This document shows, in pieces, positions 1 to 46,355 of a DNA stretch of 46,355 bases. The stretch comes from a bacterium. GTDB taxonomy: Bacteria > Desulfobacterota > Binatia > HRBIN30 > CADEER01. The translations under genes and the position numbers were made by a program. The notes below the pieces were generated by a model. The model was given only the letters and a program-made list of their open reading frames with translations. It searched no databases and was not told the origin of the DNA. The stretch lies in contig JBDTMT010000001.1 in assembly GCA_039934135.1 (NCBI GenBank), positions 1 through 46,355 of the forward strand, in the 5' to 3' direction. Numbering within the stretch: the first letter of the stretch is position 1; each line of letters begins with the position of its first letter.

Positions 1-3
1 ATC

Positions 4-1188
4 TCAGAAGAACACATGCAGCTCGGCGCTCCACAGATCCTGGTTGTGACTCGGGATGGTCTCGACGCCGTTGCCGACGGTGTAGAAAGCGCGCACTTGC
101 ACGAAGCGGGCGAGGAACGGTTCGACGCCGACGGCGAAGTAGTTCTCGGCGTCGTGCGCCTGGCGCGGCAGCTGGCCGTCGTAGTCGGCGTAGTTGAACG
201 CCACCTTGGTGTTCAGCCAATCGAAGAACAGGTAGTTCGCCTCGGTGTAGAGGATGAATGAGCCGGTGCTGACGTTCTGGCCGCTGGTAGTGCTGGGAAA
301 CGAGTAGTGGCCGAAGTCGGCTTCGGCGAGATAGGTCAGCCGGCCGAGGTTGGAGCCGCCGAACACGCCGACAAAGCTGGTCTCGTTGTCCGAGGAGTTG
401 GCCACAGAGCCCGACAGACCGATCTGGACGTTGCGCACCACCGGCAGCTCGTCGAACAGCGCCGAGACCGTACCGCTGAACTGCACGTCGGTGTCCGCGG
501 AGACGCCCTGCGACACCGCCATGGCCGCCGCCACCGGCCCCGGCTCCCAGCCGAGCTCGAAGGCCGGTTGGCTGACGTTGAAGCTGTAGCCGGTGGTGGC
601 CGAGCCGTTGCGGCCGCCGCGCGTGAAGGCGCTGTCGTTCTGGATCTGCAGACCGTAGGGCAGGAACATCTTGCCGCCCTTCAGGTAGAGGTCCCACGGC
701 AGCAGGAACATCGCCCACACCTCGCGCGTGTCGAGACTCGGGGCGAAGCGCTGATCGAGGTAGAAATTCAGCAGGTCGGGGATCAGGTTCACGTTCAGGT
801 AGCCGACCGCTTCGTTGACGTTGACGTCGAACTGCTCGAGTCGACCGCGGAAGACCTGGTTGTTCGACACCGTGCCGTTGGCGCTCGGCTTGTCCTGCAT
901 GATCGCGGTCATGTCGACGCGCAGATCGGCGCCGATGCCGACGTACTGATTCAGATCGCCGGTGAACTTGTCCGTCGGCTTGGTCAGCGCCGCGAACCAA
1001 TCCGGGTAGTGCAGGATCTCCTTGGCGTGCGCCGCGACGAACGACGTGCGCATGCCGCCGCCGGTCATGTTGACGTGGCACGCACTGCACTTCTGCCCCT
1101 CGCGCACGGCGAGATACGGCTCCGCCGCCGCCGCGCCGGCCCACGCCACCACGATCAGCCCCAGCAGCCATCCTGCGCGCATTCGCAT
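4..1188 (-). CDS. Secreted outer-membrane beta-barrel (porin-like) protein with a single N-terminal CxxCH motif
   Basis: ORF 4..1293. The most plausible start is the internal MRMRAGW (1188), which gives a signal peptide LLGLIVVAWAGAAAA/EP. A CSACH motif lies shortly after the predicted cleavage site. Long alternating-hydrophobic strand pattern and aromatic C-terminus ...AELHVFF. Family not identified. Confidence 0.6.
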   Translation of the reverse strand: MRMRAGWLLGLIVVAWAGAAAAEPYLAVREGQKCSACHVNMTGGGMRTSFVAAHAKEILHYPDWFAALTKPTDKFTGDLNQYVGIGADLRVDMTAIMQDKPSANGTVSNNQVFRGRLEQFDVNVNEAVGYLNVNLIPDLLNFYLDQRFAPSLDTREVWAMFLLPWDLYLKGGKMFLPYGLQIQNDSAFTRGGRNGSATTGYSFNVSQPAFELGWEPGPVAAAMAVSQGVSADTDVQFSGTVSALFDELPVVRNVQIGLSGSVANSSDNETSFVGVFGGSNLGRLTYLAEADFGHYSFPSTTSGQNVSTGSFILYTEANYLFFDWLNTKVAFNYADYDGQLPRQAHDAENYFAVGVEPFLARFVQVRAFYTVGNGVETIPSHNQDLWSAELHVFF

Positions 1189-1511
1189 GTGCCTCTCCCC
1201 CAAGCTCGACAGCCGCCATCTGGCGACCGGCGTCTTCATCGACGCTGACGCGCGCAGAATCAAGCGCCGCGAGGTAAAGGGCCGGATCGCCACAGTGAAG
1301 AGCCGCGCCGCGGCGTGCTGGCCGCGTCAGGACCAGGTGTCGGCGCTCGGAGCGGGGCGGCGCAGCGTCACCCCGAGGCGTACGACGTGCGGAGCGCCAC
1401 TTTCGCGCCAGCGGATCGCCGCGCCGCGCGCCGCTGCAACGCGGCGGAGCCGCGCGTCGCGCCTGGTACGATCCGTGCGAATCTTCGCGGTCGAAGGGCG
1501 GATCGGCTGGT

Positions 1512-3692
1512 ATGCGGGACCCCACGCGGGACGGAAGCTTAAAGGAAGTACTGCGTGCGGAATTGCGTCCACTGCTCCTGCAACGCATGCGCGGCGGGCT
1601 GTGGATTCTCCTCGTCGCCCTGCTGCTGTTCTTCGCCCAATCGCTGTCCTCGTATCCGGATCGCCTCGGACCGCTGTACGCGATCAAAGCGATCCAGCTC
1701 GCGACCATTCTCTGGGCTTTCTGGATGCTGGGTCCGGCAGCGAGTTGGCGGCGGGCCGTGGCGGTGGCGCTGGTGGTGCTGGCCGAAGTCTGCGCCACGA
1801 CCGTCGCGTCCGACGTCATCACTGTCGACGTCACCTCGGCGATGCTGCTGTTCAGCATCCTCGCCATGGGCACCGCCATGCTGTTGCCCTGGGGCGTCGG
1901 ACCGCAGGCGCTGGTCGTTGCCGGTGCGGCGGTCAGCATCGCGGTCAACGTCTGGTTGTTGCCGGGAACCCTGGGGGCGAACCTGCCGCCGGCGGTTGCG
2001 GCGGTGCTGGCCTTCGTCACCTCGCTGTATGCAGCGGCCGTGCTCGAGCGTTTCCGGCTCGCCGAGCACGCCGCCGGCGAGGCGCTGCGCGCCAGCGAGT
2101 CGCGCAAGAGTGCCATCGTGGCGGGCTCGCTCGACTGCATCATCACCATGGATGGCGAGGGCCGCATCGTTGAGTTCAATCCGGCGGCGGAACGCGTCTT
2201 CGGCTATTCCGCCGCCGCCGTGCTCGGCCGCTCGCTGAGCGACACCATCATCCCGCCGCAGCTGCGCGAGGCGCATCTGCGCGGCCTGGTGCGCCACCTG
2301 GCGACCGGCGAGGCGGCGGTGCTCGGGCGGCGGCTCGAGCTGCCCGCCATGCGCGCCGACGGCAGCGAATTTCCTGTCGAGCTGACCGTGACGCGCAACG
2401 ATCGCGGCGGTCCGTCGCTGTTCACCGGCTTTCTGCGCGATCTCACCGAGCGCAATCTCGCCCGCGAAGCCGAGGTGTCGGCGGCGCTGGTGCGCGCCAG
2501 CCGCGAGATGATCGGCCTGCTCGACACCGACATCATCCTCGAGCGCCTGCGCGCGTTGACGATGGAGTTTCTGCACTGCGAAGGCAGCTACACGTTGATC
2601 TGGCAGCCGCAGGAGGATGCGTTCGTGGTCCGCGCGGCGCCGCTCGAGAGCCCGTTGCACGGCGAGCCGCTGCGGGCTCGCACGCTGCCGCGGGAAGCGG
2701 CCGCAACGCTGATCGCCCGCGTGCGGCGCGAGGAGCTGCTGCGCATCGCCGACGGCGCGGCGGATGCCATCGGCGCCGCGCTGCCGCACCAGCGCGGCGC
2801 CGGTTCGACGCTGCTGCTGGCGCTCGGGCATGGCGAGGCGATGGTCGGCATGCACGTTGCGACGCGGCAGGCGGCCGGCGCCGGCTTCACGGCGCAGGAG
2901 CAGACCATCGGCCGCGGGTTGGCACAGATCGCCACCATGGCGCTGACCAACGCGCGTCTGGTCGAGGAGCTGGAGCGCGCCGACCGCGTCAAGTCGGAGT
3001 TTCTGTCCACGATGTCGCACGAGCTGCGCACGCCGCTGAACGTCGTGCTCGGCTATGCCGAGATGTTGGTCGATCCCGAGGTCCCGGCTGACCAGCGCGC
3101 CGCATTCGGCGTGCGCATCCAGGGCGCCGGACGCACGCTGCTGGAACTGGTCGAAATGACCCTGGACCTCGGCCGCGCCGAAGCCGGACACGACGAGGTG
3201 CGGCTGACCCCGTTACGCCTGCCGGGGTTCTGGCGCGGCCTTGGCGAGGATTGCGCGCGCCTGCCGCGCCCGCCGAGCGTCAGCATCGAGTGGGACGGCT
3301 GTCCGCCCGAGGTGACGCTGCTCACCGATGCGCGCAAGTTCGCCATCATCATCCGCAACCTGATGGGCAACGCCCTGAAGTTCACCGAGACCGGCTGCGT
3401 CCGCGCCGAAGCGTACTGCCACGACGGCGCCCTGGCGGTACGCATCAGCGACACCGGCATCGGCATCGATCCCGCGCATCAGCAACTGGTCTTCGAACTG
3501 TTTCGCCAGGTCGACGGATCCGACTCGCGCCGCTACGGCGGCGCCGGCCTCGGCCTGTACATCGTGCGCCGCTACGTCGAACAACTCGGCGGCCGCATCG
3601 ATCTCGCCAGCCTGCCGGCGCACGGCTCGCACTTCACGGTCTCGCTGCCGATGCAGGCCGCCCCGATGGTCGGGCTACGGCGCGTCAGCTGA
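1512..3692 (+). CDS. Membrane-bound PAS/GAF sensor histidine kinase
   Basis: 726-aa ORF. N-terminal block of hydrophobic helices. PAS-like segment (SAIVAGSLDCIITMDGEGRIVEFNPAAERVFGY). H-box MSHELRTPLN (nt 3011-3040). ATPase boxes NLMGNALKFT, DTGIGI, GGAGLGLYIV. Confidence 0.85.
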   Translation: MRDPTRDGSLKEVLRAELRPLLLQRMRGGLWILLVALLLFFAQSLSSYPDRLGPLYAIKAIQLATILWAFWMLGPAASWRRAVAVALVVLAEVCATTVASDVITVDVTSAMLLFSILAMGTAMLLPWGVGPQALVVAGAAVSIAVNVWLLPGTLGANLPPAVAAVLAFVTSLYAAAVLERFRLAEHAAGEALRASESRKSAIVAGSLDCIITMDGEGRIVEFNPAAERVFGYSAAAVLGRSLSDTIIPPQLREAHLRGLVRHLATGEAAVLGRRLELPAMRADGSEFPVELTVTRNDRGGPSLFTGFLRDLTERNLAREAEVSAALVRASREMIGLLDTDIILERLRALTMEFLHCEGSYTLIWQPQEDAFVVRAAPLESPLHGEPLRARTLPREAAATLIARVRREELLRIADGAADAIGAALPHQRGAGSTLLLALGHGEAMVGMHVATRQAAGAGFTAQEQTIGRGLAQIATMALTNARLVEELERADRVKSEFLSTMSHELRTPLNVVLGYAEMLVDPEVPADQRAAFGVRIQGAGRTLLELVEMTLDLGRAEAGHDEVRLTPLRLPGFWRGLGEDCARLPRPPSVSIEWDGCPPEVTLLTDARKFAIIIRNLMGNALKFTETGCVRAEAYCHDGALAVRISDTGIGIDPAHQQLVFELFRQVDGSDSRRYGGAGLGLYIVRRYVEQLGGRIDLASLPAHGSHFTVSLPMQAAPMVGLRRVS

Positions 3693-3711
3693 CCGGGAAG
3701 AGCAGAAATTC

Positions 3712-3732
3712 GGGCACGGGCAGGGGCACGGG
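3712..3732 (+). other. G-quadruplex-type motif GGGCACGGGCAGGGGCACGGG
   Basis: Four G3-4 runs with 2-3 nt loops, in the convergent intergenic gap between the kinase and the lipoprotein gene. Confidence 0.4.
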
Positions 3733-3751
3733 TCGAATCGGATCAATTCCT

Positions 3752-3776
3752 CCCCAACCCCCAACCCCGAACCCCC
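3752..3776 (-). other. G-quadruplex-type motif on the minus strand (plus strand reads CCCCAACCCCCAACCCCGAACCCCC)
   Basis: Four C4-5 runs (3752-55, 3758-62, 3765-68, 3772-76) separated by 2-3 nt, immediately after the stop of the minus-strand lipoprotein gene. Confidence 0.4.
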
Positions 3777-3785
3777 TGCAGATCT

Positions 3786-5780
3786 TCACTCCGACGCGCA
3801 GCTCGGATCCGCGCTATCCCACGTGCAGCTCGCGTCGACTGTGCAGGCGGGCTGCGCCAGGATGTCGCCGCAAGTGTTGGGCAGGGTGCCGTCGCGGCGC
3901 ACGCAGCAGGGGCGATGCGAGAAGATGAAGGAGGAGTTGTTCGCCGCGTACATGCCGTGGCAGCCCATGCAGTCGGCGGTGTTGTACTGAATCGGCGAGT
4001 CCTCGCCGCCCGGGCAGGGGACCGCCGCCTCGGCGGCAGTGGCGACGCAGTCGCCGTTGCAGCCGCGGCAGAAGCCCACATCGTTGTTGTTGCTGCAGCC
4101 GGTCAGGCTCGGCGCCGTCGCCGCGACGGCAAACGTCTCCAGCGTCGAGTCGCGCATGGTGCATGGGAAGTTGGCCTCGAACCCCGGCTCGTAGAACGGG
4201 AAGTTGGTCGACGCGCCGCGCAGCGGCCACTGCGTGCTGACCAGGAAGTAGTTCCTGAAAACGTTGTCGGCGCCGAAGAAAATCCCGATGGCGCTGAGGT
4301 AGTGCGTCGTGCACTGCGTCGGCAGGATCGTCGAGACCGTCGGGTTTGTCGGCCGCGTCACCTGATTCGGCACCAGGTCGGTCGACGCCGGACTGACCTC
4401 GCCCGGGTAGAGCTCGAGATTCGGACAACAGCGGAACTGCGCCGGCGAGTCCTTGGTCGCATCGTACGCCGCACATTCGGCCGGCGTGCGCATCGGCGTG
4501 CAGTTCGCATCGTAGAACGAGAACTGCGGCGCGCCGTCGTTGATGCCGGCGGTCGGCACGTTGAGCCGATGCTCGAACGTCGCCCACACCCACTCCGGAT
4601 TCCCGAACAGCGCCGGCATGTAGATGATGTGCAGGCCGACCAGACCCATGCGGTGCAGCGTGCAGCGCTGCCCCGCCGGCGCGTCCGCGTCGAAGATGTT
4701 GAACTCACGCGTGTAGTAGGTTCCCGCCGCCGATTCCTGCGCCGTCAGCTGCCGCCACGCCGACTTGATCTCGGTCGCGCCGACATCGCCGGGCGTCGGG
4801 CCGTCCGCGACCAGCGCGGCCGGGAAGCCGCCCGGCGTTCGGCCGGGAGGGTCGCTGTAGTTGCGCACCAGGTTGGGCACGATGCCGGCGAGGCTGGCGC
4901 CGGTCATCCAGTAGTCGTTCTGGTTGACGATGAACTCCCACTCGGTGCGGTTGACGCGGATATCGTAGAAAACCGCATTGCCGTTCTGATCGACCAGCGT
5001 GCCGCCGCCCGCTTCGACGCTGTCGCCCAGCCCGCCGGTGGAGCCGAGTTCGTGCGGCTTGCTGCGATAGTTGGCGGAGACCTTGCTCGACATGGTCAAC
5101 GTCGGCCCTTCGCAAGGTGACGGCACGCCGAACAGATCGGCGAGGGTCGGATAGTCGAGCCAGACCGTTTCGGCGTGCGCGGTACCGGCGGCATCCTTGG
5201 CGCCGAGTTGCTTTGCCGTATCCGGATAGCCGGGCTGGGCGGCATCGGCCGGCCAGTTCAAGGCGATGAACAACTGCCAGGCGAGGTTGTCGGCACTCGC
5301 CTGTCCCGGCGCCCAGGCGGGGTTCTGCATGCGCGGATTGCAGACGTCGGCCGGAACGCAATAGCTCGGTGCCACCGCTTCGATGGCGTCGGTGCACGAG
5401 TCGAGCCCGCCGGTCATCGCGGTGCTGGCCATGGTCGGGTTGGTCATGTCGTTGTCGGGCGTCTGCGCATTGATGAAATCGCAGGTGTAGAAGGTCAGGC
5501 GCTCCTGGCAGGTCGGGTCCTGCTGGTAGAGCGTCGTGCCGAGGTGCTTGCCGTCGAGGTACTCGGAGTATCGCGGGTAGCCCCAATCGAACGTCGGCTT
5601 CTGCGGTGCAGCGGTCGGCGTCGGCAGCGCCGTGGCGGTGGTGCTCGGCGCGACGGTCGGGGTGGGCGACGCGGTTGCTGAGTTGTGGTCGCTGCCGCCG
5701 CAGCCGACGAAGCCGAGCGCCAGCACGGCGCAGGCGACGTACGCCAGGCCAGAAGTAGTCATTGCCGCCCTCGCATGCAT
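3786..5780 (-). CDS. Cys-rich secreted lipoprotein of unknown function with a C-terminal CxxCH motif
   Basis: 664-aa ORF. Lipobox ALGFVGC after a hydrophobic h-region (alternative start MTTSGLAY at 5762). Pro/Thr linker. Many conserved-looking Cys. CMGCH motif near the C-terminus. Confidence 0.6.
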   Translation of the reverse strand: MHARAAMTTSGLAYVACAVLALGFVGCGGSDHNSATASPTPTVAPSTTATALPTPTAAPQKPTFDWGYPRYSEYLDGKHLGTTLYQQDPTCQERLTFYTCDFINAQTPDNDMTNPTMASTAMTGGLDSCTDAIEAVAPSYCVPADVCNPRMQNPAWAPGQASADNLAWQLFIALNWPADAAQPGYPDTAKQLGAKDAAGTAHAETVWLDYPTLADLFGVPSPCEGPTLTMSSKVSANYRSKPHELGSTGGLGDSVEAGGGTLVDQNGNAVFYDIRVNRTEWEFIVNQNDYWMTGASLAGIVPNLVRNYSDPPGRTPGGFPAALVADGPTPGDVGATEIKSAWRQLTAQESAAGTYYTREFNIFDADAPAGQRCTLHRMGLVGLHIIYMPALFGNPEWVWATFEHRLNVPTAGINDGAPQFSFYDANCTPMRTPAECAAYDATKDSPAQFRCCPNLELYPGEVSPASTDLVPNQVTRPTNPTVSTILPTQCTTHYLSAIGIFFGADNVFRNYFLVSTQWPLRGASTNFPFYEPGFEANFPCTMRDSTLETFAVAATAPSLTGCSNNNDVGFCRGCNGDCVATAAEAAVPCPGGEDSPIQYNTADCMGCHGMYAANNSSFIFSHRPCCVRRDGTLPNTCGDILAQPACTVDASCTWDSADPSCASE

Positions 5781-6015
5781 CTCCGCTCCTCCTCCGAGCG
5801 CCGGGTTCGCACTCCGACTGCGGTGGACTATGCCTCAGCGCGGACAGTGCCGGAAGACGGCATCGGCGGCGGCGTCGGGCGCGCGTCGCTGATTCGGAAC
5901 GAGCCGCTCGTCGCACCTGACTCCATCACGCGGGCTCACCCAGGGTTTCGGAGATGGTACGATGATGGAACATGCGTAGAGCGGACTGGCGGGCGCGGAT
6001 CGGGATGAAACGTAA

Positions 6016-6856
6016 TTGCGCGCGGCGTGCGCAGCGCCTGTGGTCGGCGTGCGCCCGGGCCGCGACGCGGCGGCGCGACGCGCTGCGGGCGCCCTGCGGT
6101 CCGCGGTGCGCGGTGGGATCGCGGTGACCAAGACCGTCGCGAGCGCCGCTGCCGCGGCGCCGCCTCCTGCCGCGTCGTGGCAGCCGACGGCGGGCGTGCG
6201 CCGGCACCTGCGCCGCTTCACGCCGCTGCTGGTGATGGCGCTGCTGGCCGCCGCGGCACTGTTGCTGCACCACGAATTGCGCAATTACCACTACGCCGAA
6301 GTGCGCCGCGCCCTGCTCGCCATCTCGTGGCGCACTCGACTGACGGCGCTGGGGCTGACGGCGCTCAGCTACGCCATGCTGACCGGCTACGACGCCCTGG
6401 CGCTGCGCTATCTGCAGCGCCCACTGCCCTACCGGCGCACGGCGCTGGCGTCGTTTCTCGGCTACGTCTTCGCGCACAACATCGGCCTCTCGGTGTTCGG
6501 CGGGGCGGCACCGCGCTACCGGCTGTACTCCGCCTGGGGATTGGCGCCGGGCGAGATCGCGCTGCTGATCGGCTTCACCGGCGTGACCTTCTGGCTCGGT
6601 ATCTGCACCGTGGTCGGCATGGCGCTGGTGCTCGACGCGCACGCCCTCGCACCGGTGGTGCACGTCAGTCCGGATGTCGCCCACGCCCTGGGCGGCGGCT
6701 TGCTGGCGCTGGCGGCCGCCTACGTGTTGCTCACCGTCTGGCGACGGCAACCGCTGCAGGTGCGCGAGTGGACCATTCCGTTGCCGCGGCCGCCGATCGC
6801 CCTGGCGCAACTAGTGGTCAGCGCCGCCGACTGGGTGGTGGCCGCGGCGGTGTTGT
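6016..6856 (+). pseudogene. mprF: MprF-like (lysyl-phosphatidylglycerol flippase/synthase, TM region) 3'-truncated fragment
   Basis: Polytopic membrane ORF (HHELRNYHYAEVRRALLAISWR..., YRRTALASFLGYVFAHNIGLSVFGG, QLVVSAADWVVAAAVL). It resembles the N-terminal flippase part of MprF-family proteins. Similarity stops at about 6856, where the frame runs into the antisense of the acvB fragment. The C-terminal synthase half is absent. Start codon uncertain. Confidence 0.5.
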
Positions 6857-6857
6857 C

Positions 6858-7205
6858 GTGCTGGAGGCGCTCGCTGAGATCCTCGATCTCCGAAAGGAGG
6901 TAGTGACAGCCGTCGTCGCTGGCGCTGAGGCCGCGTTGGTATTGGCGCAGATCGACGCCGATCGCGGCGACGCCGTCTGCCGCCAGGGCGCGCGCGACAC
7001 CGTCGAGGCCGTCGTTCCAGCCGTCGCGATCGGAGAACAGAAAGACCAGCCCGCGCGCCGCGCCGCTCGGGGCGTAGATGGATACGGTGCCGAAGCGGCC
7101 CTCCGGGCGCCGCACGACGCCGCTGCCGCGCGTGCAGCCGGCGAGCCCCAACAGCGTGGCGAGCAATGCGGCGCCAGCGCTGGCGCGACGCACGCATCCT
7201 GGCAT
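6858..7205 (-). pseudogene. acvB: AcvB/VirJ-like (lysyl-PG hydrolase family) lipoprotein, 3'-truncated fragment
   Basis: Start MPGCVRR (7205) with lipobox LLGLAGC. VirJ-like block GLVFLFSDRDGWNDGLDGVARALAADGVAAIGVDLRQY...DDGCHYLLSEIEDLSERLQH. After about 6858 the reading frame is merely the reverse complement of the mprF fragment. Confidence 0.5.
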
Positions 7206-7594
7206 GGTCTGGCGCGTAGCCGCCCTTTGCCGGCGGCGCAAGGATGTGTCGCCGGGATTGCTGATCGTCATGGACGCCATCACCCCCGTGCGTTCCGCTA
7301 TGCCAGCAGCAAGGCGCGCCCCAGCAAATCCGCGTCGTGCGCGCGCAAACTCTTCCACGCTCGATGCGTCGCGTCGGTAGATTCTGCCCGCCAGCTCGGC
7401 GCGCCAGAAAGAAGTCGCTCGGCGCGTCTCATCTTCCGTCAGACGTACGCCTTTTGCACAGCGCACCGCGTCGCATCGAGGACGGTCCGACACAGCCAAA
7501 CAGAGACTCCAACCCACCCAGGCCGCGCGCGGGAACAGGCGCCGACGCGCGCACGGCCATCACCGCGCGCGCCGTCACTCAGGGAGGGGATCCG

Positions 7595-8290
7595 ATGAAG
7601 CGAGCACTCCTGTTCGGCGCCATTGCCGTGTCGTTGATGAGCGTCAGTGCGGCTCAAGCGGGCAACGTGTGCGTGTATACGGCCAGTTATGCGCTCGGCG
7701 TCCGCTGCCCGGTACACATCGGTACACAGGTCTGCCTGACGCAGAACGCCGCCATCGGCAGCAACTGCGATTTGAAGCTGAGCTGTTTCGGCGGCCCCGG
7801 CTTCTTCTGCAGCGCCACCTTGGTCCCCAAGAGCAGCGGCCCGGTGCCGCAGTGTCCGGGCGGGAGTCTTCTGCAACCGCGCGGCTTGAAGTGCTTCGCG
7901 CCGAGCCTCAGCCTACCGCCGCGGGGCACGCCGACCGACACACCAGAGGTGCCCGCGACGGAAACCCCGACCGAGACGCCAATCGGCATCGACACCGAAA
8001 CGCCGACATCCACTCCCACGGTCACCGAGCTGCCCAGCTTCACGCCGACCGGCCTGCCGACCGGCACCGCGACGGCGACGGTGACCGCGACGCCGCAAGA
8101 GACCGCCGCCGAAACCGCGTCGCCGACCGCCACCGACACACCGACATTGGCGATCCCCGCGACGGCGACCGTCACCGGCACGCCGACCGGCACCGCCGCC
8201 GCCACCGTGACGGAGACGCCCACCGGTACGCCGACTGGCACCGCCGCCGCCTTCGCTTTCGTACGCGTCGCGAACTTCAAACGGCACTGA
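7595..8290 (+). CDS. Small secreted protein: Cys-rich N-domain plus Thr/Pro-rich repetitive tail
   Basis: ATG at 7595 preceded by AGGGAGGGGA. Signal peptide MKRALLFGAIAVSLMSVSAAQA. Ten Cys in the first ~100 aa of the mature protein, then TETPTxTPTGT-type low-complexity repeats. Confidence 0.6.
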   Translation: MKRALLFGAIAVSLMSVSAAQAGNVCVYTASYALGVRCPVHIGTQVCLTQNAAIGSNCDLKLSCFGGPGFFCSATLVPKSSGPVPQCPGGSLLQPRGLKCFAPSLSLPPRGTPTDTPEVPATETPTETPIGIDTETPTSTPTVTELPSFTPTGLPTGTATATVTATPQETAAETASPTATDTPTLAIPATATVTGTPTGTAAATVTETPTGTPTGTAAAFAFVRVANFKRH

Positions 8291-8443
8291 TTGCCTCGTG
8301 CGTGCGACCGGCGGTTCTCTCGCCGATCGCACGCGCGCTCATGGCATCCTCGGCCGAAACCGTCTCCATTCTTCCCGACCCTCTCACCCCCGCTCTGGAC
8401 ACCACTCTCCGCGGCTGCAAAGTTCGACGGCTGCGGCGCCGCC

Positions 8444-8529
8444 GGAGGGGTGGCCGAGTTGGTCTATGGCACCGGTCTTGAAAACCGGCAGCCCGCAAGG
8501 GCTCGGGGGTTCGAATCCCTCCCCCTCCG
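8444..8529 (+). tRNA. tRNA-Ser (anticodon UGA), type II with long variable arm
   Basis: Acceptor stem GGAGGGG/CCCCTCC. Anticodon stem CCGGT/ACCGG with loop CTTGAAA (anticodon TGA). Long variable arm CAGCCCGCAAGGGCTC. T-loop GGTTCGAATCC. Discriminator G. No encoded CCA. Confidence 0.9.
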
Positions 8530-8535
8530 TTTCTT
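8477..8535. repeat. att-like direct repeat, copy 1 (inside tRNA-Ser 3' half)
   Basis: CTTGAAAACCGGCAGCCCGCAAGGGCTCGGGGGTTCGAATCCCTCCCCCTCCGTTTCTT, identical to 9330-9388. Confidence 0.9.
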
Positions 8536-8567
8536 CACGTCGATCGGTGGAGCCGTGATCTGTCCGG

Positions 8568-8831
8568 TCAGGCTGAAGCCTTCAGCAGGACCTCGTTGAT
8601 GATCGTCTGGTATCCTCGCCGTCGCTTCTTGGCTTCGCGCTTGGCCCAGACGATCACGCGCGGATCGAGTCGGATCGACACCGGCGTGTACTTCGCCGCG
8701 CCCTTCGGCGGTCGCCCGCGCCGCGGCCGGACGGATGCCAGCTTCGCCTCGATCGCCTTGCGCGCCGCCTCGACCTCGCGGGCGCTGCGCCGACGTGCCT
8801 TCTCAAAGGGGAACTCCTCGAGCTTCTTCAT
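8568..8831 (-). CDS. brnA: BrnA-like antitoxin (ribbon-helix-helix type)
   Basis: Start MKKLEEFPFEKARR (8831). Motif YTPVSIRLDPRVIVWAKREAKKRRRGYQTIINEVL is typical of BrnA-family antitoxins. Overlaps the brnT 3' end by 29 nt. Confidence 0.7.
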   Translation of the reverse strand: MKKLEEFPFEKARRRSAREVEAARKAIEAKLASVRPRRGRPPKGAAKYTPVSIRLDPRVIVWAKREAKKRRRGYQTIINEVLLKASA

Positions 8832-9105
8832 ATCGCATGCGCTCCCGCCGGCTGGCACGCCGCGCACTGATGATGCGCAGCGCCTCGCCGGCCTCGCGGA
8901 TCGTGTACACGACGACCAGTACAGCCGCGTCCGCGGCACCGATCAGCCACGTGCGCTGCTCACTCGCCGTCGAGTGACGCGGATCCGGTGCAACCAAGGC
9001 GAACGGATCATCGAATGCGGTGATAGCCTCCTCGAATGTGACGCCGTGCTTCGCTCGGTTCGTTCGAGCCTTTCTATCGTCCCAGTCGAACCGCACTTTC
9101 AGCAT
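8803..9105 (-). CDS. brnT: BrnT-like toxin (DUF497 family)
   Basis: Start MLKVRFDWDDRKARTNRAKHGVTFEEAITAFDDPF (9105), a characteristic BrnT N-terminus. A TATTAT hexamer lies 7 nt upstream of the ATG, so the mRNA may be leaderless. Confidence 0.75.
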   Translation of the reverse strand: MLKVRFDWDDRKARTNRAKHGVTFEEAITAFDDPFALVAPDPRHSTASEQRTWLIGAADAAVLVVVYTIREAGEALRIISARRASRRERMRYEEARGVPL

Positions 9106-9192
9106 GTACCGATAATACGCCGGCCTGTCCAATCTCACCCCCGATGACGATCTAGGGGTCCTGCCTGACGGCCGGAAGTTGGCCCGACGATT

Positions 9193-9215
9193 CTGCCAAT
9201 ATTCTGCAAATCAAC
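9193..9215. repeat. 23-bp repeat CTGCCAATATTCTGCAAATCAAC, copy 1
   Basis: Matches 10194-10216 at 22/23 positions. A degenerate third copy CCAATATTCCTGC lies at 10418-10430. Confidence 0.7.
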
Positions 9216-9329
9216 CTGGAGTGACGCCGCGGTCCAGCGAGGGACAGCAGGGTACGATGATCGCCCAAACGCCTTCTCGTGCAGACACAGAGGCAGCCAG
9301 AGTCACGTGGCAACACCCACCCCGGCGCA

Positions 9330-9388
9330 CTTGAAAACCGGCAGCCCGCAAGGGCTCGGGGGTTCGAATCCCTCCCCCTCCGTTTCTT
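9330..9388. repeat. att-like direct repeat, copy 2 (orphan tRNA-Ser 3' half)
   Basis: Identical 59 bp. Lacks the tRNA 5' half, so it is not a functional tRNA. Confidence 0.9.
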
Positions 9389-9464
9389 TCTTCAATGCGC
9401 CGCCGGTACGGTGCTGCAGGCGTCTGGGTGCACGATGTTGGGCGAGCGGCACGATGCGCGCGGG

Positions 9465-9502
9465 TTGTCGGATCACAAAATTCTGGCTAGAATCTGGCCA
9501 GA
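9465..9502 (+). promoter_or_regulatory. Putative sigma70-type promoter plus tandem palindromic operator of the RelE/ParE-Phd module
   Basis: TTGTCG (9465-70), 17-nt spacer, TAGAAT (9488-93). Two adjacent half-palindromic boxes: TCTGGCTAGA (9482-91) and the perfect palindrome TCTGGCCAGA (9493-9502). These end 1 nt before the ATG at 9503, implying a (near-)leaderless transcript. Confidence 0.5.
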
Positions 9503-9823
9503 ATGCGTTACGAAATCATCCTTGCGCCTCAGGCGGTGGAAGATTTCAAGGCGCTGAAAGCCGCCGATCGCGCGGCAGTTCGGGATTCAATGGAGCAGCA
9601 TCTGCGCCCCGAGCCGGAGAAGACGAGCAAGAGTCGGATCAAGCGGCTGCGTGGCATGCGCCGGCCACAGTACCGACTGCGGGTCGACGACATTCGGATC
9701 TTCTACGACGTAGTCGAGAGACGCGTGGAGGTGTTGGCGATCGTGGCGAAGTCAGAGGCCTCGGCGTGGCTCGTGCGACATGGCGAGCGGGCGACGCCAG
9801 AGGAAGGCGGAGAGAGTACATGA
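9503..9823 (+). CDS. RelE/ParE-family type II toxin
   Basis: 106 aa. MRYEIILAPQAVEDFKALKAADRAAVRDSMEQHL...RIKRLRGMRRPQYRLRVDDIRIFYDVVERRVEVLAIV matches the RelE/ParE fold pattern. The stop overlaps the next start (ATGA). Confidence 0.7.
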   Translation: MRYEIILAPQAVEDFKALKAADRAAVRDSMEQHLRPEPEKTSKSRIKRLRGMRRPQYRLRVDDIRIFYDVVERRVEVLAIVAKSEASAWLVRHGERATPEEGGEST

Positions 9824-10155
9824 AGGAAGTGGCATTGTCGGAGGTGAAGGACGATCTGTCTCGTTACCTGCGCCAGGCAGCCAAGGAGGAGATCCTGATC
9901 ACGCGTCATGGCAAGGCCGCCGGCGTATTGATCGGCTTCGAATCGGAAGACGACTGGTTCGACTACAAGCTGGAGAACGACCCACGGTTCTTTGAGCGCA
10001 TCGCTGCCGCGCGAGCGAGCCTGCTGGCTGGGAAGGGCGTGCGCCTCGAGGATCTCGGCGCCGCAGGACCAGTCGTTCAGGGTGCTGTCCCGGCGCGCGG
10101 CAGGAAGCCTGCCCAGGCTAAGCGCACGGCGGCCCGCGGTGGCCGCACGCGGTAA
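9820..10155 (+). CDS. Phd/YefM-family antitoxin with basic C-terminal tail
   Basis: Start MKEVALSEVKDDLSRYLRQAAKEEILITRHGKAAGVLIGFE (9820), in frame with ORF 9307..10155, whose N-terminal part is spurious because it crosses the att repeat. Confidence 0.7.
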   Translation: MKEVALSEVKDDLSRYLRQAAKEEILITRHGKAAGVLIGFESEDDWFDYKLENDPRFFERIAAARASLLAGKGVRLEDLGAAGPVVQGAVPARGRKPAQAKRTAARGGRTR

Positions 10156-10193
10156 GGTTCGGCGAATCCCGAGGGAATCCACCCCAACCCGTC

Positions 10194-10216
10194 CTGCAAA
10201 TATTCTGCAAATCAAC
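10194..10216. repeat. 23-bp repeat CTGCAAATATTCTGCAAATCAAC, copy 2
   Basis: See 9193-9215. In both places it is followed by GCCGCGG. Confidence 0.7.
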
Positions 10217-10334
10217 GCCGCGGCGCCCCTCGTGCAGCTGTCGGCGGACGTCGATGCGGCCGCGCAGCTCGAGGAGTGCCCCGCCTCTGCCGAATGAGCG
10301 AAAAAGCTCCTTGTCTGATCCCGGCTTGTGACGC

Positions 10335-10502
10335 TAGTGCACCGCCGTCGAGATCGCGTTCATGCAGATTGGCGTCCCTCGGCGTCCCTCGCGGCGTCAC
10401 ACCGCCTCGGAAGATTCCCAATATTCCTGCGTCGGCGTTCCTACCGAGCGACGCCGATGAAACGCCAATCTGCATGAACGCGATCTCGACGGCGGTGCAC
10501 TA
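10335..10502. repeat. Perfect 41-bp inverted repeat flanking an 86-nt spacer (MITE-like element or long hairpin)
   Basis: 10335-10375 TAGTGCACCGCCGTCGAGATCGCGTTCATGCAGATTGGCGT is the exact reverse complement of 10462-10502. The spacer begins with the tandem GGCGTCCCTC GGCGTCCCTC (10371-10390, first unit shared with the arm). Lies in a 650-bp non-coding gap. Confidence 0.8.
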
Positions 10503-10804
10503 GGTCCGTCTCGTGGGCAATCGGGTCGGCGGGACCTGATGCGGACAAGGATTTTGAACTGGCGCGGTCACGGGAGGAGAGGATCTCGCGCGCTATCGCA
10601 AGGCCGGCGGAGCGGGGAACTGCTTCGTCGCCGCGGTCGCCGGCGTCGCTCCCGGCTTTGCAACACGGGGGGTGGAGAAGAGACTCAGCCCTGGCGAGGT
10701 AGGATCAGTTCTCCCAACCCGATGCCGAACGCAGACGGAGGCCGCGATGCCCGCGCACCCCACTCGCAACAGAGAATCTGTGGGTCCCCTTGGTGTCTTG
10801 GTGG

Positions 10805-12130
10805 TCAGTCCTCCTGCTGTTGGCGAAGGACCGCCGAGCCAAGGTCGAAATGGCGCAATGCCACGAGCTCGCGCTGCAACGCGGCGCGAAAATCCGGGTG
10901 GGCGATCGAGATCAGCGCCACGCCGCGCTCACGCAAGCTCTTGCCGTGCAGATTGACGGCGCCGTACTCGGTCACCACCCAATGCACATGGGCGCGCGTC
11001 GTCACCACACCGGCGCCGGCTTTGAGCTCGAACACGATGCGCGACAGGGTTCCCTTGGCCGCCGTGGATGGCAGCGCGATGATCGGCTTGCCGCCGGCTG
11101 AGCGCGCCGCGCCGCGCAAGAAGTCCATCTGACCGCCGACGCCGGAGAAGATGCGATGGCCAATCGAATCGGCGCACACTTGGCCCGAGAGATCGACCTC
11201 CAGCGCCGAGTTGATTGCCACGACCCGATCGTTCTTGGCGATCACTGCCGTATCGTTGGTATGGTCGCACGGATACAGCTCGACCAACTGATTGTCGTCG
11301 ATGAAATCGAACAGGCGGCGCGTGCCGCTGACGAAGCTGGCGACGATGCGACCGGGGTGCACTTTCTTCCTGGCGTTGCTGACCACGCCGCCCAGGGCCA
11401 GCGGGATCAGGCCGTCGGAGAACATTTCGCTGTGCACGCCGAGATCGTGCTTGTTCCCGAGTTGTGCCAGCACCGCGTCGGGAATCGCCCCGATGCCGAG
11501 CTGCAAGCATGAGCCATCCTCGATCAGCCCGGCGATCAGCTCGCCGATCCGTTGCTCGACCGCACTCGCCGCTGCCACCGGTTGCTCAGCCAGCGCCCGA
11601 TCGGTGTGCGTGAATGCCGTCAACCGCGACAGTGGCACGGCTGAGTGACCGTGCGAGCGCGGCATCTGCGCGTTGATCTCCGCCAGTACGGTCGTTGCCG
11701 ACATGACCGCGGCCATCGCCGTGTCGACCGACGTGCCGAGCGTGCACTGGCCGTGGCGGTTCGGCGGCGACAGCTGCACGAGCGCGACATCGAGCGGGAT
11801 CTGCCGCGACAGGAACAGCCCCGGCACGTCGGAGAGGAACACCGGGATGAAGTCGGCACGCCCCTCCGCGACCGCGCCACGCAGGTGCGGCCCGACGAAC
11901 AGCGACACCGAGCGAAAGCGGTGCTGGAGCGCCGCATCGGCAAACGCACAAGGTCCGCTGGTGTGGAGATGGTACAGCGTGACGTTCTCCAGGTCGCCGC
12001 GTGCGCACATCGCCTCGAGCAACACTGCCGGCGTCGCCGCCGCTCCGTGCACGAACACCCGGTCGCCGCTGCGGATCTTCGCGACGACCTCGTCGGGCGT
12101 GCCGGCACGCAATCTCATAGCCTCGTTCAT
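10805..12130 (-). CDS. Acetyl-CoA hydrolase/transferase family protein (4-hydroxybutyrate CoA-transferase-like)
   Basis: 441 aa. N-terminus ...KIRSGDRVFVHGAAATPAVLLEAM...NVTLYHLHTSG and C-terminal GGQMDF, TVVTEYG blocks are typical of the family. Confidence 0.85.
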   Translation of the reverse strand: MNEAMRLRAGTPDEVVAKIRSGDRVFVHGAAATPAVLLEAMCARGDLENVTLYHLHTSGPCAFADAALQHRFRSVSLFVGPHLRGAVAEGRADFIPVFLSDVPGLFLSRQIPLDVALVQLSPPNRHGQCTLGTSVDTAMAAVMSATTVLAEINAQMPRSHGHSAVPLSRLTAFTHTDRALAEQPVAAASAVEQRIGELIAGLIEDGSCLQLGIGAIPDAVLAQLGNKHDLGVHSEMFSDGLIPLALGGVVSNARKKVHPGRIVASFVSGTRRLFDFIDDNQLVELYPCDHTNDTAVIAKNDRVVAINSALEVDLSGQVCADSIGHRIFSGVGGQMDFLRGAARSAGGKPIIALPSTAAKGTLSRIVFELKAGAGVVTTRAHVHWVVTEYGAVNLHGKSLRERGVALISIAHPDFRAALQRELVALRHFDLGSAVLRQQQED

Positions 12131-12410
12131 CCCGTCTCCTGGCGCAGCACAACTCGGACAAGTCGCGGCAAGTCGTGAACTTCGCCCTCGCGCTGCACCG
12201 CCATCGCTCGCGGCGCCGTTAGTGAGGATTCAGGTATTCGCATGCCTTGCCGGCAAAGGCACCGCGGAGCGTTTGCCTATCCCGGAAAAGAACCCGACGG
12301 GTACGTTGGACCGACAGACCCAGATCCTCGCTGCACCCGCCGAGCCAGGACGCAGCGCCGAACGGCGCGATCCTGGCGTGCCACGCCGCGAGCCCGAGGC
12401 TCGCTGCCGA

Positions 12411-12848
12411 TCATCTCGGCGGTAGTACCATCTGTGTGCAGCGACACAGCGCCATGGTTCGACCGCTGGTCTCGTTGGTGACCGTCGCATCCCATACGTG
12501 GGTCTGACGACCGAGATGAAGCGGCGTACAGCGACAGGTCACGCGCTCGCCGACGCGCGCCGACGCCAAGAAGTTGGTCTTCAGCTCGATCGTCGTGAAC
12601 GAGCTGCCGGCGGGAATATTGTTGCCGCAGCCGATTGCGGCGCAGATGTCCGCCAGCGCGATCACCGCGGGTGCGAACAGGAAGCCCGTCCCGGCGATGA
12701 GGTTGGCGGTCACGTCGATGTGTCCGACGACCAGATCCGTGGCCGAATGGTCGAACACGCACCCCAGCTGACCCGGCACGAGTGCCGCGAAGAACTCAGT
12801 CGCGCTGCGCGCCCGCATCGCGGCGTCCGTGTCGTCAGGTTGAGTCAT
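12411..12848 (-). CDS. PaaI-family (hotdog-fold) thioesterase
   Basis: Start MTQPDD (12848). Blocks GHIDVTANLIAGTGFLFAPAVIALADI, FTTIELKTNFLASARVGERV, GRQTHVWDATV resemble the PaaI/4HBT hotdog signature. Confidence 0.75.
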   Translation of the reverse strand: MTQPDDTDAAMRARSATEFFAALVPGQLGCVFDHSATDLVVGHIDVTANLIAGTGFLFAPAVIALADICAAIGCGNNIPAGSSFTTIELKTNFLASARVGERVTCRCTPLHLGRQTHVWDATVTNETSGRTMALCRCTQMVLPPR

Positions 12849-13037
12849 GATGGGTTCCTTCCCTGTCGCGCTGCGGCGGCGACGCCACCCGAGCGTTGCC
12901 TGCCGTTCGCATGGCAGCGCCGTGATTGTGCGGCGAGACCCGCTCCCGAGCACAGACCTGTTCTGTGCAGTTCAACCGCCGTTGCTCCTGATGGCGGCAG
13001 CGTATCAAGAAGTGTCCCGTGGCGGCTCCTCCCGCCA

Positions 13038-14628
13038 TCAGCCGCGCGTGTGGACGCTGACGTGGTACGGCTCGAGCGTGTCGATCGAGTCGGGGCGCTA
13101 TCGACGCCGCGGTGCCAGCGGAAATGCGAGATGGTGATTTGATCGGGCTCGACGTCGAGTAGGTGGAAGCCGTTCAGCTCCTGGATCGGCGTGATGGGCT
13201 CGAGCGCCAGGTGTTGGGCGGGTGTGGCGACCGTGCCGCGCGCAGCGGACGGCCAGCCGACGCCGGTGCCGGGGGTGCCGCTGATGATGCTGACGATGGG
13301 GTTGGCGCGGAAGTCGTTGGCGCCGCTGGCGAGAATATGACCGGAGCCTTGGCCGTGGATGTCGCCGCTGACGAACAGCGGCAGACGCGGCATCGCCGAG
13401 GCGGCGGCAAGCAGGCGGTCGTGCTGCGCCAGAAAGCCGCTCGCCCAGCCTGGCTTCGGCACCTCGGTGGTCAGCGCGCCATCGACCAGCACGTCGGGAT
13501 ACCACTCGGCGTATTTGCCGGCGGTCCAGCCGGGTGGGTTCGACGGCATGTGGATGATCTGCTGTGCGTCGCTCTCGGCCATGCGTGCATGTAACCAGGC
13601 TTCGACGTCATCCGGCACCAGTCCGGCGTCGGCACCGTCGGCCGGGTGCATGAAGCCTTTGCAGTCGTAGAGCAGCGCTTCGAGCAGGTGGCCCCAGCGT
13701 ACGGTGCCGAACGATTCGCTCACGCCTTTCGGGCGGTCGCCGGCGCCAGCGCCCGGCAGCGTCACCGGTCCATACGGATCGGGCAGGAACTCCGGGTAGT
13801 AAAGCCACTGCGTGGCGCGCGCCAGCGCGCGACTGAAGACGTCGGGCGGGAACGTCGTCAGCTCCGGCGTCACCTGGTCGTCTTCAAAGTAGTCGTGATC
13901 GTCGCGCAGGAAGAAGACCGGCGTCGCGCGCAGCATGGTGCCGTAGAGCTCGGCGATCTGACCATCGACGGCACCCGTCAGCACGCCCTCGTTCGCCGTG
14001 CCGAGCACCGGTTGGTTGCGGTCGAAGGTCCCGGCGATGCGCTTGGTGGTCGGCGATTGGCCGAGCAGCACGGCCGAGATGCTGGCGCGCAGATCCCAGT
14101 AGACATGGTCGCCGTTGGCCACCACCACATCCGGCGCGAAGCTGAGGCCGCGCTGCAGCAAGCGCCGCCGTATGGCCAGCGGGACATAGAGGCCAAAGGC
14201 GTCATGGCCGCCGGCGCAGGTGTAGGCCAGGATGGCGCACGTGCTGTGGCCGCGCGTTCGGCGCCGGCAGCGTCGTCAGCAACCACGGCGCGGTGATGGC
14301 GCGGCGGCCGATGCGCAGCACCAGTGTATGGGCGCGTTGCGAGACCAGGTCGCGCGCATCGAAGGCCCAGAAGCGACCGCTGCTATCGGTTGGGATGCCT
14401 CGCAGCGCATGCCCGTCGACGCGCAACTCCGGCGTCGCGTCGGGCGGCGCCTGCAGTGACACCTTGAGGTAGATGCGATCGCTGCTCGCGGTCGCGAGGA
14501 TGTGCGCAACCTCGCCGTCATCGGTCGGCTGCACGACCGTGCCGTCGTCGCCGCAGCCCGACAGGGCCAAAGCCGCGCCGGCGGCGCCGGTGAGACGGAG
14601 AAAGTCGCGCCGCCTCATGCGGCTGGTT
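13038..14628 (-). pseudogene. Tat-exported metallophosphoesterase-like protein, disrupted by two frameshifts
   Basis: N-terminus MRRRDFLRLTGAAGAALALSGC (14628). Frame switches near 14231-14240: ...APNARPQHVR in one frame, then ILAYTCAGGHDAFG...ANGDHVYWD...LRDDHDYFEDD...SGDIHGQG in another. A second shift occurs near the GGGG run at 13092-13095, after which a GC3-rich frame reads SIDTLEPYHVSVHTRG-stop (13038). Confidence 0.6.
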
Positions 14629-14966
14629 GGTACGCTGCTGCGCGGCTTGTCGGGATGGAGAACCGGCACTTGCCTAACAGAGTTACGGCAACAGCCAAGC
14701 GCCGGTCGGCGTTCTGCGCCAGGCTGATCTCGGATCAGCACGAGGAATGCAGGGCCGTTGAAACGGAACGGACGGCGAGTACCGTACTGGCGCGCTGGCC
14801 GCGGGCCGAACGCTTCGGCGGCCGGTCGGGGGAATGCCCCGGACCGGCCGCCGCGCGCGCTGCGACTGGGTCGCCTATACCGCGGGAGCAGTCCGTGCCG
14901 CCCGCAGCGCTTCCACACCCCGGCCGCCGCCCGACGGCAGCGTGATGCCGGCGTGATCCGCGACTG

Positions 14967-15797
14967 GAAGTCGGGGTAGGCCGGGGCACCGTGTTCGCCG
15001 ATGTCGAGGCCTTCCTCTTCCTCCTCTGCCGTGACGCGGATACCGATCGTGGCCTTGAGCGCCAGGAACAAGGCGAAGCCCGTCACCATGCACCAGGCGA
15101 ACACCGCGAACACCCCCACGGCCTGGTGGACGAGGAGCGAGGCGCCGCCGCCGAAGAGCAGGCCGTCGCCAGTCGTGCCAGGGGAGAAGACGTCCTCCGC
15201 GAAGAGGCCGAGCGCCAGCGTGCCGAAGGAACCGCAGACTGCGTGCACCGATACCGTGCCCACCGGATCGTCGACCTTCAGCGTCCGCTCGACGAAGACC
15301 ACCGATAGCACGACGAGGACGCCGGCGCCGATGCCGATGATGATCGAGCTGCCCGCCGACACGAAGGCGCAGGGGGCCGTGATGGCCACCAGTCCGCCGA
15401 GTGCACCGTTCAGCGTCATGCTGGTGTCGGGCTTGCCGAACATGATCCACACGGTGAACATCGCCGCCAAGGCGCCTGCGGCCGCGGCCAGGTTGGTGGT
15501 GACGGCGATGTGCGCGATGGAGATGTTTGCGGCCATCGTGCTGCCCGGGTTGAACCCGAACCATCCGAACCAGAGGATGAACACCCCGAGCGTCGTCAGC
15601 GGGATGTTGTGGCCGAGGATCGGGTTGGGCTTGCCGTCCGCCCGATACTTCCCGAGCCGGGGACCGAGCACCGCGGCGCCGGCGAAGGCCAGCCACCCGC
15701 CCGTGGAGTGGACCACGGTCGAGCCCGCAAAGTCCCACATGCCGAGGCTCGCGAGCCAGCCGCCGCCCCAGATCCAGTGACCGACGACCGGGTAGAT
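14967..15797 (-). pseudogene. amt: Ammonium transporter (Amt/MEP family), 5'-truncated remnant
   Basis: Amt similarity runs from IYPVVGHWIWGGGWLASLGMWDFAGSTVVH through FGWFGFNPGS, VDDPVGTVSVHAVCGSFGTLALG to EGLDIGEHGAPAYPDF. The N-terminal ~130 aa of a normal Amt are absent in all frames. The listed 584-aa ORF is a stop-free chimera running into the next gene. Confidence 0.6.
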
Positions 15798-16160
15798 GAG
15801 GGGAACCCTAGCAAGTCGCTCGCCGGCCAAATCACGCGTGTTTGCGAAGCTCAGGGACCGTTTTGCCGCAGAATTGGGCAATCTGCTGCCCACATACCAG
15901 GCTGCTGCTGGACCGTCCGGCAGTCTCCACGGCACCTCGGAGGACCACCGGGACACCCCGGCGACGCCTGCCGATTCCGATCGTGCCGATCCCTCCTCGC
16001 GCTCAGCGCATAGGCCGCATGAGCCGGCGAATTCACAGATCCGGGGGGTATCGGACGTGCCGTTGCGCGGGCACCCAAATTGCCGGCGACCGTCCTCGTG
16101 CGGGTGCGTGGCGCTGGCAAGGGTTGAAATTAGGCCCTGGCGAGCGGTGCGGACGGGGGT

Positions 16161-16331
16161 GGGCGTGCGGCCAAGATCACCACCAGCGTCGACCGCGTCC
16201 TAGACGTCTTCTACGTCACCGATCGCGGCGGGCGGAAGGTCGACAACGCCGCGCGTCTAACGCTCATTCACGACACGGTGCTCGAGGAGCCGAAGCCGCT
16301 GGAGGACGTGGCGGCGCGCGCGAAGGAGTGA
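16161..16331 (+). pseudogene. glnD: GlnD (PII uridylyltransferase) C-terminal ACT-domain remnant
   Basis: The frame after the stop at 16131 reads GRAAKITTSVDRVLDVFYVTDRGGRKVDNAARLTLIHDTVLEE...AKE-stop. The AKITT...DVFYVTD pattern is the conserved GlnD C-terminal ACT motif. No upstream GlnD sequence is present. Confidence 0.45.
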
Positions 16332-16556
16332 TGCAGAGGCGCGCTGGGAACAGTGTCGGCTCCCGGTTGTCCGTTCCCCGACTGGGAAGAAGCGGTGCTG
16401 GAGGGCGTCGACGCCGCCATGCACGAGCTGTCGTTTTGCCGGTCGCCAGTCATCCGCGCGAGATGGTTCCGGCTGTCCGCCGACCGCGCCTCGACCAGTT
16501 CAGGTCGAGGGCGCGGTCGGGTGGAGCGCGCACGTCTCACGCAGGTACGGGCGTGA

Positions 16557-17666
16557 TCAGCCGCCGCGGATCGCGTTGACGACCTGCGCCGCGTTGATGG
16601 TCTGACCGCCCCACTTCAATGAGCCAAGGATGAAAACCCGATCGTCGCTGCCGAGACCGACGGTGCCGCCCAGGCCGACGTTCACCCACAGTTGGTAGGC
16701 GCCGGGTATGCGGAAGTTGCTCGTCAGTGCACCGCGGAAGCCGTTGCGCGCGCCGCGATCCTCCGGATCCTCGTAGAGGTAGGCGCCGTCGAGCGACACC
16801 GACAGTGTCGGCCGCCCGACCCGCATCCGCACGCCGGCCAGCAGGGTGTCCTGGCGGAAGAAGGTGTCGTCCTTGTCGGGGTCGGGCGTCTCCTCATCGA
16901 GGCGGTAACGTAACCCGAACATCAGTTGGGAGGTCTCCTCCAGCAGTCCCGGCGGCTTCTTCAGTATTTCATTGGCTTCGTCATCGGTCTTCGCATCGCG
17001 CGCTCGGCGCAGCCTGTCGTCGAATCCGTAGGCGAACGTGGACCAGAAGGTCGCGCCGTTCCACTGCGTCGAGCCGTTGGTGCCGTCCTCCTGGATCCAG
17101 GTCGGCGCGGCGCCGATGTCCCAGGCGGTTCGGTTCCAGTTCCGTTGCTTCGCCTCCTTGTGGCAGACCTCAACGTCCGCTTCAGCAGCAACTGCGGCAC
17201 GGCTGACAGCGTCCTGGAACTCTTTGAGGGTGGCGAAGTCGGTGGGGCGTGGAATGACCGACCGCCTCAGGCATCTGCGCAGCAGGATGTCGAGCCGCGG
17301 ATCGCCATAGTCGATCGGCGTCAACTTGAAGCCGAGGGCGAGCTTGAGCGAGGTGTCGTCGCTGTCGGTACCCTTCGTGGTGGCCGCCGACACCTCAAAG
17401 TTCGACGCCAGCTGCTGTGCCAGCGAATCCTCATAGTCCTTGATCGTCAGTTGCTTGCCGCGCAGCAACAGCCACGGAACGGTGTCGAGCGCCAGGCCGG
17501 CCTGGAAGTTGCCGTTCGGATCGAGCCCACTGAGGACGTCGACCGCAACCTGCCGCGGGCTGGCGGGTCGGGTGATCGTCTCCGGCGTGAGGTCGAGGGC
17601 GGTGAAGGCGGGCGATTCCGGCACCGCGAGGTCGAGCTCGGTGAGATCGGCCGGCAACTTATCCAC
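16557..17666 (-). CDS. Hypothetical protein (369 aa), beta-rich, no signal peptide recognised
   Basis: GC3-consistent ORF starting with GTG (17666), overlapping the upstream gene's 3' end by 8 nt (17659-17666). No recognisable family. Alternating strand-like C-terminal half (GAYLYEDPEDRGARNGFRGALTSNFRIPGAYQLWVNVGLGG). Confidence 0.55.
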   Translation of the reverse strand: MDKLPADLTELDLAVPESPAFTALDLTPETITRPASPRQVAVDVLSGLDPNGNFQAGLALDTVPWLLLRGKQLTIKDYEDSLAQQLASNFEVSAATTKGTDSDDTSLKLALGFKLTPIDYGDPRLDILLRRCLRRSVIPRPTDFATLKEFQDAVSRAAVAAEADVEVCHKEAKQRNWNRTAWDIGAAPTWIQEDGTNGSTQWNGATFWSTFAYGFDDRLRRARDAKTDDEANEILKKPPGLLEETSQLMFGLRYRLDEETPDPDKDDTFFRQDTLLAGVRMRVGRPTLSVSLDGAYLYEDPEDRGARNGFRGALTSNFRIPGAYQLWVNVGLGGTVGLGSDDRVFILGSLKWGGQTINAAQVVNAIRGG

Positions 17667-18192
17667 GACCTCGACTGTCCGCTTCGACTGCGCCGCGACG
17701 ACCGCGCTCGAAGCGGACGATCTCCGTGTCGCCCTGGGTCAGCGTCACGCTGAGGAAGAACCGGGCGCCGGGACCGAATTTCAGGGCTTTGATCCACACC
17801 ACCCAGAAGAGCGTGAAACGGTCGATGTCACCGAGGTCGGCGAGCGTCGGGACGAGATTGAACTCGTCTTCGATGTCATCGTCGTTGGTGCTGTGCGCCA
17901 CCTCGCTCGGATTCATGCCGTTCTGATCCCAGAGCGACACGCTGTACTCGCCAAGCTGCAACTGCGTGACTTCGATGCGCATGCGGGGAATCGGCCCCGC
18001 CGCTGACAGGGCGACCTTCCGCTTGTCCTCGCTGCTGTCCGCCGCTGCGGCGCCGGCTTCCAGGTCGCGCGTCCGCGATGCGGCTGGAGCTCCGCTGGAC
18101 CTGCTCTTCTTCGGCCGCGTCTTCTTCGTTGGAGCGGCCGGTTTGCCGGAGGCCGCCTTGCCGCGGCTACTACGCTTCGCCTTACGCGCCAT
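17659..18192 (-). CDS. Hypothetical protein with Lys/Arg/Pro/Ala-rich (histone-H1-like) N-terminal tail
   Basis: Start MARKAKRSSRGKAASGKPAAPTKKTRPKKSR (18192), preceded by GAAGGAGGGG. A C-terminal ~110-aa globular part follows. Translationally coupled to 16557..17666. Confidence 0.55.
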   Translation of the reverse strand: MARKAKRSSRGKAASGKPAAPTKKTRPKKSRSSGAPAASRTRDLEAGAAAADSSEDKRKVALSAAGPIPRMRIEVTQLQLGEYSVSLWDQNGMNPSEVAHSTNDDDIEDEFNLVPTLADLGDIDRFTLFWVVWIKALKFGPGARFFLSVTLTQGDTEIVRFERGRRGAVEADSRGRG

Positions 18193-18294
18193 CTCCCCTC
18201 CTTCGTGGGCGGCGAAGGTTGGGGGTGGCCACGCGACGTTCCCGCTGCTCACCGGCAAGTGGCAGTGGCGCTATCAGTCGAGGAGACGGTGCGG

Positions 18295-18315
18295 CGATTG
18301 GGACTTCCCCCGATG
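18295..18315 (-). promoter_or_regulatory. Island motif copy (CATCGGGGGAAGTCCCAATCG in gene orientation)
   Basis: Ends 102 nt upstream of the 18192 start and is oriented toward it. Core GGAAGTCCC shared with 36851, 37711, 37872; related core at 18526. Confidence 0.5.
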
Positions 18316-18525
18316 GCGGAGCGCGGGCGCGACACCGGCGCGCCATGACCCGATCGCGGACTGGGGTGATCTCGATCGCCACCACGCAGCTCGGCCGGCA
18401 TGTCGATGGACTCGGACGTCGGCGGGCGCCGAGCTCGCACCGCGCCGCGCCAAGTGACGGTGCTGTCTCGGCGCCCGCTCGCCGAAGTTCGGGGTCGTGT
18501 CGCGCCTGGCGGCCGGCGGCGCCAC

Positions 18526-18545
18526 ATTAGGGAAAGTCCGTATTG
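18526..18545 (+). promoter_or_regulatory. Island motif copy (ATTAGGGAAAGTCCGTATTG)
   Basis: 109 nt upstream of the 18655 start, oriented toward it. Followed by TTGTTC, 18 nt, then TAAGAA, which could be -35/-10 elements. Confidence 0.45.
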
Positions 18546-18654
18546 TTCCTTGCGGTATCCGCATCCTAAGAACGCGCCCCATGCCGCCCCATCGATACGC
18601 TGCCGAGGGCCGATCACTGCGTGCGCCGTCCCGTCGCGCGGTGAATGCGTGCGC

Positions 18655-19446
18655 ATGATGGGCGCGCTCCTACTCGGCCTCGCCGCGCTGTTCGTCGTCG
18701 TCTGCGGCTGGAAGCTGGCGCTGCTCGGCGCCGCCATCGGCCGCCTGCGCAGGGTATCCCCGCGCCGGCGCCCGCTGCTGAGTCAGGCGATTCGCGCCCA
18801 CACGCTGCATCTGCTCCTCGCCGGCGTCGGCATCGCATTGCTGCTGATGGCCGAACGGCTACCCGGCGACGTCTATCTGTATGTCGCACCTCCGCCGCAC
18901 CCGATCGCGACAGCCACCGTGGCGACACCCGGCACGCCGCCGCCCACGCCGCCGCCGACCACTCCGCAAGAAGTGCACGCGATGCGGCTGGCGCGCGAGG
19001 AATTTGTCGACTTCCCGCCCTTCGCCCCAGGGTGCGCCTGCGATGACGAGAAAGCTCGGGACGACGAGGAGACGCAGAAGGTAAAGGACCAGCGCGCGCG
19101 CTCGGTCGAGGAAATGGGCCGACGACTGGCGGCCCAGTACAACAGCAACCAGCTGCGCTTCGTGCTTGTCGTCGGCACATTCGACCACACGTCGCTGAGC
19201 CCTGAGACGAACCGCCGCTATGACAGCAACACCGCGCTGGCGCAGGAGCGAGCCGAATGCGTCGCGCAGATGCTCAGGCCACTCCTCGAGCAGAGCGCCG
19301 CGGGCGCGGACTGGGACGAGATCCTGCACACCATGGTTGCCGGACCGCAGCATGCGCGCGGCCGACATCCCACGGAGCTCTTGCGCGCCCGAGATCGCGG
19401 CGTCCGCATTCTGGTCGGCGGCGACACGGTGGAAAGCAGAGGCTGA
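18655..19446 (+). CDS. Two-TM membrane protein with Pro-rich linker and OmpA/MotB-like C-terminal domain (tentative)
   Basis: Start MMGALLLGLAALFVVVCGW (18655). Second helix LHLLLAGVGIALLLMA. PPPTPPPTTP linker. C-terminal VVGTFDHTS...YDSNTALAQERAECVAQML...RDRGVRILV resembles the OmpA-like peptidoglycan-binding pattern. The stop overlaps the next start (TGATG). Confidence 0.5.
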   Translation: MMGALLLGLAALFVVVCGWKLALLGAAIGRLRRVSPRRRPLLSQAIRAHTLHLLLAGVGIALLLMAERLPGDVYLYVAPPPHPIATATVATPGTPPPTPPPTTPQEVHAMRLAREEFVDFPPFAPGCACDDEKARDDEETQKVKDQRARSVEEMGRRLAAQYNSNQLRFVLVVGTFDHTSLSPETNRRYDSNTALAQERAECVAQMLRPLLEQSAAGADWDEILHTMVAGPQHARGRHPTELLRARDRGVRILVGGDTVESRG

Positions 19447-22208
19447 TGACCAATCCAGCACCCCGTGCGCAGGCGCATTCGTCGCGCAGCTACCTGACCG
19501 ACACGTCGACTGAACACGACCGGCTCAATTTCTACGACACCGCGGTACGGGTCGCCGCGCGTCTGTCGCACCCGTCACAGCAGACGCCGCTCAGCGTCGC
19601 CGTCCAGGGCGCGGACGGCAGCGGCAAGACGACGTTCATGCGCTTGATGCGCGCCGCGCTAAAGGAGCAAAACAGCGCCTGCTGGAGCGTGTGGTACGAG
19701 CCCTGGCGTTTCGATACGGCGCGCGATGCCTGGCGCGGGCTGGTCTACGAATTCACCGACACTGTCGGCACCCCTCAGCGTCGCGGCCGGACATGGTTCG
19801 CCTCCGCCAAGGGATTGATGGAGCGGCGCTGGTCGTACGATCTGCTGCAAGCGGTCGAGGACGATCCGGGTGGTCCGGAGGTCACGCGGCAGTTCAGACG
19901 CTATCTCGAGCGCGTCGCCCAGCGCCTGAACGGTGCGCATGGACCGGCATCGCCGCTGGTGGTGGTCTTCATCGATGACCTCGACCGCTGCACGCCGGAG
20001 AGCGCTGCGGCCGTCCTGCAGGCGTCGACGCTCTTGCTGAACAGCCGCGGATTCGTGACGGTCTTCGGCCTCACGCCGGGCGCGTTCAACTCGATCGGCC
20101 GATCGGCCGCCGCCGGTTCCGGCACCAAGACCCGGATCGCCTCGCCCGAGCGCTTCTTCCAGATCGCGTTGCAAGTGCCGACGGTCAGTCGGGCCCAGTT
20201 CCGCGCCTACGTGGACGCGTGCGTCGATCAGAGCGCCTGCCCGTTCGATCGACGCTGGACGGATGTGCTGTCCTGGGTGCTGTTCCCCAGCCCGCGTGAC
20301 GTCAAGCGGTTCCTCAACTACCTGATCTCCGAGTGGGACAAGGCGGACAGTGCCCGGTTGCTGCCGAGCGAGGCATCGATCACCGCGGGCCACTCGACGC
20401 GCCCTGGTACGAACGACCCGAGCGTCGACGATGCGACGACGGCGGCGAGTGGTACGACGCTCGGCACGACGCCGCCAACGCCGAGCCCTCGTGCCGAGGC
20501 GGCCGGCGTGCTGCGCTCGTCCGCCGACGCGGCGCACTCCCAGTTCGTCCTGCTGGCTCTGCTCACGTGGCGCTTCCCCGAGGTCGCCGACTACCTGCGT
20601 GGCGCTCAGGCCGATCCGGACGCCTTCGACCGCCTGGTCCGCGCCGCGCTGCGCGCGGATGCCGAAGATACCGGAATCGAGGTCGCTGCCCCCGGCGATG
20701 CCAAGGAGGGAAGGGAGCACGGATTCCTGGCCGATCCGGCGCTGCGTGGCCTGATGATCGATTCCTTCGGCACGGCCGAAAGGGGGGCGCATCGTCCGAC
20801 CCTTGTTCCGCCGTTCCGGTCCCCGGCCGAGCTCGGTGGCTTGTTGTTCCACTTCGGCGGTGCGCCGTCGGCGGCCGATCCGCTCAGCGGGTCGCTCGGG
20901 CCGGTCAATCCGGAATGGTCGGCCACCACGAGCCTGCAGGAGGCGCGCGACCGCAGCGCGACGCGCGGCGACATGGCGGCGGCGAAGTGGAGCGCCGAGC
21001 TGCTGCAGCGCCGCCAGTCGACCGATGCGATCGTTAGCATCCGTGCCTATCGCGAGCAGGCGCGCAACAACCAGCAGATGGGTCTGCAGGCGGAGTCGCA
21101 CAATCTGGCGAACGAGGCGCTCGCCATCGCCGCGGGCAACAAGGTCTCGGCCGGGCAACGACCGCTTGCGTATGCCGAGGCACACCTCGCCCTCGCGGAA
21201 CACTTCGCCGCCTTCTCGCCGCTCAGCTCGGCGATCGACCAGGCGCAGGAGGCATGGACCTTCGCCCTCGAGGCCAAAGAATCCAACACCCAACTGCAGG
21301 CGCTGATCGCGTTAACGTATGCGCGCAAGCTCGACTGGCAGAATACCCAGGCGATCGCGGACTGCCGGCAGGCCCTCGAGCTGGACGGCAAGACGGGTGG
21401 CCTGCGCGACGTCACGTTGCGGCTTCTGCTGGCCGAGCTGCATCACCGTCAGGCGCGCCAACACCAGCGCGAATGCAAACAGGCCGCATGGCGCGCCGAG
21501 ATCGACGCGGCACTGGCGCAGAGTGCGCTCATCGATGCTGCGATTGCCGCCGCCCCGCGCGACGAGCGCCAGCGGTACGAACGCCTACGCAGGCGGCTGC
21601 TCGACGCGCAGCGCGACGGTCTCACGGCGGATCCCAACACGCCGAGCCAGCCGGTCGCCTTCATCAGCTACGCGCACAAGAATCCGGAGCCCTTCGGCCG
21701 CGTTCGGACGATCCTCGACGCCTGGAGGGTCAGCGGAAAGTTGCACGTGTGGGAGGACACGCAGATCCAGGTCGGCGCGCTCTGGCAACTTGAGATCGAG
21801 AGCGCCCTCGAAGAAGCCACGCATGCGATCATGCTCTCGTCGCCCGAGTACGAGGCATCGGAATTCATCCGTTGGGTCGAGCGCCCGCGCATCAACTCGA
21901 TGTTCAACCGGGGCGACATCACCCTCCTCATCATTCCGCTCGGCGGGGCGGTCACCAAGTCGACGCTGAGCGGCATCCAGTTCCTGTGGCCCCAGCCGCT
22001 CGATTCGTTGGACGAGGCGCATCGCGACGAAGCGTGGAAGGGCATCACGGCGAAGCTCGAGGCCATCTTCAACCCCCCGCCTCCGGCCGGCGGAGGAGTC
22101 ACGGCCACGGCGGCGGCGGGTAGCGAGGTAGGCAACGCCGCGCCCGTCGGGTCAACCGCGTCATCGGCGCCCCCGCCGTCGTCAGACAGGCCGTCCGCCG
22201 GTGGGTGA
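19446..22208 (+). CDS. KAP-family P-loop NTPase with helical-repeat (TPR-like) middle and C-terminal TIR domain
   Basis: Start MTNPAPR (19446). Walker A GADGSGKTT. KAP signature VVVFIDDLDRC and PRDVKRFLNYL. No TM insertion. Repeat-like alpha region. C-terminal TIR: VAFISYAHK...VWEDTQIQVGALWQLEIESALEEATHAIMLSSPEYEASEFIRWVE. Confidence 0.8.
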   Translation: MTNPAPRAQAHSSRSYLTDTSTEHDRLNFYDTAVRVAARLSHPSQQTPLSVAVQGADGSGKTTFMRLMRAALKEQNSACWSVWYEPWRFDTARDAWRGLVYEFTDTVGTPQRRGRTWFASAKGLMERRWSYDLLQAVEDDPGGPEVTRQFRRYLERVAQRLNGAHGPASPLVVVFIDDLDRCTPESAAAVLQASTLLLNSRGFVTVFGLTPGAFNSIGRSAAAGSGTKTRIASPERFFQIALQVPTVSRAQFRAYVDACVDQSACPFDRRWTDVLSWVLFPSPRDVKRFLNYLISEWDKADSARLLPSEASITAGHSTRPGTNDPSVDDATTAASGTTLGTTPPTPSPRAEAAGVLRSSADAAHSQFVLLALLTWRFPEVADYLRGAQADPDAFDRLVRAALRADAEDTGIEVAAPGDAKEGREHGFLADPALRGLMIDSFGTAERGAHRPTLVPPFRSPAELGGLLFHFGGAPSAADPLSGSLGPVNPEWSATTSLQEARDRSATRGDMAAAKWSAELLQRRQSTDAIVSIRAYREQARNNQQMGLQAESHNLANEALAIAAGNKVSAGQRPLAYAEAHLALAEHFAAFSPLSSAIDQAQEAWTFALEAKESNTQLQALIALTYARKLDWQNTQAIADCRQALELDGKTGGLRDVTLRLLLAELHHRQARQHQRECKQAAWRAEIDAALAQSALIDAAIAAAPRDERQRYERLRRRLLDAQRDGLTADPNTPSQPVAFISYAHKNPEPFGRVRTILDAWRVSGKLHVWEDTQIQVGALWQLEIESALEEATHAIMLSSPEYEASEFIRWVERPRINSMFNRGDITLLIIPLGGAVTKSTLSGIQFLWPQPLDSLDEAHRDEAWKGITAKLEAIFNPPPPAGGGVTATAAAGSEVGNAAPVGSTASSAPPPSSDRPSAGG

Positions 22209-22347
22209 ACTGCGTCGTCCGTCGGCGTCTCGGCCGCACGGGGCCTCCGCCGCTGCTTCCCGCGGCCGGGCCCTCTGCCCCCCTCGTAGCGACGGAGAGC
22301 AGGCACGTCGGGAACGGGCAACGAGATCTCCGTGCGGAGCGCTGTGA

Positions 22348-23526
22348 ATGAAACTATGCTTCATTTCATACGCGAGGAACAGCAATCTCGACGGCCGGTT
22401 GACGAAGTTCGTCGAGAAGCTGCAGCAGCAACTCCCGGGGCACCTGCCTCACGGTACTAAGCCCGCCGATGTCGTGTTCTTCGATGTGATGGGCATCGAG
22501 AACGGCGACGAGTGGATGCTGCGTCTAGCGGAAGCCACGCGTCGTTGTCGGGTGTGCGTCTGCTTCTACAGTCCACCGTACTTCACGAGTGAATATAGCG
22601 GGCGAGAGGTGCAGGTGTTCCTGCAACGCGTCCATGATTGGAAGACCACGAATCCCGGGCGGGATGTGCAGGCGATCATCCCGGTCATTTGGAGACCCCA
22701 CCATCCGATCCCTGCCGTCTTGCAGGTATTCCAATACGCTCACCAGGGTCTGCCTCCCGCATACGTCGAAGACGGGTTGCACTCGCTCGCTATGCGAAAA
22801 GGCCAGCGAGACGCGTACAATAGAGTTCTCGAAATCCTTTCTGCACGGATCGCAGCTGCATTGCAGGGCGCGCCCCTACCCGATGGACCGCCGATTGCCT
22901 CGTTCGGACAGGTGGCGAGTGCATTCCACGTTGCGCCGAGCCCAACACGGTACGGTGCGTCTGTGATTCTACTCGCCACCCCGGAACGCCGGATGCAGCC
23001 ATTCGCCGCCGCGGCCGTGTCGCTCGATGTCCTGGTGGAGCGAGTTGCCAACAGAAGTGCGGTGCCGTTTCGCGAGATCAATCTCGGCGCACAGACCGCC
23101 GCCGACGTGGCTGCGTCGCAAGCCGCACGGGAGATGCCGGTGTTGGTCGCGGATCGTGCGTCGCTCAGCTCGCCACTCAACCAGCCGCTCGTTCGGGCTC
23201 TGGCGGCGACCTTTGACGCGTCTGCCACTGTGGTCGTCTTTGGCGATCCATCGCCAAATGCGTCCGATGCGGCCGCGGATCTCCGCGGTCTCATCAGCAC
23301 CGCATTCGTGCCGTGGGGCAGCGGTCTGGGATCGACGTCCTGCCTCGTGGCAACCGATCCGGCGATTTTCGAGTCGGAGCTGGAACGTCGATTGACGAAG
23401 GCTCGCCACGAGCTGATCTCGGCTGACCCGGCTGGGCGCGCTCAGCACTCCGGCTTGGAAGCGGAGGCCGCGGCTCGCGGCATCTCGGTCGGCAGTCAGC
23501 CCGTTCTGGCGAGTCCTGGTGCCTGA
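22348..23526 (+). CDS. TIR-like domain protein (FxsC-like architecture: N-terminal TIR-like domain plus uncharacterised C-domain)
   Basis: MKLCFISYARNSN...VVFFDVMGIENGDEWMLRLAEATRRCRVCVCFYSPPYFTSEYSGREV. Visibly lower GC and GC3 than flanking backbone genes. Confidence 0.7.
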   Translation: MKLCFISYARNSNLDGRLTKFVEKLQQQLPGHLPHGTKPADVVFFDVMGIENGDEWMLRLAEATRRCRVCVCFYSPPYFTSEYSGREVQVFLQRVHDWKTTNPGRDVQAIIPVIWRPHHPIPAVLQVFQYAHQGLPPAYVEDGLHSLAMRKGQRDAYNRVLEILSARIAAALQGAPLPDGPPIASFGQVASAFHVAPSPTRYGASVILLATPERRMQPFAAAAVSLDVLVERVANRSAVPFREINLGAQTAADVAASQAAREMPVLVADRASLSSPLNQPLVRALAATFDASATVVVFGDPSPNASDAAADLRGLISTAFVPWGSGLGSTSCLVATDPAIFESELERRLTKARHELISADPAGRAQHSGLEAEAAARGISVGSQPVLASPGA

Positions 23527-23527
23527 T

Positions 23528-25417
23528 ATGCCGCCACGACGAATTGTAGAGTCGGCGAAGAAAAAGCCGCGCGCGGCCGCCTCGTCCAAGAAATCGGCGC
23601 GCGCGCCCGTCGGGAGAGTCATCACTTTCTATTCCTACAAGGGGGGCACGGGGCGCACGATGGCGCTGGCCAACGTCGCTTGGATTCTGGCCAGCAGCGG
23701 CCGCCGTGTGCTGGTGATCGATTGGGACCTCGAGGCACCCGGTCTGCACCGCTACCTGCATCAATTCCTCGACGACAGCGAAGGTACCAACCGGCCCGGG
23801 CTCATCAACTTCCTGTGGGAGTTTGTCGAGGGGGCTCGCGCGCACGTCGATTCCCCGAAGACCGAGTGGTTCGCATCCTATGCGAACCTCGGGCGCTATG
23901 CCTGTTCGCTGGAGTGGGAGTTCCCGGGAGACGGGACGATCGACTTCATCACCGCTGGCCGTCAGGGTTCGTCGTATGCGTCCAGCGTCACGTCATTCGA
24001 CTGGAACGAATTCTATGAGCGGCTCGGTGGGGGAACCTTCCTGGAGGCGGTCAAGAAGAACCTACGTAGCGAGTATGACTACGTCCTGATCGACAGCCGC
24101 ACCGGCATCTCCGACAGCTCGGGGATTTGTACCATCCAGATGCCCGATGATCTGGTCGTCTGCTTCACGCTCAACACGCAGAGCATCCGCGGCGCGGCGG
24201 CGACTGCGGAATCGGCATTCCAGCAGCGCATTACCCCCAGTCGCGCACCCGGGCTGCGGGTATGGCCCGTGCCCACTCGAGTTGAGCTGGCCGAGCGCGA
24301 TCGACTGGAGCGAGCCCGCGACGAAGTGCGGGCTCGATTTCAGAGATTTCTGCATCATCTGCCAGCGAAGAATCGGGTCGCGTATTGGGGGCGGGTGGAG
24401 GTGCTGTACCAACCCTACTACGCCTACGAGGAGGCACTGGCGGTGCTCACCGACCGCCCACAGCAAGTGGGGTCGCTCTTGCAGTCGTTCGAGCATCTCA
24501 CAAGCTACCTGACCGATGGGTCCGTTGAGTCGCTCGCCAGAGGCGTCGGTCAGACGGGACGGTCGGCTCCGCTTCCACCTGTCGGAGAGGATGTGGGTCC
24601 GTTCTTCGTCAGCTACAGTCGAGCCGATGAGGAATTCGCATCACGCCTGGTTCACGCACTTCGTGACCGGCTGGGATCCGCTTCGGTACTCTGGGATCAG
24701 AATCTCCTCGCCGCGGGCGATCCCTTCGGCGAGAAGCTCGCGGTCGCCATGAACGACGCTCAGGCGGTTCTGCCACTCGTCGGTCCGTCGTACGTCGAGA
24801 GCCCGACGACCGAGAGGGAGATTGCGTACGCGCTCGCCCGCGGCTTGCGAGTCATTCCCTTGCTGCTGCCCGGCGTGACCTGGTCTGACCTCTCCGTGCA
24901 GCGCGAGCCGTTCGAGTCGCTCAGGCGATTCTACGGGTTTGAGTTTGGCAAGGGCCTGCCGTCGACGAAGAAATCCTCCGATCCGCTCCGAGTCGGGAGC
25001 GAGGGCGACGTCGACCAACTGATTGAGTTTCTCCGAACCGCGAGTAGCCGGGGACGAGGCGTGGCGGTGGCGGATCCCGACGATCCGCATCGCGGGCAGT
25101 TCGGTGGCCGCAGCGAGCGGAACGGCTTCACCCTGAGCGCCAGGGTTGCGTCGCTCAGCCGCAGCTGGTTCGAGCTCGAGCTTCGGGTGACACGGTATGG
25201 CGCGCCGACAAGCGATACAGGCGAAGTGGAATTTCATATCCATCCGACGTTCGACCCGCCGGTGCGCCGTGTGCGTGGCGGGAAAGACGGCGCAACACTG
25301 ACGCTCGAGACGTACGGAGCCTTCACGGTTGGTGCGATCGTTCTCGACTCACTCTCGATGTTGGAGCTCGACCTCTCGACGCTCAAGCAGGCGCCTAAGG
25401 TCTTTCGAGAGGGGTGA
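23528..25417 (+). CDS. ParA/MinD-like ATPase with variant Walker A (KGGTGR), fused to a TIR domain and a C-terminal pYEATS-like domain
   Basis: ATG 23528 (alternative GTG at 23519). ITFYSYKGGTGRTMALANVAWILASSGRRVLVIDWDLEAPGL. TIR: FFVSYSRADEEFASRLVHAL...VLWDQNLLAAGDPFGEKL...GPSYVESPTTEREI. C-terminus: DPHRGQFGGRSERNGFTLSARV...VEFHIHPTFDPP...LETYGAFTVGA...LELDL. Confidence 0.75.
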   Translation: MPPRRIVESAKKKPRAAASSKKSARAPVGRVITFYSYKGGTGRTMALANVAWILASSGRRVLVIDWDLEAPGLHRYLHQFLDDSEGTNRPGLINFLWEFVEGARAHVDSPKTEWFASYANLGRYACSLEWEFPGDGTIDFITAGRQGSSYASSVTSFDWNEFYERLGGGTFLEAVKKNLRSEYDYVLIDSRTGISDSSGICTIQMPDDLVVCFTLNTQSIRGAAATAESAFQQRITPSRAPGLRVWPVPTRVELAERDRLERARDEVRARFQRFLHHLPAKNRVAYWGRVEVLYQPYYAYEEALAVLTDRPQQVGSLLQSFEHLTSYLTDGSVESLARGVGQTGRSAPLPPVGEDVGPFFVSYSRADEEFASRLVHALRDRLGSASVLWDQNLLAAGDPFGEKLAVAMNDAQAVLPLVGPSYVESPTTEREIAYALARGLRVIPLLLPGVTWSDLSVQREPFESLRRFYGFEFGKGLPSTKKSSDPLRVGSEGDVDQLIEFLRTASSRGRGVAVADPDDPHRGQFGGRSERNGFTLSARVASLSRSWFELELRVTRYGAPTSDTGEVEFHIHPTFDPPVRRVRGGKDGATLTLETYGAFTVGAIVLDSLSMLELDLSTLKQAPKVFREG

Positions 25418-25423
25418 ACGAGC

Positions 25424-26599
25424 TCACGTCCTTGCGAACGGGCCGAAGTGCGTGGCGACCTCTACCTCGCGTTGGCCGACGGCGCGGCCGATGCGGCGGA
25501 GGCTGTCGATCTGATCGACCGCATCCATCTGTTGCACCGCTTCGGAACGCAGGTCGCCGCAGCCGAGCGCTTCGAGGCCGCCGGGGCTGAGGTCGGCGTT
25601 GTAGCGCACGTAGCGGAAAAGACGTTTGTGGTCGCGCGCTCCGTCCCGCTCATCCTCCGCCGGCAAGACCAGATCGCCCATCTCGCGGTCAATCTCGGCG
25701 CCGTGCACGCAGCGGCCGAAGGTGCGGCAATTCACATCCTGATCGACCTGGATGGCGTACATCAACTCGCTGGGCAGGTTCTGGAGATTGCCGAACAGGT
25801 TGCGTTGCGTGGCGTCGGTCACCCCCGCCGCCGCCCCGGTGCCGACCGAGACGAGCAGCAGGTCCGACTCGCCGGTCTTCCAGTTCAGTCGATAGGCCGG
25901 TTGCGTCGCCATGCGGAACAGCAGGAAGGCGGGGTTGTTGTACGGCGTGACGCCACCGTCGACGAAGACGCGCACGTCGTCCGGCCGCTTGGGATTGAGG
26001 CTAATGATCTCGGGTGGGAAGAAGACGGGTGCCGCCGTGCTGGCACGGACCAGCTGCCAGAGCGGGATGCGCAGATTGCAGTCGTCGCGCTCGCAGTCGT
26101 TGTACTTGGCAAAGGGGTTGCTCGAGATCGGCCACGGGGAGTCTGTGGTGATGTTGCGCGTGACGACCAGCAGCAGGCAGCGCAGTCGATCGCTGGTCAG
26201 GTCGGCGGTGCCGCCGCGTCCGTCGTGGAACACCTTGCGTAGCGTCTGTGCCAGCGGCTCGTCCTTGTAGAGGCTGCCGAGCAGCGAGGTGACGCGCTTT
26301 AGCACCGAGGTCTTGTCGAACATGTCCGCGCCCGAAGAGCGATAGAACGTGAGCAGCTCATCGGTCGACATGCCGATCGCCAGGCCGGCGGCGATGATCG
26401 AGCCGGTGCTGGTGCCGCCGATATAGTCGAAGTAATCGCCGAGCCGCTGGATACCGGTCTCGCGATCGATCTGTCGCTCCATTTCGGCGAGGATCTCCAG
26501 CGTCAGCGCGCCGCGGATGCCGCCGCCGTCGAGAGCCAGGAGCTTGCGCGTTCGCTCGGTGGCGAACCGCTCCCTCAGGTGCTGCGGCCAATCGGTCAT
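25424..26599 (-). CDS. Patatin-like phospholipase
   Basis: LALDGGGIRG oxyanion motif, GGTSTGS nucleophile elbow, FVDGGV Asp motif. Convergent with the previous gene, with a 6-nt gap. Confidence 0.85.
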   Translation of the reverse strand: MTDWPQHLRERFATERTRKLLALDGGGIRGALTLEILAEMERQIDRETGIQRLGDYFDYIGGTSTGSIIAAGLAIGMSTDELLTFYRSSGADMFDKTSVLKRVTSLLGSLYKDEPLAQTLRKVFHDGRGGTADLTSDRLRCLLLVVTRNITTDSPWPISSNPFAKYNDCERDDCNLRIPLWQLVRASTAAPVFFPPEIISLNPKRPDDVRVFVDGGVTPYNNPAFLLFRMATQPAYRLNWKTGESDLLLVSVGTGAAAGVTDATQRNLFGNLQNLPSELMYAIQVDQDVNCRTFGRCVHGAEIDREMGDLVLPAEDERDGARDHKRLFRYVRYNADLSPGGLEALGCGDLRSEAVQQMDAVDQIDSLRRIGRAVGQREVEVATHFGPFART

Positions 26600-26673
26600 G
26601 TGGCGCCTCCTTCGTGTTGATCGCGACCGCTGTAGGAGATGGAAGCGCAGTACCGCGCGACCTCGCCTCGCTG

Positions 26674-26689
26674 CAATCAGGGATATCCC
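26674..26689 (-). promoter_or_regulatory. Possible degenerate island motif (GGGATATCCCTGATTG in patatin orientation; contains the perfect palindrome GGGATATCCC)
   Basis: 74 nt upstream of the patatin start. Matches GGGAAGTCCCAACTTG at 11/16 positions, with the TCCC and TTG blocks at the same spacing. Confidence 0.3.
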
Positions 26690-26770
26690 ATATCGCCATT
26701 GTCGAGCGCATCGGCGAGCGGCCGCTCACGTGCAGGCTGAATCGCACGGTCACATCACAGGAGCACATGC

Positions 26771-26786
26771 GGGTATTCCCCAGTTG
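26771..26786 (+). promoter_or_regulatory. Possible degenerate island motif (GGGTATTCCCCAGTTG)
   Basis: 99 nt upstream of the 26886 start, oriented toward it. Matches GGGAAGTCCCAACTTG at 12/16 positions. Confidence 0.3.
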
Positions 26787-26885
26787 TTAGGCCCGCCGCC
26801 GATCTGACAAAGGCGTTACGCACCCTGCTTGCGCTCGTGTCGAAAGAGCAGGTGCTCGTACGGGACTACATAGCGAGAGGTCTCG

Positions 26886-28871
26886 ATGACTATCCGTCCT
26901 CATGCATTCGTCGCCATGCCGTTCGGCGCCAAGCCCACTGCCGATGGCACGCTGCTCGACTTCAATCGCGTCTATCTCGAGCTGATCCAGCCCGCGTTGG
27001 AGAGCGCGGGACTGTCGAGCTTCCGCGCCGACGAGGAGTTGCGCGGCGGCGACATCAAGACCGACATGTTTCAGGAGTTGCTGGTCGCTGACCTGGTGGT
27101 GGCGGATCTGACGATCGACAATCCCAACGTCTGGTACGAGCTCGGTGTTCGGCATGCACTGCGCGCGCGCGGTGTCGTTCTGCTCTGTGGTGGCCGGACG
27201 ACCACGGCCTTCGATCTCTATACCGATCGCAAGCTGCGCTACGGGATCGCCGACGGTGCGCCGGATGCGCGCACGCTGGAGACCGATCGCAGCCGGCTGG
27301 CGGCGATGGTCCAGGCGACGATGGAGTCGTGGCACGGTCGCAAGATCAGTCCCGTCTACCAGCTCCTGCCGAACCTACAGGAGCCGGACTGGAAGACGCT
27401 GCGCGTTGGCGACGTGCGTGAGTTCTGGGATCAGCACGAGGCGTGGGAGCGACGCGTCGACTTGGCGCGCCGGGACGAGCGCATCGGTGACCTGCTGGTG
27501 CTGGCCGACGAGGCGCCGGTCGCCGCCTTTCGCGCCGAGGCCTGGATCAAGGCGGGCCAGGCGCTGCGCAAAGCACACCTGTTTCTCTTCGCCCTCGAAC
27601 AGTTGGACCGTGGTCTGGCGATCGAACCGCTTCACATCACCGGGCTGCGGGAGCGCGGTATCTGCCTGCAACGCCTCGCGCTTATGGGACTCGCCGGCTA
27701 CTCGCTCGAGCGCGCGCGAGATCACTACCGCGACGTCCTCACGCACTATCCCAACGACCCTGAGACCTGGGCTCTCCTGGGCCGCGCCGACAAGGATGCC
27801 TGGACGGCCGCCTGGCGGCTCAAGGATCGAACACCTGTCCAACGCCGGGAGGATGCCGCCTACGAGGACGCGCTCCTGCGTGCTGCCATTGTCAGCTACG
27901 CGAAGGGCTACCGGGTCGACCAGAACCACTATTACTCGGGGATCAACGCGCTCACCCTCATGCATCTCCATGACGACCTCGTCGAAGGAGCGCGCTACCA
28001 GCGTGACTCGGAGATTATGCGCGGCGCCGTACGCTTCGCGGCGGAGGGCGAAGCGGATCGCGACCAGCTCTTCTGGGCGAAGGCCACGATCGGCGATCTC
28101 GAAGTGCTCGTTGGGACGCCCGACACCGTGCAGCAGGCATACAAGGACGCCATCGCCCTCAACGACAAGGATCCGTTCGCTCTCAACTCGGCGCGCGACC
28201 AACTGCTGATGCTGCAGGAGTTGAGCTTTCGGCCGGAGGCGGTCGCGGCGGGTATCGCCACCTTCGACCGCGCGCTCGCTCGCCTCAAGCTACCGGAGCA
28301 ACAATGGGAGCCGCGCCAGGTGTTTCTGTTCAGCGGCCACATCGTTGACGCGCCCGGGCGGCCCCAACCGCGCTTCCCAGCGAGCAAGGTCGACGCCGCG
28401 CGGCAACGGATCGCCGAGGTGTTGGATCGTCACGCCGCGGGACCGGACGACCTCGCCTACTGCCAAGCAGCCGCCGGCGGCGACCTCCTCTTTCTCGAAG
28501 CGTGTCAGCAGCGCCAGGTGCGTTACCGCATCCTGTTGCCGTTTCCCGAGGCAACGTTCCTCACTCGGTCCGTTCTGCCGTCGACCGACGGGGCGGCATG
28601 GCGCGACCGCTACTTTGCAGCGCTCGGCACCGCCGCCGCGCCGCGCATCATGCCCGACGAGCTCGGCCCGTTGCCTCAGCACGTCGACGCCTTCGAGCGC
28701 TGCAACCTCTGGCTGCTGTATAGCGCGCTCGCCTGTGGCCTCGCGCGGGTGCGTTTCGTCTGCTTGTGGGACGGCGGTGGCGGCGACGGCCCGGGCGGTA
28801 CCGCTCACATGTACAACGCGGTGTCGGCGCGCACCGGCCATGTCGATCGAATCGATGTCCACTCGCTCTGA
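26886..28871 (+). CDS. TIR-like/deoxyribohydrolase-like N-domain, TPR (DUF4071/TRAFs-binding-like) core and C-terminal SLOG-like domain
   Basis: N-terminus: AFVAMPFGAKP...VADLVVADLTIDNPNVWYELGVRHAL. Long helical-repeat middle. C-terminus: VFLFSGHIVD...AAGGDLLFLEA...LLPF...CLWDGGGGDGPGGTAHM (Gly-rich loop plus PGGxGT-like motif). Confidence 0.7.
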   Translation: MTIRPHAFVAMPFGAKPTADGTLLDFNRVYLELIQPALESAGLSSFRADEELRGGDIKTDMFQELLVADLVVADLTIDNPNVWYELGVRHALRARGVVLLCGGRTTTAFDLYTDRKLRYGIADGAPDARTLETDRSRLAAMVQATMESWHGRKISPVYQLLPNLQEPDWKTLRVGDVREFWDQHEAWERRVDLARRDERIGDLLVLADEAPVAAFRAEAWIKAGQALRKAHLFLFALEQLDRGLAIEPLHITGLRERGICLQRLALMGLAGYSLERARDHYRDVLTHYPNDPETWALLGRADKDAWTAAWRLKDRTPVQRREDAAYEDALLRAAIVSYAKGYRVDQNHYYSGINALTLMHLHDDLVEGARYQRDSEIMRGAVRFAAEGEADRDQLFWAKATIGDLEVLVGTPDTVQQAYKDAIALNDKDPFALNSARDQLLMLQELSFRPEAVAAGIATFDRALARLKLPEQQWEPRQVFLFSGHIVDAPGRPQPRFPASKVDAARQRIAEVLDRHAAGPDDLAYCQAAAGGDLLFLEACQQRQVRYRILLPFPEATFLTRSVLPSTDGAAWRDRYFAALGTAAAPRIMPDELGPLPQHVDAFERCNLWLLYSALACGLARVRFVCLWDGGGGDGPGGTAHMYNAVSARTGHVDRIDVHSL

Positions 28872-30330
28872 TCACTGCGCCCGCGCCTGCGGCTGGCGGC
28901 GTGACGCTATCGGACGAGCGGTGTCGGCCGCGGGCTCCATCGTCGCTGCGGCGCTCGCGCTGGCGGCCTGCGGCGGCGGCGCGGGTTCGAGCGGCGGAGG
29001 CCTGGCATTCCGGGCGGTGTGGGAGCGCGCGGCGATCATCGCCGAGCAGCCGGTGGGTTGCGGGATGCCGCGTCCCACAGCGGGGCCCGGAGGATTCGGT
29101 GCCGAGATTCCCGCCGCGGTATCGCTGATCCAGATTCAGATCGAAGCCGCGAACGGCCGTGCCTGCTGCGTTCGCTTGGAAAAGCGCGCGGATCGTCGGC
29201 GGGTGTCGTTCGTCGATGTGCCCGCCGGTCAGGCGCAAGTGACGATCAGTGGCTTCGCGGGCCTGGAGTACGCTCCGCGCCTGGCGCTGCCGGAATGCCG
29301 GCTGGACCCGGCTGCGGACAACCCGGTGAGTTCACCCTGCACCGGCGGCTCACCGGACATCTCCCCCAATCCCAGCTTCCAGAGCGCCCCGACGTGCGTC
29401 GACATTCCGTCTGCCGGAACCCGCGACGCCGGGAACATATCCATTTTCGCGCGGCCGTTCGTCCTGCTTGGCGACTGTGACGGGCCGCAGCTGGTACCGC
29501 CCCCACGTGGAACCGCGAGCGCGACGATCGCTTTCACCGTCGCCGACGCAGGCGGAGCGATCCGACCGGATTCAATACGCGCCGCGGTACTTCAGGGTAG
29601 CCAGACCGTGGAGGTGGCCCTCGGCGCGCCGACGTCATGCGACGACGGGGCCGACCCCAAATGCAGTTGCGGAGCGGAGCCGCTGCAAGTGACGGGAGTC
29701 CGCAATCTGGGTCGAATCCTGGATCGCAGCCTGCTTCAGCCTGGTCCGGCACGCCTGCAGATCTCGGCGACAGACCTTGGCGGCCAGACGACGGAGTTCA
29801 CCTACGGATTCACCTACGCGATTCCCACCGTCACGGAGACCCCGACGCCGACCGCCACACCGTCACTGACTCCGATACCGACCGAGCCCCCGACCCCGAC
29901 GCCGCCGATCGTGCTGCGCATCATTGGCGATCGGGTGGTCCCGGGCGAAGTCGCATCGTTGAACGTCAGCCTCGAGGTGCCGCGCGGCGTCAGCGTGGCG
30001 GCGCTCGAGCAGCAGATTGGATTCGTTGCGACCGTCGTCCGACTGAGCGGCTGCGTAAGGGAACCCGCCATCAGGGACCATCGATTCTTTTGGGGGCTCG
30101 ACCCGCCCGGGTGCGAATTCGGTTGCGATATCCTGCACACGACGATCCTTCCCGTCGACGGCTCGCCCCTGCCATCGACTGTGCTCTACACCTGCGGCTT
30201 TAGCGTCGATGACGAGGCTGCGGCGGGCACCTATCCGCTGACGTGCCTCTCCGCCGCCGCGACGGACAGCGAGAACCAGCGCCTGCCGCTGGTCTGCATT
30301 CCCGGCCAGGTCGAGGTGCCGTCGCCGTGA
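28855..30330 (+). CDS. Lipoprotein with Pro/Thr linker and C-terminal cohesin-like beta domain
   Basis: In frame with ORF 28345..30330. Plausible starts at 28840 or 28855. Lipobox LALAAC-GGG. TPTPTATPSLTPIPTEPPTPTPP linker, then IVLRIIGDRVVPGEVASLNVSL...QQIGFVATV (cohesin-like pattern). The stop overlaps the next start (GTGA). Confidence 0.55.
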   Translation: MSTRSDHCARACGWRRDAIGRAVSAAGSIVAAALALAACGGGAGSSGGGLAFRAVWERAAIIAEQPVGCGMPRPTAGPGGFGAEIPAAVSLIQIQIEAANGRACCVRLEKRADRRRVSFVDVPAGQAQVTISGFAGLEYAPRLALPECRLDPAADNPVSSPCTGGSPDISPNPSFQSAPTCVDIPSAGTRDAGNISIFARPFVLLGDCDGPQLVPPPRGTASATIAFTVADAGGAIRPDSIRAAVLQGSQTVEVALGAPTSCDDGADPKCSCGAEPLQVTGVRNLGRILDRSLLQPGPARLQISATDLGGQTTEFTYGFTYAIPTVTETPTPTATPSLTPIPTEPPTPTPPIVLRIIGDRVVPGEVASLNVSLEVPRGVSVAALEQQIGFVATVVRLSGCVREPAIRDHRFFWGLDPPGCEFGCDILHTTILPVDGSPLPSTVLYTCGFSVDDEAAAGTYPLTCLSAAATDSENQRLPLVCIPGQVEVPSP

Positions 30331-31826
30331 CCGACCGCCGGCCGATACACGCCCTGCTCGCCCCGATGATCGCGTCGTGCGCGCTGGCGCTGGCGACGGC
30401 GGGCGCCGCCTGGGCTGCGGAGGCGTCGGAGAATCTCGTTTCGCGCGGTCTGATCCAGTTCCACCGCGCCGACTACGCCGCCGCCCGGCAGTCGTTCGAG
30501 GCGGCGGTCAGCGCGGATCCGGTGAACGTGGAGGCGCGCCACTTCCGGGCGATGACAGCGGCGCGGCTCGGCGATCTTGACGACGCGATCTTCGATCTCG
30601 AGGTCGTCCTGCTCCTCAAGCCGGCGTTCTGCGAAGCGGCGCTGCAGCTCGGCATCGCCTACCTGCAGTTGGGCGACGACGCCGCGGCGATCGGCGCGCT
30701 CGAGCGGGCGCGCCAGTGTCCGGCGCTCGATCCCGACGCGTCGTTGCTGATTGGCATTGCCCGCCTGCACCGCGACGATCTCGACGAGGCGGCGGATGCG
30801 CTGCAGCGTGCCGGGCAGAAAGACGCGTTGCGCGTGACGGCGGACTACTACCTCGGCGTGGCCGGCGCCCGCCGCTGGCAATGGGATGCCGCCGCGGGCC
30901 GCTTCGAGTCGGTGCGTGCGGCGCGGCCCGATGCCGAGATCGGGCTGCAGTCGGATGCCTATCTCCGCCAGTTGCGCCGCTATCATCTCTCCGCAGCCGT
31001 CGGCATCGATTACGACAGCAACGTCGTGCTGGCGCCGTCGAACGACAGCGTCAAGGCCGACGTCGGCATCACCAATCAGGCTGACGGACGGGTTGCGTTC
31101 GTCGTCGGTGCCAGGGCTGCGGCGCTGCGCAGCGAACACCTGCAGCTCGTGCTCGACTACGATTTCTACCAGACCGTGCAATTCCAGCTGCACCAGTACG
31201 ACCTCACCGCCAACCAGCCGGGGGCCCAACTGCTGTTCAATGCCGGGTCGGTCTACGGCGGGGTGATGGGCCGCTATGGCTACTACCTGCTCGATGGCGC
31301 CAGCTTCCTGCAGGATGCCGAGGCGGCTCCCTGGATGGCCGTGCCGGAGAATGATCTCGGCCGCACTGAGGTCTACTACCGGATGCTGTGGCAGGACTTC
31401 TATCTCAGCCCGTTCCGCGGTGTCCGCGACTCCGTCAACAACGCCATCGGCGTCCGCCAGTTCGTGTACCTGCCGCGCGCCGATCGCTATCTCGTCGTCG
31501 GCTATCGCTTCGAGAACCAGGACGCGACGCAAGCCGACGGGGACGCCTTCGCCTACAATGCCAACCAGGTCGAGATCGGCCTCGGCTGGGATCTGACGTC
31601 GACGCTGAACGCCACGCTCGGCTATGCCTATCGCAACGAGGACTATGCCTCTGCCAGCGACGGACGCGTCGACAACACCAACCATGTCACGGTCGCCATA
31701 CGCCAGGGATTGCGCGACTGGTGCTCGATCAGCCTGGTCTATCTGGGCACGTTCAACGACTCGAATCAGTCGGTCTTCACGTATGACCGCAACATCATCT
31801 CCGCGTCGTTCGAGGCGAGGTACTGA
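30327..31826 (+). CDS. Outer-membrane protein: periplasmic TPR domain plus C-terminal beta-barrel (Slam/DUF560-like architecture, tentative)
   Basis: GTG 30327 (alternative ATG 30366). Signal peptide ALALATAGAAWA. TPR-like repeats (YAAARQSFEAAV..., AIGALERA...). Then an amphipathic strand region rich in Y/D/N, ending ...ISASFEARY. Confidence 0.6.
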   Translation: MTDRRPIHALLAPMIASCALALATAGAAWAAEASENLVSRGLIQFHRADYAAARQSFEAAVSADPVNVEARHFRAMTAARLGDLDDAIFDLEVVLLLKPAFCEAALQLGIAYLQLGDDAAAIGALERARQCPALDPDASLLIGIARLHRDDLDEAADALQRAGQKDALRVTADYYLGVAGARRWQWDAAAGRFESVRAARPDAEIGLQSDAYLRQLRRYHLSAAVGIDYDSNVVLAPSNDSVKADVGITNQADGRVAFVVGARAAALRSEHLQLVLDYDFYQTVQFQLHQYDLTANQPGAQLLFNAGSVYGGVMGRYGYYLLDGASFLQDAEAAPWMAVPENDLGRTEVYYRMLWQDFYLSPFRGVRDSVNNAIGVRQFVYLPRADRYLVVGYRFENQDATQADGDAFAYNANQVEIGLGWDLTSTLNATLGYAYRNEDYASASDGRVDNTNHVTVAIRQGLRDWCSISLVYLGTFNDSNQSVFTYDRNIISASFEARY

Positions 31827-31827
31827 G

Positions 31828-32640
31828 ATGTCCGGACGCACGTGGGTCAGGGTGATCCTGCTCCTGTTGCTGGTGCCGCAACGCGGTGCGGCGGCGGAGC
31901 TCGTCGGCTACCTGGCCGAGTTTTCCGACGTCGTCTACTGCCCGCGCGACGCCGCGCCATTGCGGCAGAGCGAGAAGCCGCGCGATCTCCACTTTGGCGA
32001 CGCCGTGATCACGCGCGACGCGCCCGAGCGCAGCGCGGCGGCGAGAGTGTTTCTCGCCGATCGCCAGACGATCGCCATCGCCGGCAACTCCGAGCTCGTC
32101 ATCTCCGGCGTCGACACGCCCGACGGCATGCGCTCCACCAGCGTGCGACTGAACAGCGGCCGCATCCGCGTCTACGTCAGCCCGGGCGCCCACTGTCAGG
32201 TCGAGACGCCTGCCGCCGTCGTCACGTGCCGGCACACCGATTTCGTCGTCGCCGTCGATGCCAGCACCCACGCCACCGACGTCGTCGTCATCGACGGCAT
32301 CGTCGAGGTTCGCGGCGTCGGCCCGGGCGCCGACCACCCGGTGACGGTCCTGCCGTACCAGATGCTGCACGTGGCCGTCGGTGGTCCAGCGGGCCAGCCC
32401 AGCGTCGTCGGTGACGCGGCGCGCGCCCGCTACAGCGCCGGCCTGGATCTCATCGGAGACGGGACCTCCGAGCGTCTGGAGATCGGCCAGCGGCTCGCCG
32501 ATGGCAGCGAGGTGCTCACCGTCGATCGGCCGGACCCACCTTCTTCGGAGCCCTGGGAACCCGGTCCCCGTCAGGAGCAACCGGGAACGATTGCCAATCC
32601 GCTGTTTGGAGTGCCCGGCAATCTGATCGTTGACTATTGA
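31828..32640 (+). CDS. Secreted FecR-domain protein
   Basis: ATG 31828, 2 nt after the previous stop. Signal peptide VILLLLLVPQRGAAA. FecR-like core ...IAIAGNSELVISG...VRLNSGRIRVYV...VETPAAVVTCRHTDFVVAV...VVIDGIVEV. Confidence 0.6.
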   Translation: MSGRTWVRVILLLLLVPQRGAAAELVGYLAEFSDVVYCPRDAAPLRQSEKPRDLHFGDAVITRDAPERSAAARVFLADRQTIAIAGNSELVISGVDTPDGMRSTSVRLNSGRIRVYVSPGAHCQVETPAAVVTCRHTDFVVAVDASTHATDVVVIDGIVEVRGVGPGADHPVTVLPYQMLHVAVGGPAGQPSVVGDAARARYSAGLDLIGDGTSERLEIGQRLADGSEVLTVDRPDPPSSEPWEPGPRQEQPGTIANPLFGVPGNLIVDY

Positions 32641-35600
32641 GCTGGTGCGCTCCAGAGCGCCACCTTCGGCCAGGCCGCGGGTGGGTCGCTGCGCGGAGGG
32701 CGTGGGCACGCAAACATCGTGGCCGCGGCTGGCGTTGGAATGGCGCGGGACTCTTTGGATCGACGCAGCAGCTCGTCAACCGGCACGAAATCGAACCATC
32801 TGTGGATCCGAGCGGTACCGTCAGCACTCGCGGTCGCGACTGCTAGACCATCGGGGCGGAAAGCCACCTGCATCACCGGCCCCGTGTGGCCTGGTAACTC
32901 GCCGATCTCAGTTCCTGTCGCGCTATCCCAGATACGCACTCGTCCTTCCTCGTCGGCTGTAATGACCTGTGCGTTGGCGCCTGGCCGGAAGCGCGCGCTC
33001 CGCATCGGCGTCTGGGTTCTTGCCGGTCGGAGCGTTACGGCATGCCGTCCGCTGGCTACGTCCCAGATGTGCGCCCCACCGTCTGCGGCTGACGCGATGA
33101 GGAGTCGTCCATCGTCGCTGAAGGCGAGATCGTTCACGCGCCCGTTCGCGCCCGCCAGTGAACGCGAAGTGGCGGTCGGTCCCAAGCTCCAGAGCCGCAC
33201 CGCGCCATCGCTGCCGCCAGCGGCGACCAACGCATCGTCCTGCGGGCTGATGGCTGCCGTGGTGAGCGCGCCGAGATCGACGTCCGGACCCTCGTGCGCC
33301 CAGTCTGCGGCGCGCCATCGCTGCAGCATGCCGTCGGACGCGGCGATCAGGAGCGCGCCGTCATGCGCGAAGGTGACGAAGCGCAGAGTCTCGCCCGCCG
33401 CGCAGCTCACCTCTGCGATGTGCGCGCAGCTCCTAGCGTCCCAGATCGCTACCGTGCTGCCGTCATCGCCGGTTGCCAGCCATCGTCCCTGGCGATCCAT
33501 CGCGACGTATCGCAGCGCCGCCGGGCCACTGGCGAGGGGCGGCGGCGTTATCGTGGCGATCAACTCGCCCACGGCGTTCCACGCCCGCGCGGCGCCATCG
33601 CTGCTCGCGGTGAGCAGGTACTGACCGTCGTCGCTGAACACGGCCGCGTTGACGGCGTCGTCGTGCCGCATCGGTCGGCCGGCGTCGTCGGATGCCCAGA
33701 GCCGCACACCGTCATCTGCGCCGGTGGCGAGGAGATGGTCTTCGGCACTGAACGCCAGCCCCCGCACGGCCGAATCGTGTCCCGCCAGGCGGGCGATCGG
33801 TTCGCCGGTGCTCGCCTCCCAGACGATCGCCGTACCATCCGTGCTGGCGGTCGCGACGAAGCGACCGCGCGCGCTGTATTCGACCGCGGTGATCGGGCCC
33901 GTATGTCCCTTGAGGCGTATTGGTGCGTCCGGTTCCCCCCAGATGGTCGCGGTGCCGTCCTCATAGCCGCTCAGCGCGAAGCGACCGTCGGGGCTGAACG
34001 CGATATCATTTGACTGGGTGACCTTGGGCCGGCTGTCAGGCGTGAAGGCGAACTGGATCCCGGCGCCATATTCTTCGAGCTGCTGCTCGGTCAGTGAGCC
34101 GGACGTCCAGGTTCCGTCGCTCGTCCACACGCGGAGTCGATGGCCATCGATGTAGGCGAGGTGTCGACCGTCTGGGGCGAACGCCGCACTGGCGACCGGG
34201 CGGTGCTCGACGGGAAGATCCGCGATCTCGGCCCCGTCCCGCCACAAGCGCACGCCCTTGGCGCCGGCGGTGAGCACGATCGCATCATCCGGCGTCAGCG
34301 ACACCGCCTCCACGTTGTCGTCGGGATCGAGGGCCCGCGGATGGTCGCTCAGCGATATGTCGCGCACGAAGGCACCGTTCCAGGTCCCGACGACGATGAT
34401 CGGCTTGCGTGTGCCCAAGGCCACCGCCCGCACCTGGCCGGGGTCCGCCGCCCAGCGTAGTTGCCGGTCGACGGCGAGGTTGCGCCGTAAGGCCGGCGCG
34501 CCGATGGCCGGGCGCAACGCGGTCGCTTTGCGCGCCAGGCGGACGCTGTCCTGCGGCCGTCGCTCGCGCGCCGCCTCGGCGTCGCTGACCAGCTGTTGCG
34601 CGTCGGCCGTCTGCCTGGCGACATATGCGCGGATGCCCAACCAACCGGTGATCGATAGGACCACGAGCGCGCCCGTGGCCGCGGCGCCGAGGGACAGCCG
34701 GCGGCCGCGGCGGGCGCCAGCGCTGGCAGCGATGAACTGCGTTTCGACGTCGTCGAGACTGAGCCAACCGTCGCGTTGTAAGGCGCGCGCCTCATCGAGC
34801 GCACGGCCGCGGTAGAGATCCCCCGGGTCGCGTCCGGCGCAGTTCCAAAGCGCGGCGGCGGCGGCGAGCCGCGACCGCGCGCGCAGTTGCTCGCTGTGGC
34901 TCTGCACCCAGGAGCGCAGGGGCTCGAAATGCGTGATGAGCGTCTCATGGGCGAGCGTGACGCAGCTTTCGCCATTTTGGTCGGTGGCGATGAACAGGCG
35001 CGCGCCGATGAACGCGTCGATGAAGGCCCGCCGATGCGGGTCGCTCGCCAACGTCGCCATCCGCGCGTAGCGACGCTGGACGCGCTCGCCCGATGTCTCA
35101 CCGAGGGAGGGCGCGGCCGGGGAGATTTGCACGAGGTGCGCGAAGACGTCGCCAGCGGTGTTCCGGGCGGTCGGATCGAGACGGTCCCAGGTGTCGCGCG
35201 CACGCCGGTTGATCGCGCCCTCGAGGCCGCCCATCGCGTCGTAGGCGGCATGGGTGAGGACGCGGTCCGCGGTTCGCTGCGCGTACAGCGCGTCGAGCAC
35301 GAACTGCAACAGCGGGAGGTTCTGGGGCGAGGCGATGGCGTCGTCGCGCAGGCGCTCGTCCAGCAGCTGGCCGGTCTTGGGGTGCGCCTCGAAACGCAGC
35401 GCAGCCAGGCGGGCGGGCAGGCGGATCATCTGGCCGACTTCGGCGGCATCGGGCCAGCGCAGGTCGTATTGCCCGTTGCCGAGCTTGAGCTCGTCGAGTT
35501 CGGGGAGCTCGTGGCAGCGGGCATAGAAGTCGCTGCGCAGCGTCGCCAGCACGTGTACGCCACGGCGAACGAGACGATTGACGACGGCCATGAACGCCGC

Positions 35601-36800
35601 GCGCTGTTCGCGTGTGATCTGCTCGTCGAACAGCTCCTCCATCTGGTCGATCACCAGCACCAGTCCAACCTTCGGTGCCTTCAGATCGGACAGCTTGGCG
35701 CGCACCTCGTTCGCCTCCGCCGTTCGCTCATCGCGCTCGAGGCTGTCGATGTAATCGTCGATGGTTTTTGCCTGCTTCCCCCGTTCCAGTTGGCCGGCTT
35801 GCAGCAGCGACTCGCGCAACGCGCCCACCGTCTCGTCCAACGCGTTGCGCAGGCGTTCGGCGGTGACCTCGCCGGCGGCCAAACACGGGAGCGCGGTGGG
35901 TCCGATCAGTGCTTGGGCGAGTGCCGCCAGCGGGTCGGCGCCGGCTTGGCGCGGTCGCAGGATGGCGTGACGCCACACCTCGATCGCGCCGACGGCGCGG
36001 GCGCGGAAGAGGCGTGGCAGCACGCCCGCACGCAGCAGTGACGATTTGCCGCTGCCGCTGACGCCGAGGACCAGGACGAAAGGCCGGGCATCGGCCGCCT
36101 GGCGATTGAGCTGATCGAGGATGCCGGTGATGGCGCCGGTGCGGCCGAAAAAGATCGCCTCGTGCTGCAGGTCAAAGGCCTCCAGGCCGCGATATGGCGA
36201 GTCGGGCCACGGGGGGTCCTCATCCCCTCCTGTCTCCGAGACGGACAGGGCACGAGTGACCAGCTCGGTCAGGTCCTCGCCCAGGAGCTGGGCGAACTCC
36301 TGGGCACTGGCGTAGCCCTTGTAGGCACCTTTCCACGCGCCATCGTCGGTGCGAATCTGACGTTCGAGGAACGCCGTGAGGCGCTCGTGCTGCTGCTTGG
36401 CGTCCTCCCAGGTCTTGGCAGGATAGTTGACCGGGCGGCTGTTGCAGTACAGCAGCACACGCGGCGTTCCACGGGCGCGTCCAGCCTCCAAGGCGGTCTC
36501 GAGCTCATAGGCCGTGCCCGACTCGTAGCGCGTGCCGTCCGCCCGCTTGTAGCGGTCCCCTGTCAGTGGCGTGCCCATGCGGCTCCAGACGACTCCGACG
36601 ACGATGTCGCAGGAGGCCGCTTCGCGTAGCGATTCCTGCGGAGCCTTGGCCGCTTCCAACGGCTGCGATTCCCAGAAGTACGATCCGATCGTCGCCTGGT
36701 TGGCGAACTCCCGGCCGAGTTGCTCGATGACCCGTCGCGCTTCCTCGCGCTCGACGCGCACGTCGCTCGGTGAGGAGAGGAAGATGCTGAATTTCCGCAT
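32634..36800 (-). CDS. DUF4062/TIR-like N-domain, STAND-type P-loop NTPase (nSTAND-like), single TM helix and WD40 beta-propeller repeats
   Basis: ATG 36800 (alternative GTG 36818). FSIFLSSPSDVRVEREEARRVIEQL...CDIVVGVVWSRMGT...GTAYELETAL. Walker A GVSGSGKSSLLRAG, Walker B LVLVIDQMEELF. Hydrophobic helix LGAAATGALVVLSITGWLGI. Many GH...W(D/E) WD40 units to the C-terminus. Confidence 0.8.
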   Translation of the reverse strand: MRKFSIFLSSPSDVRVEREEARRVIEQLGREFANQATIGSYFWESQPLEAAKAPQESLREAASCDIVVGVVWSRMGTPLTGDRYKRADGTRYESGTAYELETALEAGRARGTPRVLLYCNSRPVNYPAKTWEDAKQQHERLTAFLERQIRTDDGAWKGAYKGYASAQEFAQLLGEDLTELVTRALSVSETGGDEDPPWPDSPYRGLEAFDLQHEAIFFGRTGAITGILDQLNRQAADARPFVLVLGVSGSGKSSLLRAGVLPRLFRARAVGAIEVWRHAILRPRQAGADPLAALAQALIGPTALPCLAAGEVTAERLRNALDETVGALRESLLQAGQLERGKQAKTIDDYIDSLERDERTAEANEVRAKLSDLKAPKVGLVLVIDQMEELFDEQITREQRAAFMAVVNRLVRRGVHVLATLRSDFYARCHELPELDELKLGNGQYDLRWPDAAEVGQMIRLPARLAALRFEAHPKTGQLLDERLRDDAIASPQNLPLLQFVLDALYAQRTADRVLTHAAYDAMGGLEGAINRRARDTWDRLDPTARNTAGDVFAHLVQISPAAPSLGETSGERVQRRYARMATLASDPHRRAFIDAFIGARLFIATDQNGESCVTLAHETLITHFEPLRSWVQSHSEQLRARSRLAAAAALWNCAGRDPGDLYRGRALDEARALQRDGWLSLDDVETQFIAASAGARRGRRLSLGAAATGALVVLSITGWLGIRAYVARQTADAQQLVSDAEAARERRPQDSVRLARKATALRPAIGAPALRRNLAVDRQLRWAADPGQVRAVALGTRKPIIVVGTWNGAFVRDISLSDHPRALDPDDNVEAVSLTPDDAIVLTAGAKGVRLWRDGAEIADLPVEHRPVASAAFAPDGRHLAYIDGHRLRVWTSDGTWTSGSLTEQQLEEYGAGIQFAFTPDSRPKVTQSNDIAFSPDGRFALSGYEDGTATIWGEPDAPIRLKGHTGPITAVEYSARGRFVATASTDGTAIVWEASTGEPIARLAGHDSAVRGLAFSAEDHLLATGADDGVRLWASDDAGRPMRHDDAVNAAVFSDDGQYLLTASSDGAARAWNAVGELIATITPPPLASGPAALRYVAMDRQGRWLATGDDGSTVAIWDARSCAHIAEVSCAAGETLRFVTFAHDGALLIAASDGMLQRWRAADWAHEGPDVDLGALTTAAISPQDDALVAAGGSDGAVRLWSLGPTATSRSLAGANGRVNDLAFSDDGRLLIASAADGGAHIWDVASGRHAVTLRPARTQTPMRSARFRPGANAQVITADEEGRVRIWDSATGTEIGELPGHTGPVMQVAFRPDGLAVATASADGTARIHRWFDFVPVDELLRRSKESRAIPTPAAATMFACPRPPRSDPPAAWPKVALWSAPAQ

Positions 36801-36850
36801 GTCGTTGGGTGGCCGCACGCCACCGGCATCGGCCCGCGCTCCGCCGCCGT

Positions 36851-36870
36851 CAATTGGGACTTTCCCGTAG
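36851..36870 (-). promoter_or_regulatory. Island motif copy (CTACGGGAAAGTCCCAATTG in gene orientation), abutting a TTGACG -35-like hexamer
   Basis: 50 nt upstream of the ATG at 36800, oriented toward it. The TTG of the motif is part of TTGACG (36848-36853, minus strand). Confidence 0.5.
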
Positions 36871-37021
36871 AAGGTTCACACGGAGCCACCGAGCCGTCTC
36901 CCGTCGCGCCCCCCAATCCCGGCCGAGTCGCCCGTCGTTGCGTGATTCGCGGCCCTTGCCGCTGCCGGCCGCGCCACCTACAAGCCGTCGACGGCGGAGC
37001 GCGCCGCAACGGAGGGCCGTC

Positions 37022-37702
37022 ATGATCACGCGCCGTGAAACCCTGCGCCAGCTGCTGATCGGCACAGTCGGGCTATTCAGCGCCGCGGGCTGTGCCAGAC
37101 TGAGCGCCGAGGCACCCTCCATGGCCGCGTCGTCCTATCGCCGGGTATTTCTTTTCAGCGGGCATATGATCGACGCAGCGGGCCGCGCCACGCCGCGCTT
37201 TCCGGCCGACAAGGAGGCGATCGCCGCCGCCGCCATCGGCGCCGCGCTCGACGCTCGCGGCTGCGGCGGCGGCGACCTCGGCATCTGCGGCGGGGCGTGC
37301 GGCGGCGATCTGCTGTTCGCCGAGGCGGTGCTGGCGCGCGGCGCGCACCTCCAGCTGCTGCTGCCGTTCGACGAGCAGACGTTCCTGAGCGAGTCGGTCG
37401 ATTTCGCCGACGCCGGGTGGCGGCCGCGGTTCTTCGCCGTCAAGCAGAAGCCGCACACCGTGACGCAAGTCGCTCCCGAGGCGCTCGGGCCGCTGCCGCC
37501 GGGTGCCAACCCGTACGAGCGCGAGAATCGCTGGCTCCTCGATACGGCGCTCGCCCACGGTGCCCAGCGACTCGACTTCATCTGCCTGTGGGACGGCGGC
37601 GGCGGCGACGGTCCCGGCGGCACGCGCCACATGGTTGAACAGGTCGAAGCGGCTGGCGCCCACGTCACCTGGCTGGATACCCGCACGCTCTGGACGGTCT
37701 GA
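37022..37702 (+). CDS. Tat-signal lipoprotein consisting of a stand-alone SLOG-like domain (paralog of the C-terminus of 26886..28871)
   Basis: ATG 37022 after GGAGGG. MITRRETLRQLLIGTVGLFSAAGC (twin-Arg plus lipobox). VFLFSGHMID...ACGGDLLFAEA...LLLPF...CLWDGGGGDGPGGTRHM aligns block for block with residues ~470-660 of the 26886 protein. Confidence 0.65.
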   Translation: MITRRETLRQLLIGTVGLFSAAGCARLSAEAPSMAASSYRRVFLFSGHMIDAAGRATPRFPADKEAIAAAAIGAALDARGCGGGDLGICGGACGGDLLFAEAVLARGAHLQLLLPFDEQTFLSESVDFADAGWRPRFFAVKQKPHTVTQVAPEALGPLPPGANPYERENRWLLDTALAHGAQRLDFICLWDGGGGDGPGGTRHMVEQVEAAGAHVTWLDTRTLWTV

Positions 37703-37710
37703 TCGATCGT

Positions 37711-37731
37711 CTACGGGGAAGTCCCAACTTG
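37711..37731 (+). promoter_or_regulatory. Island motif copy (CTACGGGGAAGTCCCAACTTG)
   Basis: Lies in duplication copy 1, 8 nt after the SLOG gene stop. Confidence 0.45.
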
Positions 37732-37871
37732 TCCGCTCCCTTGCCTGTGGGACGGCGGCGGCGGCAACGGTCCCGGCGGCACGCGCCACATGGTTGAACA
37801 GGTCGAAGCGGCCGGCGCCCACGTCACCTGGCTGGATACCCGCACGCTCTGGACGGTCTAGATCGGATCGT

Positions 37872-37892
37872 CTACGGGGAAGTCCCAACTTG
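37872..37892 (+). promoter_or_regulatory. Island motif copy (CTACGGGGAAGTCCCAACTTG)
   Basis: Lies in duplication copy 2. Ends 54 nt upstream of the SARP gene ATG (37947) and is oriented toward it. Confidence 0.5.
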
Positions 37893-37946
37893 TCCGCTCA
37901 CTGACCGAGGCGCTAGCCAGCGTCGGTCGGCAGGAGGAGCGAGGAC

Positions 37947-38927
37947 ATGGCCCGAATCGAAGTGCGGCTCTTTGGACGTTTTGCGCTGTCGCGTGGCGGA
38001 TGCGCGGTCGACAGCATCGGCGCCACCAAGCTGCGCGAGATTCTCTGCTACCTGCTCCTGCACCACGACCGCCCGCATCCGCGCGAGCGGCTGGCCAGCC
38101 TGCTCTGGCCCGACACGACGACCGAACGCTCACGTAAGTACTTGCGTCAGGCGCTCTGGCAGTTGCAGGCGGCGCTGCGTGGCGGCGATCGCGACACGGG
38201 CGCGGATTGGCTGCGGATCGAGACCGACTGGATTCGCCTCGACGTCGACGGCGAGGTCGACGTCGACGTCCTGCGCTTCCAGGCGGCGGTGACGGCCGCG
38301 GCGACCGCCGCCGGCGACGGGCCATTGCCGGCCGAGGTGGCGGCGAGCCTGGAGGCCGCGGTCGAGACATATCGCGGCCCCCTGCTCGAGAATTGCTACC
38401 AGGACTGGTGCCTGCGCGAGCGCGAGCGCCTGCACGATCTCCTGCTCGACGCGCTCGACCTGCTGGCGGCGCATCACGAGGCGGGGCGTCGCTACGCACC
38501 CGCGCAGCAGTGGACCATGCGCCTGCTGCGCGACGACCCGGCCCGTGAGGGCGCCCACCAGCGGCTGATGCGGATACACTACCTCGCCGGCAACCGCACC
38601 CGAGCCCTGCGCCAATTCGACGAGTGCGTCTCGGCGCTGGACGACGAGCTGGGCGTCGAACCGAGCGCCGCGACCACGGCGCTGCGCGATCGCATCCGCG
38701 CCGGCGAACCGGTCTCGCCGGCCGTCGACGCGGGCGCACCCGACCTCGACCATATCCTGCGCCACCTGCGCGACCTCGAACACGAGCTCGCCGGCGTGCA
38801 GGGACATGTCCGCCAACGCATCGCTGAGGTTGAGCGCGTGCGCGCCGGCATGGCCGTGCCGTCCGCCCCGGCCCGCCGCCCGCTCCGCCGCGCGGCGCCT
38901 CTGCCGCGTACCGCGGCGCAGCGTTGA
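37947..38927 (+). CDS. SARP (AfsR/DnrI/RedD) family transcriptional regulator: OmpR-type winged helix plus BTAD
   Basis: ATG after AGGAGG. IEVRLFGRFAL...LREILCYLLLHHDRPHPRERLASLLWPD. BTAD pattern YRGPLLEN...WCLRERERL...LMRIHYLAGNRTRALRQFDECVSALDDELGVEPS. Confidence 0.8.
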   Translation: MARIEVRLFGRFALSRGGCAVDSIGATKLREILCYLLLHHDRPHPRERLASLLWPDTTTERSRKYLRQALWQLQAALRGGDRDTGADWLRIETDWIRLDVDGEVDVDVLRFQAAVTAAATAAGDGPLPAEVAASLEAAVETYRGPLLENCYQDWCLRERERLHDLLLDALDLLAAHHEAGRRYAPAQQWTMRLLRDDPAREGAHQRLMRIHYLAGNRTRALRQFDECVSALDDELGVEPSAATTALRDRIRAGEPVSPAVDAGAPDLDHILRHLRDLEHELAGVQGHVRQRIAEVERVRAGMAVPSAPARRPLRRAAPLPRTAAQR

Positions 38928-39062
38928 GCACCGCGTCGGCTCTGCCGCGGCGGTCGACGCTGGTGAGCCGGGCAGTTGCGGCGTCGGAGTCCTGGCAGCG
39001 GCACCGGATCACGCGGCAGCACCTGCGCCGCCGTGCTCCACTGCGTCGCGCAGCGCGCCGAG

Positions 39063-42000
39063 CTACTTGCGGGGTCGTCGCGTCGCTTGGCCCTGCTTGG
39101 CGCGCGGCGTCGCGGCCGGCTTCTTGCGGCTCGGCTTGGCGGCTGGCATCTTACCGCGCGGCTTGCCGGCAACACGCTTGGGCTTCCTCGCCGGGGCGGC
39201 CGGAGACGCGACCGGCGCGGCGCCGGCGGTGAGGTCGTCGCGCAAGCCATCGAGCCCGGCGCGCAGCCGCTTGCGCCGATCGGCGGCCGGCTGCAACACG
39301 GTCATCTCGATCAGGAACTCCAGCTGCTCGACGATCGAGCTGAGCTCGCGCGGGCTGGCGGCGCGGCGGTGCAGGTTCGCGTAGGTCGTGGAGATCGACG
39401 TCCGCACGGTGGCCTGGTCGAGATCGCCGCTGAGCAGATGGATGAGTACGTCGCAGTCGGGCGCCACGGTGCCGGCCCAGAAATCCGGTTGGCGCGTGTC
39501 GCGCTTTACGCCTTCTCCGCGCGCTTCCTGCAGCCAGCGTGCGACGTCGACGCCCGACTTCCCGCCCGCCCAGTCATACAGGATCTCGGCCGTCAGCCAG
39601 TTGAGCAGCGGGTAGGGGTCGCCCACCGTGAAGGTTCGCTCGCCTTCGCCGGGACCGTGCGCCTCGCGGTAGCAGCTGGCCATCTTCTTCAGCGCGGCGC
39701 GCCGTTGATCGCCGCTCGTCAGCTGCGCCTGACGCTTGTACGCGGCGCCCAGCAACGACAGCCGCTCGCCGGTGCGCCCGAGTTCGAGGAGCCGGGTGAG
39801 CCGGTCGATGGCGCCCTGCACCAGGGCCGCCGGCTGCTCGCCCTTGAGCCCATCCGCGACTCCCTTCTGGAGATCGATCGCGGCGCGGCTCTCGAAGTTG
39901 GCGAGTTGCTCGATCGCCGCCACCGACGGCGACCCGTCGGCGGCCAGCGCCCGGCGCAGCTCCAGGACCGCCCTATCGAACCGCCGCAGCTCGCCATAGG
40001 CGATGCCGAGCGCGGCGAGGATATCGCCGCGCAGCAACCAGTCCGGCCGGATGGCGCTGGCGAGATGGTCGAGCCGCTGGAGGAACTGGCCCATCTCCTC
40101 GGGGCCGCAGGTCCTGGCGCGCTGCGCGACATGTTCCAGGTCGCGCAGCGTCTCGACCGCAGCCACCGGCGACGCTGGCGTCGCGTCGTCGCCCGCCGCA
40201 CCGTCCGGAACGAACGTGTAGGCTGGATCGCCGTAGCATTGATAGGCGCCCCAGGTGTTGAAGCCGGGATGGCGGTCGTAGGTGTCGTTGCGCGCCCGCA
40301 GAACGGCCGTCCCGAACGGCGTGCCGCGTAGCAGGTGAGCGTAGAAGGCGGTGGCGAAGGTCTCGGCCGCCGCGTCGTCCACCGCCCACCCGGCGGCGAC
40401 CACGGCGCGCACGCCCATCTCGATGAATTGGGCGGCGATGTTGGCGGCGAAGCGCTGGAAGTGCCCTTCCTGCAGTGGTGCGCTGAGCGGCGTCGCCCGG
40501 TCAACTCGGGCGAGGTGGCAGCAATTGATGAACACCAGCTCCGGCACTCGCCGCATCTGTTTCACGGCGGCCGCGGTGAGGAAGACCCTGTCGCCGATGA
40601 CCATGCCGCTGACCCGTCGCGGTGCGCGCGTACGGGCGGAAGAGGTCGCGCCCGTGTCACCCGCCGGCGCGCACGAGCCGGCGCTGTCGTTGGCGGCCGG
40701 CTCGACCGGGAAGTCATGCACGCCGTGGCCGGCGAGGTGAAGGACGCGATAGGCATTCGCGTGCAGGGCGGTGAGGATCGCGTCCGGATCGCTCTGGATG
40801 CAGGACCGGACCACGAAGCCGGCGCCGCTCAGGCTGCGCTCGACGGCCCGCACCTCGGTGGCGGCGCCCGGCAACGGCGTCGCGAAGCCGCCCGTCTCTG
40901 GGTCGCCGATCAGCAGGGCGGTGCGTTCGGCGGTGATCTCGACCCGCTCGCGATAGTCGTGGGTCTCCAACTGGCGCAGCACGCCGCGCTCGAGGGCCAG
41001 CGGCCGCTGACCCTCCGCCCAACGGTCCTCGAGCAGCTCCCAGGGATAGCGGGCCGCGCACTCGTCGACCACCAGGACCAGCGAGTCGCGATTCGGCATC
41101 TGGTCCTTCAGCGCGTTGGGCAGCAGCATCTCGAACAGGGTGCGGGCGGTCTCCTGGCTTGAGGCCGGCTGGCGCGTGGCGTGATCGAGGAACTGATCGA
41201 CCAGGCTGCGATCGGTAGCGACCAGCTCGACTTCGGCGCGGGCGCGATTGGTCAGCAAGGCGAAGCGCAGCCCGTCCTCGACGCCGCGGATCTGCAGGCG
41301 CTGCCACCATCCCGCGCTCTCTTCGAACAACACCCGCCAGCGCGCGCCGGCACGCTGGACGAGCAGCGGATCATCGATCAGCAGCCCACCGCGCAATTCG
41401 GCGTCGCTCTCCAGGCCGCGCAACGCTCGGGCGGCGTGGATGGCCTGGTCGCCGAACAGCTCGATGAACTCGACTGCGTCGATCAATACCTCGCGGTCGA
41501 GCTGTGCCTGCCGCAGGGCGGAGTTGGTCCGCACCTCGGCCCGCAGGATCGCCGCCACCGACTCGCGCACCGGCAGACCACCCGCGCCAGTGCCGATGAG
41601 CAGCGAGGTCAGGCACACCGAGCGCGGCGCACCGAGCGGAGTCTCCGGGTCCCGCGGCCGCTCGGCGACGGTCATGACGTAGTCGCGCACGCCGGCGGCG
41701 ACCGTGCGGGTGAGGCCGGGCGCCGTCAGCTCGCCCACCTGGCCGAGTCCGACGACGATCGCCCCGCCGCGGCGAAACGGGTCGTTCTGTAGGACGGAGG
41801 CGTGCGTGCCGATCGCCCCCGGGTAGAGCCCGAGCTGCAAACGGTGGCGCAGGTGGCCATCGAGGTGGCGGTCGAGGACCGCTTCGGCGCTGACGATGGT
41901 GTCGCCGGTATAGTGACCGACGATGACCGGGTGGCGGGCGTACGACAGATCGCCGTGCGCGACCGACACTGTGACGCGATGCGCGGGCGGCGCGGCGGCA

Positions 42001-44627
42001 CGGTGGCGGCGCCGCGCGCCAATCGCGGCGCGCGCCAGCTCGTCCTCATCCGGCATGACGTCGGCGATGTCACGCGGCATGGTGAAACGCTCCTCGACGC
42101 CGCGCACCGCCACCGGCGGCGCCGTCGGCAGACGGGTGGTGTTGCCGGTGTGCAGCAGTTCTAGGAGCGCGGTGAACGCCGGGGCGTGGTTGGCGAGGTC
42201 GCCGTGCTCGGCGTCGGCCATGTACCAGGTCTGCAGTCCCTCCGGGATGCCGGTCGCCCACGGCACGCGGCCGTCTCCCCGGCTGGTGGCGACGAAGCGC
42301 AGGCGGTTGCCGGCCTTCTCGCGGGTGTGAAACTCCATTTCCACCGGTGTCGCCGGCGCCCAGCCGGCGACGTAGAGGACGCGATCGGCGTGCGGCAGCT
42401 TGGCGGACAGCCGCGCGCGCGCCGCGCGCGCCGCCTCGAGCGCCGCGCGCGCCGGCGGCACCCAGCCCTGGTTGTCGATGTCGGCGATGCGCGCCCAGGT
42501 GGCGGGTGCGAAGAAGTCCATCGCCGCATCGTCGGGCAGCATCTCCAGCGCACCGGGGAAGCGGGAGAGAATGGCGAGAAGCTCCTGACGCGAGTGGCGC
42601 AGGTCGGCCAGCGCCAGCTTGCGCAGGGTGCCCGAGGTGCCGACCAGCAGGCTGGTGATTTCGTGCGAGCCGCCGTTGGGGGTGCCGAGCATCACCAGGC
42701 GTCCCTGCGGGTGCGCACAGATGCGGTCCCACAGCTCCGGCGCCTGGGCGATCATCATGCGCGCCACCAGGCCGCCCATCGAGTGGGCGAGGAGGCGCAG
42801 CGGCTGGCCGCTGGCCGTGGCGGCGTCGAGCCGCATCCGCACCTCCTGCCCGAGACGCTCCGCTGCCTCGGTGATCGACCGGCGCCAGTCGTACGGGAAG
42901 GTGACGACGTCGTGCGAGTCGCTCAGGAACTCGACCAGGTCACCGTAGGCGAGGCCGACCAGCGACTGGGTATCGACGTTCGGCGCGTCGATGGCGATCT
43001 TGCGCAGACCACCCGTCGCGAGGCTGAGCGGGTTGATCCAGACGCGGCTCCCCCCGGCCGCGAGATGGCTCCCCATGATGCCGGGTATGACGAACACCAC
43101 CGGCCGCGGACCGGCCGGCCCGCGCATTGCCCGCTGCGGCACCTCACGCGACTCGCCGGTCGGGACGCTGAAGCCGCCGTCGCCGTCATCGGCGCGGGTC
43201 AGGCCCGCCACCACCCGCTCGGCGGTGCGGGAGTTGGCGAAGTAGGTGAAGTGGCTGACCTCGGCCCCCTGGTCGAAGAATGCGCGCACCGCGTTGCTGC
43301 GCGGCGCGCCCCCGTACATCGAGCGGGTGTCCACCACCAGGTCGTGGTCGCCGCCGAAGAACAGGTCGGGGATCAGCAGCTTCAGCGTGCCGAGGAAGCC
43401 GCCGCCCTCGGCGTCGCCGGCGACCACCGAGAGGTCGGCGTCGACGGTGCGGGCGGGATTGTTGAGGAGCCGCACGAGCGCGGCCTCCGGCATCATCGCC
43501 TCGAGGCCGGGCAGCGATTTCGGATTGGTGCGCTCGCGGGCCACGGCCAGCGTCAGGTCGACGATGCCCTCGTACAGCGGGTTCTGGTCGAGGCCCGGGA
43601 TGCGCCCGACCAAGTTGGCGAGGACGGAGAGCCAGCGATCGAGCTTGCCGGACGCCAGCGTCGTGCCGCGCGCCGGGCAGGCGACGCGCACGAAGCGTTT
43701 GACGGTGAACTGGCAGGCCTTGTCGTCGAGCAGTGCCGACAGCTCCTCCAACTCGCGGCGGCGGTCGGCCTTCACCGCCGGACTGAGCGCGGCGTCGGCG
43801 TCGGCATCGTCGCCGCCGGCGTACAGATCCAGATCCTTGGCGTCGAAGGGACGCCGATCGCGCTCGGCGACCCGGCAGAGGAGCTCGCCGACCAGACCGC
43901 CACGCGAGTGGCTGACGATGTGCAGCGGGCGACTGGCGAGACGCTTTAGAGCGGTCAGCAGGTCGATGGCGTTGCGCACCGGGCTCTCGCTCAGCGTGCG
44001 ATGCTCGAAGGCGAAACAGGCCTTGCCGTAGGAGTCGCGCAGGCGGCGGAGCTCAGCGGCGCGCGGCGCCGACCACAGCGCGCCGAAGCTGCCGGCGGTG
44101 CTCGAAGCGGTGCCGTGCAGGAAGAGCAGCGCCGGCTGGTCCGCGGCCAGCTTCGGCAGCGTGTCGGAGAGATCGAGCGGCCCATCGAGCGAGCAGGCGA
44201 GGAGTCGCGAGTCGCCCCCCTCCAGCCGCTCTGCCAGCTTGCGCGCGGCATGCTCCTGCGGGCGGATGTCGAAGATCTGGAGTGCCTTGAGCACCAGGGC
44301 GCCGATGCCGCGCGTCTTCAGTCCCACCTGCAGGTAGGGCGAGATGGCGATCTCGTCGCTGCCGACGCTACGCGATGCCGAGCCCGGGAACTCGCGCCGG
44401 AAGTCTTCGAAGCGCATCCAGAGGCGTACGTCGCCTTCGATGTGCAGCTCGATGACATCGTCAGGTGTCACTCCCTCGATGATCACCGGCGCGGCGGCTG
44501 GTCCGCGCGCCGCATCGAGGTGGACGGCGCCGCGGCGCTTAACCGCCAGCAGACCGCCGGCCCGCCGTCCATCGTCGACGCCGCCCGACGGCACGTCGGG
44601 GGTCCCTGGAATGCGCAGCGTGGCCAT
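39063..44627 (-). CDS. Giant (1854 aa) multi-effector protein: two alpha/beta-hydrolase (lipase-like) modules, CHAT protease domain, TPR-like region and basic C-terminal tail
   Basis: Start MATLRIPG (44627) after GGAGAG. LLFLHGTASS...HIVSHSRGG. VVFVIPGIMGSHL...FPYDWRRS...LLAHSMGGLV (LCAT/PGAP1-like). CHAT dyad RVLHLAGHG / LVFINCCHLA. C-terminal helical repeats, then KPKRVAGKPRGKMPAAKPSRKKPAATPRAK. Confidence 0.8.
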   Translation of the reverse strand: MATLRIPGTPDVPSGGVDDGRRAGGLLAVKRRGAVHLDAARGPAAAPVIIEGVTPDDVIELHIEGDVRLWMRFEDFRREFPGSASRSVGSDEIAISPYLQVGLKTRGIGALVLKALQIFDIRPQEHAARKLAERLEGGDSRLLACSLDGPLDLSDTLPKLAADQPALLFLHGTASSTAGSFGALWSAPRAAELRRLRDSYGKACFAFEHRTLSESPVRNAIDLLTALKRLASRPLHIVSHSRGGLVGELLCRVAERDRRPFDAKDLDLYAGGDDADADAALSPAVKADRRRELEELSALLDDKACQFTVKRFVRVACPARGTTLASGKLDRWLSVLANLVGRIPGLDQNPLYEGIVDLTLAVARERTNPKSLPGLEAMMPEAALVRLLNNPARTVDADLSVVAGDAEGGGFLGTLKLLIPDLFFGGDHDLVVDTRSMYGGAPRSNAVRAFFDQGAEVSHFTYFANSRTAERVVAGLTRADDGDGGFSVPTGESREVPQRAMRGPAGPRPVVFVIPGIMGSHLAAGGSRVWINPLSLATGGLRKIAIDAPNVDTQSLVGLAYGDLVEFLSDSHDVVTFPYDWRRSITEAAERLGQEVRMRLDAATASGQPLRLLAHSMGGLVARMMIAQAPELWDRICAHPQGRLVMLGTPNGGSHEITSLLVGTSGTLRKLALADLRHSRQELLAILSRFPGALEMLPDDAAMDFFAPATWARIADIDNQGWVPPARAALEAARAARARLSAKLPHADRVLYVAGWAPATPVEMEFHTREKAGNRLRFVATSRGDGRVPWATGIPEGLQTWYMADAEHGDLANHAPAFTALLELLHTGNTTRLPTAPPVAVRGVEERFTMPRDIADVMPDEDELARAAIGARRRHRAAAPPAHRVTVSVAHGDLSYARHPVIVGHYTGDTIVSAEAVLDRHLDGHLRHRLQLGLYPGAIGTHASVLQNDPFRRGGAIVVGLGQVGELTAPGLTRTVAAGVRDYVMTVAERPRDPETPLGAPRSVCLTSLLIGTGAGGLPVRESVAAILRAEVRTNSALRQAQLDREVLIDAVEFIELFGDQAIHAARALRGLESDAELRGGLLIDDPLLVQRAGARWRVLFEESAGWWQRLQIRGVEDGLRFALLTNRARAEVELVATDRSLVDQFLDHATRQPASSQETARTLFEMLLPNALKDQMPNRDSLVLVVDECAARYPWELLEDRWAEGQRPLALERGVLRQLETHDYRERVEITAERTALLIGDPETGGFATPLPGAATEVRAVERSLSGAGFVVRSCIQSDPDAILTALHANAYRVLHLAGHGVHDFPVEPAANDSAGSCAPAGDTGATSSARTRAPRRVSGMVIGDRVFLTAAAVKQMRRVPELVFINCCHLARVDRATPLSAPLQEGHFQRFAANIAAQFIEMGVRAVVAAGWAVDDAAAETFATAFYAHLLRGTPFGTAVLRARNDTYDRHPGFNTWGAYQCYGDPAYTFVPDGAAGDDATPASPVAAVETLRDLEHVAQRARTCGPEEMGQFLQRLDHLASAIRPDWLLRGDILAALGIAYGELRRFDRAVLELRRALAADGSPSVAAIEQLANFESRAAIDLQKGVADGLKGEQPAALVQGAIDRLTRLLELGRTGERLSLLGAAYKRQAQLTSGDQRRAALKKMASCYREAHGPGEGERTFTVGDPYPLLNWLTAEILYDWAGGKSGVDVARWLQEARGEGVKRDTRQPDFWAGTVAPDCDVLIHLLSGDLDQATVRTSISTTYANLHRRAASPRELSSIVEQLEFLIEMTVLQPAADRRKRLRAGLDGLRDDLTAGAAPVASPAAPARKPKRVAGKPRGKMPAAKPSRKKPAATPRAKQGQATRRPRK

Positions 44628-44725
44628 CACGTCTCTCCGATCGGGTAGCGGGGTGCCGAGCTTTGCCCAAAACAACGAACAACCGAACGACTCGGGGCCT
44701 GGGAGCTCTTGGCAAGCCGTGCGTA

Positions 44726-44758
44726 CGGGTCACGCGGGATGGTGCCTCGCGTGACCCG
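44726..44758 (-). other. Intercistronic 11-bp-stem hairpin between the caspase-like and CHAT genes
   Basis: CGGGTCACGCG (44726-36), an 11-nt loop, then CGCGTGACCCG (44748-58). No U-tract follows in the transcribed direction. Confidence 0.5.
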
Positions 44759-44781
44759 GCGGAATATGCGGCGGATCGCCG

Positions 44782-45627
44782 TCAGTCCAGGCCGCCGAGG
44801 AAGGGCAGGTCGAGACCGCTCGCGCGTCCCTCCAGTTGCGGGATCTGATCGAAGGCGGACTTCGTCAGCGCCGCGCTGGTACGGGTGTGTAGCTCGCGGT
44901 TTGTCAGCCGCCCGCGGGCGGCGCGGATCGCCTTGCACAGGTAGTAGGTGAGGGCGCCGTTGTAGCTGCCGCCAATGTCGGCGTCGGCCGAGGTCTGGGT
45001 GGAGCGACAGCCGGTGACGAGGATTTCTGGAATGTCCACGGCGACCACGTCACGCGGCGCGCGTCTGGCGGGCGACGAGCGCAGCGAACCGCGAACGGCG
45101 CCGCGCAGCGAGCGCCCGGACTCCTCGGCCACCAGGTCCCACGGGCTGGGGAGGTAGCGCTCGACGACCTTGGCATCCGGCGGCTGCACGGCGCGGGTGA
45201 TGCTGCCGGAGTGGCAGCAGTCCATCACCACGGTCAGACTGGCGCCGCGAGCCTTGACGCGATCGATGGCGGTTCGCAGCCAGTCGTCGAGAAGCGGCTT
45301 CTTCCAGTCGAGATCGGTCGGACAGAGGATCTCGTCGCGGTGGTCGGCCTCGTCGCCGTTCTTGTCTGGCACGTTCGACCCGTGCCCGGAGTAGTGGAGG
45401 AGCAGCACGTCGCCGCGCTTCGACTCCTTGATCAGGGTGTTGATCGCGGCCTTCATCGCCGTGGTGGTGGCGGCGAAGTCGAGCAGGCGGGCGATGTCCT
45501 TGCGCCGGAAGCCGTAGACTTCGGTGAGCACGGACTCCATGTTCTTGACGTCGTTGACACAGCCGCGCAGATCCGCGCCCGCGATCCGGTAGCGGTTGAT
45601 GCCGATCATCAGTGCCTTCTTCGCCAT
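44782..45627 (-). CDS. Caspase-like (peptidase C14 / metacaspase-type) protease
   Basis: Start MAKKALMIGINRY (45627) after GGGAGG. Catalytic dyad motifs LLLHYSGHGS and VVMDCCHSGS. Confidence 0.8.
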   Translation of the reverse strand: MAKKALMIGINRYRIAGADLRGCVNDVKNMESVLTEVYGFRRKDIARLLDFAATTTAMKAAINTLIKESKRGDVLLLHYSGHGSNVPDKNGDEADHRDEILCPTDLDWKKPLLDDWLRTAIDRVKARGASLTVVMDCCHSGSITRAVQPPDAKVVERYLPSPWDLVAEESGRSLRGAVRGSLRSSPARRAPRDVVAVDIPEILVTGCRSTQTSADADIGGSYNGALTYYLCKAIRAARGRLTNRELHTRTSAALTKSAFDQIPQLEGRASGLDLPFLGGLD

Positions 45628-45712
45628 GGTCGTTCCTCCCTCTCGTTCGCCGGATGATGGCGCGGCGCCTGCCGCGGCGGAGTCTCGGGCGTGTCTGCGC
45701 CGGCGCCTCTCG

Positions 45713-46355
45713 TCATTGATGCCGCCAGAACGCGAACGACTGGAACTGGGCACCGCGCCACCAGGCGCTCGGCTTGACGATCAGGCGGTGGTTGGTGACG
45801 CCCGCCTGTGATTCGACCGGATTGCGCACCGCCCCGGCGGCGGTGCGGGCGGCGCGGACTCGATCCTCGGGCGCGACGGCGACGATGTGGCCGGAGCGGT
45901 TGGTGTCCTTGCGCTTGGCGGCGATCAGGCACACCTGTCCGGCATTGGCCGAGGCCTGGAGCACGTCGAGGTCGGGTACCCACTGCCATCCGAAGGCCGG
46001 GCCGAAGTCGCGCAGCCAGTCGTGCAGCGCGTTGGCGTTGAGCTCGCGGACGGTGGCGTCGTAGCGCACCGGCACGTCCTCGCCGGCGCCGATGCGAGCG
46101 AGGGCGGGCGGCGTCCAGAAGACCCGTGGCAGGTAGACCTGCGCCAGGTAGCAATAGTCGTAGGCGTAGACGTTGCAGTAGGTCGTGGTCGTCTTCGGAC
46201 CGTATCGCAAGTGGCTGCGGCGCTCGCTGTCGAGGTAGGCGATGATCGCCAGCAGCTCCGCGGCGCCGCGCGCCGGGTCGCTGGCGCGCCGCCGCGGCAT
46301 GCCGGTCTCGCCGAGCGGAAAGGCGTGGCCGCCATCGCGGCGGCGGGTGATGTCG
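45713..46355 (-). CDS. Papain-fold (NlpC/P60- or CHAP-like) Cys-His hydrolase, putative; 5' end may lie beyond the window
   Basis: TTTYCNVYAYDYCYLAQVYLPR (candidate nucleophile Cys) and NRSGHIVAVAP (candidate His). The frame stays open from 46300 to the window edge, so the MPRRR start at 46300 is not secure. Confidence 0.45.
   Translation of the reverse strand, partial: DITRRRDGGHAFPLGETGMPRRRASDPARGAAELLAIIAYLDSERRSHLRYGPKTTTTYCNVYAYDYCYLAQVYLPRVFWTPPALARIGAGEDVPVRYDATVRELNANALHDWLRDFGPAFGWQWVPDLDVLQASANAGQVCLIAAKRKDTNRSGHIVAVAPEDRVRAARTAAGAVRNPVESQAGVTNHRLIVKPSAWWRGAQFQSFAFWRHQ

Follow-up and report, generated by a model that had tools for sequence, protein, structure and literature searches.

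A cluster of at least five predicted immune and cell-suicide modules at the end of a high-GC bacterial contig

Introduction

Do neighboring genes for NTPases, TIR proteins, proteases and lipases form one immune system, or do they form several that share a chromosomal address? This question is raised by a 46,355-nucleotide window (the whole stretch of DNA analyzed; contig JBDTMT010000001.1, assembly GCA_039934135.1) from a bacterium of the Binatia. An earlier note, made from sequence alone, described its last 30 kb as a single "supercluster" of immunity and programmed-death genes. Here, large ORFs were backed by GC3 frame analysis and exact gene-call look-ups. Domains were sought with Pfam, PADLOC and NCBIfam profiles, and with AF2 and Foldseek for calls that have no Pfam match.

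Results

The last 28 kb of the contig hold a genuine cluster of five or more predicted immune or cell-suicide modules (Table 1). Conflict-type domains are present in 11 of approximately 17 genes across 30 kb, which bears out the density claimed in the earlier note. We judge this density to be far above ordinary genome content. Profile searches found no conflict-type module in the first two hypotheticals (16557-18258), the envelope genes (28855-32640) or the SARP regulator, all of which the note had named as exceptions; in a relative, however, the SARP gene shares synteny with SLOG and CHAT.

The block is not a single system, as the note had proposed. It comprises at least five modules, each recurring separately outside the contig: an OmpA-like protein with KAP-TIR; an FxsC-like TIR protein with an ATPase-TIR-pYEATS protein; a patatin with a protein that we call the hub; a DUF4062-nSTAND1-WD40 protein; and a SLOG, SARP, lipase-CHAT and caspase group. 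We consider it reasonably probable that a defense or conflict island, made up of at least five separable modules drawing on a shared toolkit, runs from approximately 18.4 kb to the contig end. The envelope genes interrupt this island, which counts against such a reading. GC content is 0.64-0.65 over 22-27 kb, versus 0.69-0.72 elsewhere, a hint of horizontal acquisition of modules 2 and 3.

Table 1. Features of the island, with positions in the window.
Module	Position	Strand	Feature	Basis
1	18400..19446	+	Membrane protein, weak OmpA/TssL-like C-terminus	GC3 phase, profile match
1	19446..22208	+	KAP-TIR, 920 aa: KAP P-loop NTPase, helical region, C-terminal TIR_2	Pfam
2	22348..23526	+	Gene A, FxsC-like TIR protein, 392 aa	TIR_2, FxsC_Nterm; exact gene call confirmed
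2	23519..25417	+	Gene B, KGGxGR-variant ParA/MinD-like ATPase + TIR_2 + pYEATS	Profiles
3	25424..26599	-	Effector, CapV-like patatin phospholipase	Pfam, PADLOC, NCBIfam
3	26886..28871	+	Hub, 661 aa: N-terminal DNPH1/TIR-like, TPR-S/DUF4071, C-terminal SLOG	Pfam, AF2 + Foldseek
4	32634..36818	-	1394 aa: DUF4062 (TIR-like NADase family), nSTAND1 NTPase, WD40 propeller	Profiles
5	37022..37702	+	Stand-alone SLOG-fold protein, 226 aa	Exact gene call P0241; AF2 + Foldseek
5	37947..38927	+	SARP-type regulator, winged helix + BTAD	BTAD 1.6e-26; exact gene call confirmed
5	39063..44675	-	Effector, about 1855-1870 aa: DUF7379 + LCAT/PGAP1-like lipases, LAP-N/macro-like, CHAT protease, TPR-S	Pfam
5	44782..45627	-	Caspase-like protease, 281 aa	Peptidase_C14 1.7e-32; PADLOC caspase 4.7e-22; exact gene call confirmed
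Uncertain	45713..46354	-	Partial gene cut by contig end	Same strand, 85 nt upstream of caspase gene

Nearly all domain calls that the note had made from motifs proved correct. The toolkit falls into four groups. NAD+- or nucleotide-processing domains are TIR, DUF4062 and DNPH1/TIR-like. Of the five proteins previously credited with TIR-superfamily modules, three carry TIR_2 and one DUF4062; the fifth stretch (FVAMPFG...NPNVWYELG of the hub) is, in a moderate-confidence model, no closer to TIR than to DNPH1/MilB. The candidate ligand sensors are SLOG, pYEATS, LAP-N/macro-like and TPR-S. Both the pYEATS and the SLOG calls of the note stand, the latter by AF2 and Foldseek and in two proteins. The NTPase switches are the three P-loop scaffolds it had listed, KAP, KGGxGR ParA-like and nSTAND1 with WD40, all backed by profiles. 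Finally, the predicted self-destructive effectors are the patatin, two lipases, CHAT and caspase, again as listed and with profile support; translations show intact catalytic motifs in each. The papain-like hydrolase proposed for the partial gene is unsupported: searches of Pfam, PADLOC and NCBIfam profiles and of PDB sequences gave no match.

Module 1 probably begins with the membrane-protein gene. Its frame is backed by GC3 phase from about 18600, with the true start uncertain, and its product has a weak TssL/OmpA match (E 5e-4). The sequence TGATG at 19444-19448 joins its stop (TGA, 19444-19446) to the overlapping ATG (19446-19448) of the KAP-TIR gene. KAP-TIR matches KAP_NTPase (2.8e-18), AAA_16 and TIR_2 (7e-7, residues 802-895 of the long ORF), while its matches to QatA, PifA and PDC-S20 are limited to the N-terminal P-loop.

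Module 2 is an adjacent gene pair found in three unrelated loci, where homologs of gene A lie directly upstream of the gene B partner (55% identity in L001, 46% in L003 and 32% in L004). The two genes are tightly coupled, overlapping if gene B starts at GTG 23519 or separated by 1 nt if it starts at ATG 23528. Gene A matches TIR_2 (1.3e-10) and FxsC_Nterm (1.1e-32; 113 bits, under the 130-bit cut-off). Gene B matches AAA_KGGVGR (154 bits; cut-off 90), TIR_2 (8.8e-18), pYEATS (2.8e-11) and PDC-M28B (1.4e-24). Searching with gene B gave E<=1e-10 for 5192 of 8000 scored candidates, and all 120 matches listed of these 5192 share the ATPase-TIR-pYEATS architecture. Conservation within this family is strong in the ParA core and pYEATS and poor in the TIR domain, whose candidate catalytic Glu is a majority residue only. 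Judging by sequence, this TIR domain may serve as an adaptor instead of an enzyme.

Module 3 pairs a patatin with the hub. The patatin matches Patatin (5e-27), a CBASS-type PADLOC phospholipase effector (3.5e-45) and CBASS_lipase (1.8e-36; 126 bits, under the 200-bit cut-off), and its translation shows the GGGxRG, GTSTG and DGG motifs. The hub matches TPR-S (3e-15) and MAP3K_TRAF_bd (8e-7) in Pfam. Its N-terminal and SLOG domains have no Pfam match and are called from structure prediction, for SLOG through the model of the stand-alone paralog of module 5. For the N-terminus (AF2 pLDDT 65), Foldseek returned DNPH1, MilB, TIR-STING and SARM1-TIR at E about 4e-4. This suggests, with moderate confidence, a DNPH1/TIR-like fold that would resemble DNPH1/MilB-type N-glycosidases no less than TIR. 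Glu85 of its WYELG motif is invariant, as are the GGD, ERxN and GG..H motifs of the SLOG-like domain (residues ~475-661).

The hub is the part of the island most worth follow-up: it is highly conserved and lies elsewhere beside changing, putative killer enzymes. Listed homologs are 66-72% identical over 98-100% of its length, the few named ones coming from Nitrospira, Pyrinomonadaceae, Thermodesulfobacteriota and Gammaproteobacteria. Neighbors vary among loci: patatin, CHAT and STAND-WD40, and recurrently PLD, SIR2-TIR, LRR-Roc-COR-TIR, EEP nuclease/phosphatase and metallophosphatase. Where a hub locus has 2 kb of flank or more (43 loci), effector-type neighbors occur in at least 28. A patatin homolog (44-52% identity) lies close to the hub in 17 of 55 further loci, 8 of which have the two genes side by side. 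Since sister samples supplied many of the 53 metagenome loci, independent neighborhoods are far fewer than 53.

The module 4 protein has a strong nSTAND1 match (5.6e-89) and many WD40 matches. DUF4062 lies just above threshold (1.2e-5; 25.8 bits, cut-off 24.7), and the N-terminus also matches PDC-S60 (4.9e-10).

Module 5 opens with the stand-alone SLOG protein (AF2 pLDDT 91.5), for which the best Foldseek match is YpsA (2nx2, E 4e-6), ahead of DprA, ShosA and LOG. The protein shares 49% identity with the hub C-terminus and has an N-terminal extension absent from most homologs. The SLOG gene adjoins a downstream SARP ortholog (72% identity) in L143 and L144. In L144, SLOG, SARP and CHAT genes are all syntenic, at 72-78% amino-acid identity. 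The SARP protein probably controls module 5 transcription.

The large module 5 effector matches DUF7379 (4e-37, three matched stretches), LCAT (7e-8), CHAT (5.6e-32) and TPR-S (3e-11). It contains two nucleophile elbows (HSRGG and HSMGG), as well as HLAGHG and NCCH. A LAP-N/macro-like domain precedes CHAT in five of five homologs (Peptidase_M17_N, best 2e-9), and a profile of these homologs matches 3jru (4.8e-6). The caspase-like gene, whose product carries the dyad motifs HYSGHG and DCCHSG, is directly upstream, an adjacency repeated in L001.

Discussion

The note had assigned the block to the systems of Kaur et al. 2020. The likeness is thematic: that work describes MoxR-vWA ternary, DO-GTPase/GAP1, NucA-trypsin and EACC1-caspase systems, and a scan of the large ORFs turned up none of the defining cores (MoxR-vWA, DO-GTPase/GAP1, EACC1, NucA). 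The text of that paper does not use the terms pYEATS, TPR-S, CHAT or patatin; it is Kaur 2021 that names nSTAND1 and KAP displacement. The note also knew of no characterized representative. We likewise found no report of these exact combinations being tested, but close functional precedents now exist: the DUF4062 NADase, type IV Thoeris TIR-to-caspase signaling and the SAVED-CHAT-to-PCaspase cascade.

Taking Thoeris types I, II and IV and the SAVED-CHAT-to-PCaspase cascade as models, the mechanism is most likely Thoeris-like. An invader would be detected by an NTPase or a protein with repeats: KAP, the ParA-like ATPase, or the STAND protein through its WD40. TIR-type domains would then oligomerize, depleting NAD+ or else generating an ADP-ribose-derived signal. 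Candidate receptors for this signal are the hub and stand-alone SLOG domains and the macro-like domain ahead of CHAT; the sensor is SLOG in Thoeris I and Macro in Thoeris II. On binding, the patatin phospholipase could be released together with the lipase-CHAT protein; CHAT could then activate the adjacent caspase, much as CHAT processes PCaspase in the SAVED cascade. In type IV Thoeris, a TIR-made signal activates a caspase. Cell death or arrest would then precede spread of the invader. Modules 3 and 5 probably form one network, given the CHAT-TPR-S, patatin and STAND-WD40 genes that adjoin the hub in other genomes.

A possible, if rather unlikely, reading is that independent one- or two-gene systems have simply gathered in a hotspot, with no signal between modules. 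Module 2 does occur alone in L003, among metabolic genes; the hub and patatin occur without the other modules in L085 and L091, and the SLOG gene does so in L141. As a rule, STAND and KAP-TIR architectures are self-contained, and unrelated envelope genes interrupt the block. However, the hub lies directly beside CHAT-TPR-S, STAND-WD40 and patatin genes elsewhere, in several differing arrangements. The hub adjoins DUF7379-CHAT in L086; L124 has the row TIR, lipase-CHAT-TPR-S, DUF4062, hub; and in L120 TIR-nSTAND1-WD40 precedes CHAT-TPR-S, and the hub lies about 1.9 kb beyond. TPR-S is common to the hub and the CHAT protein, and L001 repeats module 2 together with DUF4062-STAND, lipase-CHAT and caspase.

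Two further readings were weighed. We consider it improbable that the genes form a regulated programmed-cell-death or kin-conflict apparatus (for development, stress lysis or antagonism instead of phage defense) with SARP as a developmental regulator. The SARP gene is embedded in and syntenic with SLOG and CHAT genes, beside housekeeping SUI1 in relatives, seven of the eight systems of Kaur 2020 are enriched in multicellular bacteria, and the hub is highly conserved; yet tested homologous domains (DUF4062, TIR, CapV-like patatin, caspase, CHAT) act in anti-phage defense. It is more improbable still, to the point of being remote, that the hub and stand-alone SLOG protein are housekeeping nucleotide enzymes (LOG- or DNPH1-like N-glycosidases) incidentally close to effectors. 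An identity of about 70% across phyla is unusual for an immune sensor and would also fit such an enzyme, the folds match metabolic (DNPH1, MilB, LOG) besides immune proteins, the SLOG family is often found among housekeeping or metabolic genes (L140, L141), and miaA is the sole labeled hub neighbor in four loci. Against this stand the effector-type neighbors counted above, a patchy distribution, a TPR-S fusion unexpected in a metabolic enzyme, and a distant paralog on Rhizobium plasmids that sits amid three TIR genes and a DUF4231 gene.

The conflict island is dense and modular

The last ~28 kb of the window is a dense and real conflict island. We mapped the genes of the interval by GC3 phase analysis and exact look-ups of called proteins; in these look-ups, the window's proteins are singletons at 90% identity. 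An earlier note had described a dense block of conflict-type genes from motifs alone, and nearly all of its domain calls are upheld by Pfam, PADLOC, and NCBIfam. TIR_2 is found in three proteins (E 7e-7, 1.3e-10, and 8.8e-18), KAP_NTPase at 2.8e-18, Patatin at 5e-27, Peptidase_C14 for the caspase-like call at 1.7e-32, CHAT at 5.6e-32, and pYEATS at 2.8e-11. The ParA-like (KGGTGR) protein passes NCBIfam AAA_KGGVGR (154 bits, cut-off 90), and the STAND-like call is borne out by nSTAND1 (5.6e-89) together with a WD40 propeller. Both proposed lipase modules are recovered, with DUF7379 in three matched stretches and LCAT/PGAP1-type lipase matches. Profile searches also find TPR-S in two proteins. 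Two calls fell away: the only candidate for a papain-like hydrolase, the partial gene at the contig edge, has no Pfam, PADLOC, NCBIfam, or PDB-sequence match, and nothing identifiable as a glnD remnant was found.

Gene map of the island and its immediate surroundings (positions in the window)
Feature	Position	Strand	Remarks
Two hypotheticals	16557-17666 and 17659-18258	−	overlap of 8 nt (17659-17666)
Membrane protein, weak OmpA/TssL-like	18400-19446	+	
KAP-TIR	19446-22208	+	
TIR protein	22348-23526	+	
ParA-like ATPase-TIR-pYEATS	23519-25417	+	
Patatin	25424-26599	−	
Hub protein	26886-28871	+	
Lipoprotein, TPR/beta-barrel protein, FecR-domain protein	about 28855-32640	+	
DUF4062-nSTAND1-WD40	32634-36818	−	
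SLOG protein	37022-37702	+	
SARP regulator	37947-38927	+	
Lipase-CHAT-TPR-S	39063-44675	−	
Caspase	44782-45627	−	
Partial gene	45713-46354	−	cut by the contig edge

Rather than the single supercluster that had been proposed, the block is modular: its modules recur separately elsewhere, each being seen in comparison loci outside the window. The parts of the island vary known themes and do not constitute a new category of system. The most promising leads are the gene pair of module 2 (a TIR gene and an ATPase-TIR-pYEATS gene) and the family of the 661-aa hub protein. Each module is small enough for direct cloning and testing.

In module 1, the KAP-TIR gene follows the membrane-protein ORF in translational coupling (TGATG). 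The loci examined show no conserved association between it and module 2, and in a Luteolibacter locus (L004), a TIR-SLOG gene takes its position upstream of the module-2 pair. Module 1 does not belong to the Qat (QatABCD)/PifA KAP-type systems: KAP-TIR scores 53 bits with QatA (cut-off 600), the match is confined to the P-loop N-terminus, and QatB-D give no matches.

A TIR and ATPase-TIR-pYEATS gene pair

Module 2 is a self-contained two-gene unit, because one comparison locus (L003) has the pair on its own, surrounded by metabolic genes. The ATPase-TIR-pYEATS family is large, with 5192 of 8000 scored candidates at E ≤ 1e-10, and all 120 listed have this architecture. In three unrelated loci, a ~390-aa TIR gene homologous to that of the window lies immediately upstream of it: the metagenomic L001/L002 (55% identity), L003 (46%), and L004 (32%). 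The two genes overlap or sit 1 nt apart in other loci, as in the window. In a 46-member alignment, the ParA-like core (KGGTGR invariant) and pYEATS are strongly conserved, while the TIR domain is not.

The TIR gene of the pair matches FxsC_Nterm of NCBIfam FxsC (1.1e-32), and its ATPase gene lies above the cut-off of the NCBIfam KGGVGR-motif AAA ATPase. The module nevertheless differs from the FxSxx-COOH (Fxs) system: the TIR gene is below the FxsC cut-off (113 versus 130 bits), the scanned ORFs have no radical-SAM (FxsB) match, and no FxSxx-COOH peptide gene was seen. Literature searches turned up no publication on the FxsC and KGGVGR ATPase families, and nothing usable on pYEATS, TPR-S, or type III Thoeris. 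If the signalling logic proposed below holds, module 2 would be a two-gene TIR and ParA-like ATPase-TIR-pYEATS variation for which we found no literature.

In L004 (GCA_042677115.1, positions 1237-11896), an 830-aa TIR and LD_cluster2 (SLOG) protein is encoded upstream of the pair. Also upstream of it is the gene for a GMC-oxidoreductase protein of 1633 aa, which matches patatin weakly. This locus suggests that module 2 recruits differing accessory TIR and sensor genes across genomes.

The hub protein lies beside changing effectors

Module 3 (25424-28871) comprises the patatin and the hub. Hub homologues are highly similar to the window's hub. Those listed (P0122-P0240) share 66-72% identity with it over 98-100% of its length; the few with named hosts come from Nitrospira, Pyrinomonadaceae, Thermodesulfobacteriota, and Gammaproteobacteria. 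Plasmid matches are distant paralogues only (28-39% identity).

With the window's proteins as tblastn queries, we examined hub neighbourhoods in 2 genomic and 53 metagenome loci. In 17 of these loci, the hub has a homologue of the window's patatin (44-52% identity) nearby, and in eight the two directly adjoin. Lipase-CHAT-TPR-S homologues sit beside the hub in L086, L120, and L124. The order in L124 is X-TIR, lipase-CHAT-TPR-S, DUF4062 protein, and hub; that in L120 is TIR-nSTAND1-WD40, CHAT-TPR-S, and, about 1.9 kb further, the hub. Neighbour clustering and Pfam add LRR-Roc-COR-TIR, PLD, SIR2-TIR, a second patatin type, an EEP nuclease/phosphatase, and a metallophosphatase. An effector-type neighbour is present in at least 28 of the 43 hub loci that have at least 2 kb of flank. 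Perhaps six to eight of the hub arrangements are independent, since many loci come from sister samples.

It is possible, if somewhat doubtful, that a widespread and uncharacterised immune signalling system, which swaps its effectors, has the hub as its constant core. As such a core, one polypeptide would make and sense a nucleotide-derived messenger, which would be handed to interchangeable effectors: patatin, lipase-CHAT plus caspase, PLD, SIR2-TIR, and Roc-COR-TIR. The hub and the stand-alone SLOG paralogue of module 5 would then tie the patatin and CHAT/caspase arms into one network, to which the four TIR-type proteins possibly also belong. For a protein whose neighbouring effector genes change fast, the hub diverges unusually slowly, and this very high conservation, unusual in an immune protein, keeps a metabolic role in play. 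If the immune signalling logic holds, the hub would be a cross-phylum conserved protein beside differing killer enzymes.

Neither end of the hub has a Pfam match even at E ≤ 10, nor does the SLOG paralogue, and structure prediction was therefore used. The hub N-terminus, with its FVAMPFG...NPNVWYELG motifs, had been called a TIR module. It matches a PADLOC TIR effector (E 1.2e-4), its Glu85 is invariant, and its model is of moderate confidence (pLDDT 65). In this model, DNPH1/RCL and MilB N-glycosidases match about as well as TIR-STING and the SARM1 TIR (E about 4e-4). What stands is a predicted TIR/deoxyribohydrolase-type fold, in which a TIR domain is a candidate only. A hub-family profile run against PDB sequences found nothing beyond generic TPR proteins. 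The N-terminal half matches Pfam MAP3K_TRAF_bd, and this sequence match suggests homology with the regulatory region that ASK-type MAP3K kinases have in animals. The hub's ligand might thus inform the origin of the ASK/MAP3K5 regulatory region, where the matched domain was defined.

The patatin beside the hub resembles the CBASS effector CapV. Its GGGxRG, GTSTG, and DGG motifs are intact, and it matches cGAMP-activated phospholipase models (PADLOC 3.5e-45; NCBIfam 126 bits). Unlike CapV, it falls under the NCBIfam equivalog cut-off of 200 bits and has the hub as its conserved partner, and the large ORFs scanned with PADLOC and Pfam contain no CD-NTase match.

The hub is conserved in phyla as far apart as Nitrospirota, Acidobacteriota, and Pseudomonadota. 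The idea of a homotypic TPR-S adaptor was unsupported, as BLASTP of the hub against CHAT TPR-S regions found no specific similarity. On the Rhizobium sophoriradicis plasmid pCC511_4 (L145, record positions 12301-25440), a distant hub paralogue without SLOG is annotated as 'TRAFs-binding domain-containing protein'. Its neighbours are three TIR genes, a DUF4231 gene, a QueC-like gene, an HhH-GPD glycosylase, and a carbohydrate kinase; this locus is another uncharacterised nucleotide-centric cluster.

SLOG, CHAT, and caspase genes form a further module

The SLOG domain is present twice, at the hub C-terminus and as the stand-alone protein, with 49% identity between copies. No Pfam SLOG family is matched even at E ≤ 10; the SLOG-like call is upheld in both proteins by predicted structure and Foldseek. 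The best PDB match of the AF2 model (pLDDT 91.5) is YpsA (E 4e-6, TM 0.60), followed by DprA, ShosA, the Moco carrier protein, YgdH, and LOG. The call holds because these best matches are all SLOG superfamily members. By its predicted fold, the domain belongs to the SLOG superfamily (SMF/DprA-LOG), and the GGD and GPGGT motifs are conserved, with G61, G62, D63, G166, and G167 invariant.

Stand-alone SLOG proteins make up a large family, most of them 193 aa long, that has no Pfam match. Elsewhere the family often lies among housekeeping genes and once directly after a TIR gene (L142), which has no detectable relation to the window's TIR proteins. The window's gene call is extended at the N-terminus by 33 residues (MITRRETLRQLLIGTVGLFSAAGC..., 37022-37120) that look, by sequence, like a twin-arginine or lipoprotein signal. 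This extension is common to the closest SLOG homologues only (224-229 aa); most family members (193 aa) would begin at the window's Met105 (37121).

SLOG, SARP, and CHAT form a syntenic backbone in this lineage, judging by L143 and L144, the closest relatives found (72-78% amino-acid identity; from SRR21707658 and SRR12908352). Both loci read SUI1, an optional AMP-binding gene, SLOG, and SARP, and L144 has a convergent CHAT gene after SARP (72% identity over residues 1220-1818). Upstream of SLOG, the two loci differ from the window. Module 5 covers 37022-45627 and perhaps extends further.

Motifs are intact in the lipase modules (HSRGG and HSMGG), CHAT (HLAGHG and NCCH), and caspase (HYSGHG and DCCHSG). 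The region before CHAT matches Peptidase_M17_N in five of five homologues tested (best 2e-9), and a profile of these homologues finds leucine-aminopeptidase N-domains in the PDB (4.8e-6). The leucine-aminopeptidase N-domain has a macro-like fold.

A CHAT-activates-caspase cascade is plausible because the gene pairing recurs in L001 (27-31% identity), beside a DUF4062-STAND gene and the module-2 pair. For type III-B CRISPR, a preprint (bioRxiv 10.1101/2023.06.23.546230) describes the processing of a caspase-like protease by a CHAT protease (SAVED-CHAT/PCaspase), and the window shares the adjoining CHAT and caspase-like protease genes. In contrast to SAVED-CHAT, the window's CHAT shares its polypeptide with two lipase modules, a LAP-N/macro-like domain, and TPR-S, and the large ORFs contain no SAVED or Cas match and no cOA synthase. 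Should the proposed logic hold, lipase-macro-CHAT plus caspase could be a second, CRISPR-independent bacterial protease cascade.

A DUF4062-nSTAND1-WD40 protein resembles TEP1

Module 4 is laid out like a self-contained STAND sensor-effector. Its NTPase belongs to nSTAND1 (PF20703; 299.8 bits, profile positions 1-378 of 379), with GVSGSGKSS and VIDQMEELF readable, and a WD40 propeller is present. The N-terminus (SIFLSSPSD), earlier assigned to the TIR superfamily, is DUF4062 when scanned alone (25.8 bits, Pfam cut-off 24.7), with a candidate Glu in a GTAYELE motif. The overall DUF4062-STAND-WD40 layout mirrors that of TEP1. Pfam Beta-prop_TEP1_2nd matches the propeller; unlike in TEP1, the NTPase is nSTAND1 and not NACHT. 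The window protein also shares its N-terminal domain with proteins in which DUF4062 is reported as a TIR-like NADase, both in anti-phage defence and in human TEP1 (bioRxiv 10.64898/2026.05.01.722283).

Relation to known conflict systems

The island shares its domain set with several types of Thoeris. Thoeris TIR proteins make ADP-ribose-derived signals, which are read by SLOG in type I and Macro in type II; in type IV, the TIR-made signal activates a caspase-like protease. The window has TIR-type, SLOG, and macro-like domains and a caspase, a set that by analogy fits an NAD-derived messenger switching on a suicide effector. It differs from type I in being without ThsA (SIR2 or TM fused to SLOG): its SLOG is fused to DNPH1/TIR-like and TPR-S domains or stands alone, ThsB matches in PADLOC are weak (E 5.7e-5 to 5.5e-3), and no ThsA or SIR2 match was found. 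Nor is it type IV. The caspase is without that effector's extra C-terminal domain, because Peptidase_C14 reaches residue 308 of 323 in the long ORF and 266 of 281 in the gene call. It also does not adjoin a short TIR gene, its neighbours being the CHAT gene and the partial gene at the contig edge.

The island also resembles the nucleotide-centric/NTP-dependent conflict systems of the Aravind laboratory in its TIR, SLOG, nSTAND1, KAP, caspase, and variable effectors, and in effectors swapped around a constant core. Nucleotide-centric conflict systems were reportedly treated by Burroughs et al. in 2015 and 2020. The block had been placed in the class of Kaur 2020, which defines MoxR-vWA ternary, DO-GTPase/GAP1, NucA-trypsin, and EACC1-caspase systems. 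Theme and domain vocabulary are indeed shared, but none of the defining cores is found among the large ORFs scanned, and the match is therefore thematic and not one of membership. In the ternary system, a MoxR AAA+ ATPase and a vWA co-chaperone are encoded side by side, with VMAP, iSTAND, FtsH, or a beta-propeller as the third core component; the large ORFs of 16.5-46.4 kb have no MoxR or vWA match. In EACC1-caspase systems, the caspase gene is directly preceded on its 5' side by a gene for a single-TM EACC1 domain. Here, the upstream gene is the partial one, without a family match, and caspase_w_EACC1 reaches 56 bits (cut-off 140). pYEATS, TPR-S, CHAT, and patatin are absent from the Kaur 2020 text; nSTAND1, and KAP as a STAND substitute, are covered in Kaur 2021.

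A proposed Thoeris-like signal flow

The window contains four candidate TIR-type producers, or five if the N-terminal domain of the hub is counted. Its three candidate readers are the two SLOG domains and the macro-like domain, to which pYEATS and TPR-S can be added, and it encodes four candidate suicide enzymes. By analogy, we infer a Thoeris-like signal flow as the most economical reading. An invader would be sensed by NTPase or repeat proteins, and sensing would lead to NAD+ cleavage or signalling by TIR-type domains. This step would activate the phospholipase, the lipase, and the CHAT-to-caspase cascade, and the outcome would be abortive infection. On this logic, several variations on TIR/NAD immune signalling would lie within 28 kb of DNA.

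Surroundings and base composition

Several genes in and around the island stand apart from its modules. Neither the three envelope-type genes nor the two hypotheticals could be linked to any module. The hypotheticals have no match in Pfam, PADLOC, or NCBIfam, and the N-terminus of the smaller one is rich in Lys/Arg/Ser. The co-directional envelope genes indicate a diderm host and break up the island; the surroundings of hubs in other loci yielded no homologues of these genes. The first encodes a lipobox protein without a family match. The C-terminus of the TPR protein is weakly like PEP-CTERM-associated or SlipAM beta-barrels, and its last residue is aromatic; the FecR-domain protein carries a signal peptide.

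Upstream of the island, an ammonium-transporter (Amt) gene (14202-16199) may be truncated or rearranged. It covers model positions 131-406 of 406 only, with ~130 N-terminal residues absent, and has an additional C-terminal region of ~250 aa with a weak TAT-signal match. Similarity in this region begins at about 15815 in a tblastx comparison. A scan of genome contigs with the Amt gene found no close relative; the best was Tautonia (69%), without synteny.

Further upstream lies a tRNA-Ser (TGA anticodon; 8443-8530), and after it come a BrnA-antitoxin ORF (8568-8939, −) and a Phd/YefM-antitoxin ORF (9307-10155). The 8443-10155 region may be a hotspot of integration that carries toxin-antitoxin genes. 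The window, a complete NCBI contig of 46,355 bp, is GC-rich overall (0.63-0.73), with a dip at 22000-27000 (0.64-0.65 versus 0.69-0.72 in the flanks); GC3 is also lower over modules 2 and 3. This dip is consistent with a more recent horizontal acquisition of the two modules.

Follow-up and report, generated by a model that had tools for sequence, protein, structure and literature searches.

The window, that is, the whole stretch of 46,355 nucleotides analyzed here, carries a cluster of immune-type domains and can thus be regarded as a defence/conflict island. It encodes three TIR domains, a KAP NTPase (QatA/PifA-like), an nSTAND1-WD40 protein, a patatin, two TPR-S domains, and pYEATS, CHAT and caspase domains. 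The genes of most concern here are:

17659-18192, minus strand: 177-aa protein with a basic tail and a beta-rich domain, candidate target
18655-25417, plus strand: operon for an OmpA-like protein of 263 aa, a KAP NTPase-TIR, a TIR and a ParA-TIR-pYEATS protein, candidate target
32634-36800, minus strand: nSTAND1 NTPase with WD40 repeats, candidate target
37947-38927, plus strand: SARP-family regulator of 326 aa (wHTH and BTAD), candidate binder of the box described below

An alternative in-frame GTG start of the nSTAND1-WD40 gene is possible at 36818. A TPR-S/SLOG-like gene (26886-28871) is the first of the X-TPR-FecR genes, and a 226-aa SLOG-like protein has no family match in Pfam, NCBIfam, PADLOC or PDB. 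The closest relatives of the SARP and of the 177-aa protein, P0002 (87%) and P0242 (80%) respectively, both come from JGI sample 3300075153.

The product of gene 37947-38927 has the layout of the SARP family: an OmpR-type winged helix-turn-helix at the N-terminus and, behind it, a helical BTAD domain. Pfam recognizes BTAD (1.6e-26) and, weakly, Trans_reg_C (0.0029); EmbR (2fez) matches residues 3-258 at 4.4e-12, while the NCBIfam match to BagI/FevR (3.4e-07) lies below the cut-off. The top Foldseek matches of the AlphaFold model (pLDDT 85.5) are EmbR and the AfsR SARP domain (8k60, 8hvr), with TM-scores of 0.77-0.83 by target, and the predicted fold matches the EmbR/AfsR fold. For DNA recognition the putative helix is [KR]K[YN]LRQ[ATS]LW, which is invariant throughout the subfamily. 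The nearest named relatives of the SARP itself are found in Acidobacteriota and Chloroflexota MAGs at no more than 48% identity. No other island protein has a DNA-binding domain; the 177-aa protein was considered as an alternative DNA binder and set aside, its model (pLDDT 46) being beta-rich and uninformative.

Our main finding is that several of these units are preceded by a short directional box, whose full element has the consensus T-A-n-GGG-R-AAGTCC-N3/4-TTG, the TTG opening a -35-like hexamer. The sites and the putative promoters in which they lie are as follows:

18295-18315, minus strand: box of the 177-aa gene, CATCGGGGGAAGTCCCAATCG, 102 nt before 18192, 23.7 bits
18526-18545, plus strand: box of the OmpA-like/KAP operon, ATTAGGGAAAGTCCGTATTG, 109 nt before 18655, 23.8 bits
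18526-18572, plus strand: putative promoter of the 18655-25417 operon, with box ATTAGGGAAAGTCCGTA, -35-like TTGTTC (18543-18548), 18-nt spacer and TAAGAA (18567-18572)
26674-26689, minus strand: weak variant GGGATATCCCTGATTG, 74 nt before the patatin gene (25424-26599)
26771-26786, plus strand: weak variant GGGTATTCCCCAGTTG, 99 nt before the TPR-S/SLOG-like gene
36851-36870, minus strand: box of the nSTAND1-WD40 gene, CTACGGGAAAGTCCCAATTG, 50 nt before ATG 36800, 28.5 bits
36825-36870, minus strand: putative nSTAND1-WD40 promoter, with box CTACGGGAAAGTCCCAA (36854-36870), -35-like TTGACG (36848-36853), 17-nt spacer and GATGCC (36825-36830)
37583-37902, plus strand: tandem duplication of about 160 bp (37583-37741 and 37742-37902, 98% identical)
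37711-37731, plus strand: distal box copy, CTACGGGGAAGTCCCAACTTG, with TTGTCC to 37734, a product of the tandem duplication
37872-37892, plus strand: proximal SARP-promoter box, CTACGGGGAAGTCCCAACTTG, ending 54 nt before ATG 37947
37872-37919, plus strand: putative proximal SARP promoter, with box CTACGGGGAAGTCCCAAC, core at 37876-37885, 26.7 bits, -35-like TTGTCC (37890-37895), 18-nt spacer and -10-like TAGCCA (37914-37919)

An earlier sequence-only reading of the window had reported these sites, and its positions and sequences all proved correct on re-reading. It had also described every copy as intergenic and facing the adjacent gene, which is indeed so in the window: all sites fall within its non-coding part (8-12% of its length), and each reads GGGRAAGTCC toward the nearer gene. 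The recurrence of the motif, on which that reading was built, exceeds chance, since the window holds five exact matches to the GGRAAGTCC core against 0.44 expected, and none of 100 shuffled sequences reached five. With a weight matrix the strong sites score 23.7-28.5 bits and no other match in the window attains 9 bits, the reporting threshold; in the close-relative and syntenic loci, orthologous boxes score 22.8-29.2 bits and the best other match, among those listed, 11.4 bits. The two weak sites (26771-86 and 26674-89) draw their significance from position and orientation alone.

Not all copies count separately. The tandem duplication takes in the 3' end of gene 37022-37702 together with the box and TTGTCC (-35), so that the 37711 and 37872 copies are not independent: the five strong copies first proposed are real sites, but they represent four independent strong sites, to which the two weak ones are added. 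Likewise, both copies said to lie upstream of the SARP gene are present, but the distal one (37711-37734) is the duplicated one and has no -10-like element behind it. In the proximal promoter, TAGCCA is followed by 27 nt and then by ATG 37947.

The likeness between independent sites ends at about 20 nt. The suggestion that the trailing TTG begins a -35-like hexamer held up well, TTG being part of the conserved element and standing 3-5 nt past the core in 10 of 12 distinct boxes (a set that leaves out the duplicated copy of the window and the distal copy of related locus L001). The 18295 box has TCG in place of TTG, with ATAGCG 18 nt past the hexamer. More generally, a TAnnnn-like (-10-like) hexamer is found 17-18 nt past the -35 hexamer. 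A scan of three intergenic regions for canonical sigma-70 promoters gave no match, which is what promoters in need of an activator should show.

Comparison with related loci shows which of these features are retained. In the SARP promoters of five diverged lineages, whose proteins are 51-72% identical to that of the window, the box, the -35 and the -10 are all kept; the block is present in L001, L002-4 and L009, and in a variant form in L005. The box, TTG and GCTAGCCA are invariant across these lineages while spacer and 5' UTR drift, so that the order box, TTGnnn, N17-18, TAGCCA is preserved at distances of 27 to about 85 nt from the ATG. Moreover, the promoter of the SARP unit is the sole boxed promoter in L001 (12.5 kb), L002, L005 and L009. 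A box kept at the SARP promoter in every related lineage is what one usually sees when a cognate regulator controls its own gene. The loci with both SARP and box were retrieved via the SARP protein itself, and the co-occurrence of the two is therefore partly by construction. In L001 two boxes lie 17 nt apart, off helical phase, as the result of a local box duplication.

Conservation upstream of orthologues, one of the checks proposed with the sequence-only reading, is thus clear for the SARP promoter, but it fails for several other targets. The nSTAND1 promoter pattern TTGACG-N17/18-(T)GATGC is kept in L093 and L094, and the L093 promoter has its -35 and -10 but no box. No box precedes the L095 homologue (72% identical) of the 177-aa gene, the weak box of the window is not conserved at the L009 patatin promoter, and the caspase/CHAT operon adjoining the SARP gene in L001 has a promoter without a box. 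Orthologous X-TPR-FecR operons in L093 (18.3 bits) and L094 are preceded by box variants of the same architecture, clearer than the weak 26771-86 site of the window, and no SARP gene was found within 10 kb of these variants (12-23 kb retrieved).

Beyond these relatives the box disappears. A genome scan with the SARP alignment yielded 80 loci (1.22 Mb) from Acidobacteriota, Chloroflexota and others, with proteins at 38-48% identity, and none of their SARP promoters is boxed; the strict core occurs nine times in this 1.22 Mb, which is the background rate. A metagenome scan with the SARP protein returned just three distant or partial loci, none of them boxed. A search for locus-specific repeats, comparing distant SARP promoters with their surroundings, gave only noise and low-complexity GC matches, and the k-mers enriched upstream of distant SARPs were the RBS and TATAAT, together with CTCTTG and CCCTCGCA, which look like a 5'-leader feature and not like a counterpart of the box. 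A search for homologues of the KAP-TIR protein gave none at E<=1e-40, an overly strict threshold. Judged from these sequences, the box is clade-specific. Its enrichment, non-coding confinement, orientation, conservation at SARP promoters and absence around distant SARP homologues together argue that it is a real promoter-proximal regulatory element.

How such an element might work is suggested by its surroundings. Box and core promoter would together form a composite element, T-A-n-GGG-R-AAGTCC-N3/4-TTGnnn-N17/18-TAnnnn, whose upstream half is the box: 13 bp directly upstream of a retained but presumably weak sigma-70-type -35 hexamer; with TAGCCA as the -10, the box would cover about -53 to -40. 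Most likely the box is bound by an activator, rather than a repressor, which would bring RNA polymerase to promoters unable to fire unaided. Foremost among the candidates stands the SARP protein encoded in the island itself (37947-38927). It would switch on its own gene by positive autoregulation and, in this organism, at least three more units: the nSTAND1-WD40 gene, the gene for the 177-aa protein, and the OmpA-like/KAP-TIR/TIR/ParA-TIR-pYEATS operon. Extra targets may be found in the patatin and TPR-S units. We give an even chance to this SARP, acting through the composite box promoter, being the binder and activator, and consider it the most likely one. The single regulon originally proposed to tie the modules together stands insofar as a directional element is common to otherwise unrelated modules, but several orthologous targets lack it.

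Those boxless target promoters (in L093, L095, L009 and L001) speak against the SARP as binder. So do the single box and its place upstream of the -35, the off-phase box pair of L001 and the variants of L093 and L094 without a nearby SARP gene, as does the recognition helix of the SARP, which is invariant across the subfamily and yet belongs, in distant members, to proteins of boxless loci. The same invariance, set against a clade-specific box, would be accommodated if the box were a true operator or activator site whose regulator is encoded at another place in the genome, the SARP gene being one conserved target in a cascade. Such a regulator might control conflict islands across the lineage, or it might be a repressor that reads, as a dimer, a GGGA-N2/3-TCCC pseudo-dyad. 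Indeed, the core is partly dyad-symmetric, a symmetry more complete in the variants GGGATATCCC, GGGATTTCCC and GGGGAATCCC, the geometry of the box is unlike that of described SARP sites, and the variants of L093 and L094 stand without a nearby SARP gene. The dyad is not kept, however, the sequence being GTCCT or GTCCG in L001, in L009 and at the 18526 site, and a symmetric dimer site would have no need of the one orientation relative to the gene that is seen everywhere; for a repressor, a site upstream of the -35 would moreover be unusual. None of the loci examined codes for another DNA-binding protein, and the SARP promoter is the sole site retained in all five lineages. We regard an unlinked regulator as less likely than the SARP, yet as a strong competitor to it.

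The fixed orientation and the spacing to the downstream hexamers could also mean that an alternative sigma factor, of the ECF type or other, recognizes the box itself as an extended or alternative -35; the box contains GGAA, like many ECF -35 elements, and a gene with an FecR domain (anti-sigma-like) lies in the island. This is improbable. An ECF promoter (GGAAC-like -35 and CGT/GTC-type -10) should show its -10 at 16-18 nt downstream of GGAAG, where the aligned sites have no conserved element; TTG at +3/4 is conserved and TAGCCA, about 29 nt off, is too distant for one sigma factor, the spacing from box to TTG shifts by 1-2 nt, and neither the window nor the related loci contain a sigma gene. 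A sigma-54 promoter (TGGCAC-N5-TTGC, GG/GC at -24/-12) was likewise rejected, as the distance from GG to TTG is at least 2 nt too long and varies, and most sites have no GC after TTG. Least probable of all, and in our view very remote, is a motif without function that recurs by chance or as a relic of duplicated promoter cassettes or of a small repeat element. Two of the five copies do stem from a local duplication, and the L001 box is locally duplicated too, but the restriction of likeness to some 20 nt, the retention of the box in five lineages while its flanks diverge, the strong enrichment, the confinement to non-coding DNA, the consistent orientation and spacing, and the lack of any Rfam match all run against it. 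A dispersed repeat (REP/MITE) was dismissed on that short likeness and because all copies lie upstream of genes and face them, and an RNA or DNA hairpin on spacing and conservation, a 4-bp stem with a 2-3-nt loop being in addition implausible as a structure.

The modules of a defence island are usually treated as independent of one another and, to our knowledge, few regulators of such islands are known, each acting on a single adjacent system. A broader form of the SARP hypothesis, which we hold only tentatively and with less than even confidence, is that a non-actinomycete SARP is the master switch of an immune regulon, acting through one non-canonical box that is joined to the -35 and driving its own gene, the TIR-KAP NTPase, nSTAND1-WD40 and possibly the patatin and TPR-S/SLOG-like units. 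Were this true, expression would be a coordinated transcriptional immune response instead of constitutive and module by module, and bacteria could induce a multi-system response (TIR, STAND, patatin, SLOG-like) as a unit; among close relatives the set of targets would change quickly, with the autoregulatory site remaining constant. SARPs, known as activators of actinomycete antibiotic clusters, would then have a part in the immunity of other phyla as well, and one of them would recognize DNA with a different geometry. The literature searched contained no report tying SARP or BTAD regulators to defence islands. In this uncultured lineage the box may also serve as a sequence handle for tracing conflict genes that are co-regulated but lack annotation; candidates are the 177-aa and 226-aa proteins, neither of them assigned to a family.

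As to known systems, the candidate regulator shares its wHTH and BTAD architecture and fold with AfsR (afs box), ActII-ORF4, DnrI and EmbR, and, as in SARP systems, it lies inside the gene cluster it would control, with target promoters that have poor core elements and a directional site adjoining the -35 region. Characterized SARPs are activators that make up for poor promoters (PMC10936776). Their canonical sites are direct repeats at 11 or 22 bp spacing, the 3' repeat lying 8 bp from the -10, and described sites overlap or replace the -35; the afs box spans -40 to -19 and is centred at -29.5 (PMC10936776). Here, unlike there, a single 13-bp box would lie at about -53 to -40 with the TTG -35 retained. 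Each promoter has one conserved box rather than two or more repeats, and the sequence 11 or 22 bp downstream of it is neither similar nor conserved in the aligned sites; tandem boxes occur only 17 nt apart (L001) and 161 nt apart (window duplication), and a direct-repeat reading GTCC ... GTCC at 10 nt was discarded because it is confined to SARP promoters and coincides with the -35. The core ends 3-4 nt before the TTG hexamer and about 27-28 nt before the conserved TAGCCA and thus, given the presumed -10, nothing corresponds to a 3' repeat 8 bp upstream of it. The genes under control would be immune or conflict modules instead of antibiotic biosynthesis genes, and the host is not an actinomycete.

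With class II activator sites (CRP/FNR) the box shares its place at the upstream -35 edge, a partial dyad and the proposed recruitment of RNA polymerase. Those sites are dyads of about 22 bp near -41.5, bound by symmetric dimers in either orientation, whereas the box has one orientation, is asymmetric in several copies, and its imperfect dyad of 10-13 bp would be centred at about -45/-46 if the presumed -10 is correct. The claim that the motif occupies the position of class II activators such as SARPs was accordingly not upheld, as its geometry, given the presumed -10, would be neither that of class II sites nor that of canonical SARP sites.

CapW/BrxR and PafBC are WYL-domain proteins and mostly repressors of one adjacent system. 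CapW/BrxR (WYL-type) and PafBC (sigma adaptation), as dedicated regulators of defence systems, resemble the present case in that a regulator stands beside immune genes and a short promoter site couples expression to a signal; PafBC, as cited in PMC10936776, acts at promoters with a suboptimal -35. Unlike them, the candidate here would be a SARP-type activator that couples several unrelated modules.

In the 46.4-kb window the core GGRAAGTCC has five matches where 0.44 would be expected, and 0 of 100 dinucleotide shuffles of the window gave as many. Each site was read directly, and the coordinates, sequences and start-codon distances of the sequence-only reading proved correct. Its five strong copies are all present, but only four are independent: the copies at 37711 and 37872 lie inside a tandem duplication of about 160 bp (37583-37741 and 37742-37902, 98% identical), the duplicated unit consisting of the last ~118 nt of gene 37022-37702, the box and TTGTCC. 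The window tally is therefore four strong sites that are independent of each other and one duplicate, plus two weak variants, GGGTATTCCCCAGTTG at 26771 (plus strand) and GGGATATCCCTGATTG at 26689 (minus strand), also read directly. A weight matrix derived from eight strong sites (four from orthologous loci plus the window's four that are independent) gives the five copies 23.7 to 28.5 bits and reports no other match in the rest of the window at its 9-bit threshold; shuffled windows gave 1.7 matches at 9 bits or more. On a provisional gene map, all box sites fall in the non-coding 8-12% of the window. The latter is a metagenomic contig of 68% GC. The SARP gene aside, the units behind the boxed promoters are of kinds often met in the conflict or defence islands of bacteria:

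17659-18192, 177-aa protein without family assignment; boxed
18655-25417, operon of OmpA-like, KAP NTPase-TIR, TIR and ParA-TIR-pYEATS genes; boxed
patatin gene; boxed (weak variant)
26886-28871, TPR-S protein, its C-terminus a paralogue of the 226-aa protein whose gene immediately precedes that of the SARP; boxed (weak variant)
32634-36800, nSTAND1-WD40 NTPase; boxed
37947-38927, plus strand, SARP gene; boxed

Fourteen sites, some of them in the window and the rest in related loci, align to the consensus T-A-n-GGG-R-A-A-G-T-C-C, followed after 3-4 nt by TTG. All sites have one orientation relative to the nearer gene, as had been claimed for the window copies. When the window's duplicated copy and the distal copy of the orthologous locus L001 are set aside, 10 of the 12 distinct boxes keep TTG at offset 3-5; TTG is thus part of the element, which agrees with its earlier reading as the possible start of a -35-like hexamer. 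A TAnnnn-like hexamer lies 17-18 nt after TTGnnn (TAGCCA, TAAGAA, ATAGCG, TAGATG, CATAAG, TACTGC; GATGCC is a poorer fit) and is the putative -10, assigned from conservation. A strict sigma-70 scan of three intergenic regions of boxed units gave no match; these, if promoters at all, would be weak ones. Likeness between independent sites stops after about 20 nt, and a dispersed repeat is therefore ruled out.

Conservation upstream of orthologues was expected of a regulatory motif, and it holds at the SARP gene: the box lies upstream of the SARP transcription unit in all orthologous loci recovered from Logan assemblies (L001, L002-4 and L009 at 70-72% identity, L005-8 at 51%). In the four closer lineages, the block formed by the box, ACTTG and GCTAGCCA does not vary, whereas the 18-nt spacer and the 5' UTR do, and TAGCCA stands anywhere from 27 to about 85 nt ahead of the ATG. 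This pattern argues for a classical phylogenetic footprint of a promoter and not for an element that acts in translation or as RNA. In L005, where a caspase gene and the SARP gene form a pair, the box upstream of them takes the variant form GGGGAATCCCGAATTG. Among the promoters of the SARP-retrieved loci, that of the SARP unit alone is boxed. L001 carries two boxes 17 nt apart (1416-1449), a local duplication independent of that in the window; the box upstream of the SARP gene has thus been duplicated twice, in separate lineages.

At other promoters conservation is partial. Two syntenic loci retrieved independently via the nSTAND1 protein (L093 and L094, 66-68% identity) have box variants of like architecture upstream of the X-TPR-FecR operon, headed in the window by the TPR-S gene: TTAGGGAAAGCCCTAATTTCAT in L093 (18.3 bits with the weight matrix) and TAAGGGATTTCCCTAGCTTGCCA-N18-CATAAG in L094. 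The nSTAND1 promoter keeps TTGACG-N17/18-GATGC in all three sequences, yet that of L093 lacks the box. It is likewise missing at the L095 homologue of the 177-aa gene (72% identical) and at the patatin orthologue's promoter in L009. In 80 loci that surround distant homologues of the SARP (38-48% identity, 1.22 Mb), the core is no more frequent than background, and no copy lies at the SARP promoter. In the sequences compared, the box is thus restricted to one clade, in which it is constant at the SARP promoter but comes and goes at the other targets. Two further observations concern L093. A perfect palindrome, TTGGACCCCCGAGGGGTCCAA (9836-9857), lies behind a short-chain dehydrogenase gene remnant, with some 85 nt between it and the nSTAND1 -35 downstream, and is probably a terminator. 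Near the same box-less nSTAND1 locus, a Trans_reg_C fragment, an AAA_16 ORF and a TPR_MalT ORF in a row (3653-6316, minus strand) look like a frameshifted large AfsR-like regulator; the frameshift could be a long-read assembly error or mark a pseudogene.

The SARP (wHTH and BTAD) is the only island protein with a recognisable DNA-binding domain. It aligns with EmbR across both domains (E 4.4e-12), and structural comparison of its model (pLDDT 85.5) gives TM scores of 0.77-0.83, by target length, to EmbR and to the AfsR SARP domain; by architecture and predicted fold it is a SARP family member. Its putative recognition helix is invariant across the whole SARP subfamily. In the 200 nt upstream of the distant homologues (L013-L092; for example L073 at about 9944-9975, L076, L037 and L082), CTCTTG(G/T) (16 of 77 loci, about 3 expected) and CCCTCGCA (12 of 77, about 1.6 expected) are enriched. 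They follow a TATAAT-like -10 in several of these loci and may be a conserved 5' leader of the subfamily.

On the most economical reading, the box is a site for an activator and is joined directly to a weak -35; the island's SARP would bind it and so switch on both its own gene and the remaining boxed units. That the box is regulatory in nature we consider highly probable; chance, or the relic of a repeat, is scarcely credible. Whether the SARP is the binder is an even call. It is the sole regulator in all loci, and its promoter is the one invariant box site; an invariant site at a regulator's own promoter is the usual criterion for matching motif and transcription factor. The SARPs that have been characterised activate poor promoters (PMC10936776). 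Against the SARP, the geometry of the box departs from that of described SARP sites (see below), a recognition helix that is invariant across the subfamily sits poorly with a clade-specific box, the variants in L093 and L094 have no SARP nearby, and the co-occurrence of SARP and box is partly due to retrieval of loci via the SARP. The same variants speak for an unlinked regulator as binder, which we regard as a serious though less likely alternative. An alternative-sigma element is improbable: at ECF distance there is no conserved sequence, and the spacing is wrong for sigma-54.

Several island proteins have features of their own. The KAP NTPase-TIR protein (19446-22208, 920 aa) matches QatA, PifA and PDC-S20 defence models in its N-terminus, and has no relatives at E<=1e-40 among 5.8 billion clustered proteins. 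The 177-aa protein joins a Lys/Arg/Pro-rich disordered N-terminus to a beta-rich domain of ~105 aa (structure model of low confidence, pLDDT 46), which has relatives in a family of stand-alone proteins of ~125 aa, represented by 49 members at E<=0.001, and bears a weak resemblance to Fn3/PKD repeats. The 226-aa protein (37022-37702) is the SARP's immediate upstream neighbour in the window, in L001 and in L002-L003, with only a 36-residue fragment in L004; its paralogue (28240-28871, 48-52% identity to the L001/L002 orthologues) is fused to the C-terminus of the TPR-S protein. Its signature GxCGGD...GGGDGPGGT looks SLOG/TIR-like, Pfam, NCBIfam, PADLOC and PDB gave no match, and its annotated N-terminus in the window resembles a Tat or lipoprotein signal that is absent from the L001 orthologue. 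The SARP gene of the window is convergent with genes for an 1870-aa DUF7379-LCAT-CHAT-TPR-S protein and a caspase. Such convergence with a giant DUF7379-(LCAT)-CHAT-TPR-S protein, 33-77% identical to the window's, is present in four lineages (junctions: window 38927-39063; L001 2480-2483; L005 2210-2250; L003 1499-1669); the pairing is conserved, although the box, looked for at the caspase/CHAT operon promoter of L001, is absent there. Apart from the boxed island, a tRNA-Ser(tga) at 8443-8530, followed by a lower-GC stretch (0.60, 8600-10800) with a Phd/YefM-type antitoxin ORF, may be a separate integration hotspot.

The box is a candidate transcription-factor site, predicted from sequence, with a 10-bp pseudo-dyad that is short for two HTH domains. 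One copy, GGAAAGTCCC (36856-36865), is the exact reverse complement of the classical Ig-kappa NF-kB site GGGACTTTCC, and the L005 and L094 variants GGGGAATCCC and GGGATTTCCC also fit the NF-kB consensus GGGRNWYYCC; the likeness is almost certainly a coincidence, though a curious one where TIR, caspase and STAND genes share an island. In the SARP sites that have been described, direct repeats recur at 11- or 22-bp spacing, the 3' repeat lies 8 bp from the -10, and the afs box spans -40 to -19 (PMC10936776). Here, in contrast, one box lies at about -53 to -40, with the putative -10 as reference, and TTG is retained. The element thus fails two defining features, direct repeats and position relative to the -10, and is therefore not to be called a canonical SARP box; on our analysis it should rather be described as acting like an activator box at a SARP-controlled cluster. 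In the literature searched, no paper connects defence or conflict islands with regulators of the SARP or BTAD type, two eLife surveys of defence/conflict systems do not mention such regulators, and AfsR appears in a 2026 STAND survey solely as an example of a STAND outside immunity. If true, the proposed regulation would offer a useful and testable lead on the coordinated transcriptional control of a multi-module immune island.

Follow-up and report, generated by a model that had tools for sequence, protein, structure and literature searches.

A membrane OmpA-like protein and a soluble KAP NTPase-TIR protein encoded by overlapping genes as a possible rare two-gene conflict module

Two overlapping genes in a 46,355-nucleotide stretch of bacterial DNA (the window) probably encode a rare two-part immune module. 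ORF A (18655..19446, + strand; 263 aa) encodes an inner-membrane protein in which a Pro/Thr linker joins a transmembrane (TM) hairpin to an OmpA-like domain. ORF B (19446..22208, + strand; 920 aa) encodes a soluble protein with a KAP NTPase, a TIR domain, and a helical region between the two. The specific reading we favor, to which we assign a probability of about 0.45, is that A and B form a rare two-gene conflict module of the anti-phage type, in which A anchors an NTPase-gated TIR protein to the envelope.

We infer that A and B would be made together and that B would dock on the TM hairpin of A and its conserved, Arg-rich cytoplasmic loop, an arrangement that would bring B to the envelope's inner face and do in trans what a TM insert does in many other KAPs. 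The trigger might be the binding of an invader protein to the helical region of B or a disturbance relayed by A, envelope sensing by A being possible. Triggering would cause a nucleotide-dependent rearrangement or oligomerization of the KAP domain and so bring TIR domains together, and the TIR output, either NAD+ cleavage or nucleation of neighboring TIR proteins, would arrest the infected cell. Fusions of KAP NTPases to C-terminal regions of various kinds confer phage protection, for which Walker B is required (PMC13552941), and TM-plus-OmpA components are present in other NTPase conflict systems (PMC7159879).

Overlap and coding signal of the two genes

The junction between the genes reads GCTGATGAC, with the TGA stop codon of A at 19444-19446 and the ATG start codon of B at 19446-19448 (TGATG, 19444..19448, + strand), exactly the start/stop coupling given in a preliminary description of this DNA. 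An SD-like AGAGG lies immediately upstream of the overlap. The GC content by codon position indicated that both ORF A (0.74/0.50/0.83) and ORF B (0.67/0.54/0.85) are coding. The start of A at 18655 was upheld because the in-frame extension 5' of it (18400-18654) displayed flat codon-position GC (0.71/0.67/0.72), in agreement with the homologue P0002, which equals A in length and start position. Start/stop overlap alone is common in bacterial operons; the above-chance feature is that the overlap is retained across three diverged copies, with ATGA found at the same junction in loci L001 and L005.

ORF A encodes a TM hairpin and a divergent OmpA-like domain

The two TM helices that had been proposed for the upstream protein were recovered as two hydrophobic segments: TM helix 1 (aa 3-29; 18661..18741, + strand; Kyte-Doolittle 19-residue mean 2.33; AlphaFold2 helix 2-30) and TM helix 2 (aa 50-66; 18802..18852, + strand; mean 1.92; AlphaFold2 helix 39-67). 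No acidic residue was read in the sequence of either helix. Between them sits an Arg-rich loop (aa 30-49, RLRRVSPRRRPLLSQAIRAH; 18742..18801, + strand) that includes RLRRVSPRRRP and is predicted, from its seven Arg and the positive-inside rule, to be cytoplasmic. No other part of A of any size would be cytoplasmic, and the loop is a candidate docking site for B. Its RRRPLL..AIR.H positions are the same in the window protein and in P0002, and TM helix 2 is nearly invariant in the same comparison. Only some 20 residues of A face the cytoplasm, an observation that speaks against the module reading. The Pro/Thr-rich linker that follows (aa 78-105; 18886..18969, + strand) is probably disordered, because its modeled pLDDT is below 50.

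The C-terminal part of A (aa 117-256; 19003..19422, + strand) is a divergent OmpA-like domain of the peptidoglycan-binding type. Curated models were too insensitive to identify it (Pfam OmpA, E=0.12), and the NCBIfam model for the TssL OmpA domain (TIGR03350) matched with E=3e-4 and 20.6 bits, compared to a family cut-off of 139.8 bits. Foldseek with the AlphaFold2 model of A returned OmpA-like structures for all of the best 50 matches (the first being TssL 6aeo, 3e-6), and a family profile (A3, 23 sequences) matched the TssL1 structure 4b62 (E=4e-7) as well as PomB (1e-4), MotB, MotS, and Pal structures. Pfam OmpA was matched by 9 of 26 distant relatives. The initial picture of a two-TM protein with a Pro-rich linker and an OmpA/MotB-like C-terminal domain holds. 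The motifs of the domain are PPFAPGCACD, VVGTFD (D177), SNTALAQERAECV (R199), AGP, and DRGVRI; D177 and R199 are the peptidoglycan-binding Asp and Arg, both retained, and the family alignment has invariant G, D, N, L, R, G, D, and R columns. A pair of Cys covaries in the family (both present in 6/23 sequences, neither in 16/23), which is consistent with a periplasmic location, and together with the positive-inside loop this leads us to predict that the domain is periplasmic. Neither A nor its homologues gave a PADLOC match, which tells against the module reading.

Among known proteins, the long form of TssL/DotU matched the C-terminal domain most closely in both sequence and structure, and both proteins are anchored in the inner membrane, but A lacks the cytoplasmic DotU domain and no T6SS genes were found near it. 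ZorAB of Zorya and the MotAB/PomAB stators share with A an inner-membrane part with a periplasmic OmpA-like domain, and soluble effectors are co-encoded both in Zorya (PMC11946911) and here. A differs from these in having two TM helices rather than one, no acidic TM residue, no cytoplasmic tail, and no MotA/ZorA-like partner; neither a gene for such a 4-TM partner nor a PADLOC Zorya match was present in the window. A is no stator unit. The iSTAND ternary systems (Kaur, Burroughs, Iyer, and Aravind 2020, PMC7159879) are also NTPase conflict systems in which an OmpA-type wall-binding domain comes after a TM segment, and have similar neighbors (TPR-S, pYEATS, nSTAND, CHAT, and TIR). They are built on vWA-MoxR and iSTAND NTPases, whereas a KAP is the NTPase here and the scanned ORFs included no vWA or MoxR gene; KAP is not mentioned in the main text of that paper.

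It is conceivable, though unlikely, that A does more than hold B in place. As an envelope sensor, the role suggested in the preliminary description, its peptidoglycan-bound domain would detect wall or envelope damage at phage entry and signal via the hairpin, whereupon B would fire its TIR domain, a Zorya-like logic without a motor. ZorAB offers a precedent, as it attaches to peptidoglycan and signals phage invasion to soluble effectors (PMC11946911), and the retained Asp and Arg, the flexible linker, the strong conservation of TM helix 2 and the loop, and the tight coupling of A to a cytoplasmic effector protein all fit such a relay. However, A has no MotA/ZorA-like partner, no acidic TM residue, and neither a domain nor a tail in the cytoplasm through which a signal could pass, and B's own long helical region could be the sensor; on the present data, sensing and simple anchoring are indistinguishable.

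Alternatively, A might be a co-effector that activated B causes to disturb the membrane or wall, as small TM abortive-infection effectors do, but we consider this quite improbable. Small proteins with two TM helices are frequent effectors in defense operons, which counts in favor of such a role. So do a 2020 eLife survey, in which TM-plus-OmpA/PEGA/PASTA proteins of iSTAND systems are termed "peptidoglycan-associating effector domains" (PMC7159879), and the membrane permeability lesions attributed to the KAP relative PifA during T7 exclusion in work cited in PMC13552941. Against it, an effector, the TIR domain, is already present in B, OmpA-like domains attach to the wall rather than degrade it, and members of the A family also occur alone beside ordinary metabolic genes.

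ORF B encodes a soluble KAP NTPase with a C-terminal TIR domain

HMM searches of B identified both a KAP-type P-loop NTPase domain (about aa 25-305; 19518..20360, + strand; Pfam KAP_NTPase, 2.3e-18, 66.9 bits, cut-off 20) and a TIR domain (aa 737-834; 21654..21947, + strand; Pfam TIR_2, 5e-7, 30.6 bits, cut-off 28, aa 739-832). Walker A (GADGSGKTT, 19608-19634, + strand) and Walker B (VVVFIDDLDRC, 19959-19991, + strand) are intact, and the ~110 residues between them form three soluble helices in the AlphaFold2 model. No TM segment was predicted in B, within the KAP domain or elsewhere (top Kyte-Doolittle hydrophobicity, 1.28), confirming the earlier claim of a KAP NTPase without TM helices. 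Foldseek matched the KAP domain, which has a pLDDT of 60-85, to AAA+/ORC/Cdc6/RdrA ATPases; the rest of B was modeled at low confidence, a point against the module reading. PADLOC and NCBIfam matches to QatA, PifA, and PDC-S20 covered the N-terminal P-loop part only.

The NTPase domain is followed by a Thr/Ala/Ser/Pro-rich low-complexity linker (aa 306-359; 20361..20522, + strand; pLDDT about 30) and an Ala/Leu/Arg/Gln-rich region (aa 360-734; 20523..21647, + strand) with alpha helices predicted at low confidence. This region had been described as a long helical-repeat region. The predicted helices stand; the repeat does not, as self-BLAST found no internal repeat in B and aa 520-735 had no Pfam match, TPR included. 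TPR similarity was limited to one weak local match, to CHIP (E=0.5), and the region may be a sensor or oligomerization region. The TIR domain contains the motifs VAFISYAH and SSPEYEASEFIRWVERP, had a PADLOC ThsB match (0.0027), and aligned weakly with the TIR structure 7uxr. B had been said to end in this domain, but an Ala/Gly/Pro/Ser-rich low-complexity tail of ~60 residues comes after it (aa 866-920; 22041..22208, + strand; pLDDT about 30). The nearest Glu in the domain, E811 (RWVERP), is off the position of the catalytic Glu of TIR NADases, four residues after the Trp, and in the weak alignment the Glu that 7uxr has at this position pairs with an Arg of B. NADase activity of B is uncertain because of this displacement, which also weighs against the module reading. 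B has its own NTPase, possible sensor region, and effector domain and may not need A, a further observation that runs against the module reading.

EF_KAP and its relatives (PLoS Biol 2026, PMC13552941), PifA of the F plasmid, and QatA of QatABCD resemble B in their KAP-type NTPase, Walker B DDLDR, and variable, defense-bearing C-terminal region. In EF_KAP the TM helices are part of the KAP protein itself and the C-terminal region is uncharacterized, whereas B is soluble, with a recognizable TIR domain and a separate OmpA-like partner. The QatA match reached 53 bits, compared to a cut-off of 600, and no QatB, QatC, or QatD genes are present here. PifA is a KAP protein that lacks a TM insert and acts at the membrane. 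The classical TM-inserted KAP NTPases, reportedly described by Aravind et al. in 2004, belong to the same NTPase family as B, and one of them, P0008, joins TIR and KAP in a single polypeptide. In P0008 the TIR domain is N-terminal and a TM pair lies between the Walker motifs, whereas B has a C-terminal TIR domain and 110 soluble residues in place of the insert; membrane contact of B, if any, would be supplied in trans.

Genomic setting

The A-B locus sits in a dense island of NTPase/TIR/CHAT/patatin conflict genes. The window contains FxsC-like TIR, KGGVGR-ATPase-TIR-pYEATS, CBASS-like patatin, TIR-like/TPR-S, nSTAND1-WD40, and CHAT-TPR-S genes. Three TIR-type genes lie downstream of B (22348-23526, 23519-25417, and 26886-28871); Pfam TIR_2 was found in three proteins, B included, and these and the weaker TIR-like protein at 26886-28871 (PADLOC TIR effector, E=1.2e-4) are all encoded inside ~10 kb of the same strand. 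B is separated from the next gene by 140 nt.

Given this clustering, the TIR domain of B could be an adaptor rather than an enzyme, nucleating hetero-oligomers with the three downstream TIR-type proteins and making A-B the membrane-proximal entry point of a multi-TIR system, a reading to which we give little credence. In its favor, the cluster is compact, no terminator-like site was found in the 140-nt gap, and two of the downstream TIR domains have a Glu at the usual S..Y..S.[WY]...E position (by eye from the sequence), whereas that of B is displaced. On the other side, the FxsC-like TIR and KGGVGR ATPase genes, which belong to separately modeled NCBIfam families, overlap each other and may be a separate module.

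The A-KAP pair is conserved in a narrow clade

A has only two closer relatives, P0002 (locus L001; 53% identity) and P0014 (locus L005; about 36% identity in the domain, HMMER E=8e-22, four TM helices), on distantly related contigs. Each of their genes lies directly 5' of an ATGA-overlapping KAP_NTPase gene (Pfam 1.4e-7 in L001 and 4.6e-4 in L005; PADLOC PifA/QatA/PDC-S20), giving three instances of the pair in total among billions of proteins. The genes upstream of the pair differ between the window and L001, and L005 has none called upstream. The copies in L001 and L005 are cut by contig ends, so that a TIR domain in the KAP protein and the genes downstream of it can be seen in the window alone; the small number of copies and this truncation weigh against the module reading, and the truncation against the adaptor reading as well. 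We conclude that A and the KAP gene are a conserved overlapping unit, because the overlap is kept in both closer relatives while upstream genes, where they can be compared, differ, and the gene coupling first proposed from the window is thereby corroborated.

There is a slim chance that the adjacency is incidental or serves housekeeping, A being an ordinary envelope protein or the pair functioning in envelope maintenance. Six of the 11 A-family contexts examined have no KAP and no recognizable defense gene, some of them lying beside ordinary metabolic genes, and overlaps are frequent in operons. However, the overlap with KAP has been kept in copies that have diverged to 36-53% identity, KAP-effector fusions are proven defense proteins, and the window is rich in conflict genes.

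Relatives of both proteins argue for recruitment of A

Soluble KAPs proved to be common, contrary to the starting premise. The TM insert is missing from the nearest KAP relatives of B (P0004, P0006, and P0007, with one borderline hydrophobic segment in P0006) and from 7/11 of its viral-contig relatives. Nor are KAPs without an insert systematically preceded by a membrane partner, as an A-type gene was present at 0/14 other KAP loci examined; conservation next to KAP-TIR homologues therefore fails outside the narrow clade. That close relatives among the soluble KAPs function with no partner of this type also weighs against the module reading.

The A family consists of membrane OmpA-like proteins with 2 or 4 TM helices. 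A looks to have been recruited as an existing membrane module rather than split off from a TM-bearing KAP, because its family is independent and mostly KAP-free. The "split KAP" interpretation of the preliminary description thus survives in its conserved pair, membrane OmpA-like partner, and TM-less KAP, but not in its split origin. Gene fission, with the hairpin of A derived from the TM insert of a classical KAP, would yield a similar functional outcome (a KAP domain and two TM helices in one operon) and could draw on the TM pair that P0008, P0010, P0011, and P0012, all classical KAPs, carry between their two Walker motifs, but it is disfavored and highly improbable, given that A lies upstream of the entire KAP gene rather than within it, that its hairpin is joined to the OmpA-like domain of an independent family found without KAP, and that the nearest relatives of B are TM-less and unpartnered, implying that loss of the insert preceded, or was unrelated to, gain of the partner. 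Some further A-family members do have conflict-type neighbors, an upstream Trypco2 gene in L008 and a SIR2-like gene in L010, which favors the module reading. Of the 11 A-family contexts, one is the Trypco2 case and one is ambiguous.

ORF A and ORF B form a conserved coupled gene pair

The start/stop coupling of ORF A (18655-19446, + strand, 263 aa) to ORF B (19446-22208, + strand, 920 aa), as read in the preliminary description, was confirmed by our ORF list, in which the limits of both plus-strand ORFs agreed exactly with that reading. The junction reads GCTGATGAC, in which the TGA stop of ORF A (19444-19446) and the ATG start of ORF B (19446-19448) have one base in common (TGATG), and the sequence AGAGG lies immediately 5' of the ORF B start. 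Codon-position GC was of coding type in both genes (0.74/0.50/0.83 for ORF A and 0.67/0.54/0.85 for ORF B, in a window of 68% GC). The in-frame extension 5' of ORF A (18400-18654) was flat by this measure (0.71/0.67/0.72), indicating that 18655 is the real start and ruling out a longer ORF A beginning at 18400. P0002, the only close relative of ORF A, has the same length (263 aa) and an equivalent start residue.

P0002 was the one homologue of ORF A in an index of 5.8 billion proteins (53% identity) and is encoded on a Logan contig (locus L001). The gene 3' of it overlaps by ATGA and matched Pfam KAP (1.4e-7) and PADLOC PifA (1.7e-11); it is clearly an orthologue of the N-terminus of ORF B. 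The upstream genes at this locus, for a GT4 glycosyltransferase and a methyltransferase, are unlike those in the window. The best distant relative of ORF A, P0014 (locus L005; HMMER E = 8e-22, ~36% identity in the domain), has four TM helices, and the next gene, which overlaps it by ATGA, encodes a KAP P-loop (Pfam 4.6e-4, 20.0 bits; PADLOC PDC-S20 1e-6). Gene order and stop/start overlap are thus kept in three diverged copies (TGATG in the window, ATGA at L001 and L005), the L001 and L005 contigs ending inside the KAP gene. Apart from the window protein and P0002, word-indexed protein searches with ORF A, and then with the family profile, returned almost nothing. Scans of genome, metagenome and viral contigs with the ORF A alignments added a single distant relative, which lies in a Reyranella MAG and has no partner. 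With two truncated copies among its three instances, the pair is very rare.

ORF A carries a divergent OmpA-like domain

A Kyte-Doolittle scan bore out the two TM segments expected of the upstream protein, at aa 3-29 and 50-66 (19-residue means of 2.33 and 1.92). They are separated by a loop, RLRRVSPRRRPLLSQAIRAH, that holds seven Arg; by the positive-inside rule this loop would be cytoplasmic, which would place the rest of ORF A in the periplasm. The Pro-rich linker that had been noted proved to be a Pro/Thr linker at aa 78-105, after the second hydrophobic segment. We rejected ORF A as a lipoprotein because the residue before the conserved Cys17 of TM helix 1 is V or I, which does not make a lipobox.

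The OmpA/MotB-like character of the C-terminal domain would have been missed by the Pfam OmpA model alone (PF00691; E = 0.12, 13.1 bits against a curated cut-off of 27.2); a match at E = 3e-4 came from the OmpA-type domain of TssL in NCBIfam. Three independent lines established the assignment, namely structure, distant relatives, and a profile compared with solved structures. The AlphaFold2 model, built from an input alignment of only two sequences, had an overall pLDDT of 60 and mostly 70-80 in the OmpA-like domain, where the secondary structure runs alpha-beta-alpha-beta-alpha-beta; together with the Foldseek result it conforms to the OmpA-like fold (beta-alpha-beta-alpha-beta-beta). The top 50 of 50 Foldseek matches in the PDB were OmpA-like (TssL, PA0833, YfiB, MotB, OprF, Pal, and RmpM; E down to 3e-6), with target-normalised TM-scores of 0.44-0.70 against isolated OmpA-like domains. 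When 1.84 billion representative proteins were scanned in full with HMMER, 28 proteins were retrieved, each matching the OmpA-like domain of ORF A only, and nine of the 26 relatives scanned reached Pfam OmpA (E < 0.01; best 6e-6). A profile of 23 family sequences (A3) matched TssL1 (4b62, E = 4.1e-7), 6aeo (6.3e-7), and PomB (1e-4), as well as MotB, MotS, Pal, and YiaD among solved structures. The domain is divergent and closest to the TssL/PomB type.

The signature of the family reads PF..G ... LVGxxD...L.P..R.RY.SN.GLAQARA..V ... AGP ... DR.V. Two columns that are invariant in the family hold D177 and R199 of ORF A, which are aligned to the corresponding Asp and Arg of TssL1. These are the GxxD and LSxxRA positions through which OmpA-like domains touch the stem peptide of peptidoglycan; by this alignment, ORF A has both residues. 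In one subclade of the family, the Cys after the PF..G motif and the Cys in RAxCV covary (both in six of 23 sequences, the second only in one, neither in 16). This covariation fits a disulfide and hence an extracytoplasmic placement of the domain, although the counted sequences are interrelated and the pattern is only suggestive.

Gene neighbors of the ORF A family

Only the full HMMER scan, not the word-indexed searches, brought out the family. All of its full-length members (within P0014-P0040) carry hydrophobic stretches at the N-terminus, as a rule two to four of them. Together they define a membrane-protein family with a divergent OmpA-like domain that Pfam OmpA mostly misses; Pfam, NCBIfam, and PADLOC have no dedicated model for this 2- or 4-TM family. 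Some members adjoin conflict-system genes. We excluded P0015, a protein of 3108 aa with C-type lectin, EGF, and Calx-beta matches; it looks eukaryote-like or chimeric, and its 14 weak matches to the ORF A profile (E = 2e-15 overall) are probably compositional.

We examined 11 contexts of the family. A downstream overlapping KAP gene was present in the window and at L001 and L005, and no KAP partner was found in seven other contexts of the 11. Neither a KAP gene nor an obvious defense gene was seen at L006/L007, L011/L012, a JGI contig, the Reyranella locus L009, L013, or L014. At L008, the family member P0017 (740-1705) lies directly downstream of a gene (146-727) with a Trypco2 domain (Pfam 1e-12), which is a domain from trypsin-associated conflict systems. 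At L010, a weakly matching SIR2-like gene (1-1119; PADLOC 1e-4, no Pfam match) lies upstream of P0018 (1280-2131), which is overlapped by a downstream 78-aa ORF (2118-2351). The N-terminus of that ORF aligns feebly to KAP N-termini, with ISSLETTS in place of a P-loop, and the ORF had no match in Pfam or PADLOC. L010 is ambiguous as a fourth instance of the pair; it may be a degenerate version of the module with the NADase in trans.

ORF B is a soluble KAP NTPase with a TIR domain

ORF B matched Pfam KAP_NTPase well above the curated cut-off (PF07693; 66.9 bits against 20, E = 2.3e-18). Both Walker motifs are intact, Walker A reading GADGSGKTT (aa 55-63) and the KAP-type Walker B VVVFIDDLDRC (aa 172-182), and the FIDDLDRC columns are invariant in the alignment with its relatives (A5). 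KAP proteins typically, though not universally, carry an insert of two or four TM helices between the Walker motifs. ORF B has no such insert, as had been proposed: its highest 19-residue Kyte-Doolittle mean was 1.28, no TM segment was predicted, and the 110-aa spacer between the Walker motifs was modeled by AlphaFold2 as three soluble helices (pLDDT 60-85). Since the insert is also missing in KAP relatives, its absence does not exclude ORF B from the family.

A Thr/Ala/Ser/Pro-rich linker and then an Ala/Leu/Arg/Gln-rich region follow. The latter had been called a helical-repeat region; helices were predicted there at low confidence, and repeats were found neither by Pfam nor by self-comparison of the middle region, which gave a weak local CHIP match only. 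We therefore rejected a TPR or other repeat assignment as unproven. The TIR domain was upheld by a Pfam TIR_2 match above the curated cut-off (PF13676; 30.6 bits against 28, E = 5e-7, aa 739-832), although it does not form the very end of the protein, as a low-complexity tail of ~60 residues lies C-terminal to it. The TIR motif reads SSPEYEASEFIRWVERP, and the nearest Glu, E811, is two residues past the Trp. The catalytic Glu of TIR NADases is four residues past the conserved Trp. In an alignment with 7uxr, a TIR structure, the Glu at this distance from the 7uxr Trp is matched by an Arg of ORF B, leaving the catalytic competence of this TIR domain uncertain. The AlphaFold2 model of ORF B was confident in the KAP domain only, the helical region and TIR being poorly modeled, and a fold search with it returned only generic AAA+/ORC matches.

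The pair lies in a conflict island

A conflict island begins at about 16.5 kb and covers most of the right half of the window. The gene after ORF B encodes an FxsC-like TIR protein (22348-23526, + strand; NCBIfam FxsC_Nterm 1e-32) and overlaps by 8 nt the gene for a KGGVGR ParA/MinD-like ATPase-TIR-pYEATS protein (23519-25417, + strand; PADLOC PDC-M28B 1e-24), giving a second coupled pair. No terminator-like site was found within the 140-nt gap between ORF B and this pair, and ORF A and ORF B may thus be co-transcribed with both genes; the scan for promoters and terminators was uninformative overall, yielding no promoter-like sites, and terminator-like sites at background rate. A patatin gene resembling CBASS cGAMP-activated lipases (25424-26599, – strand; PADLOC effector 3.5e-45; NCBIfam 1.8e-36, below cut-off) is convergent with the TIR-pYEATS gene, from which it is 6 nt away, and no cyclase was found among the ORFs scanned. 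Beyond it are genes for a TIR-like/TPR-S protein (26886-28871, + strand), a 1394-aa nSTAND1-WD40 protein (32634-36818, – strand), and a 1870-aa DUF7379-lipase-CHAT-TPR-S protein (39063-44675, – strand). The same domain types are listed for the NTP-dependent conflict systems that multicellular bacteria carry, in a survey that also describes TM-plus-OmpA/PEGA/PASTA "peptidoglycan-associating" components of iSTAND systems and does not mention KAP in its main text (PMC7159879).

Divergent from ORF A are two ORFs with an 8-nt overlap (16557-17666 and 17659-18258, – strand; GC3 0.85 and 0.80), which had no match in Pfam, NCBIfam, or PADLOC and were singletons at 90% identity. The 199-aa protein of this divergent pair has a Lys/Arg/Ser-rich N-terminus, and the pair is absent upstream of the coupled genes at L001. 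Farther 5', a 584-aa ORF (14202-15956, – strand) matched the ammonium-transporter model at positions 125-399 only (the C-terminal two thirds) and continues into an apparent twin-arginine signal peptide, RRRDFLRLTGAAGAALALSGCG; the body of the protein behind that signal peptide, with metallophosphoesterase-like GDHVYWD and DDHDYF motifs, lies in another frame (12845-14161, – strand). This suggests frameshifts, pseudogenes, or assembly errors across 12845-15956. A long ORF at 9307-10155 (+ strand) has a Phd/YefM antitoxin domain at aa 172-212 (Pfam 1.8e-9), and the real gene within it is probably much shorter.

Comparison with known systems

In MotB, PomB, and ZorB stator subunits, the one TM helix is N-terminal and bears a conserved protonatable Asp, and a 4-TM gene of MotA/ZorA type lies next door. 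Neither of the two TM helices of ORF A, in contrast, contains Asp or Glu, and there is no MotA/ZorA-like neighbor, the genes 5' of ORF A being the divergent ORFs without Pfam or PADLOC match; we therefore rejected it as a stator subunit. The TssL/DotU model of the T6SS was matched at its OmpA-type end only (20.6 bits against a cut-off of 139.8), and ORF A is not a TssL, since it has no DotU domain and starts directly with TM helix 1. The QatA, PifA, and PDC-S20 matches of ORF B (PADLOC, NCBIfam) were confined to its N-terminal P-loop part, those to QatA and PifA covering only ~aa 16-160 (QatA 53 bits against a cut-off of 600). The neighbors scanned included neither QatB-D nor ThsA, and ORF A had no match in PADLOC. 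We accordingly rejected assignment of the locus to QatABCD, PifA, Thoeris, or Zorya. Full-text literature searches that joined KAP to TIR or OmpA brought up no account of the pairing. KAP-effector fusions, TIR effectors, and wall-binding membrane components of defense systems are each known; what is new is their coupling in a two-gene combination.

Proposed mechanism and alternatives

We read the locus, with the domain composition, coupling, pair conservation, and defense-island setting that we observed, as a tethered, NTPase-gated TIR module, a reading to which we assign a probability of roughly 0.45. ORF A and ORF B would be made together, and ORF B would dock on the conserved Arg-rich loop and TM hairpin of ORF A, which would hold the NTPase-TIR protein at the inner face of the envelope, a position that many KAPs reach through a TM insert of their own. 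A trigger would then make the KAP domain rearrange in a nucleotide-dependent way, and the TIR output would be either NAD+ cleavage or the nucleation of neighboring TIR proteins.

A defense role for KAP NTPases at membranes was predicted twenty years ago. Phage protection by KAP NTPases fused to variable C-terminal effector regions was shown only in 2025-26, and it requires Walker B (PMC13552941); in Zorya, a peptidoglycan-binding membrane complex passes the invasion signal to soluble effectors (PMC11946911). This literature supports the general logic of the module. The locus is also a natural experiment, in that a soluble ATPase-TIR protein has its envelope link only through a separately encoded membrane protein of wall-binding type. 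Mutations could therefore abolish membrane tethering, binding to the wall, ATP hydrolysis, or TIR output one at a time, so that the reasons for the membrane association of KAP NTPases could be separated cleanly.

The preliminary description had instead suggested that the pair may link envelope or peptidoglycan status to the TIR output. Such a sensor relay strikes us as unlikely. More doubtful still is an envelope alarm with no motor, in which wall-anchored ORF A would report disturbance of the peptidoglycan or inner membrane at phage entry to the docked KAP and so switch on the TIR domain; the same module would be a swappable "envelope input" for other effectors (KAP-TIR here, SIR2-like at L010, Trypco2 at L008). 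We give little credence to ORF A acting as a co-effector. That the ORF B TIR serves as an adaptor in a larger multi-TIR system is likewise improbable in our judgment. Stop/start overlaps alone are commonplace in operons, and the significance of the A-B pairing lies in its conservation rather than in the overlap as such; an incidental or housekeeping adjacency would be a poor account of the locus.

KAP relatives and the origin of the pair

A soluble KAP had been considered unusual, and the locus possibly a split version of a membrane-anchored KAP. The nearest relatives of ORF B (P0004, P0006, and P0007) likewise have no TM insert, P0006 having one borderline hydrophobic segment, and seven of 11 KAP relatives in viral contigs are TM-less as well. 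The KAP genes at the P0004 and P0006 loci stand alone. A survey of 14 other KAP loci with an HMM of the ORF A domain, following the suggestion that TM-less KAPs might regularly be preceded by such a partner, found none. The soluble KAP is thus ordinary, and the partner is specific to one small clade. As ORF A also belongs to an independent membrane-protein family, the evidence argues for recruitment of an existing membrane module, and fission of a TM-bearing KAP to yield ORF A is highly improbable.

More distant relatives (P0008, P0010, P0011, and P0012) have the classical TM pair between the Walker motifs, and in P0008 a fusion of TIR and KAP already exists. FGE-sulfatase (C-type lectin fold) domains, a sensor-type domain diversified by retroelements in multicellular bacteria (PMC10907252), occur in the KAP relatives P0005, P0009, and P0011, indicating that the KAP clade of ORF B swaps C-terminal modules.

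Follow-up and report, generated by a model that had tools for sequence, protein, structure and literature searches.

Several described systems share parts with the locus analysed here. The actinomycete FxSxx-COOH (Fxs) cassette (NF040588, TIGR04276, NF047398, NF040586) contains genes for an FxSxx peptide, an FxsB radical SAM protein and an acetyltransferase, and an FxsC gene tightly coupled to a gene for an ATPase that ends in TIR-NB-ARC-TPR or FxSxx_TPR. Kaur et al. (2020) tie the FxSxx peptide system to TIR/AP-ATPase effectors and describe the MinD/ParA-like domains of these systems as inactive (PMC7159879). Thoeris systems, including types VII and VIII, combine a ThsB TIR protein with a signal-activated effector. 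In type VIII, the effector ThsI has a CMP-hydrolase and a TPR domain, ThsI-bearing systems respond to TIR-made cADPR, and involvement of the ThsI TPR in TIR signalling was, according to the preprint authors, predicted by Aravind and colleagues (bioRxiv 10.64898/2025.12.03.692087, 2025). "SLOG Patatin" is among the predicted Thoeris effectors, and two such operons gave no defence in E. coli (bioRxiv 10.64898/2025.12.03.692087). TIR-bearing STAND/NLR-like proteins (Avs/bNACHT, TIR-NB-ARC-TPR) join an effector TIR, a nucleotide switch and a C-terminal sensor. For the FxsC-like/KGGxGR-ATPase family, no experiment on any member was found in the literature.

The window (the whole stretch of DNA analysed, 46,355 nt) carries a pair of genes, G1 and G2 (Table 1), that is a real, ordinary-looking member of this uncharacterised family and is suited to testing. 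A preliminary description of the same DNA reported two linked genes 1 nt apart and a patatin gene converging on the second across 6 nt, and the sequence agrees in each respect. The TGA of G1 (23524–23526) is followed by one base and the ATG of G2 at 23528, a junction found identically at two homologue loci (L081 and L083); the G2 stop codon (25415–25417) and that of the patatin gene (25424–25426, TCA on the + strand) enclose the 6-nt gap. An in-frame GTG at 23519 is an alternative start of G2, giving 632 aa. The setting is a conflict island, positions 19–46 kb being packed with KAP-TIR, nSTAND1-WD40, CHAT and caspase genes.

Table 1. Positions of genes, domains and motifs in the window
Feature	Positions	Strand	Length or residues	Remarks
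G1, TIR-like / divergent FxsC-family protein	22348–23526	+	392 aa	
G1 N-terminal TIR-like domain	22348–22902	+	aa 1–185	
G1 C-terminal domain	22903–23523	+	aa 186–392	second flavodoxin-like alpha/beta domain
G2, KGGTGR ATPase-TIR-pYEATS fusion	23528–25417	+	629 aa from ATG	
G2 MinD/ParA-type nucleotide-binding domain	23612–24562	+	aa 29–345	
G2 variant Walker A, K38-G-G-T-G-R43-T44	23639–23659	+		read directly; invariant in 36-sequence alignment
G2 TIR domain	24596–24937	+	aa 357–470	Pfam TIR_2 65 bits
G2 pYEATS domain	25070–25414	+	aa 515–629	PF20305 43.6 bits, cut-off 26.9
Patatin-like phospholipase	25424–26599	-	391 aa	converges on G2
TPR-S protein	26886–28871	+	661 aa	Pfam TPR-S 56.9 bits, MAP3K_TRAF_bd 28.8 bits

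G1, whose family has 2,613 representatives, is TIR-like as first described, with matches to Pfam TIR_2 (42 bits) and NCBIfam FxsC_Nterm (113 bits, below the cut-off of 130). The FxsC_Cterm profile (TIGR04276) gave no match to it. Profile-profile alignment (hhalign) with bona fide FxsC spans 378 columns at 100% probability and E 1e-71, and by this homology G1 is classified as a divergent, full-length FxsC protein. Its AlphaFold2 model (pLDDT 92.7) has an N-terminal domain with weak Foldseek matches to the TIR domains of RPP1, SPARTA TIR-APAZ and MyD88. Glu87 (22606–22608) lies at the usual TIR catalytic position and, like S7, F44, R94 and W115, is invariant across 71 diverse family members. In the C-terminal domain the model secondary structure alternates between beta and alpha, and hhalign places this domain on the C-terminal domain of true FxsC, so that on profile similarity it is assigned as a distant homologue of FxsC_Cterm.

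Homologues of G2 number more than 4,400, and nearly all of the best 120 share its architecture. The proposed MinD/ParA-type ATPase is recovered by NCBIfam AAA_KGGVGR (154 bits, cut-off 90) and by the PADLOC model PDC-M28B (1e-24). In the 36-sequence alignment no other part of G2 is as well conserved as this domain, which has dense invariant columns. Aligned to E. coli MinD by hhalign, K38 corresponds to K11, R43 to K16, T44 to T17, D65 to D38 and D67 to D40. The statement that the signature Walker A lysine is replaced needs correction: the signature lysine K38 is kept, together with the equivalents of T17, D38 and D40, and it is the P-loop lysine (K16) that has become R43, a change that could abolish nucleotide binding. 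Among described deviant Walker A ATPases G2 stands apart not only by this arginine but also by its fusion to TIR-pYEATS and by scores that fall well short of the equivalog cut-offs for MinD and ParA; residues 1–45 align with MinD at 94% probability, whereas the remaining domain is too divergent for alignment.

The second domain of G2 is the canonical-looking TIR that had been proposed, and among solved structures it comes closest to bacterial TIR proteins, to the NADases AbTIR and SARM1, and to Cat1. Its Glu431 (24818–24820) is not universal: among G2 and 117 aligned homologues, this position is Glu in 95 of 118 sequences and Gln in 11. The C-terminal domain, named in the preliminary description as prokaryotic YEATS, exceeds the PF20305 cut-off, and its AlphaFold2 model (pLDDT 87) leads to YEATS folds in Foldseek. 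The top PDB matches are almost all eukaryotic YEATS domains (Taf14, GAS41, ENL, AF9, YEATS2), which include acyl-lysine readers, but the best has E 9e-4 and a TM-score of only about 0.5, the hhalign probability is low (8%), and the context of pYEATS is bacterial effector proteins, not chromatin; it is also C-terminal in SIR2, three-TM (YLATT) and FRG effector proteins. VEFHIHPTF and YGAF of G2 align with VVFHLHESF and YAGF of AF9. Of the AF9 pocket residues reported by Li et al. 2014, H56, S58 (Thr in G2), F59, Y78 and F81 have equivalents, while that of F28 is non-aromatic and not conserved.

The co-occurrence of the two genes is strongly conserved. An FxsC-like gene lies directly upstream of the KGGxGR ATPase gene at 90 of 95 loci in several phyla, mostly with stop-start junctions of -4 to +16 nt, and at all 20 pYEATS-subfamily loci, so that the two genes make up a conserved unit. 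That FxsC-like proteins adjoin KGGVGR ATPases in actinomycetes, as the preliminary description stated, is correct, a Streptomyces locus (L039) holding the full cassette. At the three closest homologue loci the pair is kept and the flanks are unrelated, including housekeeping genes in one of them (L083). No recurrent gene family that might supply a third component was found within 4 kb on either side at 23 subfamily loci. The C-terminal modules of the ATPase vary by lineage (TIR-pYEATS, TIR-NB-ARC-TPR, TIR-pentapeptide, TPR, TPR-S, TPR-S-patatin), and in some relatives an nSTAND1 C-terminal part follows the ATPase. Such variable C-termini on a ParA-like switch resemble an NLR layout. Unlike STAND proteins, G2 has no NACHT or NB-ARC match in Pfam, uses a SIMIBI-class MinD/ParA-like switch with KGGTGR, and requires a separate FxsC-like partner.

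We give about an even chance to the reading that the two genes are complete in themselves as a conflict module of the FxsC/KGGxGR-ATPase family, most likely with an anti-phage or abortive-infection role and here lacking the actinomycete FxSxx peptide cassette. The two-protein module is widespread and probably part of bacterial immunity. By the mechanism that we infer, G2 would be an NLR-like sensor, switch and effector in one chain. A trigger would be recognised by the pYEATS domain and ATP bound by the ParA/MinD-type domain, in which the signature lysine, the Mg-binding threonine and the two switch aspartates are all retained; with arginine at the P-loop lysine position, this ATPase may act as a slow or non-hydrolysing dimerisation switch. 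Dimerisation would bring the TIR domains together, and translational coupling would supply G1 in fixed proportion as a constant TIR-like partner with an invariant glutamate. The assembled TIR domains could then cleave NAD+, causing depletion or an ADP-ribose-derived signal, and the infected cell would be stopped. The variation at Glu431, the inactivity that Kaur et al. ascribe to such MinD/ParA-like domains and the unconserved F28 position of pYEATS speak against this two-gene reading; moreover, TPR-S and patatin repeatedly lie close to the ATPase family or are fused with it, which suggests that the neighbouring genes may not be independent of the pair.

A competing reading, which we regard as somewhat improbable, takes the four genes as one integrated Thoeris-like system, in which the G1 and G2 TIRs would make a nucleotide signal (e.g., a cADPR isomer); the TPR-S protein would sense it and turn on the patatin lipase, lysing the membrane. 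It is essentially the model of the preliminary description with the TPR-S gene added. The patatin (Pfam Patatin 95.8 bits), with its DGGGIRG and GTSTG motifs, is nearest in curated families to NCBIfam CBASS_lipase and in solved structures to CapV-type cyclic-nucleotide-activated lipases, which favours this reading; the protein scores 126 bits against a cut-off of 200, however, the window yielded no cyclase gene, and the conserved neighbour of the patatin gene encodes a TPR-S protein. In the window the four genes lie next to one another, and one locus (L031) has FxsC, ATPase, patatin and TPR-S genes in this order, all co-directional. At another (L087), a TPR-S gene lies 61 nt downstream of an ATPase-TIR-pYEATS gene that is 45% identical to that of the window. 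Fusions also occur, the ATPase carrying a complete TPR-S protein in L034 and TPR-S plus patatin in L036. Convergent orientation is no obstacle, since the patatin of L176 also converges on a TIR-TPR-S-SLATT operon. The TPR of ThsI may belong to the Pfam TPR-S family, and the TPR-S protein and patatin resemble the Thoeris effector classes "CMP hydrolase and TPR" and "SLOG Patatin"; with this precedent and the minority links above, TIR signalling to the lipase module is possible in this window.

The wider distribution nevertheless separates the two gene sets. Patatin orthologues adjoin a TPR-S gene in eight of nine other contexts (L164, L165, L167, L170, L173, L174, L175 and L176, with L031 in addition), the G1/G2 pair is absent from all nine, and at L164, L167 and L174 patatin and a long TPR-S gene stand alone with no TIR gene nearby. 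None of the 22 other ATPase-TIR-pYEATS loci examined has a patatin, and the earlier view of it as executioner of the pair is not supported in that form: the patatin gene is the partner of the TPR-S gene, not a conserved part of the pair, and the two look like a separate, signal-responsive effector set. Among the other subfamily loci with more than 500 nt of sequence past the ATPase gene, only L087 has TPR-S and 0 of 20 have patatin; the closest homologues lack both, with unrelated genes downstream of the pair. GC3 also differs (G1 0.70 and G2 0.76, against 0.82–0.89 for the patatin gene and its neighbours). The TPR-S and patatin parts of the L034 and L036 fusions take the place of TIR-pYEATS, which fits interchangeable modules better than partners, and the E. 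coli result for the "SLOG Patatin" operons also speaks against an integrated system. Given the rare adjacencies and fusions, the pair could be coupled to the patatin/TPR-S module, though not as a rule. G1 and G2 share with Thoeris TIRs with a catalytic glutamate and a defence context, but G2 scores 36 bits with ThcB4 (cut-off 220), an ATPase, an FxsC-like partner and pYEATS are all missing from the described types, and the pYEATS-subfamily pair is usually without an adjacent effector gene.

It is unlikely that the pair is a non-catalytic scaffold, with the KGGTGR domain a dead ATPase and the TIRs protein-protein adaptors recruiting the caspase, CHAT and STAND effectors of the island, an idea put forward in general form for the conflict systems of multicellular-type bacteria. 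The prediction of Kaur et al., the replacement of Glu431 by Gln or another residue in about one-fifth of homologues and the many potential effectors nearby are in keeping with it. The variant Walker A, switch aspartates and Walker B are nevertheless invariant among G2 relatives, which argues for a nucleotide-dependent function; Glu87 of G1 does not vary, and some copies of the pair lie outside such islands (e.g., L083). Very unlikely is a remnant or variant of the Fxs peptide system that would regulate or answer a modified peptide encoded elsewhere in the genome rather than sense phage directly: both domains of G1 are homologous to FxsC, the gene order and coupling are shared, and L039 has the FxSxx-COOH peptide and FxsB genes before FxsC and the ATPase, but no ORF of the window ends in FxSxx, the window lacks a radical SAM gene (Pfam scans) and the acetyltransferase gene of the cassette, G2 ends differently, G1 is below both FxsC cut-offs, which partners in other phyla pass, and members of the pYEATS subfamily are found in phyla and contexts where no Fxs cassette lies nearby.

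The PADLOC candidate PDC-M28 is matched in part: the ATPases of G2 and its relatives match PDC-M28B over part of the profile only, and G1 and all scanned partner genes leave the PDC-M28A models unmatched. The full architecture was not found on any phage or plasmid; relatives on plasmids have TIR, SIR2 and UvrD genes as neighbours.

The two genes at issue, G1 (FxsC-like TIR protein) and G2 (ATPase-TIR-pYEATS fusion), are separated by a single base between the TGA of G1 (23524-23526) and the ATG of G2, and the patatin gene converges on G2 with 6 nt between the two stop codons. ORF calls place all three genes where the preliminary description had put them, and profile searches bear out its domain assignments (TIR-like for G1; ATPase, TIR and pYEATS for G2; patatin). 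The promoter and terminator scan of the window at 22-27 kb gave nothing beyond chance.

Features of the window and of loci holding relatives of its genes (L numbers, genome or metagenome loci)
Feature	Locus	Position	Strand	Length	Content
tRNA gene	window	8444-8529			Rfam, 58 bits
Unannotated ORF	window	18400-19446		348 aa	
KAP-TIR gene	window	likely ATG 19446, to 22208			KAP-family P-loop NTPase with C-terminal TIR; 139 nt upstream of G1
G1	window	22348-23526	+	392 aa	FxsC-like TIR protein
G2	window	23528 (ATG)-25417	+	629 aa	ATPase-TIR-pYEATS
Patatin	window	25424-26599	-	391 aa	Pfam Patatin, 95.8 bits (cut-off 27.7)
TPR-S gene	window	26886-28871			C-terminal domain at 28248-28868
nSTAND1-WD40 protein	window	within 32634-45753		1,394 aa	
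BTAD regulator	window	within 32634-45753			
DUF7379 protein	window	within 32634-45753		1,870 aa	DUF7379, lipase-like, CHAT and TPR-S domains
Caspase-family peptidase	window	within 32634-45753			
ORF beside nSTAND1-WD40 gene	window	36809-37702		297 aa	
Tail behind ATPase	L023 (Micromonospora)				TIR-NB-ARC-TPR
Tail behind ATPase	L039 (Streptomyces)				NCBIfam "FxSxx-COOH system TPR protein"
Tail behind ATPase	L029 (Nitrospira)				TIR-pentapeptide repeats
Tail behind ATPase	L010 (Acidobacteria), L050 (Longimicrobium)				nSTAND1 C-terminal part + TPR
Tail behind ATPase	L034 (Holophagales)	10061-13648			nSTAND1 C-terminal part + TPR-S (whole TPR-S-type protein)
Tail behind ATPase	L036 (Pyrinomonadaceae)	9980-14305		1,441 aa	nSTAND1 C-terminal part + TPR-S + patatin, single protein
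TIR behind ATPase	L006	9998-12325			
TIR behind ATPase	L007	9965-13212			
TIR behind ATPase	L028	9929-14016			
Gene downstream of pair	L081				DUF4062-NACHT-TPR protein
Gene downstream of pair	L082			290 aa	uncharacterised protein
Gene downstream of pair	L083				succinyl-CoA-ligase/acetyltransferase, amid housekeeping genes
Patatin/TPR-S genes	L164, L167, L173, L174, L175				co-directional and overlapping
Patatin/TPR-S genes	L165, L170				divergent
Patatin/TPR-S genes	L176				convergent
TIR/TPR-S/SLATT operon	L176	2702-6010			
TIR/TPR-S/SLATT operon	L165	4985-8621			
Distant ATPase(-TIR) relative	L171 (Sinorhizobium plasmid pSchITTGS70c)	5673-8199			
Distant ATPase(-TIR) relative	L172 (Rhizobium plasmid pCC1099_2)	5327-8202			

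The nucleotide-binding domain is the best conserved region of G2. It matches NCBIfam AAA_KGGVGR (NF047398) over aa 30-225 with 154.2 bits (cut-off 90), and its invariant motifs in a 36-sequence alignment are KGGTGR, IDWDLEAPGLHRY and DSRTG. The Walker A variant reads KGGTGRT, and the KGGxxK[ST] form with both lysines is not present. The signature lysine had been taken to be replaced; one lysine is indeed replaced, but alignment by hhalign with Escherichia coli MinD (query sequence checked against PDB 3q9l) equates K38 of G2 with the signature lysine K11, which is kept, and R43 with K16, the canonical P-loop lysine. In the same alignment T44, D65 and D67 correspond to MinD T17, D38 and D40. G2 scores below the family-level HMMs (minD_bact, 35.7 against 212.9; ParA_partition, 26 against 180), and the sole passing Pfam models of MinD/ParA kind on its ATPase are the generic AAA_31, CbiA and VirC1. 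Pfam gave no match on G2 to a STAND NTPase core (NACHT, NB-ARC, nSTAND). Of the PADLOC system PDC-M28, the B model matches the G2 ATPase only partially, and PDC-M28A has no match in G1 or in the partner genes scanned from 12 related loci.

The TIR domain of G2 (Pfam TIR_2, aa 359-450, 65 bits against a cut-off of 28) aligns best with the bacterial TIR proteins BtpA and PdTIR, the NADases AbTIR and SARM1, and Cat1. The position of Glu431 holds Glu in 95 and Gln in 11 of 118 aligned sequences (G2 and 117 homologues). TIR_2 also matches G1 (42 bits, cut-off 28), in which S7, F44, E87, R94 and W115 are invariant across 71 diverse family members, E87 lying behind the third strand at the site of the catalytic Glu in TIR enzymes. 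Judged from sequence, Glu431 of G2 and Glu87 of G1 could both be catalytic residues. The two proteins share this putatively catalytic Glu with Thoeris TIR proteins. Curated Thoeris TIR families are not matched (ThcB4, 36 bits against 220; PADLOC ThsB, only 1e-5 to 1e-3). In some Acidobacteriota (L006, L007, L028) the TIR behind the ATPase is nearer to the FxsC N-terminal domain than to the G2 TIR, and two of these loci (L007, L028) carry a tandem second short ATPase gene downstream.

G1 itself is, on sequence comparison, a divergent FxsC homologue over its whole length that falls below the curated thresholds. NCBIfam FxsC_Nterm (NF040588) gives 113.4 bits, under the cut-off of 130, and the C-terminal model TIGR04276 (cut-off 55 bits) has no HMM match at E 0.1. 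Profile-profile comparison by hhalign of the G1 family (2,613 representatives at E ≤ 0.001) with true FxsC proteins has a probability of 100% and E 1e-71 over 378 columns, the C-terminal domain included. ATPase partners from other phyla clear both the FxsC_Nterm and the FxsC_Cterm cut-offs. The AlphaFold2 model of G1 (pLDDT 92.7) is a tandem pair of flavodoxin-like alpha/beta domains, for which Foldseek returns weak matches only, to TIR domains (RPP1, SPARTA TIR-APAZ, MyD88) and other flavodoxin-like folds, with no functional assignment for the C-terminal domain. MicD of the ADP-ribosylated triceptide paper (PMC12912966), considered as an FxsC-like enzyme, was ruled out by its classical ART fold.

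The C-terminus of G2 matches Pfam pYEATS (PF20305, aa 562-606) with 43.6 bits against a gathering cut-off of 26.9. The pYEATS reading of the preliminary description also held on structural comparison. The AlphaFold2 model of the C-terminal 120 residues (15 homologues as input, pLDDT 87) is an all-beta sandwich. Nearly all of the PDB entries that Foldseek ranks nearest to it are YEATS domains (Taf14, GAS41, YEATS2, ENL, AF9, Yaf9, Sas5), at modest scores of E 9e-4 to 3e-2 and TM about 0.4-0.5; a YEATS-type immunoglobulin-like fold is supported by this prediction. The acetyl-lysine pocket of AF9, as work by Li and colleagues in 2014 is said to have defined it, consists of H56, S58, F59, Y78 and F81. 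A profile alignment of low probability (8%) between G2 pYEATS and AF9 (query sequence confirmed against PDB 7vkg) sets VEFHIHPTF on VVFHLHESF and YGAF on YAGF; in it equivalents of all five residues are present, S58 as Thr, and that of F28 is not kept. pYEATS is a mobile C-terminal module. Among metagenome loci it also ends proteins of 300-490 aa with SIR2_2 (L094, L117, L123, L152), with three-TM YLATT (L125, L163) and, once, with FRG (L118), and these look like single-protein systems with a common sensor domain. A paper on the YEATS-like domain of ZAK makes no mention of bacteria.

The linkage of G1 and G2 pointed out earlier extends across genomes. Among 80 genome and 80 metagenome loci, a same-strand FxsC_N-like domain lies upstream of the ATPase gene in 90 of the 95 loci whose upstream sequence reaches 1.4 kb or more, and in all 20 such loci of the ATPase-pYEATS subfamily. 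Typically a few bases separate the FxsC-like stop from the ATPase start, or the two overlap. An upstream TIR_2 gene is retained in the three closest G2 homologues looked up (57-60% identity), and the 1-nt junction in two of these. Downstream genes are unrelated in L081, L082 and L083, and when the 4-kb flanks of 23 subfamily loci were compared all against all, no third gene recurred; in Thoeris, by contrast, a cognate signal-activated effector gene is conserved beside the TIR gene. Common island synteny with L081 (CHAT, caspase) was rejected, identity being only 27-31%. The wider family has thousands of members in Acidobacteriota, Planctomycetota, Verrucomicrobiota, Myxococcota, Nitrospirota and Actinomycetota, and its parts are already catalogued singly (NCBIfam FxsC and AAA_KGGVGR; Pfam pYEATS). 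The pair belongs to a large family of wide phylogenetic range, and is a good experimental target but no surprise to specialists. Full-text searches found no experimental work on this family, the relevant texts being limited to Aravind-group papers.

Behind the ATPase, relatives of G2 carry different tails (Table), and the L034 and L036 fusion genes each have an FxsC gene upstream. A constant FxsC-like TIR and a constant ATPase followed by a variable sensor/effector tail suggest to us that G2 is an NLR-like receptor switched by a ParA-type domain, with G1 as its constant TIR partner. The STAND core of NLR-like proteins had no profile match in G2, whose relatives add NB-ARC or the nSTAND1 C-terminal part behind the ATPase. 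Streptomyces L039 has a full Fxs cassette of FxSxx-COOH peptide, FxsB radical SAM, AAC(3)-like gene, FxsC and ATPase protein. The window shares with it the KGGVGR-motif ATPase directly downstream of an FxsC-type gene, but not the FxSxx peptide or the FxsB radical SAM/SPASM maturase: no window ORF ends in FxSxx, none is a genuine CxxxCxxC-containing gene, and profile scans of the window proteins gave no radical SAM match.

The pair is most likely a two-protein TIR-based immune module, in which a ParA-type domain would act as nucleotide switch and the YEATS-like domain as sensor. TIR domains are central to the immunity of bacteria, plants and animals, and the switches of known bacterial TIR systems are STAND NTPases, cyclic-nucleotide sensors and direct phage sensing (Thoeris). 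The family would add to these a dimerising nucleotide-binding domain of ParA/MinD type whose P-loop has an unusual Arg, and a YEATS-like reader as another sensor. It is also relevant to the roles that FxsC and the KGGVGR ATPase play in the Fxs peptide cassettes of actinomycetes.

The patatin has a different conserved neighbour. Of nine orthologue contexts (58-83% identity), eight have a TPR-S protein beside the patatin, in three orientations (the exception is L169), and none has the G1/G2 pair; the conserved partner of the patatin is therefore the adjacent TPR-S gene, to which it is best assigned as part of a separate two-gene module. GC3 is 0.70 in G1 and 0.76 in G2, against 0.87 in the patatin and 0.82 in the TPR-S gene. 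Among curated families the patatin comes nearest to the CBASS cGAMP-activated lipase (126 bits, cut-off 200), and among solved structures to CapV-type lipases; it differs from CBASS in scoring below CapV level, and no cyclase (CD-NTase) occurs among the scanned window proteins. A SLATT/DUF4231 gene and a separate TIR gene accompany four of the nine orthologues, the TIR of L175 being a faint Pfam match only. For annotation, a patatin beside TIR genes should not be taken for their effector by default.

An integrated four-gene system, with patatin and TPR-S as signal-driven effectors of the pair, is a serious rival, rather unlikely and not the best explanation. FxsC, a short ATPase, a patatin (57% identical) and TPR-S stand in a row in L031 (Thermoanaerobaculia), the TPR-S gene of L087 lies 61 nt downstream of an ATPase-TIR-pYEATS gene, and the ATPase is fused to TPR-S in L034 and L036, in the latter to a patatin too. 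The pair nevertheless mostly lacks such neighbours, a TPR-S gene adjoining it only in the window and L087 among subfamily loci, and the patatin/TPR-S module is found also where no TIR gene is near. In domain composition the window's patatin/TPR-S resembles a Thoeris-type effector set, a membership that sequence comparison did not confirm. Type VIII Thoeris effectors ("CMP hydrolase and TPR"), whose TPR we infer to be TPR-S, respond to TIR-made canonical cADPR, and "SLOG Patatin" is a predicted Thoeris effector class of which two operons were tested and did not protect E. coli (bioRxiv 10.64898/2025.12.03.692087, a Sorek-laboratory preprint).

Distinctly less probable, and improbable as a whole, is a joint reading of the pair as a new NLR-analogous receptor class. 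An arginine-P-loop, ParA-type ATP-sandwich dimer would replace the STAND oligomerisation switch, pYEATS, in which most of the acyl-lysine pocket is kept, would detect infection by reading lysine acylation or a related acyl-amide ligand, and a heteromeric G1-G2 TIR assembly would fire, its product also driving TPR-S/patatin in some genomes, perhaps here. A fixed role of the patatin as the membrane-lytic executioner first suggested for the pair is not supported, a patatin occurring beside a subfamily ATPase in the window only and its orthologues pairing with TPR-S.

The preferred two-protein module leaves the TPR-S protein to the patatin. Besides TPR-S, this protein has a match to PF13281, the MAP3K TRAF-binding region known from ASK-type kinases, and two invariant motifs of its N-terminal domain, PFG.K and N.N..YELG.RHA, have no library match. 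From its motifs it may be nucleoside-2-deoxyribosyltransferase/CMP-hydrolase-like at the N-terminus and SLOG-like at the C-terminus; these guesses got no support when 13 N-terminal domains were scanned with Pfam, when both domains were compared with the FxsC family by hhalign, or when the whole protein was searched against PDB sequences. The C-terminal domain of about 200 aa has invariant FxGHxxD, PRFP, GGD..F.E and GDGPGGT motifs and is apparently mobile; the 297-aa ORF beside the nSTAND1-WD40 gene is 48% identical to it, and 35-39% identical to the matching domains in L031, L034 and L036. Next to the patatin orthologues of L176 and L165, a small TIR gene forms an operon with genes for a TPR-S and a SLATT/DUF4231 protein; in domain content these operons resemble cADPR-dependent Thoeris types VII and VIII. 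The L176 TIR, the one compared, has no significant similarity to published type VII/VIII sequences.

Between 19 and 46 kb the window forms an island dense in conflict-system genes (Table). Islands of this type are described by Kaur et al. (2020; PMC7159879), as are "inactive" MinD/ParA-like domains on TIR/AP-ATPase proteins beside the FxSxx peptide system. The stop of the 348-aa ORF overlaps the likely KAP-TIR start by one base, which suggests a further coupled pair. The Rfam scan found one tRNA gene only, distant from G1 and G2. It lies some 10 kb ahead of the island, adjoins a dip in G+C (0.60 at 9-10 kb) and could be an integration site.

A phage collection gave no match, and plasmid relatives have the ATPase domain alone or ATPase and TIR only. 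Distant plasmid relatives in Rhizobiaceae sit among TIR, SIR2, FRG and UvrD/helicase genes. In L171 and L172 the place of FxsC upstream of the ATPase relative is taken by a small 106-aa gene or a helix-turn-helix gene.

Follow-up and report, generated by a model that had tools for sequence, protein, structure and literature searches.

The locus described here raises the question of what is done by a single bacterial protein that joins, in one chain, a nucleotide-hydrolase-like domain, a helical repeat region and a Rossmann-like domain. The gene lies on the forward strand at 26886..28871 of the window, which is the whole stretch of 46,355 nucleotides that was analysed (contig JBDTMT010000001.1, assembly GCA_039934135.1, from a member of the Binatia), and it encodes 661 residues plus a stop codon with an ATG start. 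An earlier sequence-only reading had proposed a three-part protein of this extent, which is exact by the ORF list and the translation, and the motifs that it quoted are all present (FVAMPFG at residues 8-14, ADLT at 73-76, NPNVWYELG at 79-87, AAGGDLLFLEA at 529-539 and GPGGTAHM at 635-642). A homology search in which 8,000 candidates were scored yielded 2,459 homologues of the 661-residue protein at E<=0.001 (more than 2,400 homologue clusters); the best 120 of the 2,459 share 66-72% identity with it across 98-100% of its length, and the named ones among these 120 come from several phyla. The NCBI names carried by homologues are 'TRAFs-binding domain-containing protein' or 'DUF4071'. The reading frame is a real gene rather than a chance one. 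Full-length identity across phyla is 60-71%, which is unusually high for a defence gene and counts against the explanation that we favor below. Environmental bacteria, such as Nitrospira, commonly carry the family. When PDB chains were searched with the complete sequence, only designed TPR proteins came up (E>0.03); the NCBIfam search gave no match, and a scan for promoters and terminators across 26400-29100 gave no signal above the shuffled expectation.

The N-terminal domain (residues ~1-165; 26886..27380, forward strand) is predicted to be a nucleotide N-glycosidase of the MilB/DNPH1/NDT type and to be the effector of the protein. Its AF2 model (pLDDT 77.7) has MilB (4jem) as best Foldseek match in the PDB (E 3.4e-5, TMq 0.54), followed by RCL/DNPH1 and BcmB and then by TIR-STING and the SARM1 TIR, and the Foldseek probability is 1.00 for MilB, RCL and DNPH1. 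The module had been described as deoxyribosyltransferase/TIR-like, and the order of these matches agrees, with MilB/DNPH1 folds first and TIR domains lower down. A canonical TIR domain was rejected, both because the TIR structures rank lower and because a Pfam search of the domain gave no family match, neither TIR nor TIR_2; the PADLOC 'TIR effector' model matches it weakly (E 1.2e-4). The NPNVWYELG motif (27120..27146, forward strand) is strongly conserved, with N79, P80, N81 and E85 kept in at least 90% of 37 sequences and Y84, L86 and G87 invariant among them. We predict that NPN is the phosphate-binding loop and that the conserved Glu85 (27138-27140, forward strand) is the catalytic nucleophile, as its equivalence to BcTpr and MilB suggests, and the domain combines the fold with a predicted nucleophile glutamate at the end of beta-4, as do nucleoside 2-deoxyribosyltransferases, DNPH1 and MilB. 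Residues N80, P81, N82 and E86 of BcTpr, from the Bacillus cereus BcTir/Tpr system, have been mapped onto MilB, and its mutants N82A and E86A abolish defence (bioRxiv 10.1101/2023.05.26.542521). From the published residue numbers, I10, M11, N80, P81, N82 and E86 of BcTpr match A10, M11, N79, P80, N81 and E85 here by position.

The middle of the protein contains a TPR-S (Tetratricopeptide Repeats-Sensor) core at residues 238-359 (27597..27962, forward strand; Pfam PF20308, E 3.4e-15, scoring 56.9 bits where the cutoff is 27.6), and it is overlapped by an ASK-like MAP3K_TRAF_bd region, formerly DUF4071, at residues 289-450 (27750..28235, forward strand; Pfam PF13281, E 8.4e-7, scoring 28.8 bits where the cutoff is 24.1), which prolongs the helical part up to the C-terminal domain. 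These two matches bear out the proposal of a helical-repeat region with a DUF4071 link. Residues 289-450 resemble the central regulatory (TRAF-binding) region of ASK1/MAP3K5 above the curated Pfam cutoff, although our protein has no kinase domain and the domains that flank this region are bacterial ones.

Structure prediction had been set in advance as the check on the suggestion that the C-terminus is a Rossmann-like SLOG domain, and it gave such a fold with SLOG proteins, including LOG, YpsA and DprA, as its neighbours. The AF2 model of residues 475-661 (28308..28868, forward strand; pLDDT 84.5, pTM 0.84) is a Rossmann-like alpha/beta fold with five beta-alpha units, and YpsA (2nx2) is its best Foldseek match in the PDB (E 9e-5, TM 0.53-0.59). 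The other fold neighbours there are ShosA, the Moco carrier protein (MCP), LOG, DprA, YgdH, TT1887 and the MHR1/2 domains of TRPM2/3/7/8, and the viral library BFVD yields DprA-like, YspA and DUF2493 SLOG proteins. The best neighbours are nearly all SLOG proteins and are mutually consistent, with modest E-values of which 9e-5 is the best. We therefore describe this as a SLOG-superfamily domain of YpsA/YspA-like (YAcAr, DUF2493) type and predict that it is a nucleotide-ligand-binding regulatory domain. Sequence identity to YpsA/YspA is ~16%, no profile match to the target is significant, and the domain has motifs of its own (SGHxxD, RxxxRFP, GGD and GDGPGGT). The family to which it belongs comprises 2,665 representatives at 50% clustering, and in multi-domain proteins it is always placed after TPR-S. 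Seven of 42 members weakly match Pfam YAcAr (best E 0.003), and neither the target nor the family profile has an above-threshold match to any curated SLOG family; for the target, no Pfam or NCBIfam model matches the domain at E<=1, and both results count against the favored explanation. The family profile has no match among PDB sequences, and hhalign of the profile against the single sequence of E. coli Smf/DprA gave a probability of 0.6%, an uninformative value.

Conservation within the domain was assessed by aligning 42 varied members of the family, some of them stand-alone and some fused. Invariant residues are found in the FSGHIVD...R...RFP motif (28329..28379, forward strand; G484, H485, D488, R492 and R496), which directly follows beta-1 and is just preceded by strand E19-23 of the model, in the AAGGDLLFLEA loop and helix after beta-2 (residues 529-539; 28470..28502, forward strand; G531 and D533), and in the GPGGTAHM glycine-rich loop after beta-4 (residues 635-642; 28788..28811, forward strand; G637). 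Two glycine-rich loops, GGD behind beta-2 and GDGPGGT behind beta-4, vary little or not at all in this alignment, and all of the invariant residues sit where strands beta-1 to beta-4 reach their C-terminal ends, the usual ligand site in Rossmann-like folds. Glycine-rich strand-end loops of this sort were reportedly described by Burroughs et al. in 2015 as SLOG signatures that form the nucleotide crevice. The pLDDT falls below 50 at the GPGGTAHM loop, which fits a flexible loop. The resemblance of this loop to the PGGxGT motif of LOG/SLOG proteins holds for the superfamily, but not for the LOG family: GPGGTAHMY is one residue shorter than PGGxGTxxE and has no catalytic glutamate, and there is no match to Pfam Lysine_decarbox. 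Because the catalytic glutamate of the LOG motif is absent, we rejected assignment as a LOG enzyme, and the modelled domain is placed in the SLOG superfamily and outside the LOG family.

The closest functional precedents are two shorter proteins. ThsI, the effector of type VIII Thoeris ('CMP hydrolase and TPR'), combines an N-glycosidase with TPR-S and is activated by canonical cADPR, to which Thoeris types VII and VIII both respond (bioRxiv 10.64898/2025.12.03.692087); type VIII was described in late 2025, and its authors say that cADPR is 'presumably' perceived by the TPR. BcTpr has 415 residues, with an N-terminal MilB-like glycosidase and a C-terminal TPR region, and it binds cADPR with a Kd of 1.9 uM (bioRxiv 10.1101/2023.05.26.542521). 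Both share with our protein the N-glycosidase and TPR-S core, which supports the nucleotide second-messenger logic that the sequence-only reading had suggested. Over a 351-aa alignment (E 4e-29) that spans its residues 11-354, the target shares 30% identity with a 402-residue TPR-S protein. The gene for that protein lies on an IncP plasmid of E. coli, where its operon also contains two small TIR genes and one for DUF4231/SLATT, and this operon has a mixed type VII/VIII Thoeris layout. More broadly, 'TRAFs-binding' relatives of ~400 residues occur in TIR and SLATT operons on plasmids. The plasmid ThsI-like proteins were recovered by tblastn, and Pfam TPR-S is found in the plasmid ThsI-like protein at 1.5e-17. 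A scan of genome contigs with the published Yersinia ThsB TIR found one Campylobacter locus with a type VII layout (TIR, TIR, SLATT) and no ThsI. The homology to the plasmid-borne TRAFs-binding proteins, together with the published architectures of ThsI and BcTpr, leads us to conclude that the target is ThsI plus a fused SLOG domain.

The target also differs from these proteins. At 661 residues the target is longer than the ~400-residue, two-domain ThsI because SLOG is fused after the TPR region, and BcTpr likewise has no SLOG domain. Target and ThsI have the same order of MilB-like N-glycosidase and TPR-S with TIR genes nearby, although the type VII/VIII clusters of ThsI contain an adjacent small ThsB TIR, whereas the TIR genes upstream of the target encode multi-domain TIR_2 proteins; patatin also co-occurs with the target family. 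ThsA, the SIR2-SLOG protein of type I Thoeris, provides a precedent for an effector enzyme fused to SLOG in a TIR-linked system, and its SLOG domain binds 3'cADPR and switches the enzyme on. The ThsA effector is SIR2 rather than an N-glycosidase, however, ThsA has no TPR-S, and the target SLOG is structurally closest to YpsA/YspA and not to the Pfam-recognised Thoeris SLOG. We also note that, as summarised in a later preprint (bioRxiv 10.1101/2023.05.26.542521), Burroughs and Aravind (2020) associated a TPR core with TIR, YspA (SLOG), patatin, LSDAT, calcineurin and caspase, with fusions possible. As far as that summary goes, the associations listed for these TPR-S-centred conflict systems match the island described here, and the TPR-S/YspA association had already been predicted computationally in 2020. 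The term TPR-S is absent from the main text of two eLife papers by Kaur et al.

The genes around the target were also annotated. Divergently transcribed from it is a patatin-like phospholipase (25424..26599, reverse strand; Pfam Patatin 5e-27; PADLOC phospholipase 'Effector' PDLC00758, 3.5e-45), and 1.5-7.6 kb upstream lie TIR genes encoding multi-domain TIR_2 proteins. They comprise a ParA/MinD-type ATPase - TIR_2 - pYEATS protein, a candidate signal generator (23519..25417, forward strand; Pfam), a 392-residue TIR_2 protein (22348..23526, forward strand; Pfam TIR_2, 1.3e-10) and a 983-residue KAP-family P-loop NTPase - TIR_2 protein (19257..22208, forward strand; Pfam, with PADLOC QatA/PifA-like NTPase matches). 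Four other TIR modules had been counted in the neighbourhood; these three Pfam TIR_2 domains within 7.6 kb upstream stand, but the remaining candidate is the N-terminal DUF4062 domain of a 1394-residue DUF4062 - nSTAND1 NTPase - WD40 protein downstream (32634..36818, reverse strand; Pfam), a type of protein that recurs in such islands. Further downstream are a second, separately encoded SLOG paralogue (36809..37702, forward strand; BLASTP E 1e-33), of which the C-terminal 186 residues are 49% identical to target residues 477-661 and the true start is likely Met72 at 37022, and the second TPR-S protein of the island, a 1870-residue DUF7379 - lipase - CHAT protease - TPR-S protein (39063..44675, reverse strand; Pfam). 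The lipoprotein, Slam and FecR genes found downstream were rejected as members of the system, being absent from six orthologue loci with called genes and Pfam families. BLASTP of two of the window TIR proteins against the type VIII ThsB TIR found no similarity, and the signal therefore cannot be assumed to be canonical cADPR.

At other loci the target family is repeatedly linked with genes for effectors of the TIR, patatin, caspase and CHAT kinds. In 39 related loci whose flanks reach 4 kb or more, a set that includes near-duplicates, a TIR gene is near the target relative in 22, patatin is present in 17, and one or both are present in 28. The TIR gene directly adjoins on the same strand in 16 of the 39, often with stop and start codons overlapping, and the TIR partner varies by locus (LRR-Roc-COR-TIR, SIR2_2-TIR, ParA-TIR or TIR-TPR); in L008 a ParA-TIR protein is directly upstream of the target orthologue. 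Orthologues are flanked by nSTAND1/WD40 proteins in L003, L024, L034 and L048, and adjoined by DUF7379-CHAT proteins in L002, L048 and L052. None of the screened partner genes is found in ~10 of the 39 loci, which counts against the favored explanation. The TPR-S-SLOG part of the protein also recurs in other architectures, where it is found as the constant C-terminal module behind ParA/MinD, protein kinase (as in the kinase-TPR-S-SLOG relative P0145), patatin, AAA_35+TIR and SLATT_1 domains, as well as ahead of a sigma-54 activator domain. By these sequence comparisons, TPR-S-SLOG is a portable module. We raise as a tentative idea, and a rather doubtful one, that its two parts together form a transferable receptor for a nucleotide derived from TIR activity, with a role like that of CARF or SAVED domains, which would gate at least six outputs (N-glycosidase, patatin, kinase, SLATT pore, TIR and ParA-type ATPase). 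In that case the extra SLOG domain would serve as a second ligand site, absent from short ThsI, and would allow the protein either to detect coincident signals or to recognise one that is not canonical cADPR and is produced by the adjacent multi-domain TIR_2 proteins.

The explanation towards which we lean, as somewhat more probable than not, is that the protein is a long-form relative of ThsI and BcTpr in which a TIR-made signal bound by TPR-S-SLOG gates the nucleotide-cleaving N-glycosidase. It would most likely be a signal-gated nucleotide-depleting effector, and is a credible variant of a known immune system. On infection, the adjacent TIR proteins, each with its own NTPase or repeat sensor, would turn NAD+ into an ADP-ribose-derived signal. 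The TPR-S-SLOG module would bind this signal, in a SLOG crevice lined by His485, Asp488, Arg492, Arg496, Asp533 and the GPGGT loop, and binding would relieve autoinhibition or drive oligomerisation. The N-glycosidase would then cut the base-ribose bond of an abundant nucleotide, either NAD+ or an NMP/dNMP, and so starve the phage or arrest the cell. The short relatives answer cADPR with no SLOG domain, and the sensor in the target could therefore be SLOG, TPR-S, or both; since ThsI and BcTpr do without it, TPR-S alone may sense the signal and SLOG may serve otherwise. We also note that two candidates, 'SLOG patatin' and 'SLOG and 4TM', failed to protect E. coli when others tested them (bioRxiv 10.64898/2025.12.03.692087), which counts against this explanation.

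Several other explanations are plausible to differing degrees. The single chain could be autonomous, with the N-glycosidase acting as an NADase that makes a cADPR-type molecule, TPR-S-SLOG sensing either an infection cue or the product of its own chain in a feed-forward manner, and the nearby TIR proteins belonging to separate systems of the same island. BcTpr, and not BcTir, was reported in a preprint to make the cADPR isomer and deplete NAD+, and in the survey summarised there, as far as the summary goes, 'core Tpr alone' is the commonest arrangement (29 of 78; bioRxiv 10.1101/2023.05.26.542521). Some orthologues are likewise isolated among metabolic genes (L006 and L005), and in ~17 of the 39 loci the flanks that could be examined contain no TIR gene, although many contigs are short, so a missing TIR gene is weak evidence. 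We nonetheless regard autonomy as unlikely, given the same-strand TIR genes that abut the target in 16 loci, and the findings that the type VIII TIR by itself made cADPR on infection and that external cADPR is toxic to cells carrying the system (bioRxiv 10.64898/2025.12.03.692087).

A different possibility concerns the SLOG domain, which might be catalytic rather than a receptor and might act on the nucleotide signal by processing, converting or destroying it, or might, like LOG, hydrolyse a nucleotide, thus providing an off-switch or a second effector activity. N-glycosidases are known within SLOG, for example the LOG and PpnN families; the fold matches include structures of LOG and YgdH; and the invariant His-Asp pair of SGHxxD, the two arginines and the one aspartate could build an active site. 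This is distinctly unlikely, in that the loop reads PGGTAHM and lacks the glutamate of LOG enzymes, SLOG behaves as a regulatory part that stays constant while the effector domains in front of it change, and the nearest structural neighbours (YpsA and TRPM MHR1/2), like the SLOG domain of ThsA, are ligand binders. Lastly, the protein might have no anti-phage role and be a conserved scaffold for stress or developmental signalling in environmental bacteria, resembling an ASK signalosome and lying near conflict genes by coincidence or for regulated cell death. Its cross-phyla conservation is very high (mean column identity 78%, n=30 sequences), some orthologues have metabolic neighbourhoods, the homology extends to the ASK1 regulatory region, and the partners are multi-domain NTPase-repeat proteins, and conflict systems with components of this type are preponderant in multicellular prokaryotes according to Kaur et al. 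(2020). However, the short homologues are experimentally anti-phage (bioRxiv 10.64898/2025.12.03.692087; bioRxiv 10.1101/2023.05.26.542521), the effector linkage recurs and there are plasmid-borne relatives, and we consider a purely signalling role very improbable.

Under the favored explanation of a long-form ThsI/BcTpr relative, the family naturally joins the core of ThsI to a fold recognised as nucleotide-binding, with the identity of the SLOG ligand then of wider interest. That identity would clarify how TPR-S effectors are switched on. It would also show whether the large NTPase-TIR proteins (ROCO-TIR, KAP-TIR, ParA-TIR and SIR2-TIR) use diffusible nucleotides like the small ThsB, and would clarify how a regulatory use of the homologous TPR region arose in animal ASK kinases.

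The 661-residue protein encoded at 26886-28871 (+) is best interpreted, from its observed folds, motifs, homology, modularity and gene linkage, as a signal-gated nucleotide N-glycosidase, in effect the type VIII Thoeris effector ThsI with a fused SLOG domain. The ORF has an ATG start, contains all of the motifs quoted in the sequence-only reading (residues 8-14, 73-76, 79-87, 529-539 and 635-642), and is evidently a real gene. Among 8,000 candidates scored in a homology search there are 2,459 homologues with E<=0.001, the best 120 of which share 66-72% identity across 98-100% of the length; an alignment of 30 family sequences has a mean column identity of 78%, and matches to the N-terminal domain are 60-80% identical. 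In their source records the full-length homologues are called 'TRAFs-binding domain-containing', 'DUF4071' or 'TPR' proteins, with named hosts including Nitrospira, Pyrinomonadaceae, Gallionella, Thermodesulfobacteriota and Gammaproteobacteria. For a gene with a putative defence role this conservation is very high, and across the named sources it implies frequent horizontal transfer together with strong constraint over the whole chain. Named sources of relatives belong to Nitrospirota, Acidobacteriota, Proteobacteria, Cyanobacteria and Chlorobiaceae, with one MAG labelled Thaumarchaeota.

No Pfam family was recognised in residues 1-190 in a Pfam scan, and the PADLOC 'TIR effector' model matches the N-terminal domain weakly (E 1.2e-4). 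The AlphaFold2 model, based on an alignment of 37 sequences (pLDDT 77.7), has the CMP N-glycosidase MilB as its top structural match (E 3.4e-5, TMq 0.54), followed by RCL/DNPH1 and BcmB, with TIR-STING, the retron-Ec86 effector and the SARM1 TIR ranking lower. In that alignment every position of N79-P80-N81...Y84-E85-L86-G87 is conserved in 90% or more of the sequences, some of them without exception. In BcTpr, the Tpr protein of the Bacillus cereus BcTir/Tpr system, N80, P81, N82 and E86 were mapped onto the MilB active site, and the N82A and E86A substitutions abolish both NAD+ depletion and defence (bioRxiv 10.1101/2023.05.26.542521). The MilB-type fold match, the conserved motif and the BcTpr mutants together argue that this is an N-glycosidase of the deoxyribosyltransferase/DNPH1/MilB type, and one that looks catalytically competent. 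The proposal of a TIR-like or deoxyribosyltransferase-type domain holds as regards the fold, which is TIR-like and matches MilB/DNPH1, but the domain is not a TIR-family member.

The middle of the protein is matched by Pfam TPR-S (residues 238-359, 3.4e-15) and by MAP3K_TRAF_bd (residues 289-450, with a score over the curated Pfam cutoff). Residues 461-661 are modelled as five beta-alpha units (pLDDT 84.5, pTM 0.84), and a Foldseek search of the PDB places YpsA at the top (E 9e-5, probability 1.0, TM 0.53/0.59), followed by ShosA, the Moco carrier protein, nvTRPM2, LOG, DprA, other TRPM MHR1/2 structures, YgdH and TT1887, all of which we take to be SLOG-superfamily members; DprA-like, YspA and DUF2493 proteins were matched in a viral structure library. 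This Rossmann-like beta-alpha model, with its best matches to YpsA, ShosA, LOG and DprA, bears out the SLOG-like domain predicted earlier. Sequence-level support for the assignment is weak, with no SLOG Pfam family matched by the protein in a Pfam scan, and YAcAr ('YspA, cpYpsA-related SLOG') weakly matched by seven of 42 diverse SLOG-family members (best E 0.003). Ten residues (G484, H485, D488, R492, R496, G531, D533, F558, W572 and G637) are invariant in all 42 stand-alone and fused members, and most are carried by the motifs SGHxxD, GGD, PFxE and GDGPGGT, which directly follow strands beta-1 to beta-4 of the model; in Rossmann-like folds the ligand site lies at the strand ends where these motifs fall. 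A LOG identity was rejected, as the GPGGT loop, although reminiscent of the LOG motif PGGxGTxxE, is shorter and lacks its Glu, and the modelled fold places the domain in the SLOG superfamily but not with LOG.

An exhaustive HMMER search with the C-terminal domain gave 2,665 representatives at 50% clustering (136 at E<=1e-30), which occur alone (~200 aa), with a short helical N-terminal extension (~290 aa), in proteins of ~660 aa like the one described here, and in larger proteins. TPR-S lies immediately N-terminal of SLOG in all nine multi-domain members scanned, and the remainder is variable, including ParA/MinD, protein kinase, patatin, AAA_35 plus TIR, SLATT_1, and a sigma-54 activator domain downstream of TPR-S-SLOG. 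Because TPR-S always precedes SLOG while the rest varies, the pair behaves as a constant module on swappable output domains. Two members found elsewhere (P0128 and P0131) are ParA/MinD-...-TPR-S-SLOG fusions of ~1,050 aa.

Upstream of the gene lie, all on the forward strand, a KAP NTPase-TIR gene (19257-22208), a TIR gene (22348-23526) and a ParA/MinD-TIR-pYEATS gene (23519-25417), the last unusual in joining a ParA/MinD-type ATPase, TIR_2 and a prokaryotic YEATS domain in a single protein, which matches the PADLOC candidate PDC-M28B. A patatin gene (25424-26599, -) matches the PADLOC phospholipase 'Effector' model (3.5e-45), and its C-terminal 163 residues gave no Pfam match. The genes at ~28840-32640 (+) are apparently unrelated to the N-glycosidase and probably form a cassette for exporting surface lipoproteins that was inserted into the island: a lipoprotein-like ORF (~28840-30330, +) without a Pfam match, which has a signal peptide, a LALAAC lipobox and a Pro/Thr-rich linker and apparently starts 17-32 nt ahead of the N-glycosidase stop codon, a TPR plus SlipAM (Slam-like outer-membrane) protein (30243-31826, +), and a FecR-domain protein (31624-32640, +). 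Beyond a DUF4062-nSTAND1-WD40 gene (32634-36818, -) is a second SLOG paralogue (36809-37702, +), 49% identical to residues 477-661 (E 1e-33). Read from its likely true start at 37022 (Met72), the protein opens with MITRRETLRQLLIGTVGLFSAAGC, resembling a twin-arginine signal peptide that includes a lipobox-like Cys; no similar leader is present in the aligned stand-alone SLOG-family members, and export of a nucleotide-sensor fold would be odd. A 1870-residue protein (39063-44675, -) contains DUF7379, an LCAT/DUF676 lipase-like region, a CHAT protease and a C-terminal TPR-S, with a caspase gene (Peptidase_C14; 44782-45753, -) next to it. These genes and their relatives, which include DUF7379-CHAT proteins near orthologues of the N-glycosidase (loci L002, L048 and L052) and a caspase gene after a stand-alone SLOG (L014), suggest a split TPR-S, SLOG and protease system in the same island.

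Related loci comprise six obtained by exact-protein look-up and 53 metagenome loci, with ORFs screened by phmmer with the window proteins and by a TIR HMM from ten TIR domains. In the 39 with at least 4 kb of flank, counted by hand and including near-duplicates, a TIR gene is present in 22 (directly adjacent on the same strand in 16), patatin in 17, and one or the other in 28; in about ten of the 39 none of the screened partner genes was found. These TIR partners show striking variety. In L028 (3657-6479) the gene directly downstream of the orthologue, overlapping its stop codon, encodes a bacterial ROCO GTPase that ends in a TIR domain (LRR-Roc-COR-TIR), and neighbours of like size with similarly weak matches occur in L037, L039, L042, L056 and L063. 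A SIR2_2-TIR protein is immediately downstream in L003 (10006-11391), with matching neighbours in L023, L027, L030, L033 and L060 (E about 1e-130); this type of protein is 461-475 aa long, contains TIR_2 and has a SIR2_2 match slightly under the cutoff (E 7.6e-5, 23.3 bits against 24.5). Further along L003 are an nSTAND1-WD40 protein, patatin and a DUF4062 protein, and in L024, L034 and L047 an adjacent nSTAND1-WD40 ORF is also matched by the TIR HMM. The partner is ParA-TIR in L008 and TIR-TPR in L021. In most related loci patatin is a downstream gene of the same orientation, often no more than 100 bp away, whereas in the window it is upstream and divergent (compared with L001, L008, L019, L032 and L046), indicating that the cassette has been rearranged. 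In several loci the gene after patatin encodes another TPR-S protein (L034, 16920-18299; L001, 11324-12964, with an N-terminal DUF4062), so that islands often contain two to three TPR-S proteins differing in their N-terminal domains.

A plasmid tblastn search gave 62 records, mostly 'TRAFs-binding domain-containing proteins' with ~30% identity to residues 7-354 or 4-408, and the relatives with annotation inspected are 402 and 447 aa long. The 402-residue protein of a conjugative E. coli IncP plasmid (L011; NZ_CP147111.1, record 1143-4339) matches TPR-S at 1.5e-17 and in direct comparison is 30% identical over 351 aa (E 4e-29), with the catalytic loop pairing as SNANAIYELGVRHAL to DNPNVWYELGVRHAL. 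Two small TIR genes come after its gene, and DUF4231/SLATT lies on the opposite strand; together they resemble a Thoeris locus that combines types VII and VIII and is carried by a mobile element. A similar set is present on a Rhizobium plasmid. The same ThsI-like protein is found on plasmids of Klebsiella, Citrobacter, Morganella, Aeromonas and Hafnia. On Rhizobium leguminosarum plasmid CP050566.1 (L013, 5031-6907) a gene resembling the 661-residue form appears to be split into three annotated 'hypothetical proteins' and is possibly a pseudogene, with DUF4231, DUF3380, patatin and another DUF4071 gene downstream.

The 402-residue protein has the architecture reported in December 2025 for ThsI, the 'CMP hydrolase and TPR' effector of type VIII Thoeris, in which the TIR makes canonical cADPR once cells are infected, and cADPR supplied from outside is toxic to cells that have the system (bioRxiv 10.64898/2025.12.03.692087). 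The type VII SLATT effector ThsH likewise responds to canonical cADPR and is at times within one operon with ThsI, whose TPR 'presumably' perceives cADPR, a TPR role in TIR signalling having been predicted earlier by Aravind and colleagues (bioRxiv 10.64898/2025.12.03.692087). The domain family already has a Pfam name, the short form of ThsI/BcTpr type is validated by experiment, and a 2020 study predicted the association of TPR-S with TIR, YspA and patatin: as relayed in bioRxiv 10.1101/2023.05.26.542521, Burroughs and Aravind described TPR cores alone or with TIR, YspA (SLOG), patatin, LSDAT or calcineurin, sometimes fused. In the accessible literature we found no description of a distinct and very widespread family formed by the conserved 660-aa N-glycosidase-TPR-S-SLOG fusion, of a constant TPR-S-SLOG module behind many effector types, or of large NTPase-TIR partners that vary.

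What SLOG contributes is the chief uncertainty, because the short proteins ThsI and BcTpr lack this domain and yet respond to cADPR or bind it. Canonical cADPR cannot be assumed as the signal either, because the TIR domains of the window are TIR_2 and unlike type VIII ThsB, with no similarity found by BLASTP of two window TIR proteins against a type VIII ThsB TIR. When six such TIR_2 domains are aligned, the usual motifs FISY...D and W...EI are visible, together with a Glu close to where the catalytic residue is expected, a part of the alignment that is ambiguous. We propose that an ADPR-derived signal made by the neighbouring TIR proteins would be bound by the SLOG crevice, alone or with TPR-S, and that binding would switch on Glu85-dependent nucleotide cleavage, the outcome of which may be abortive infection.
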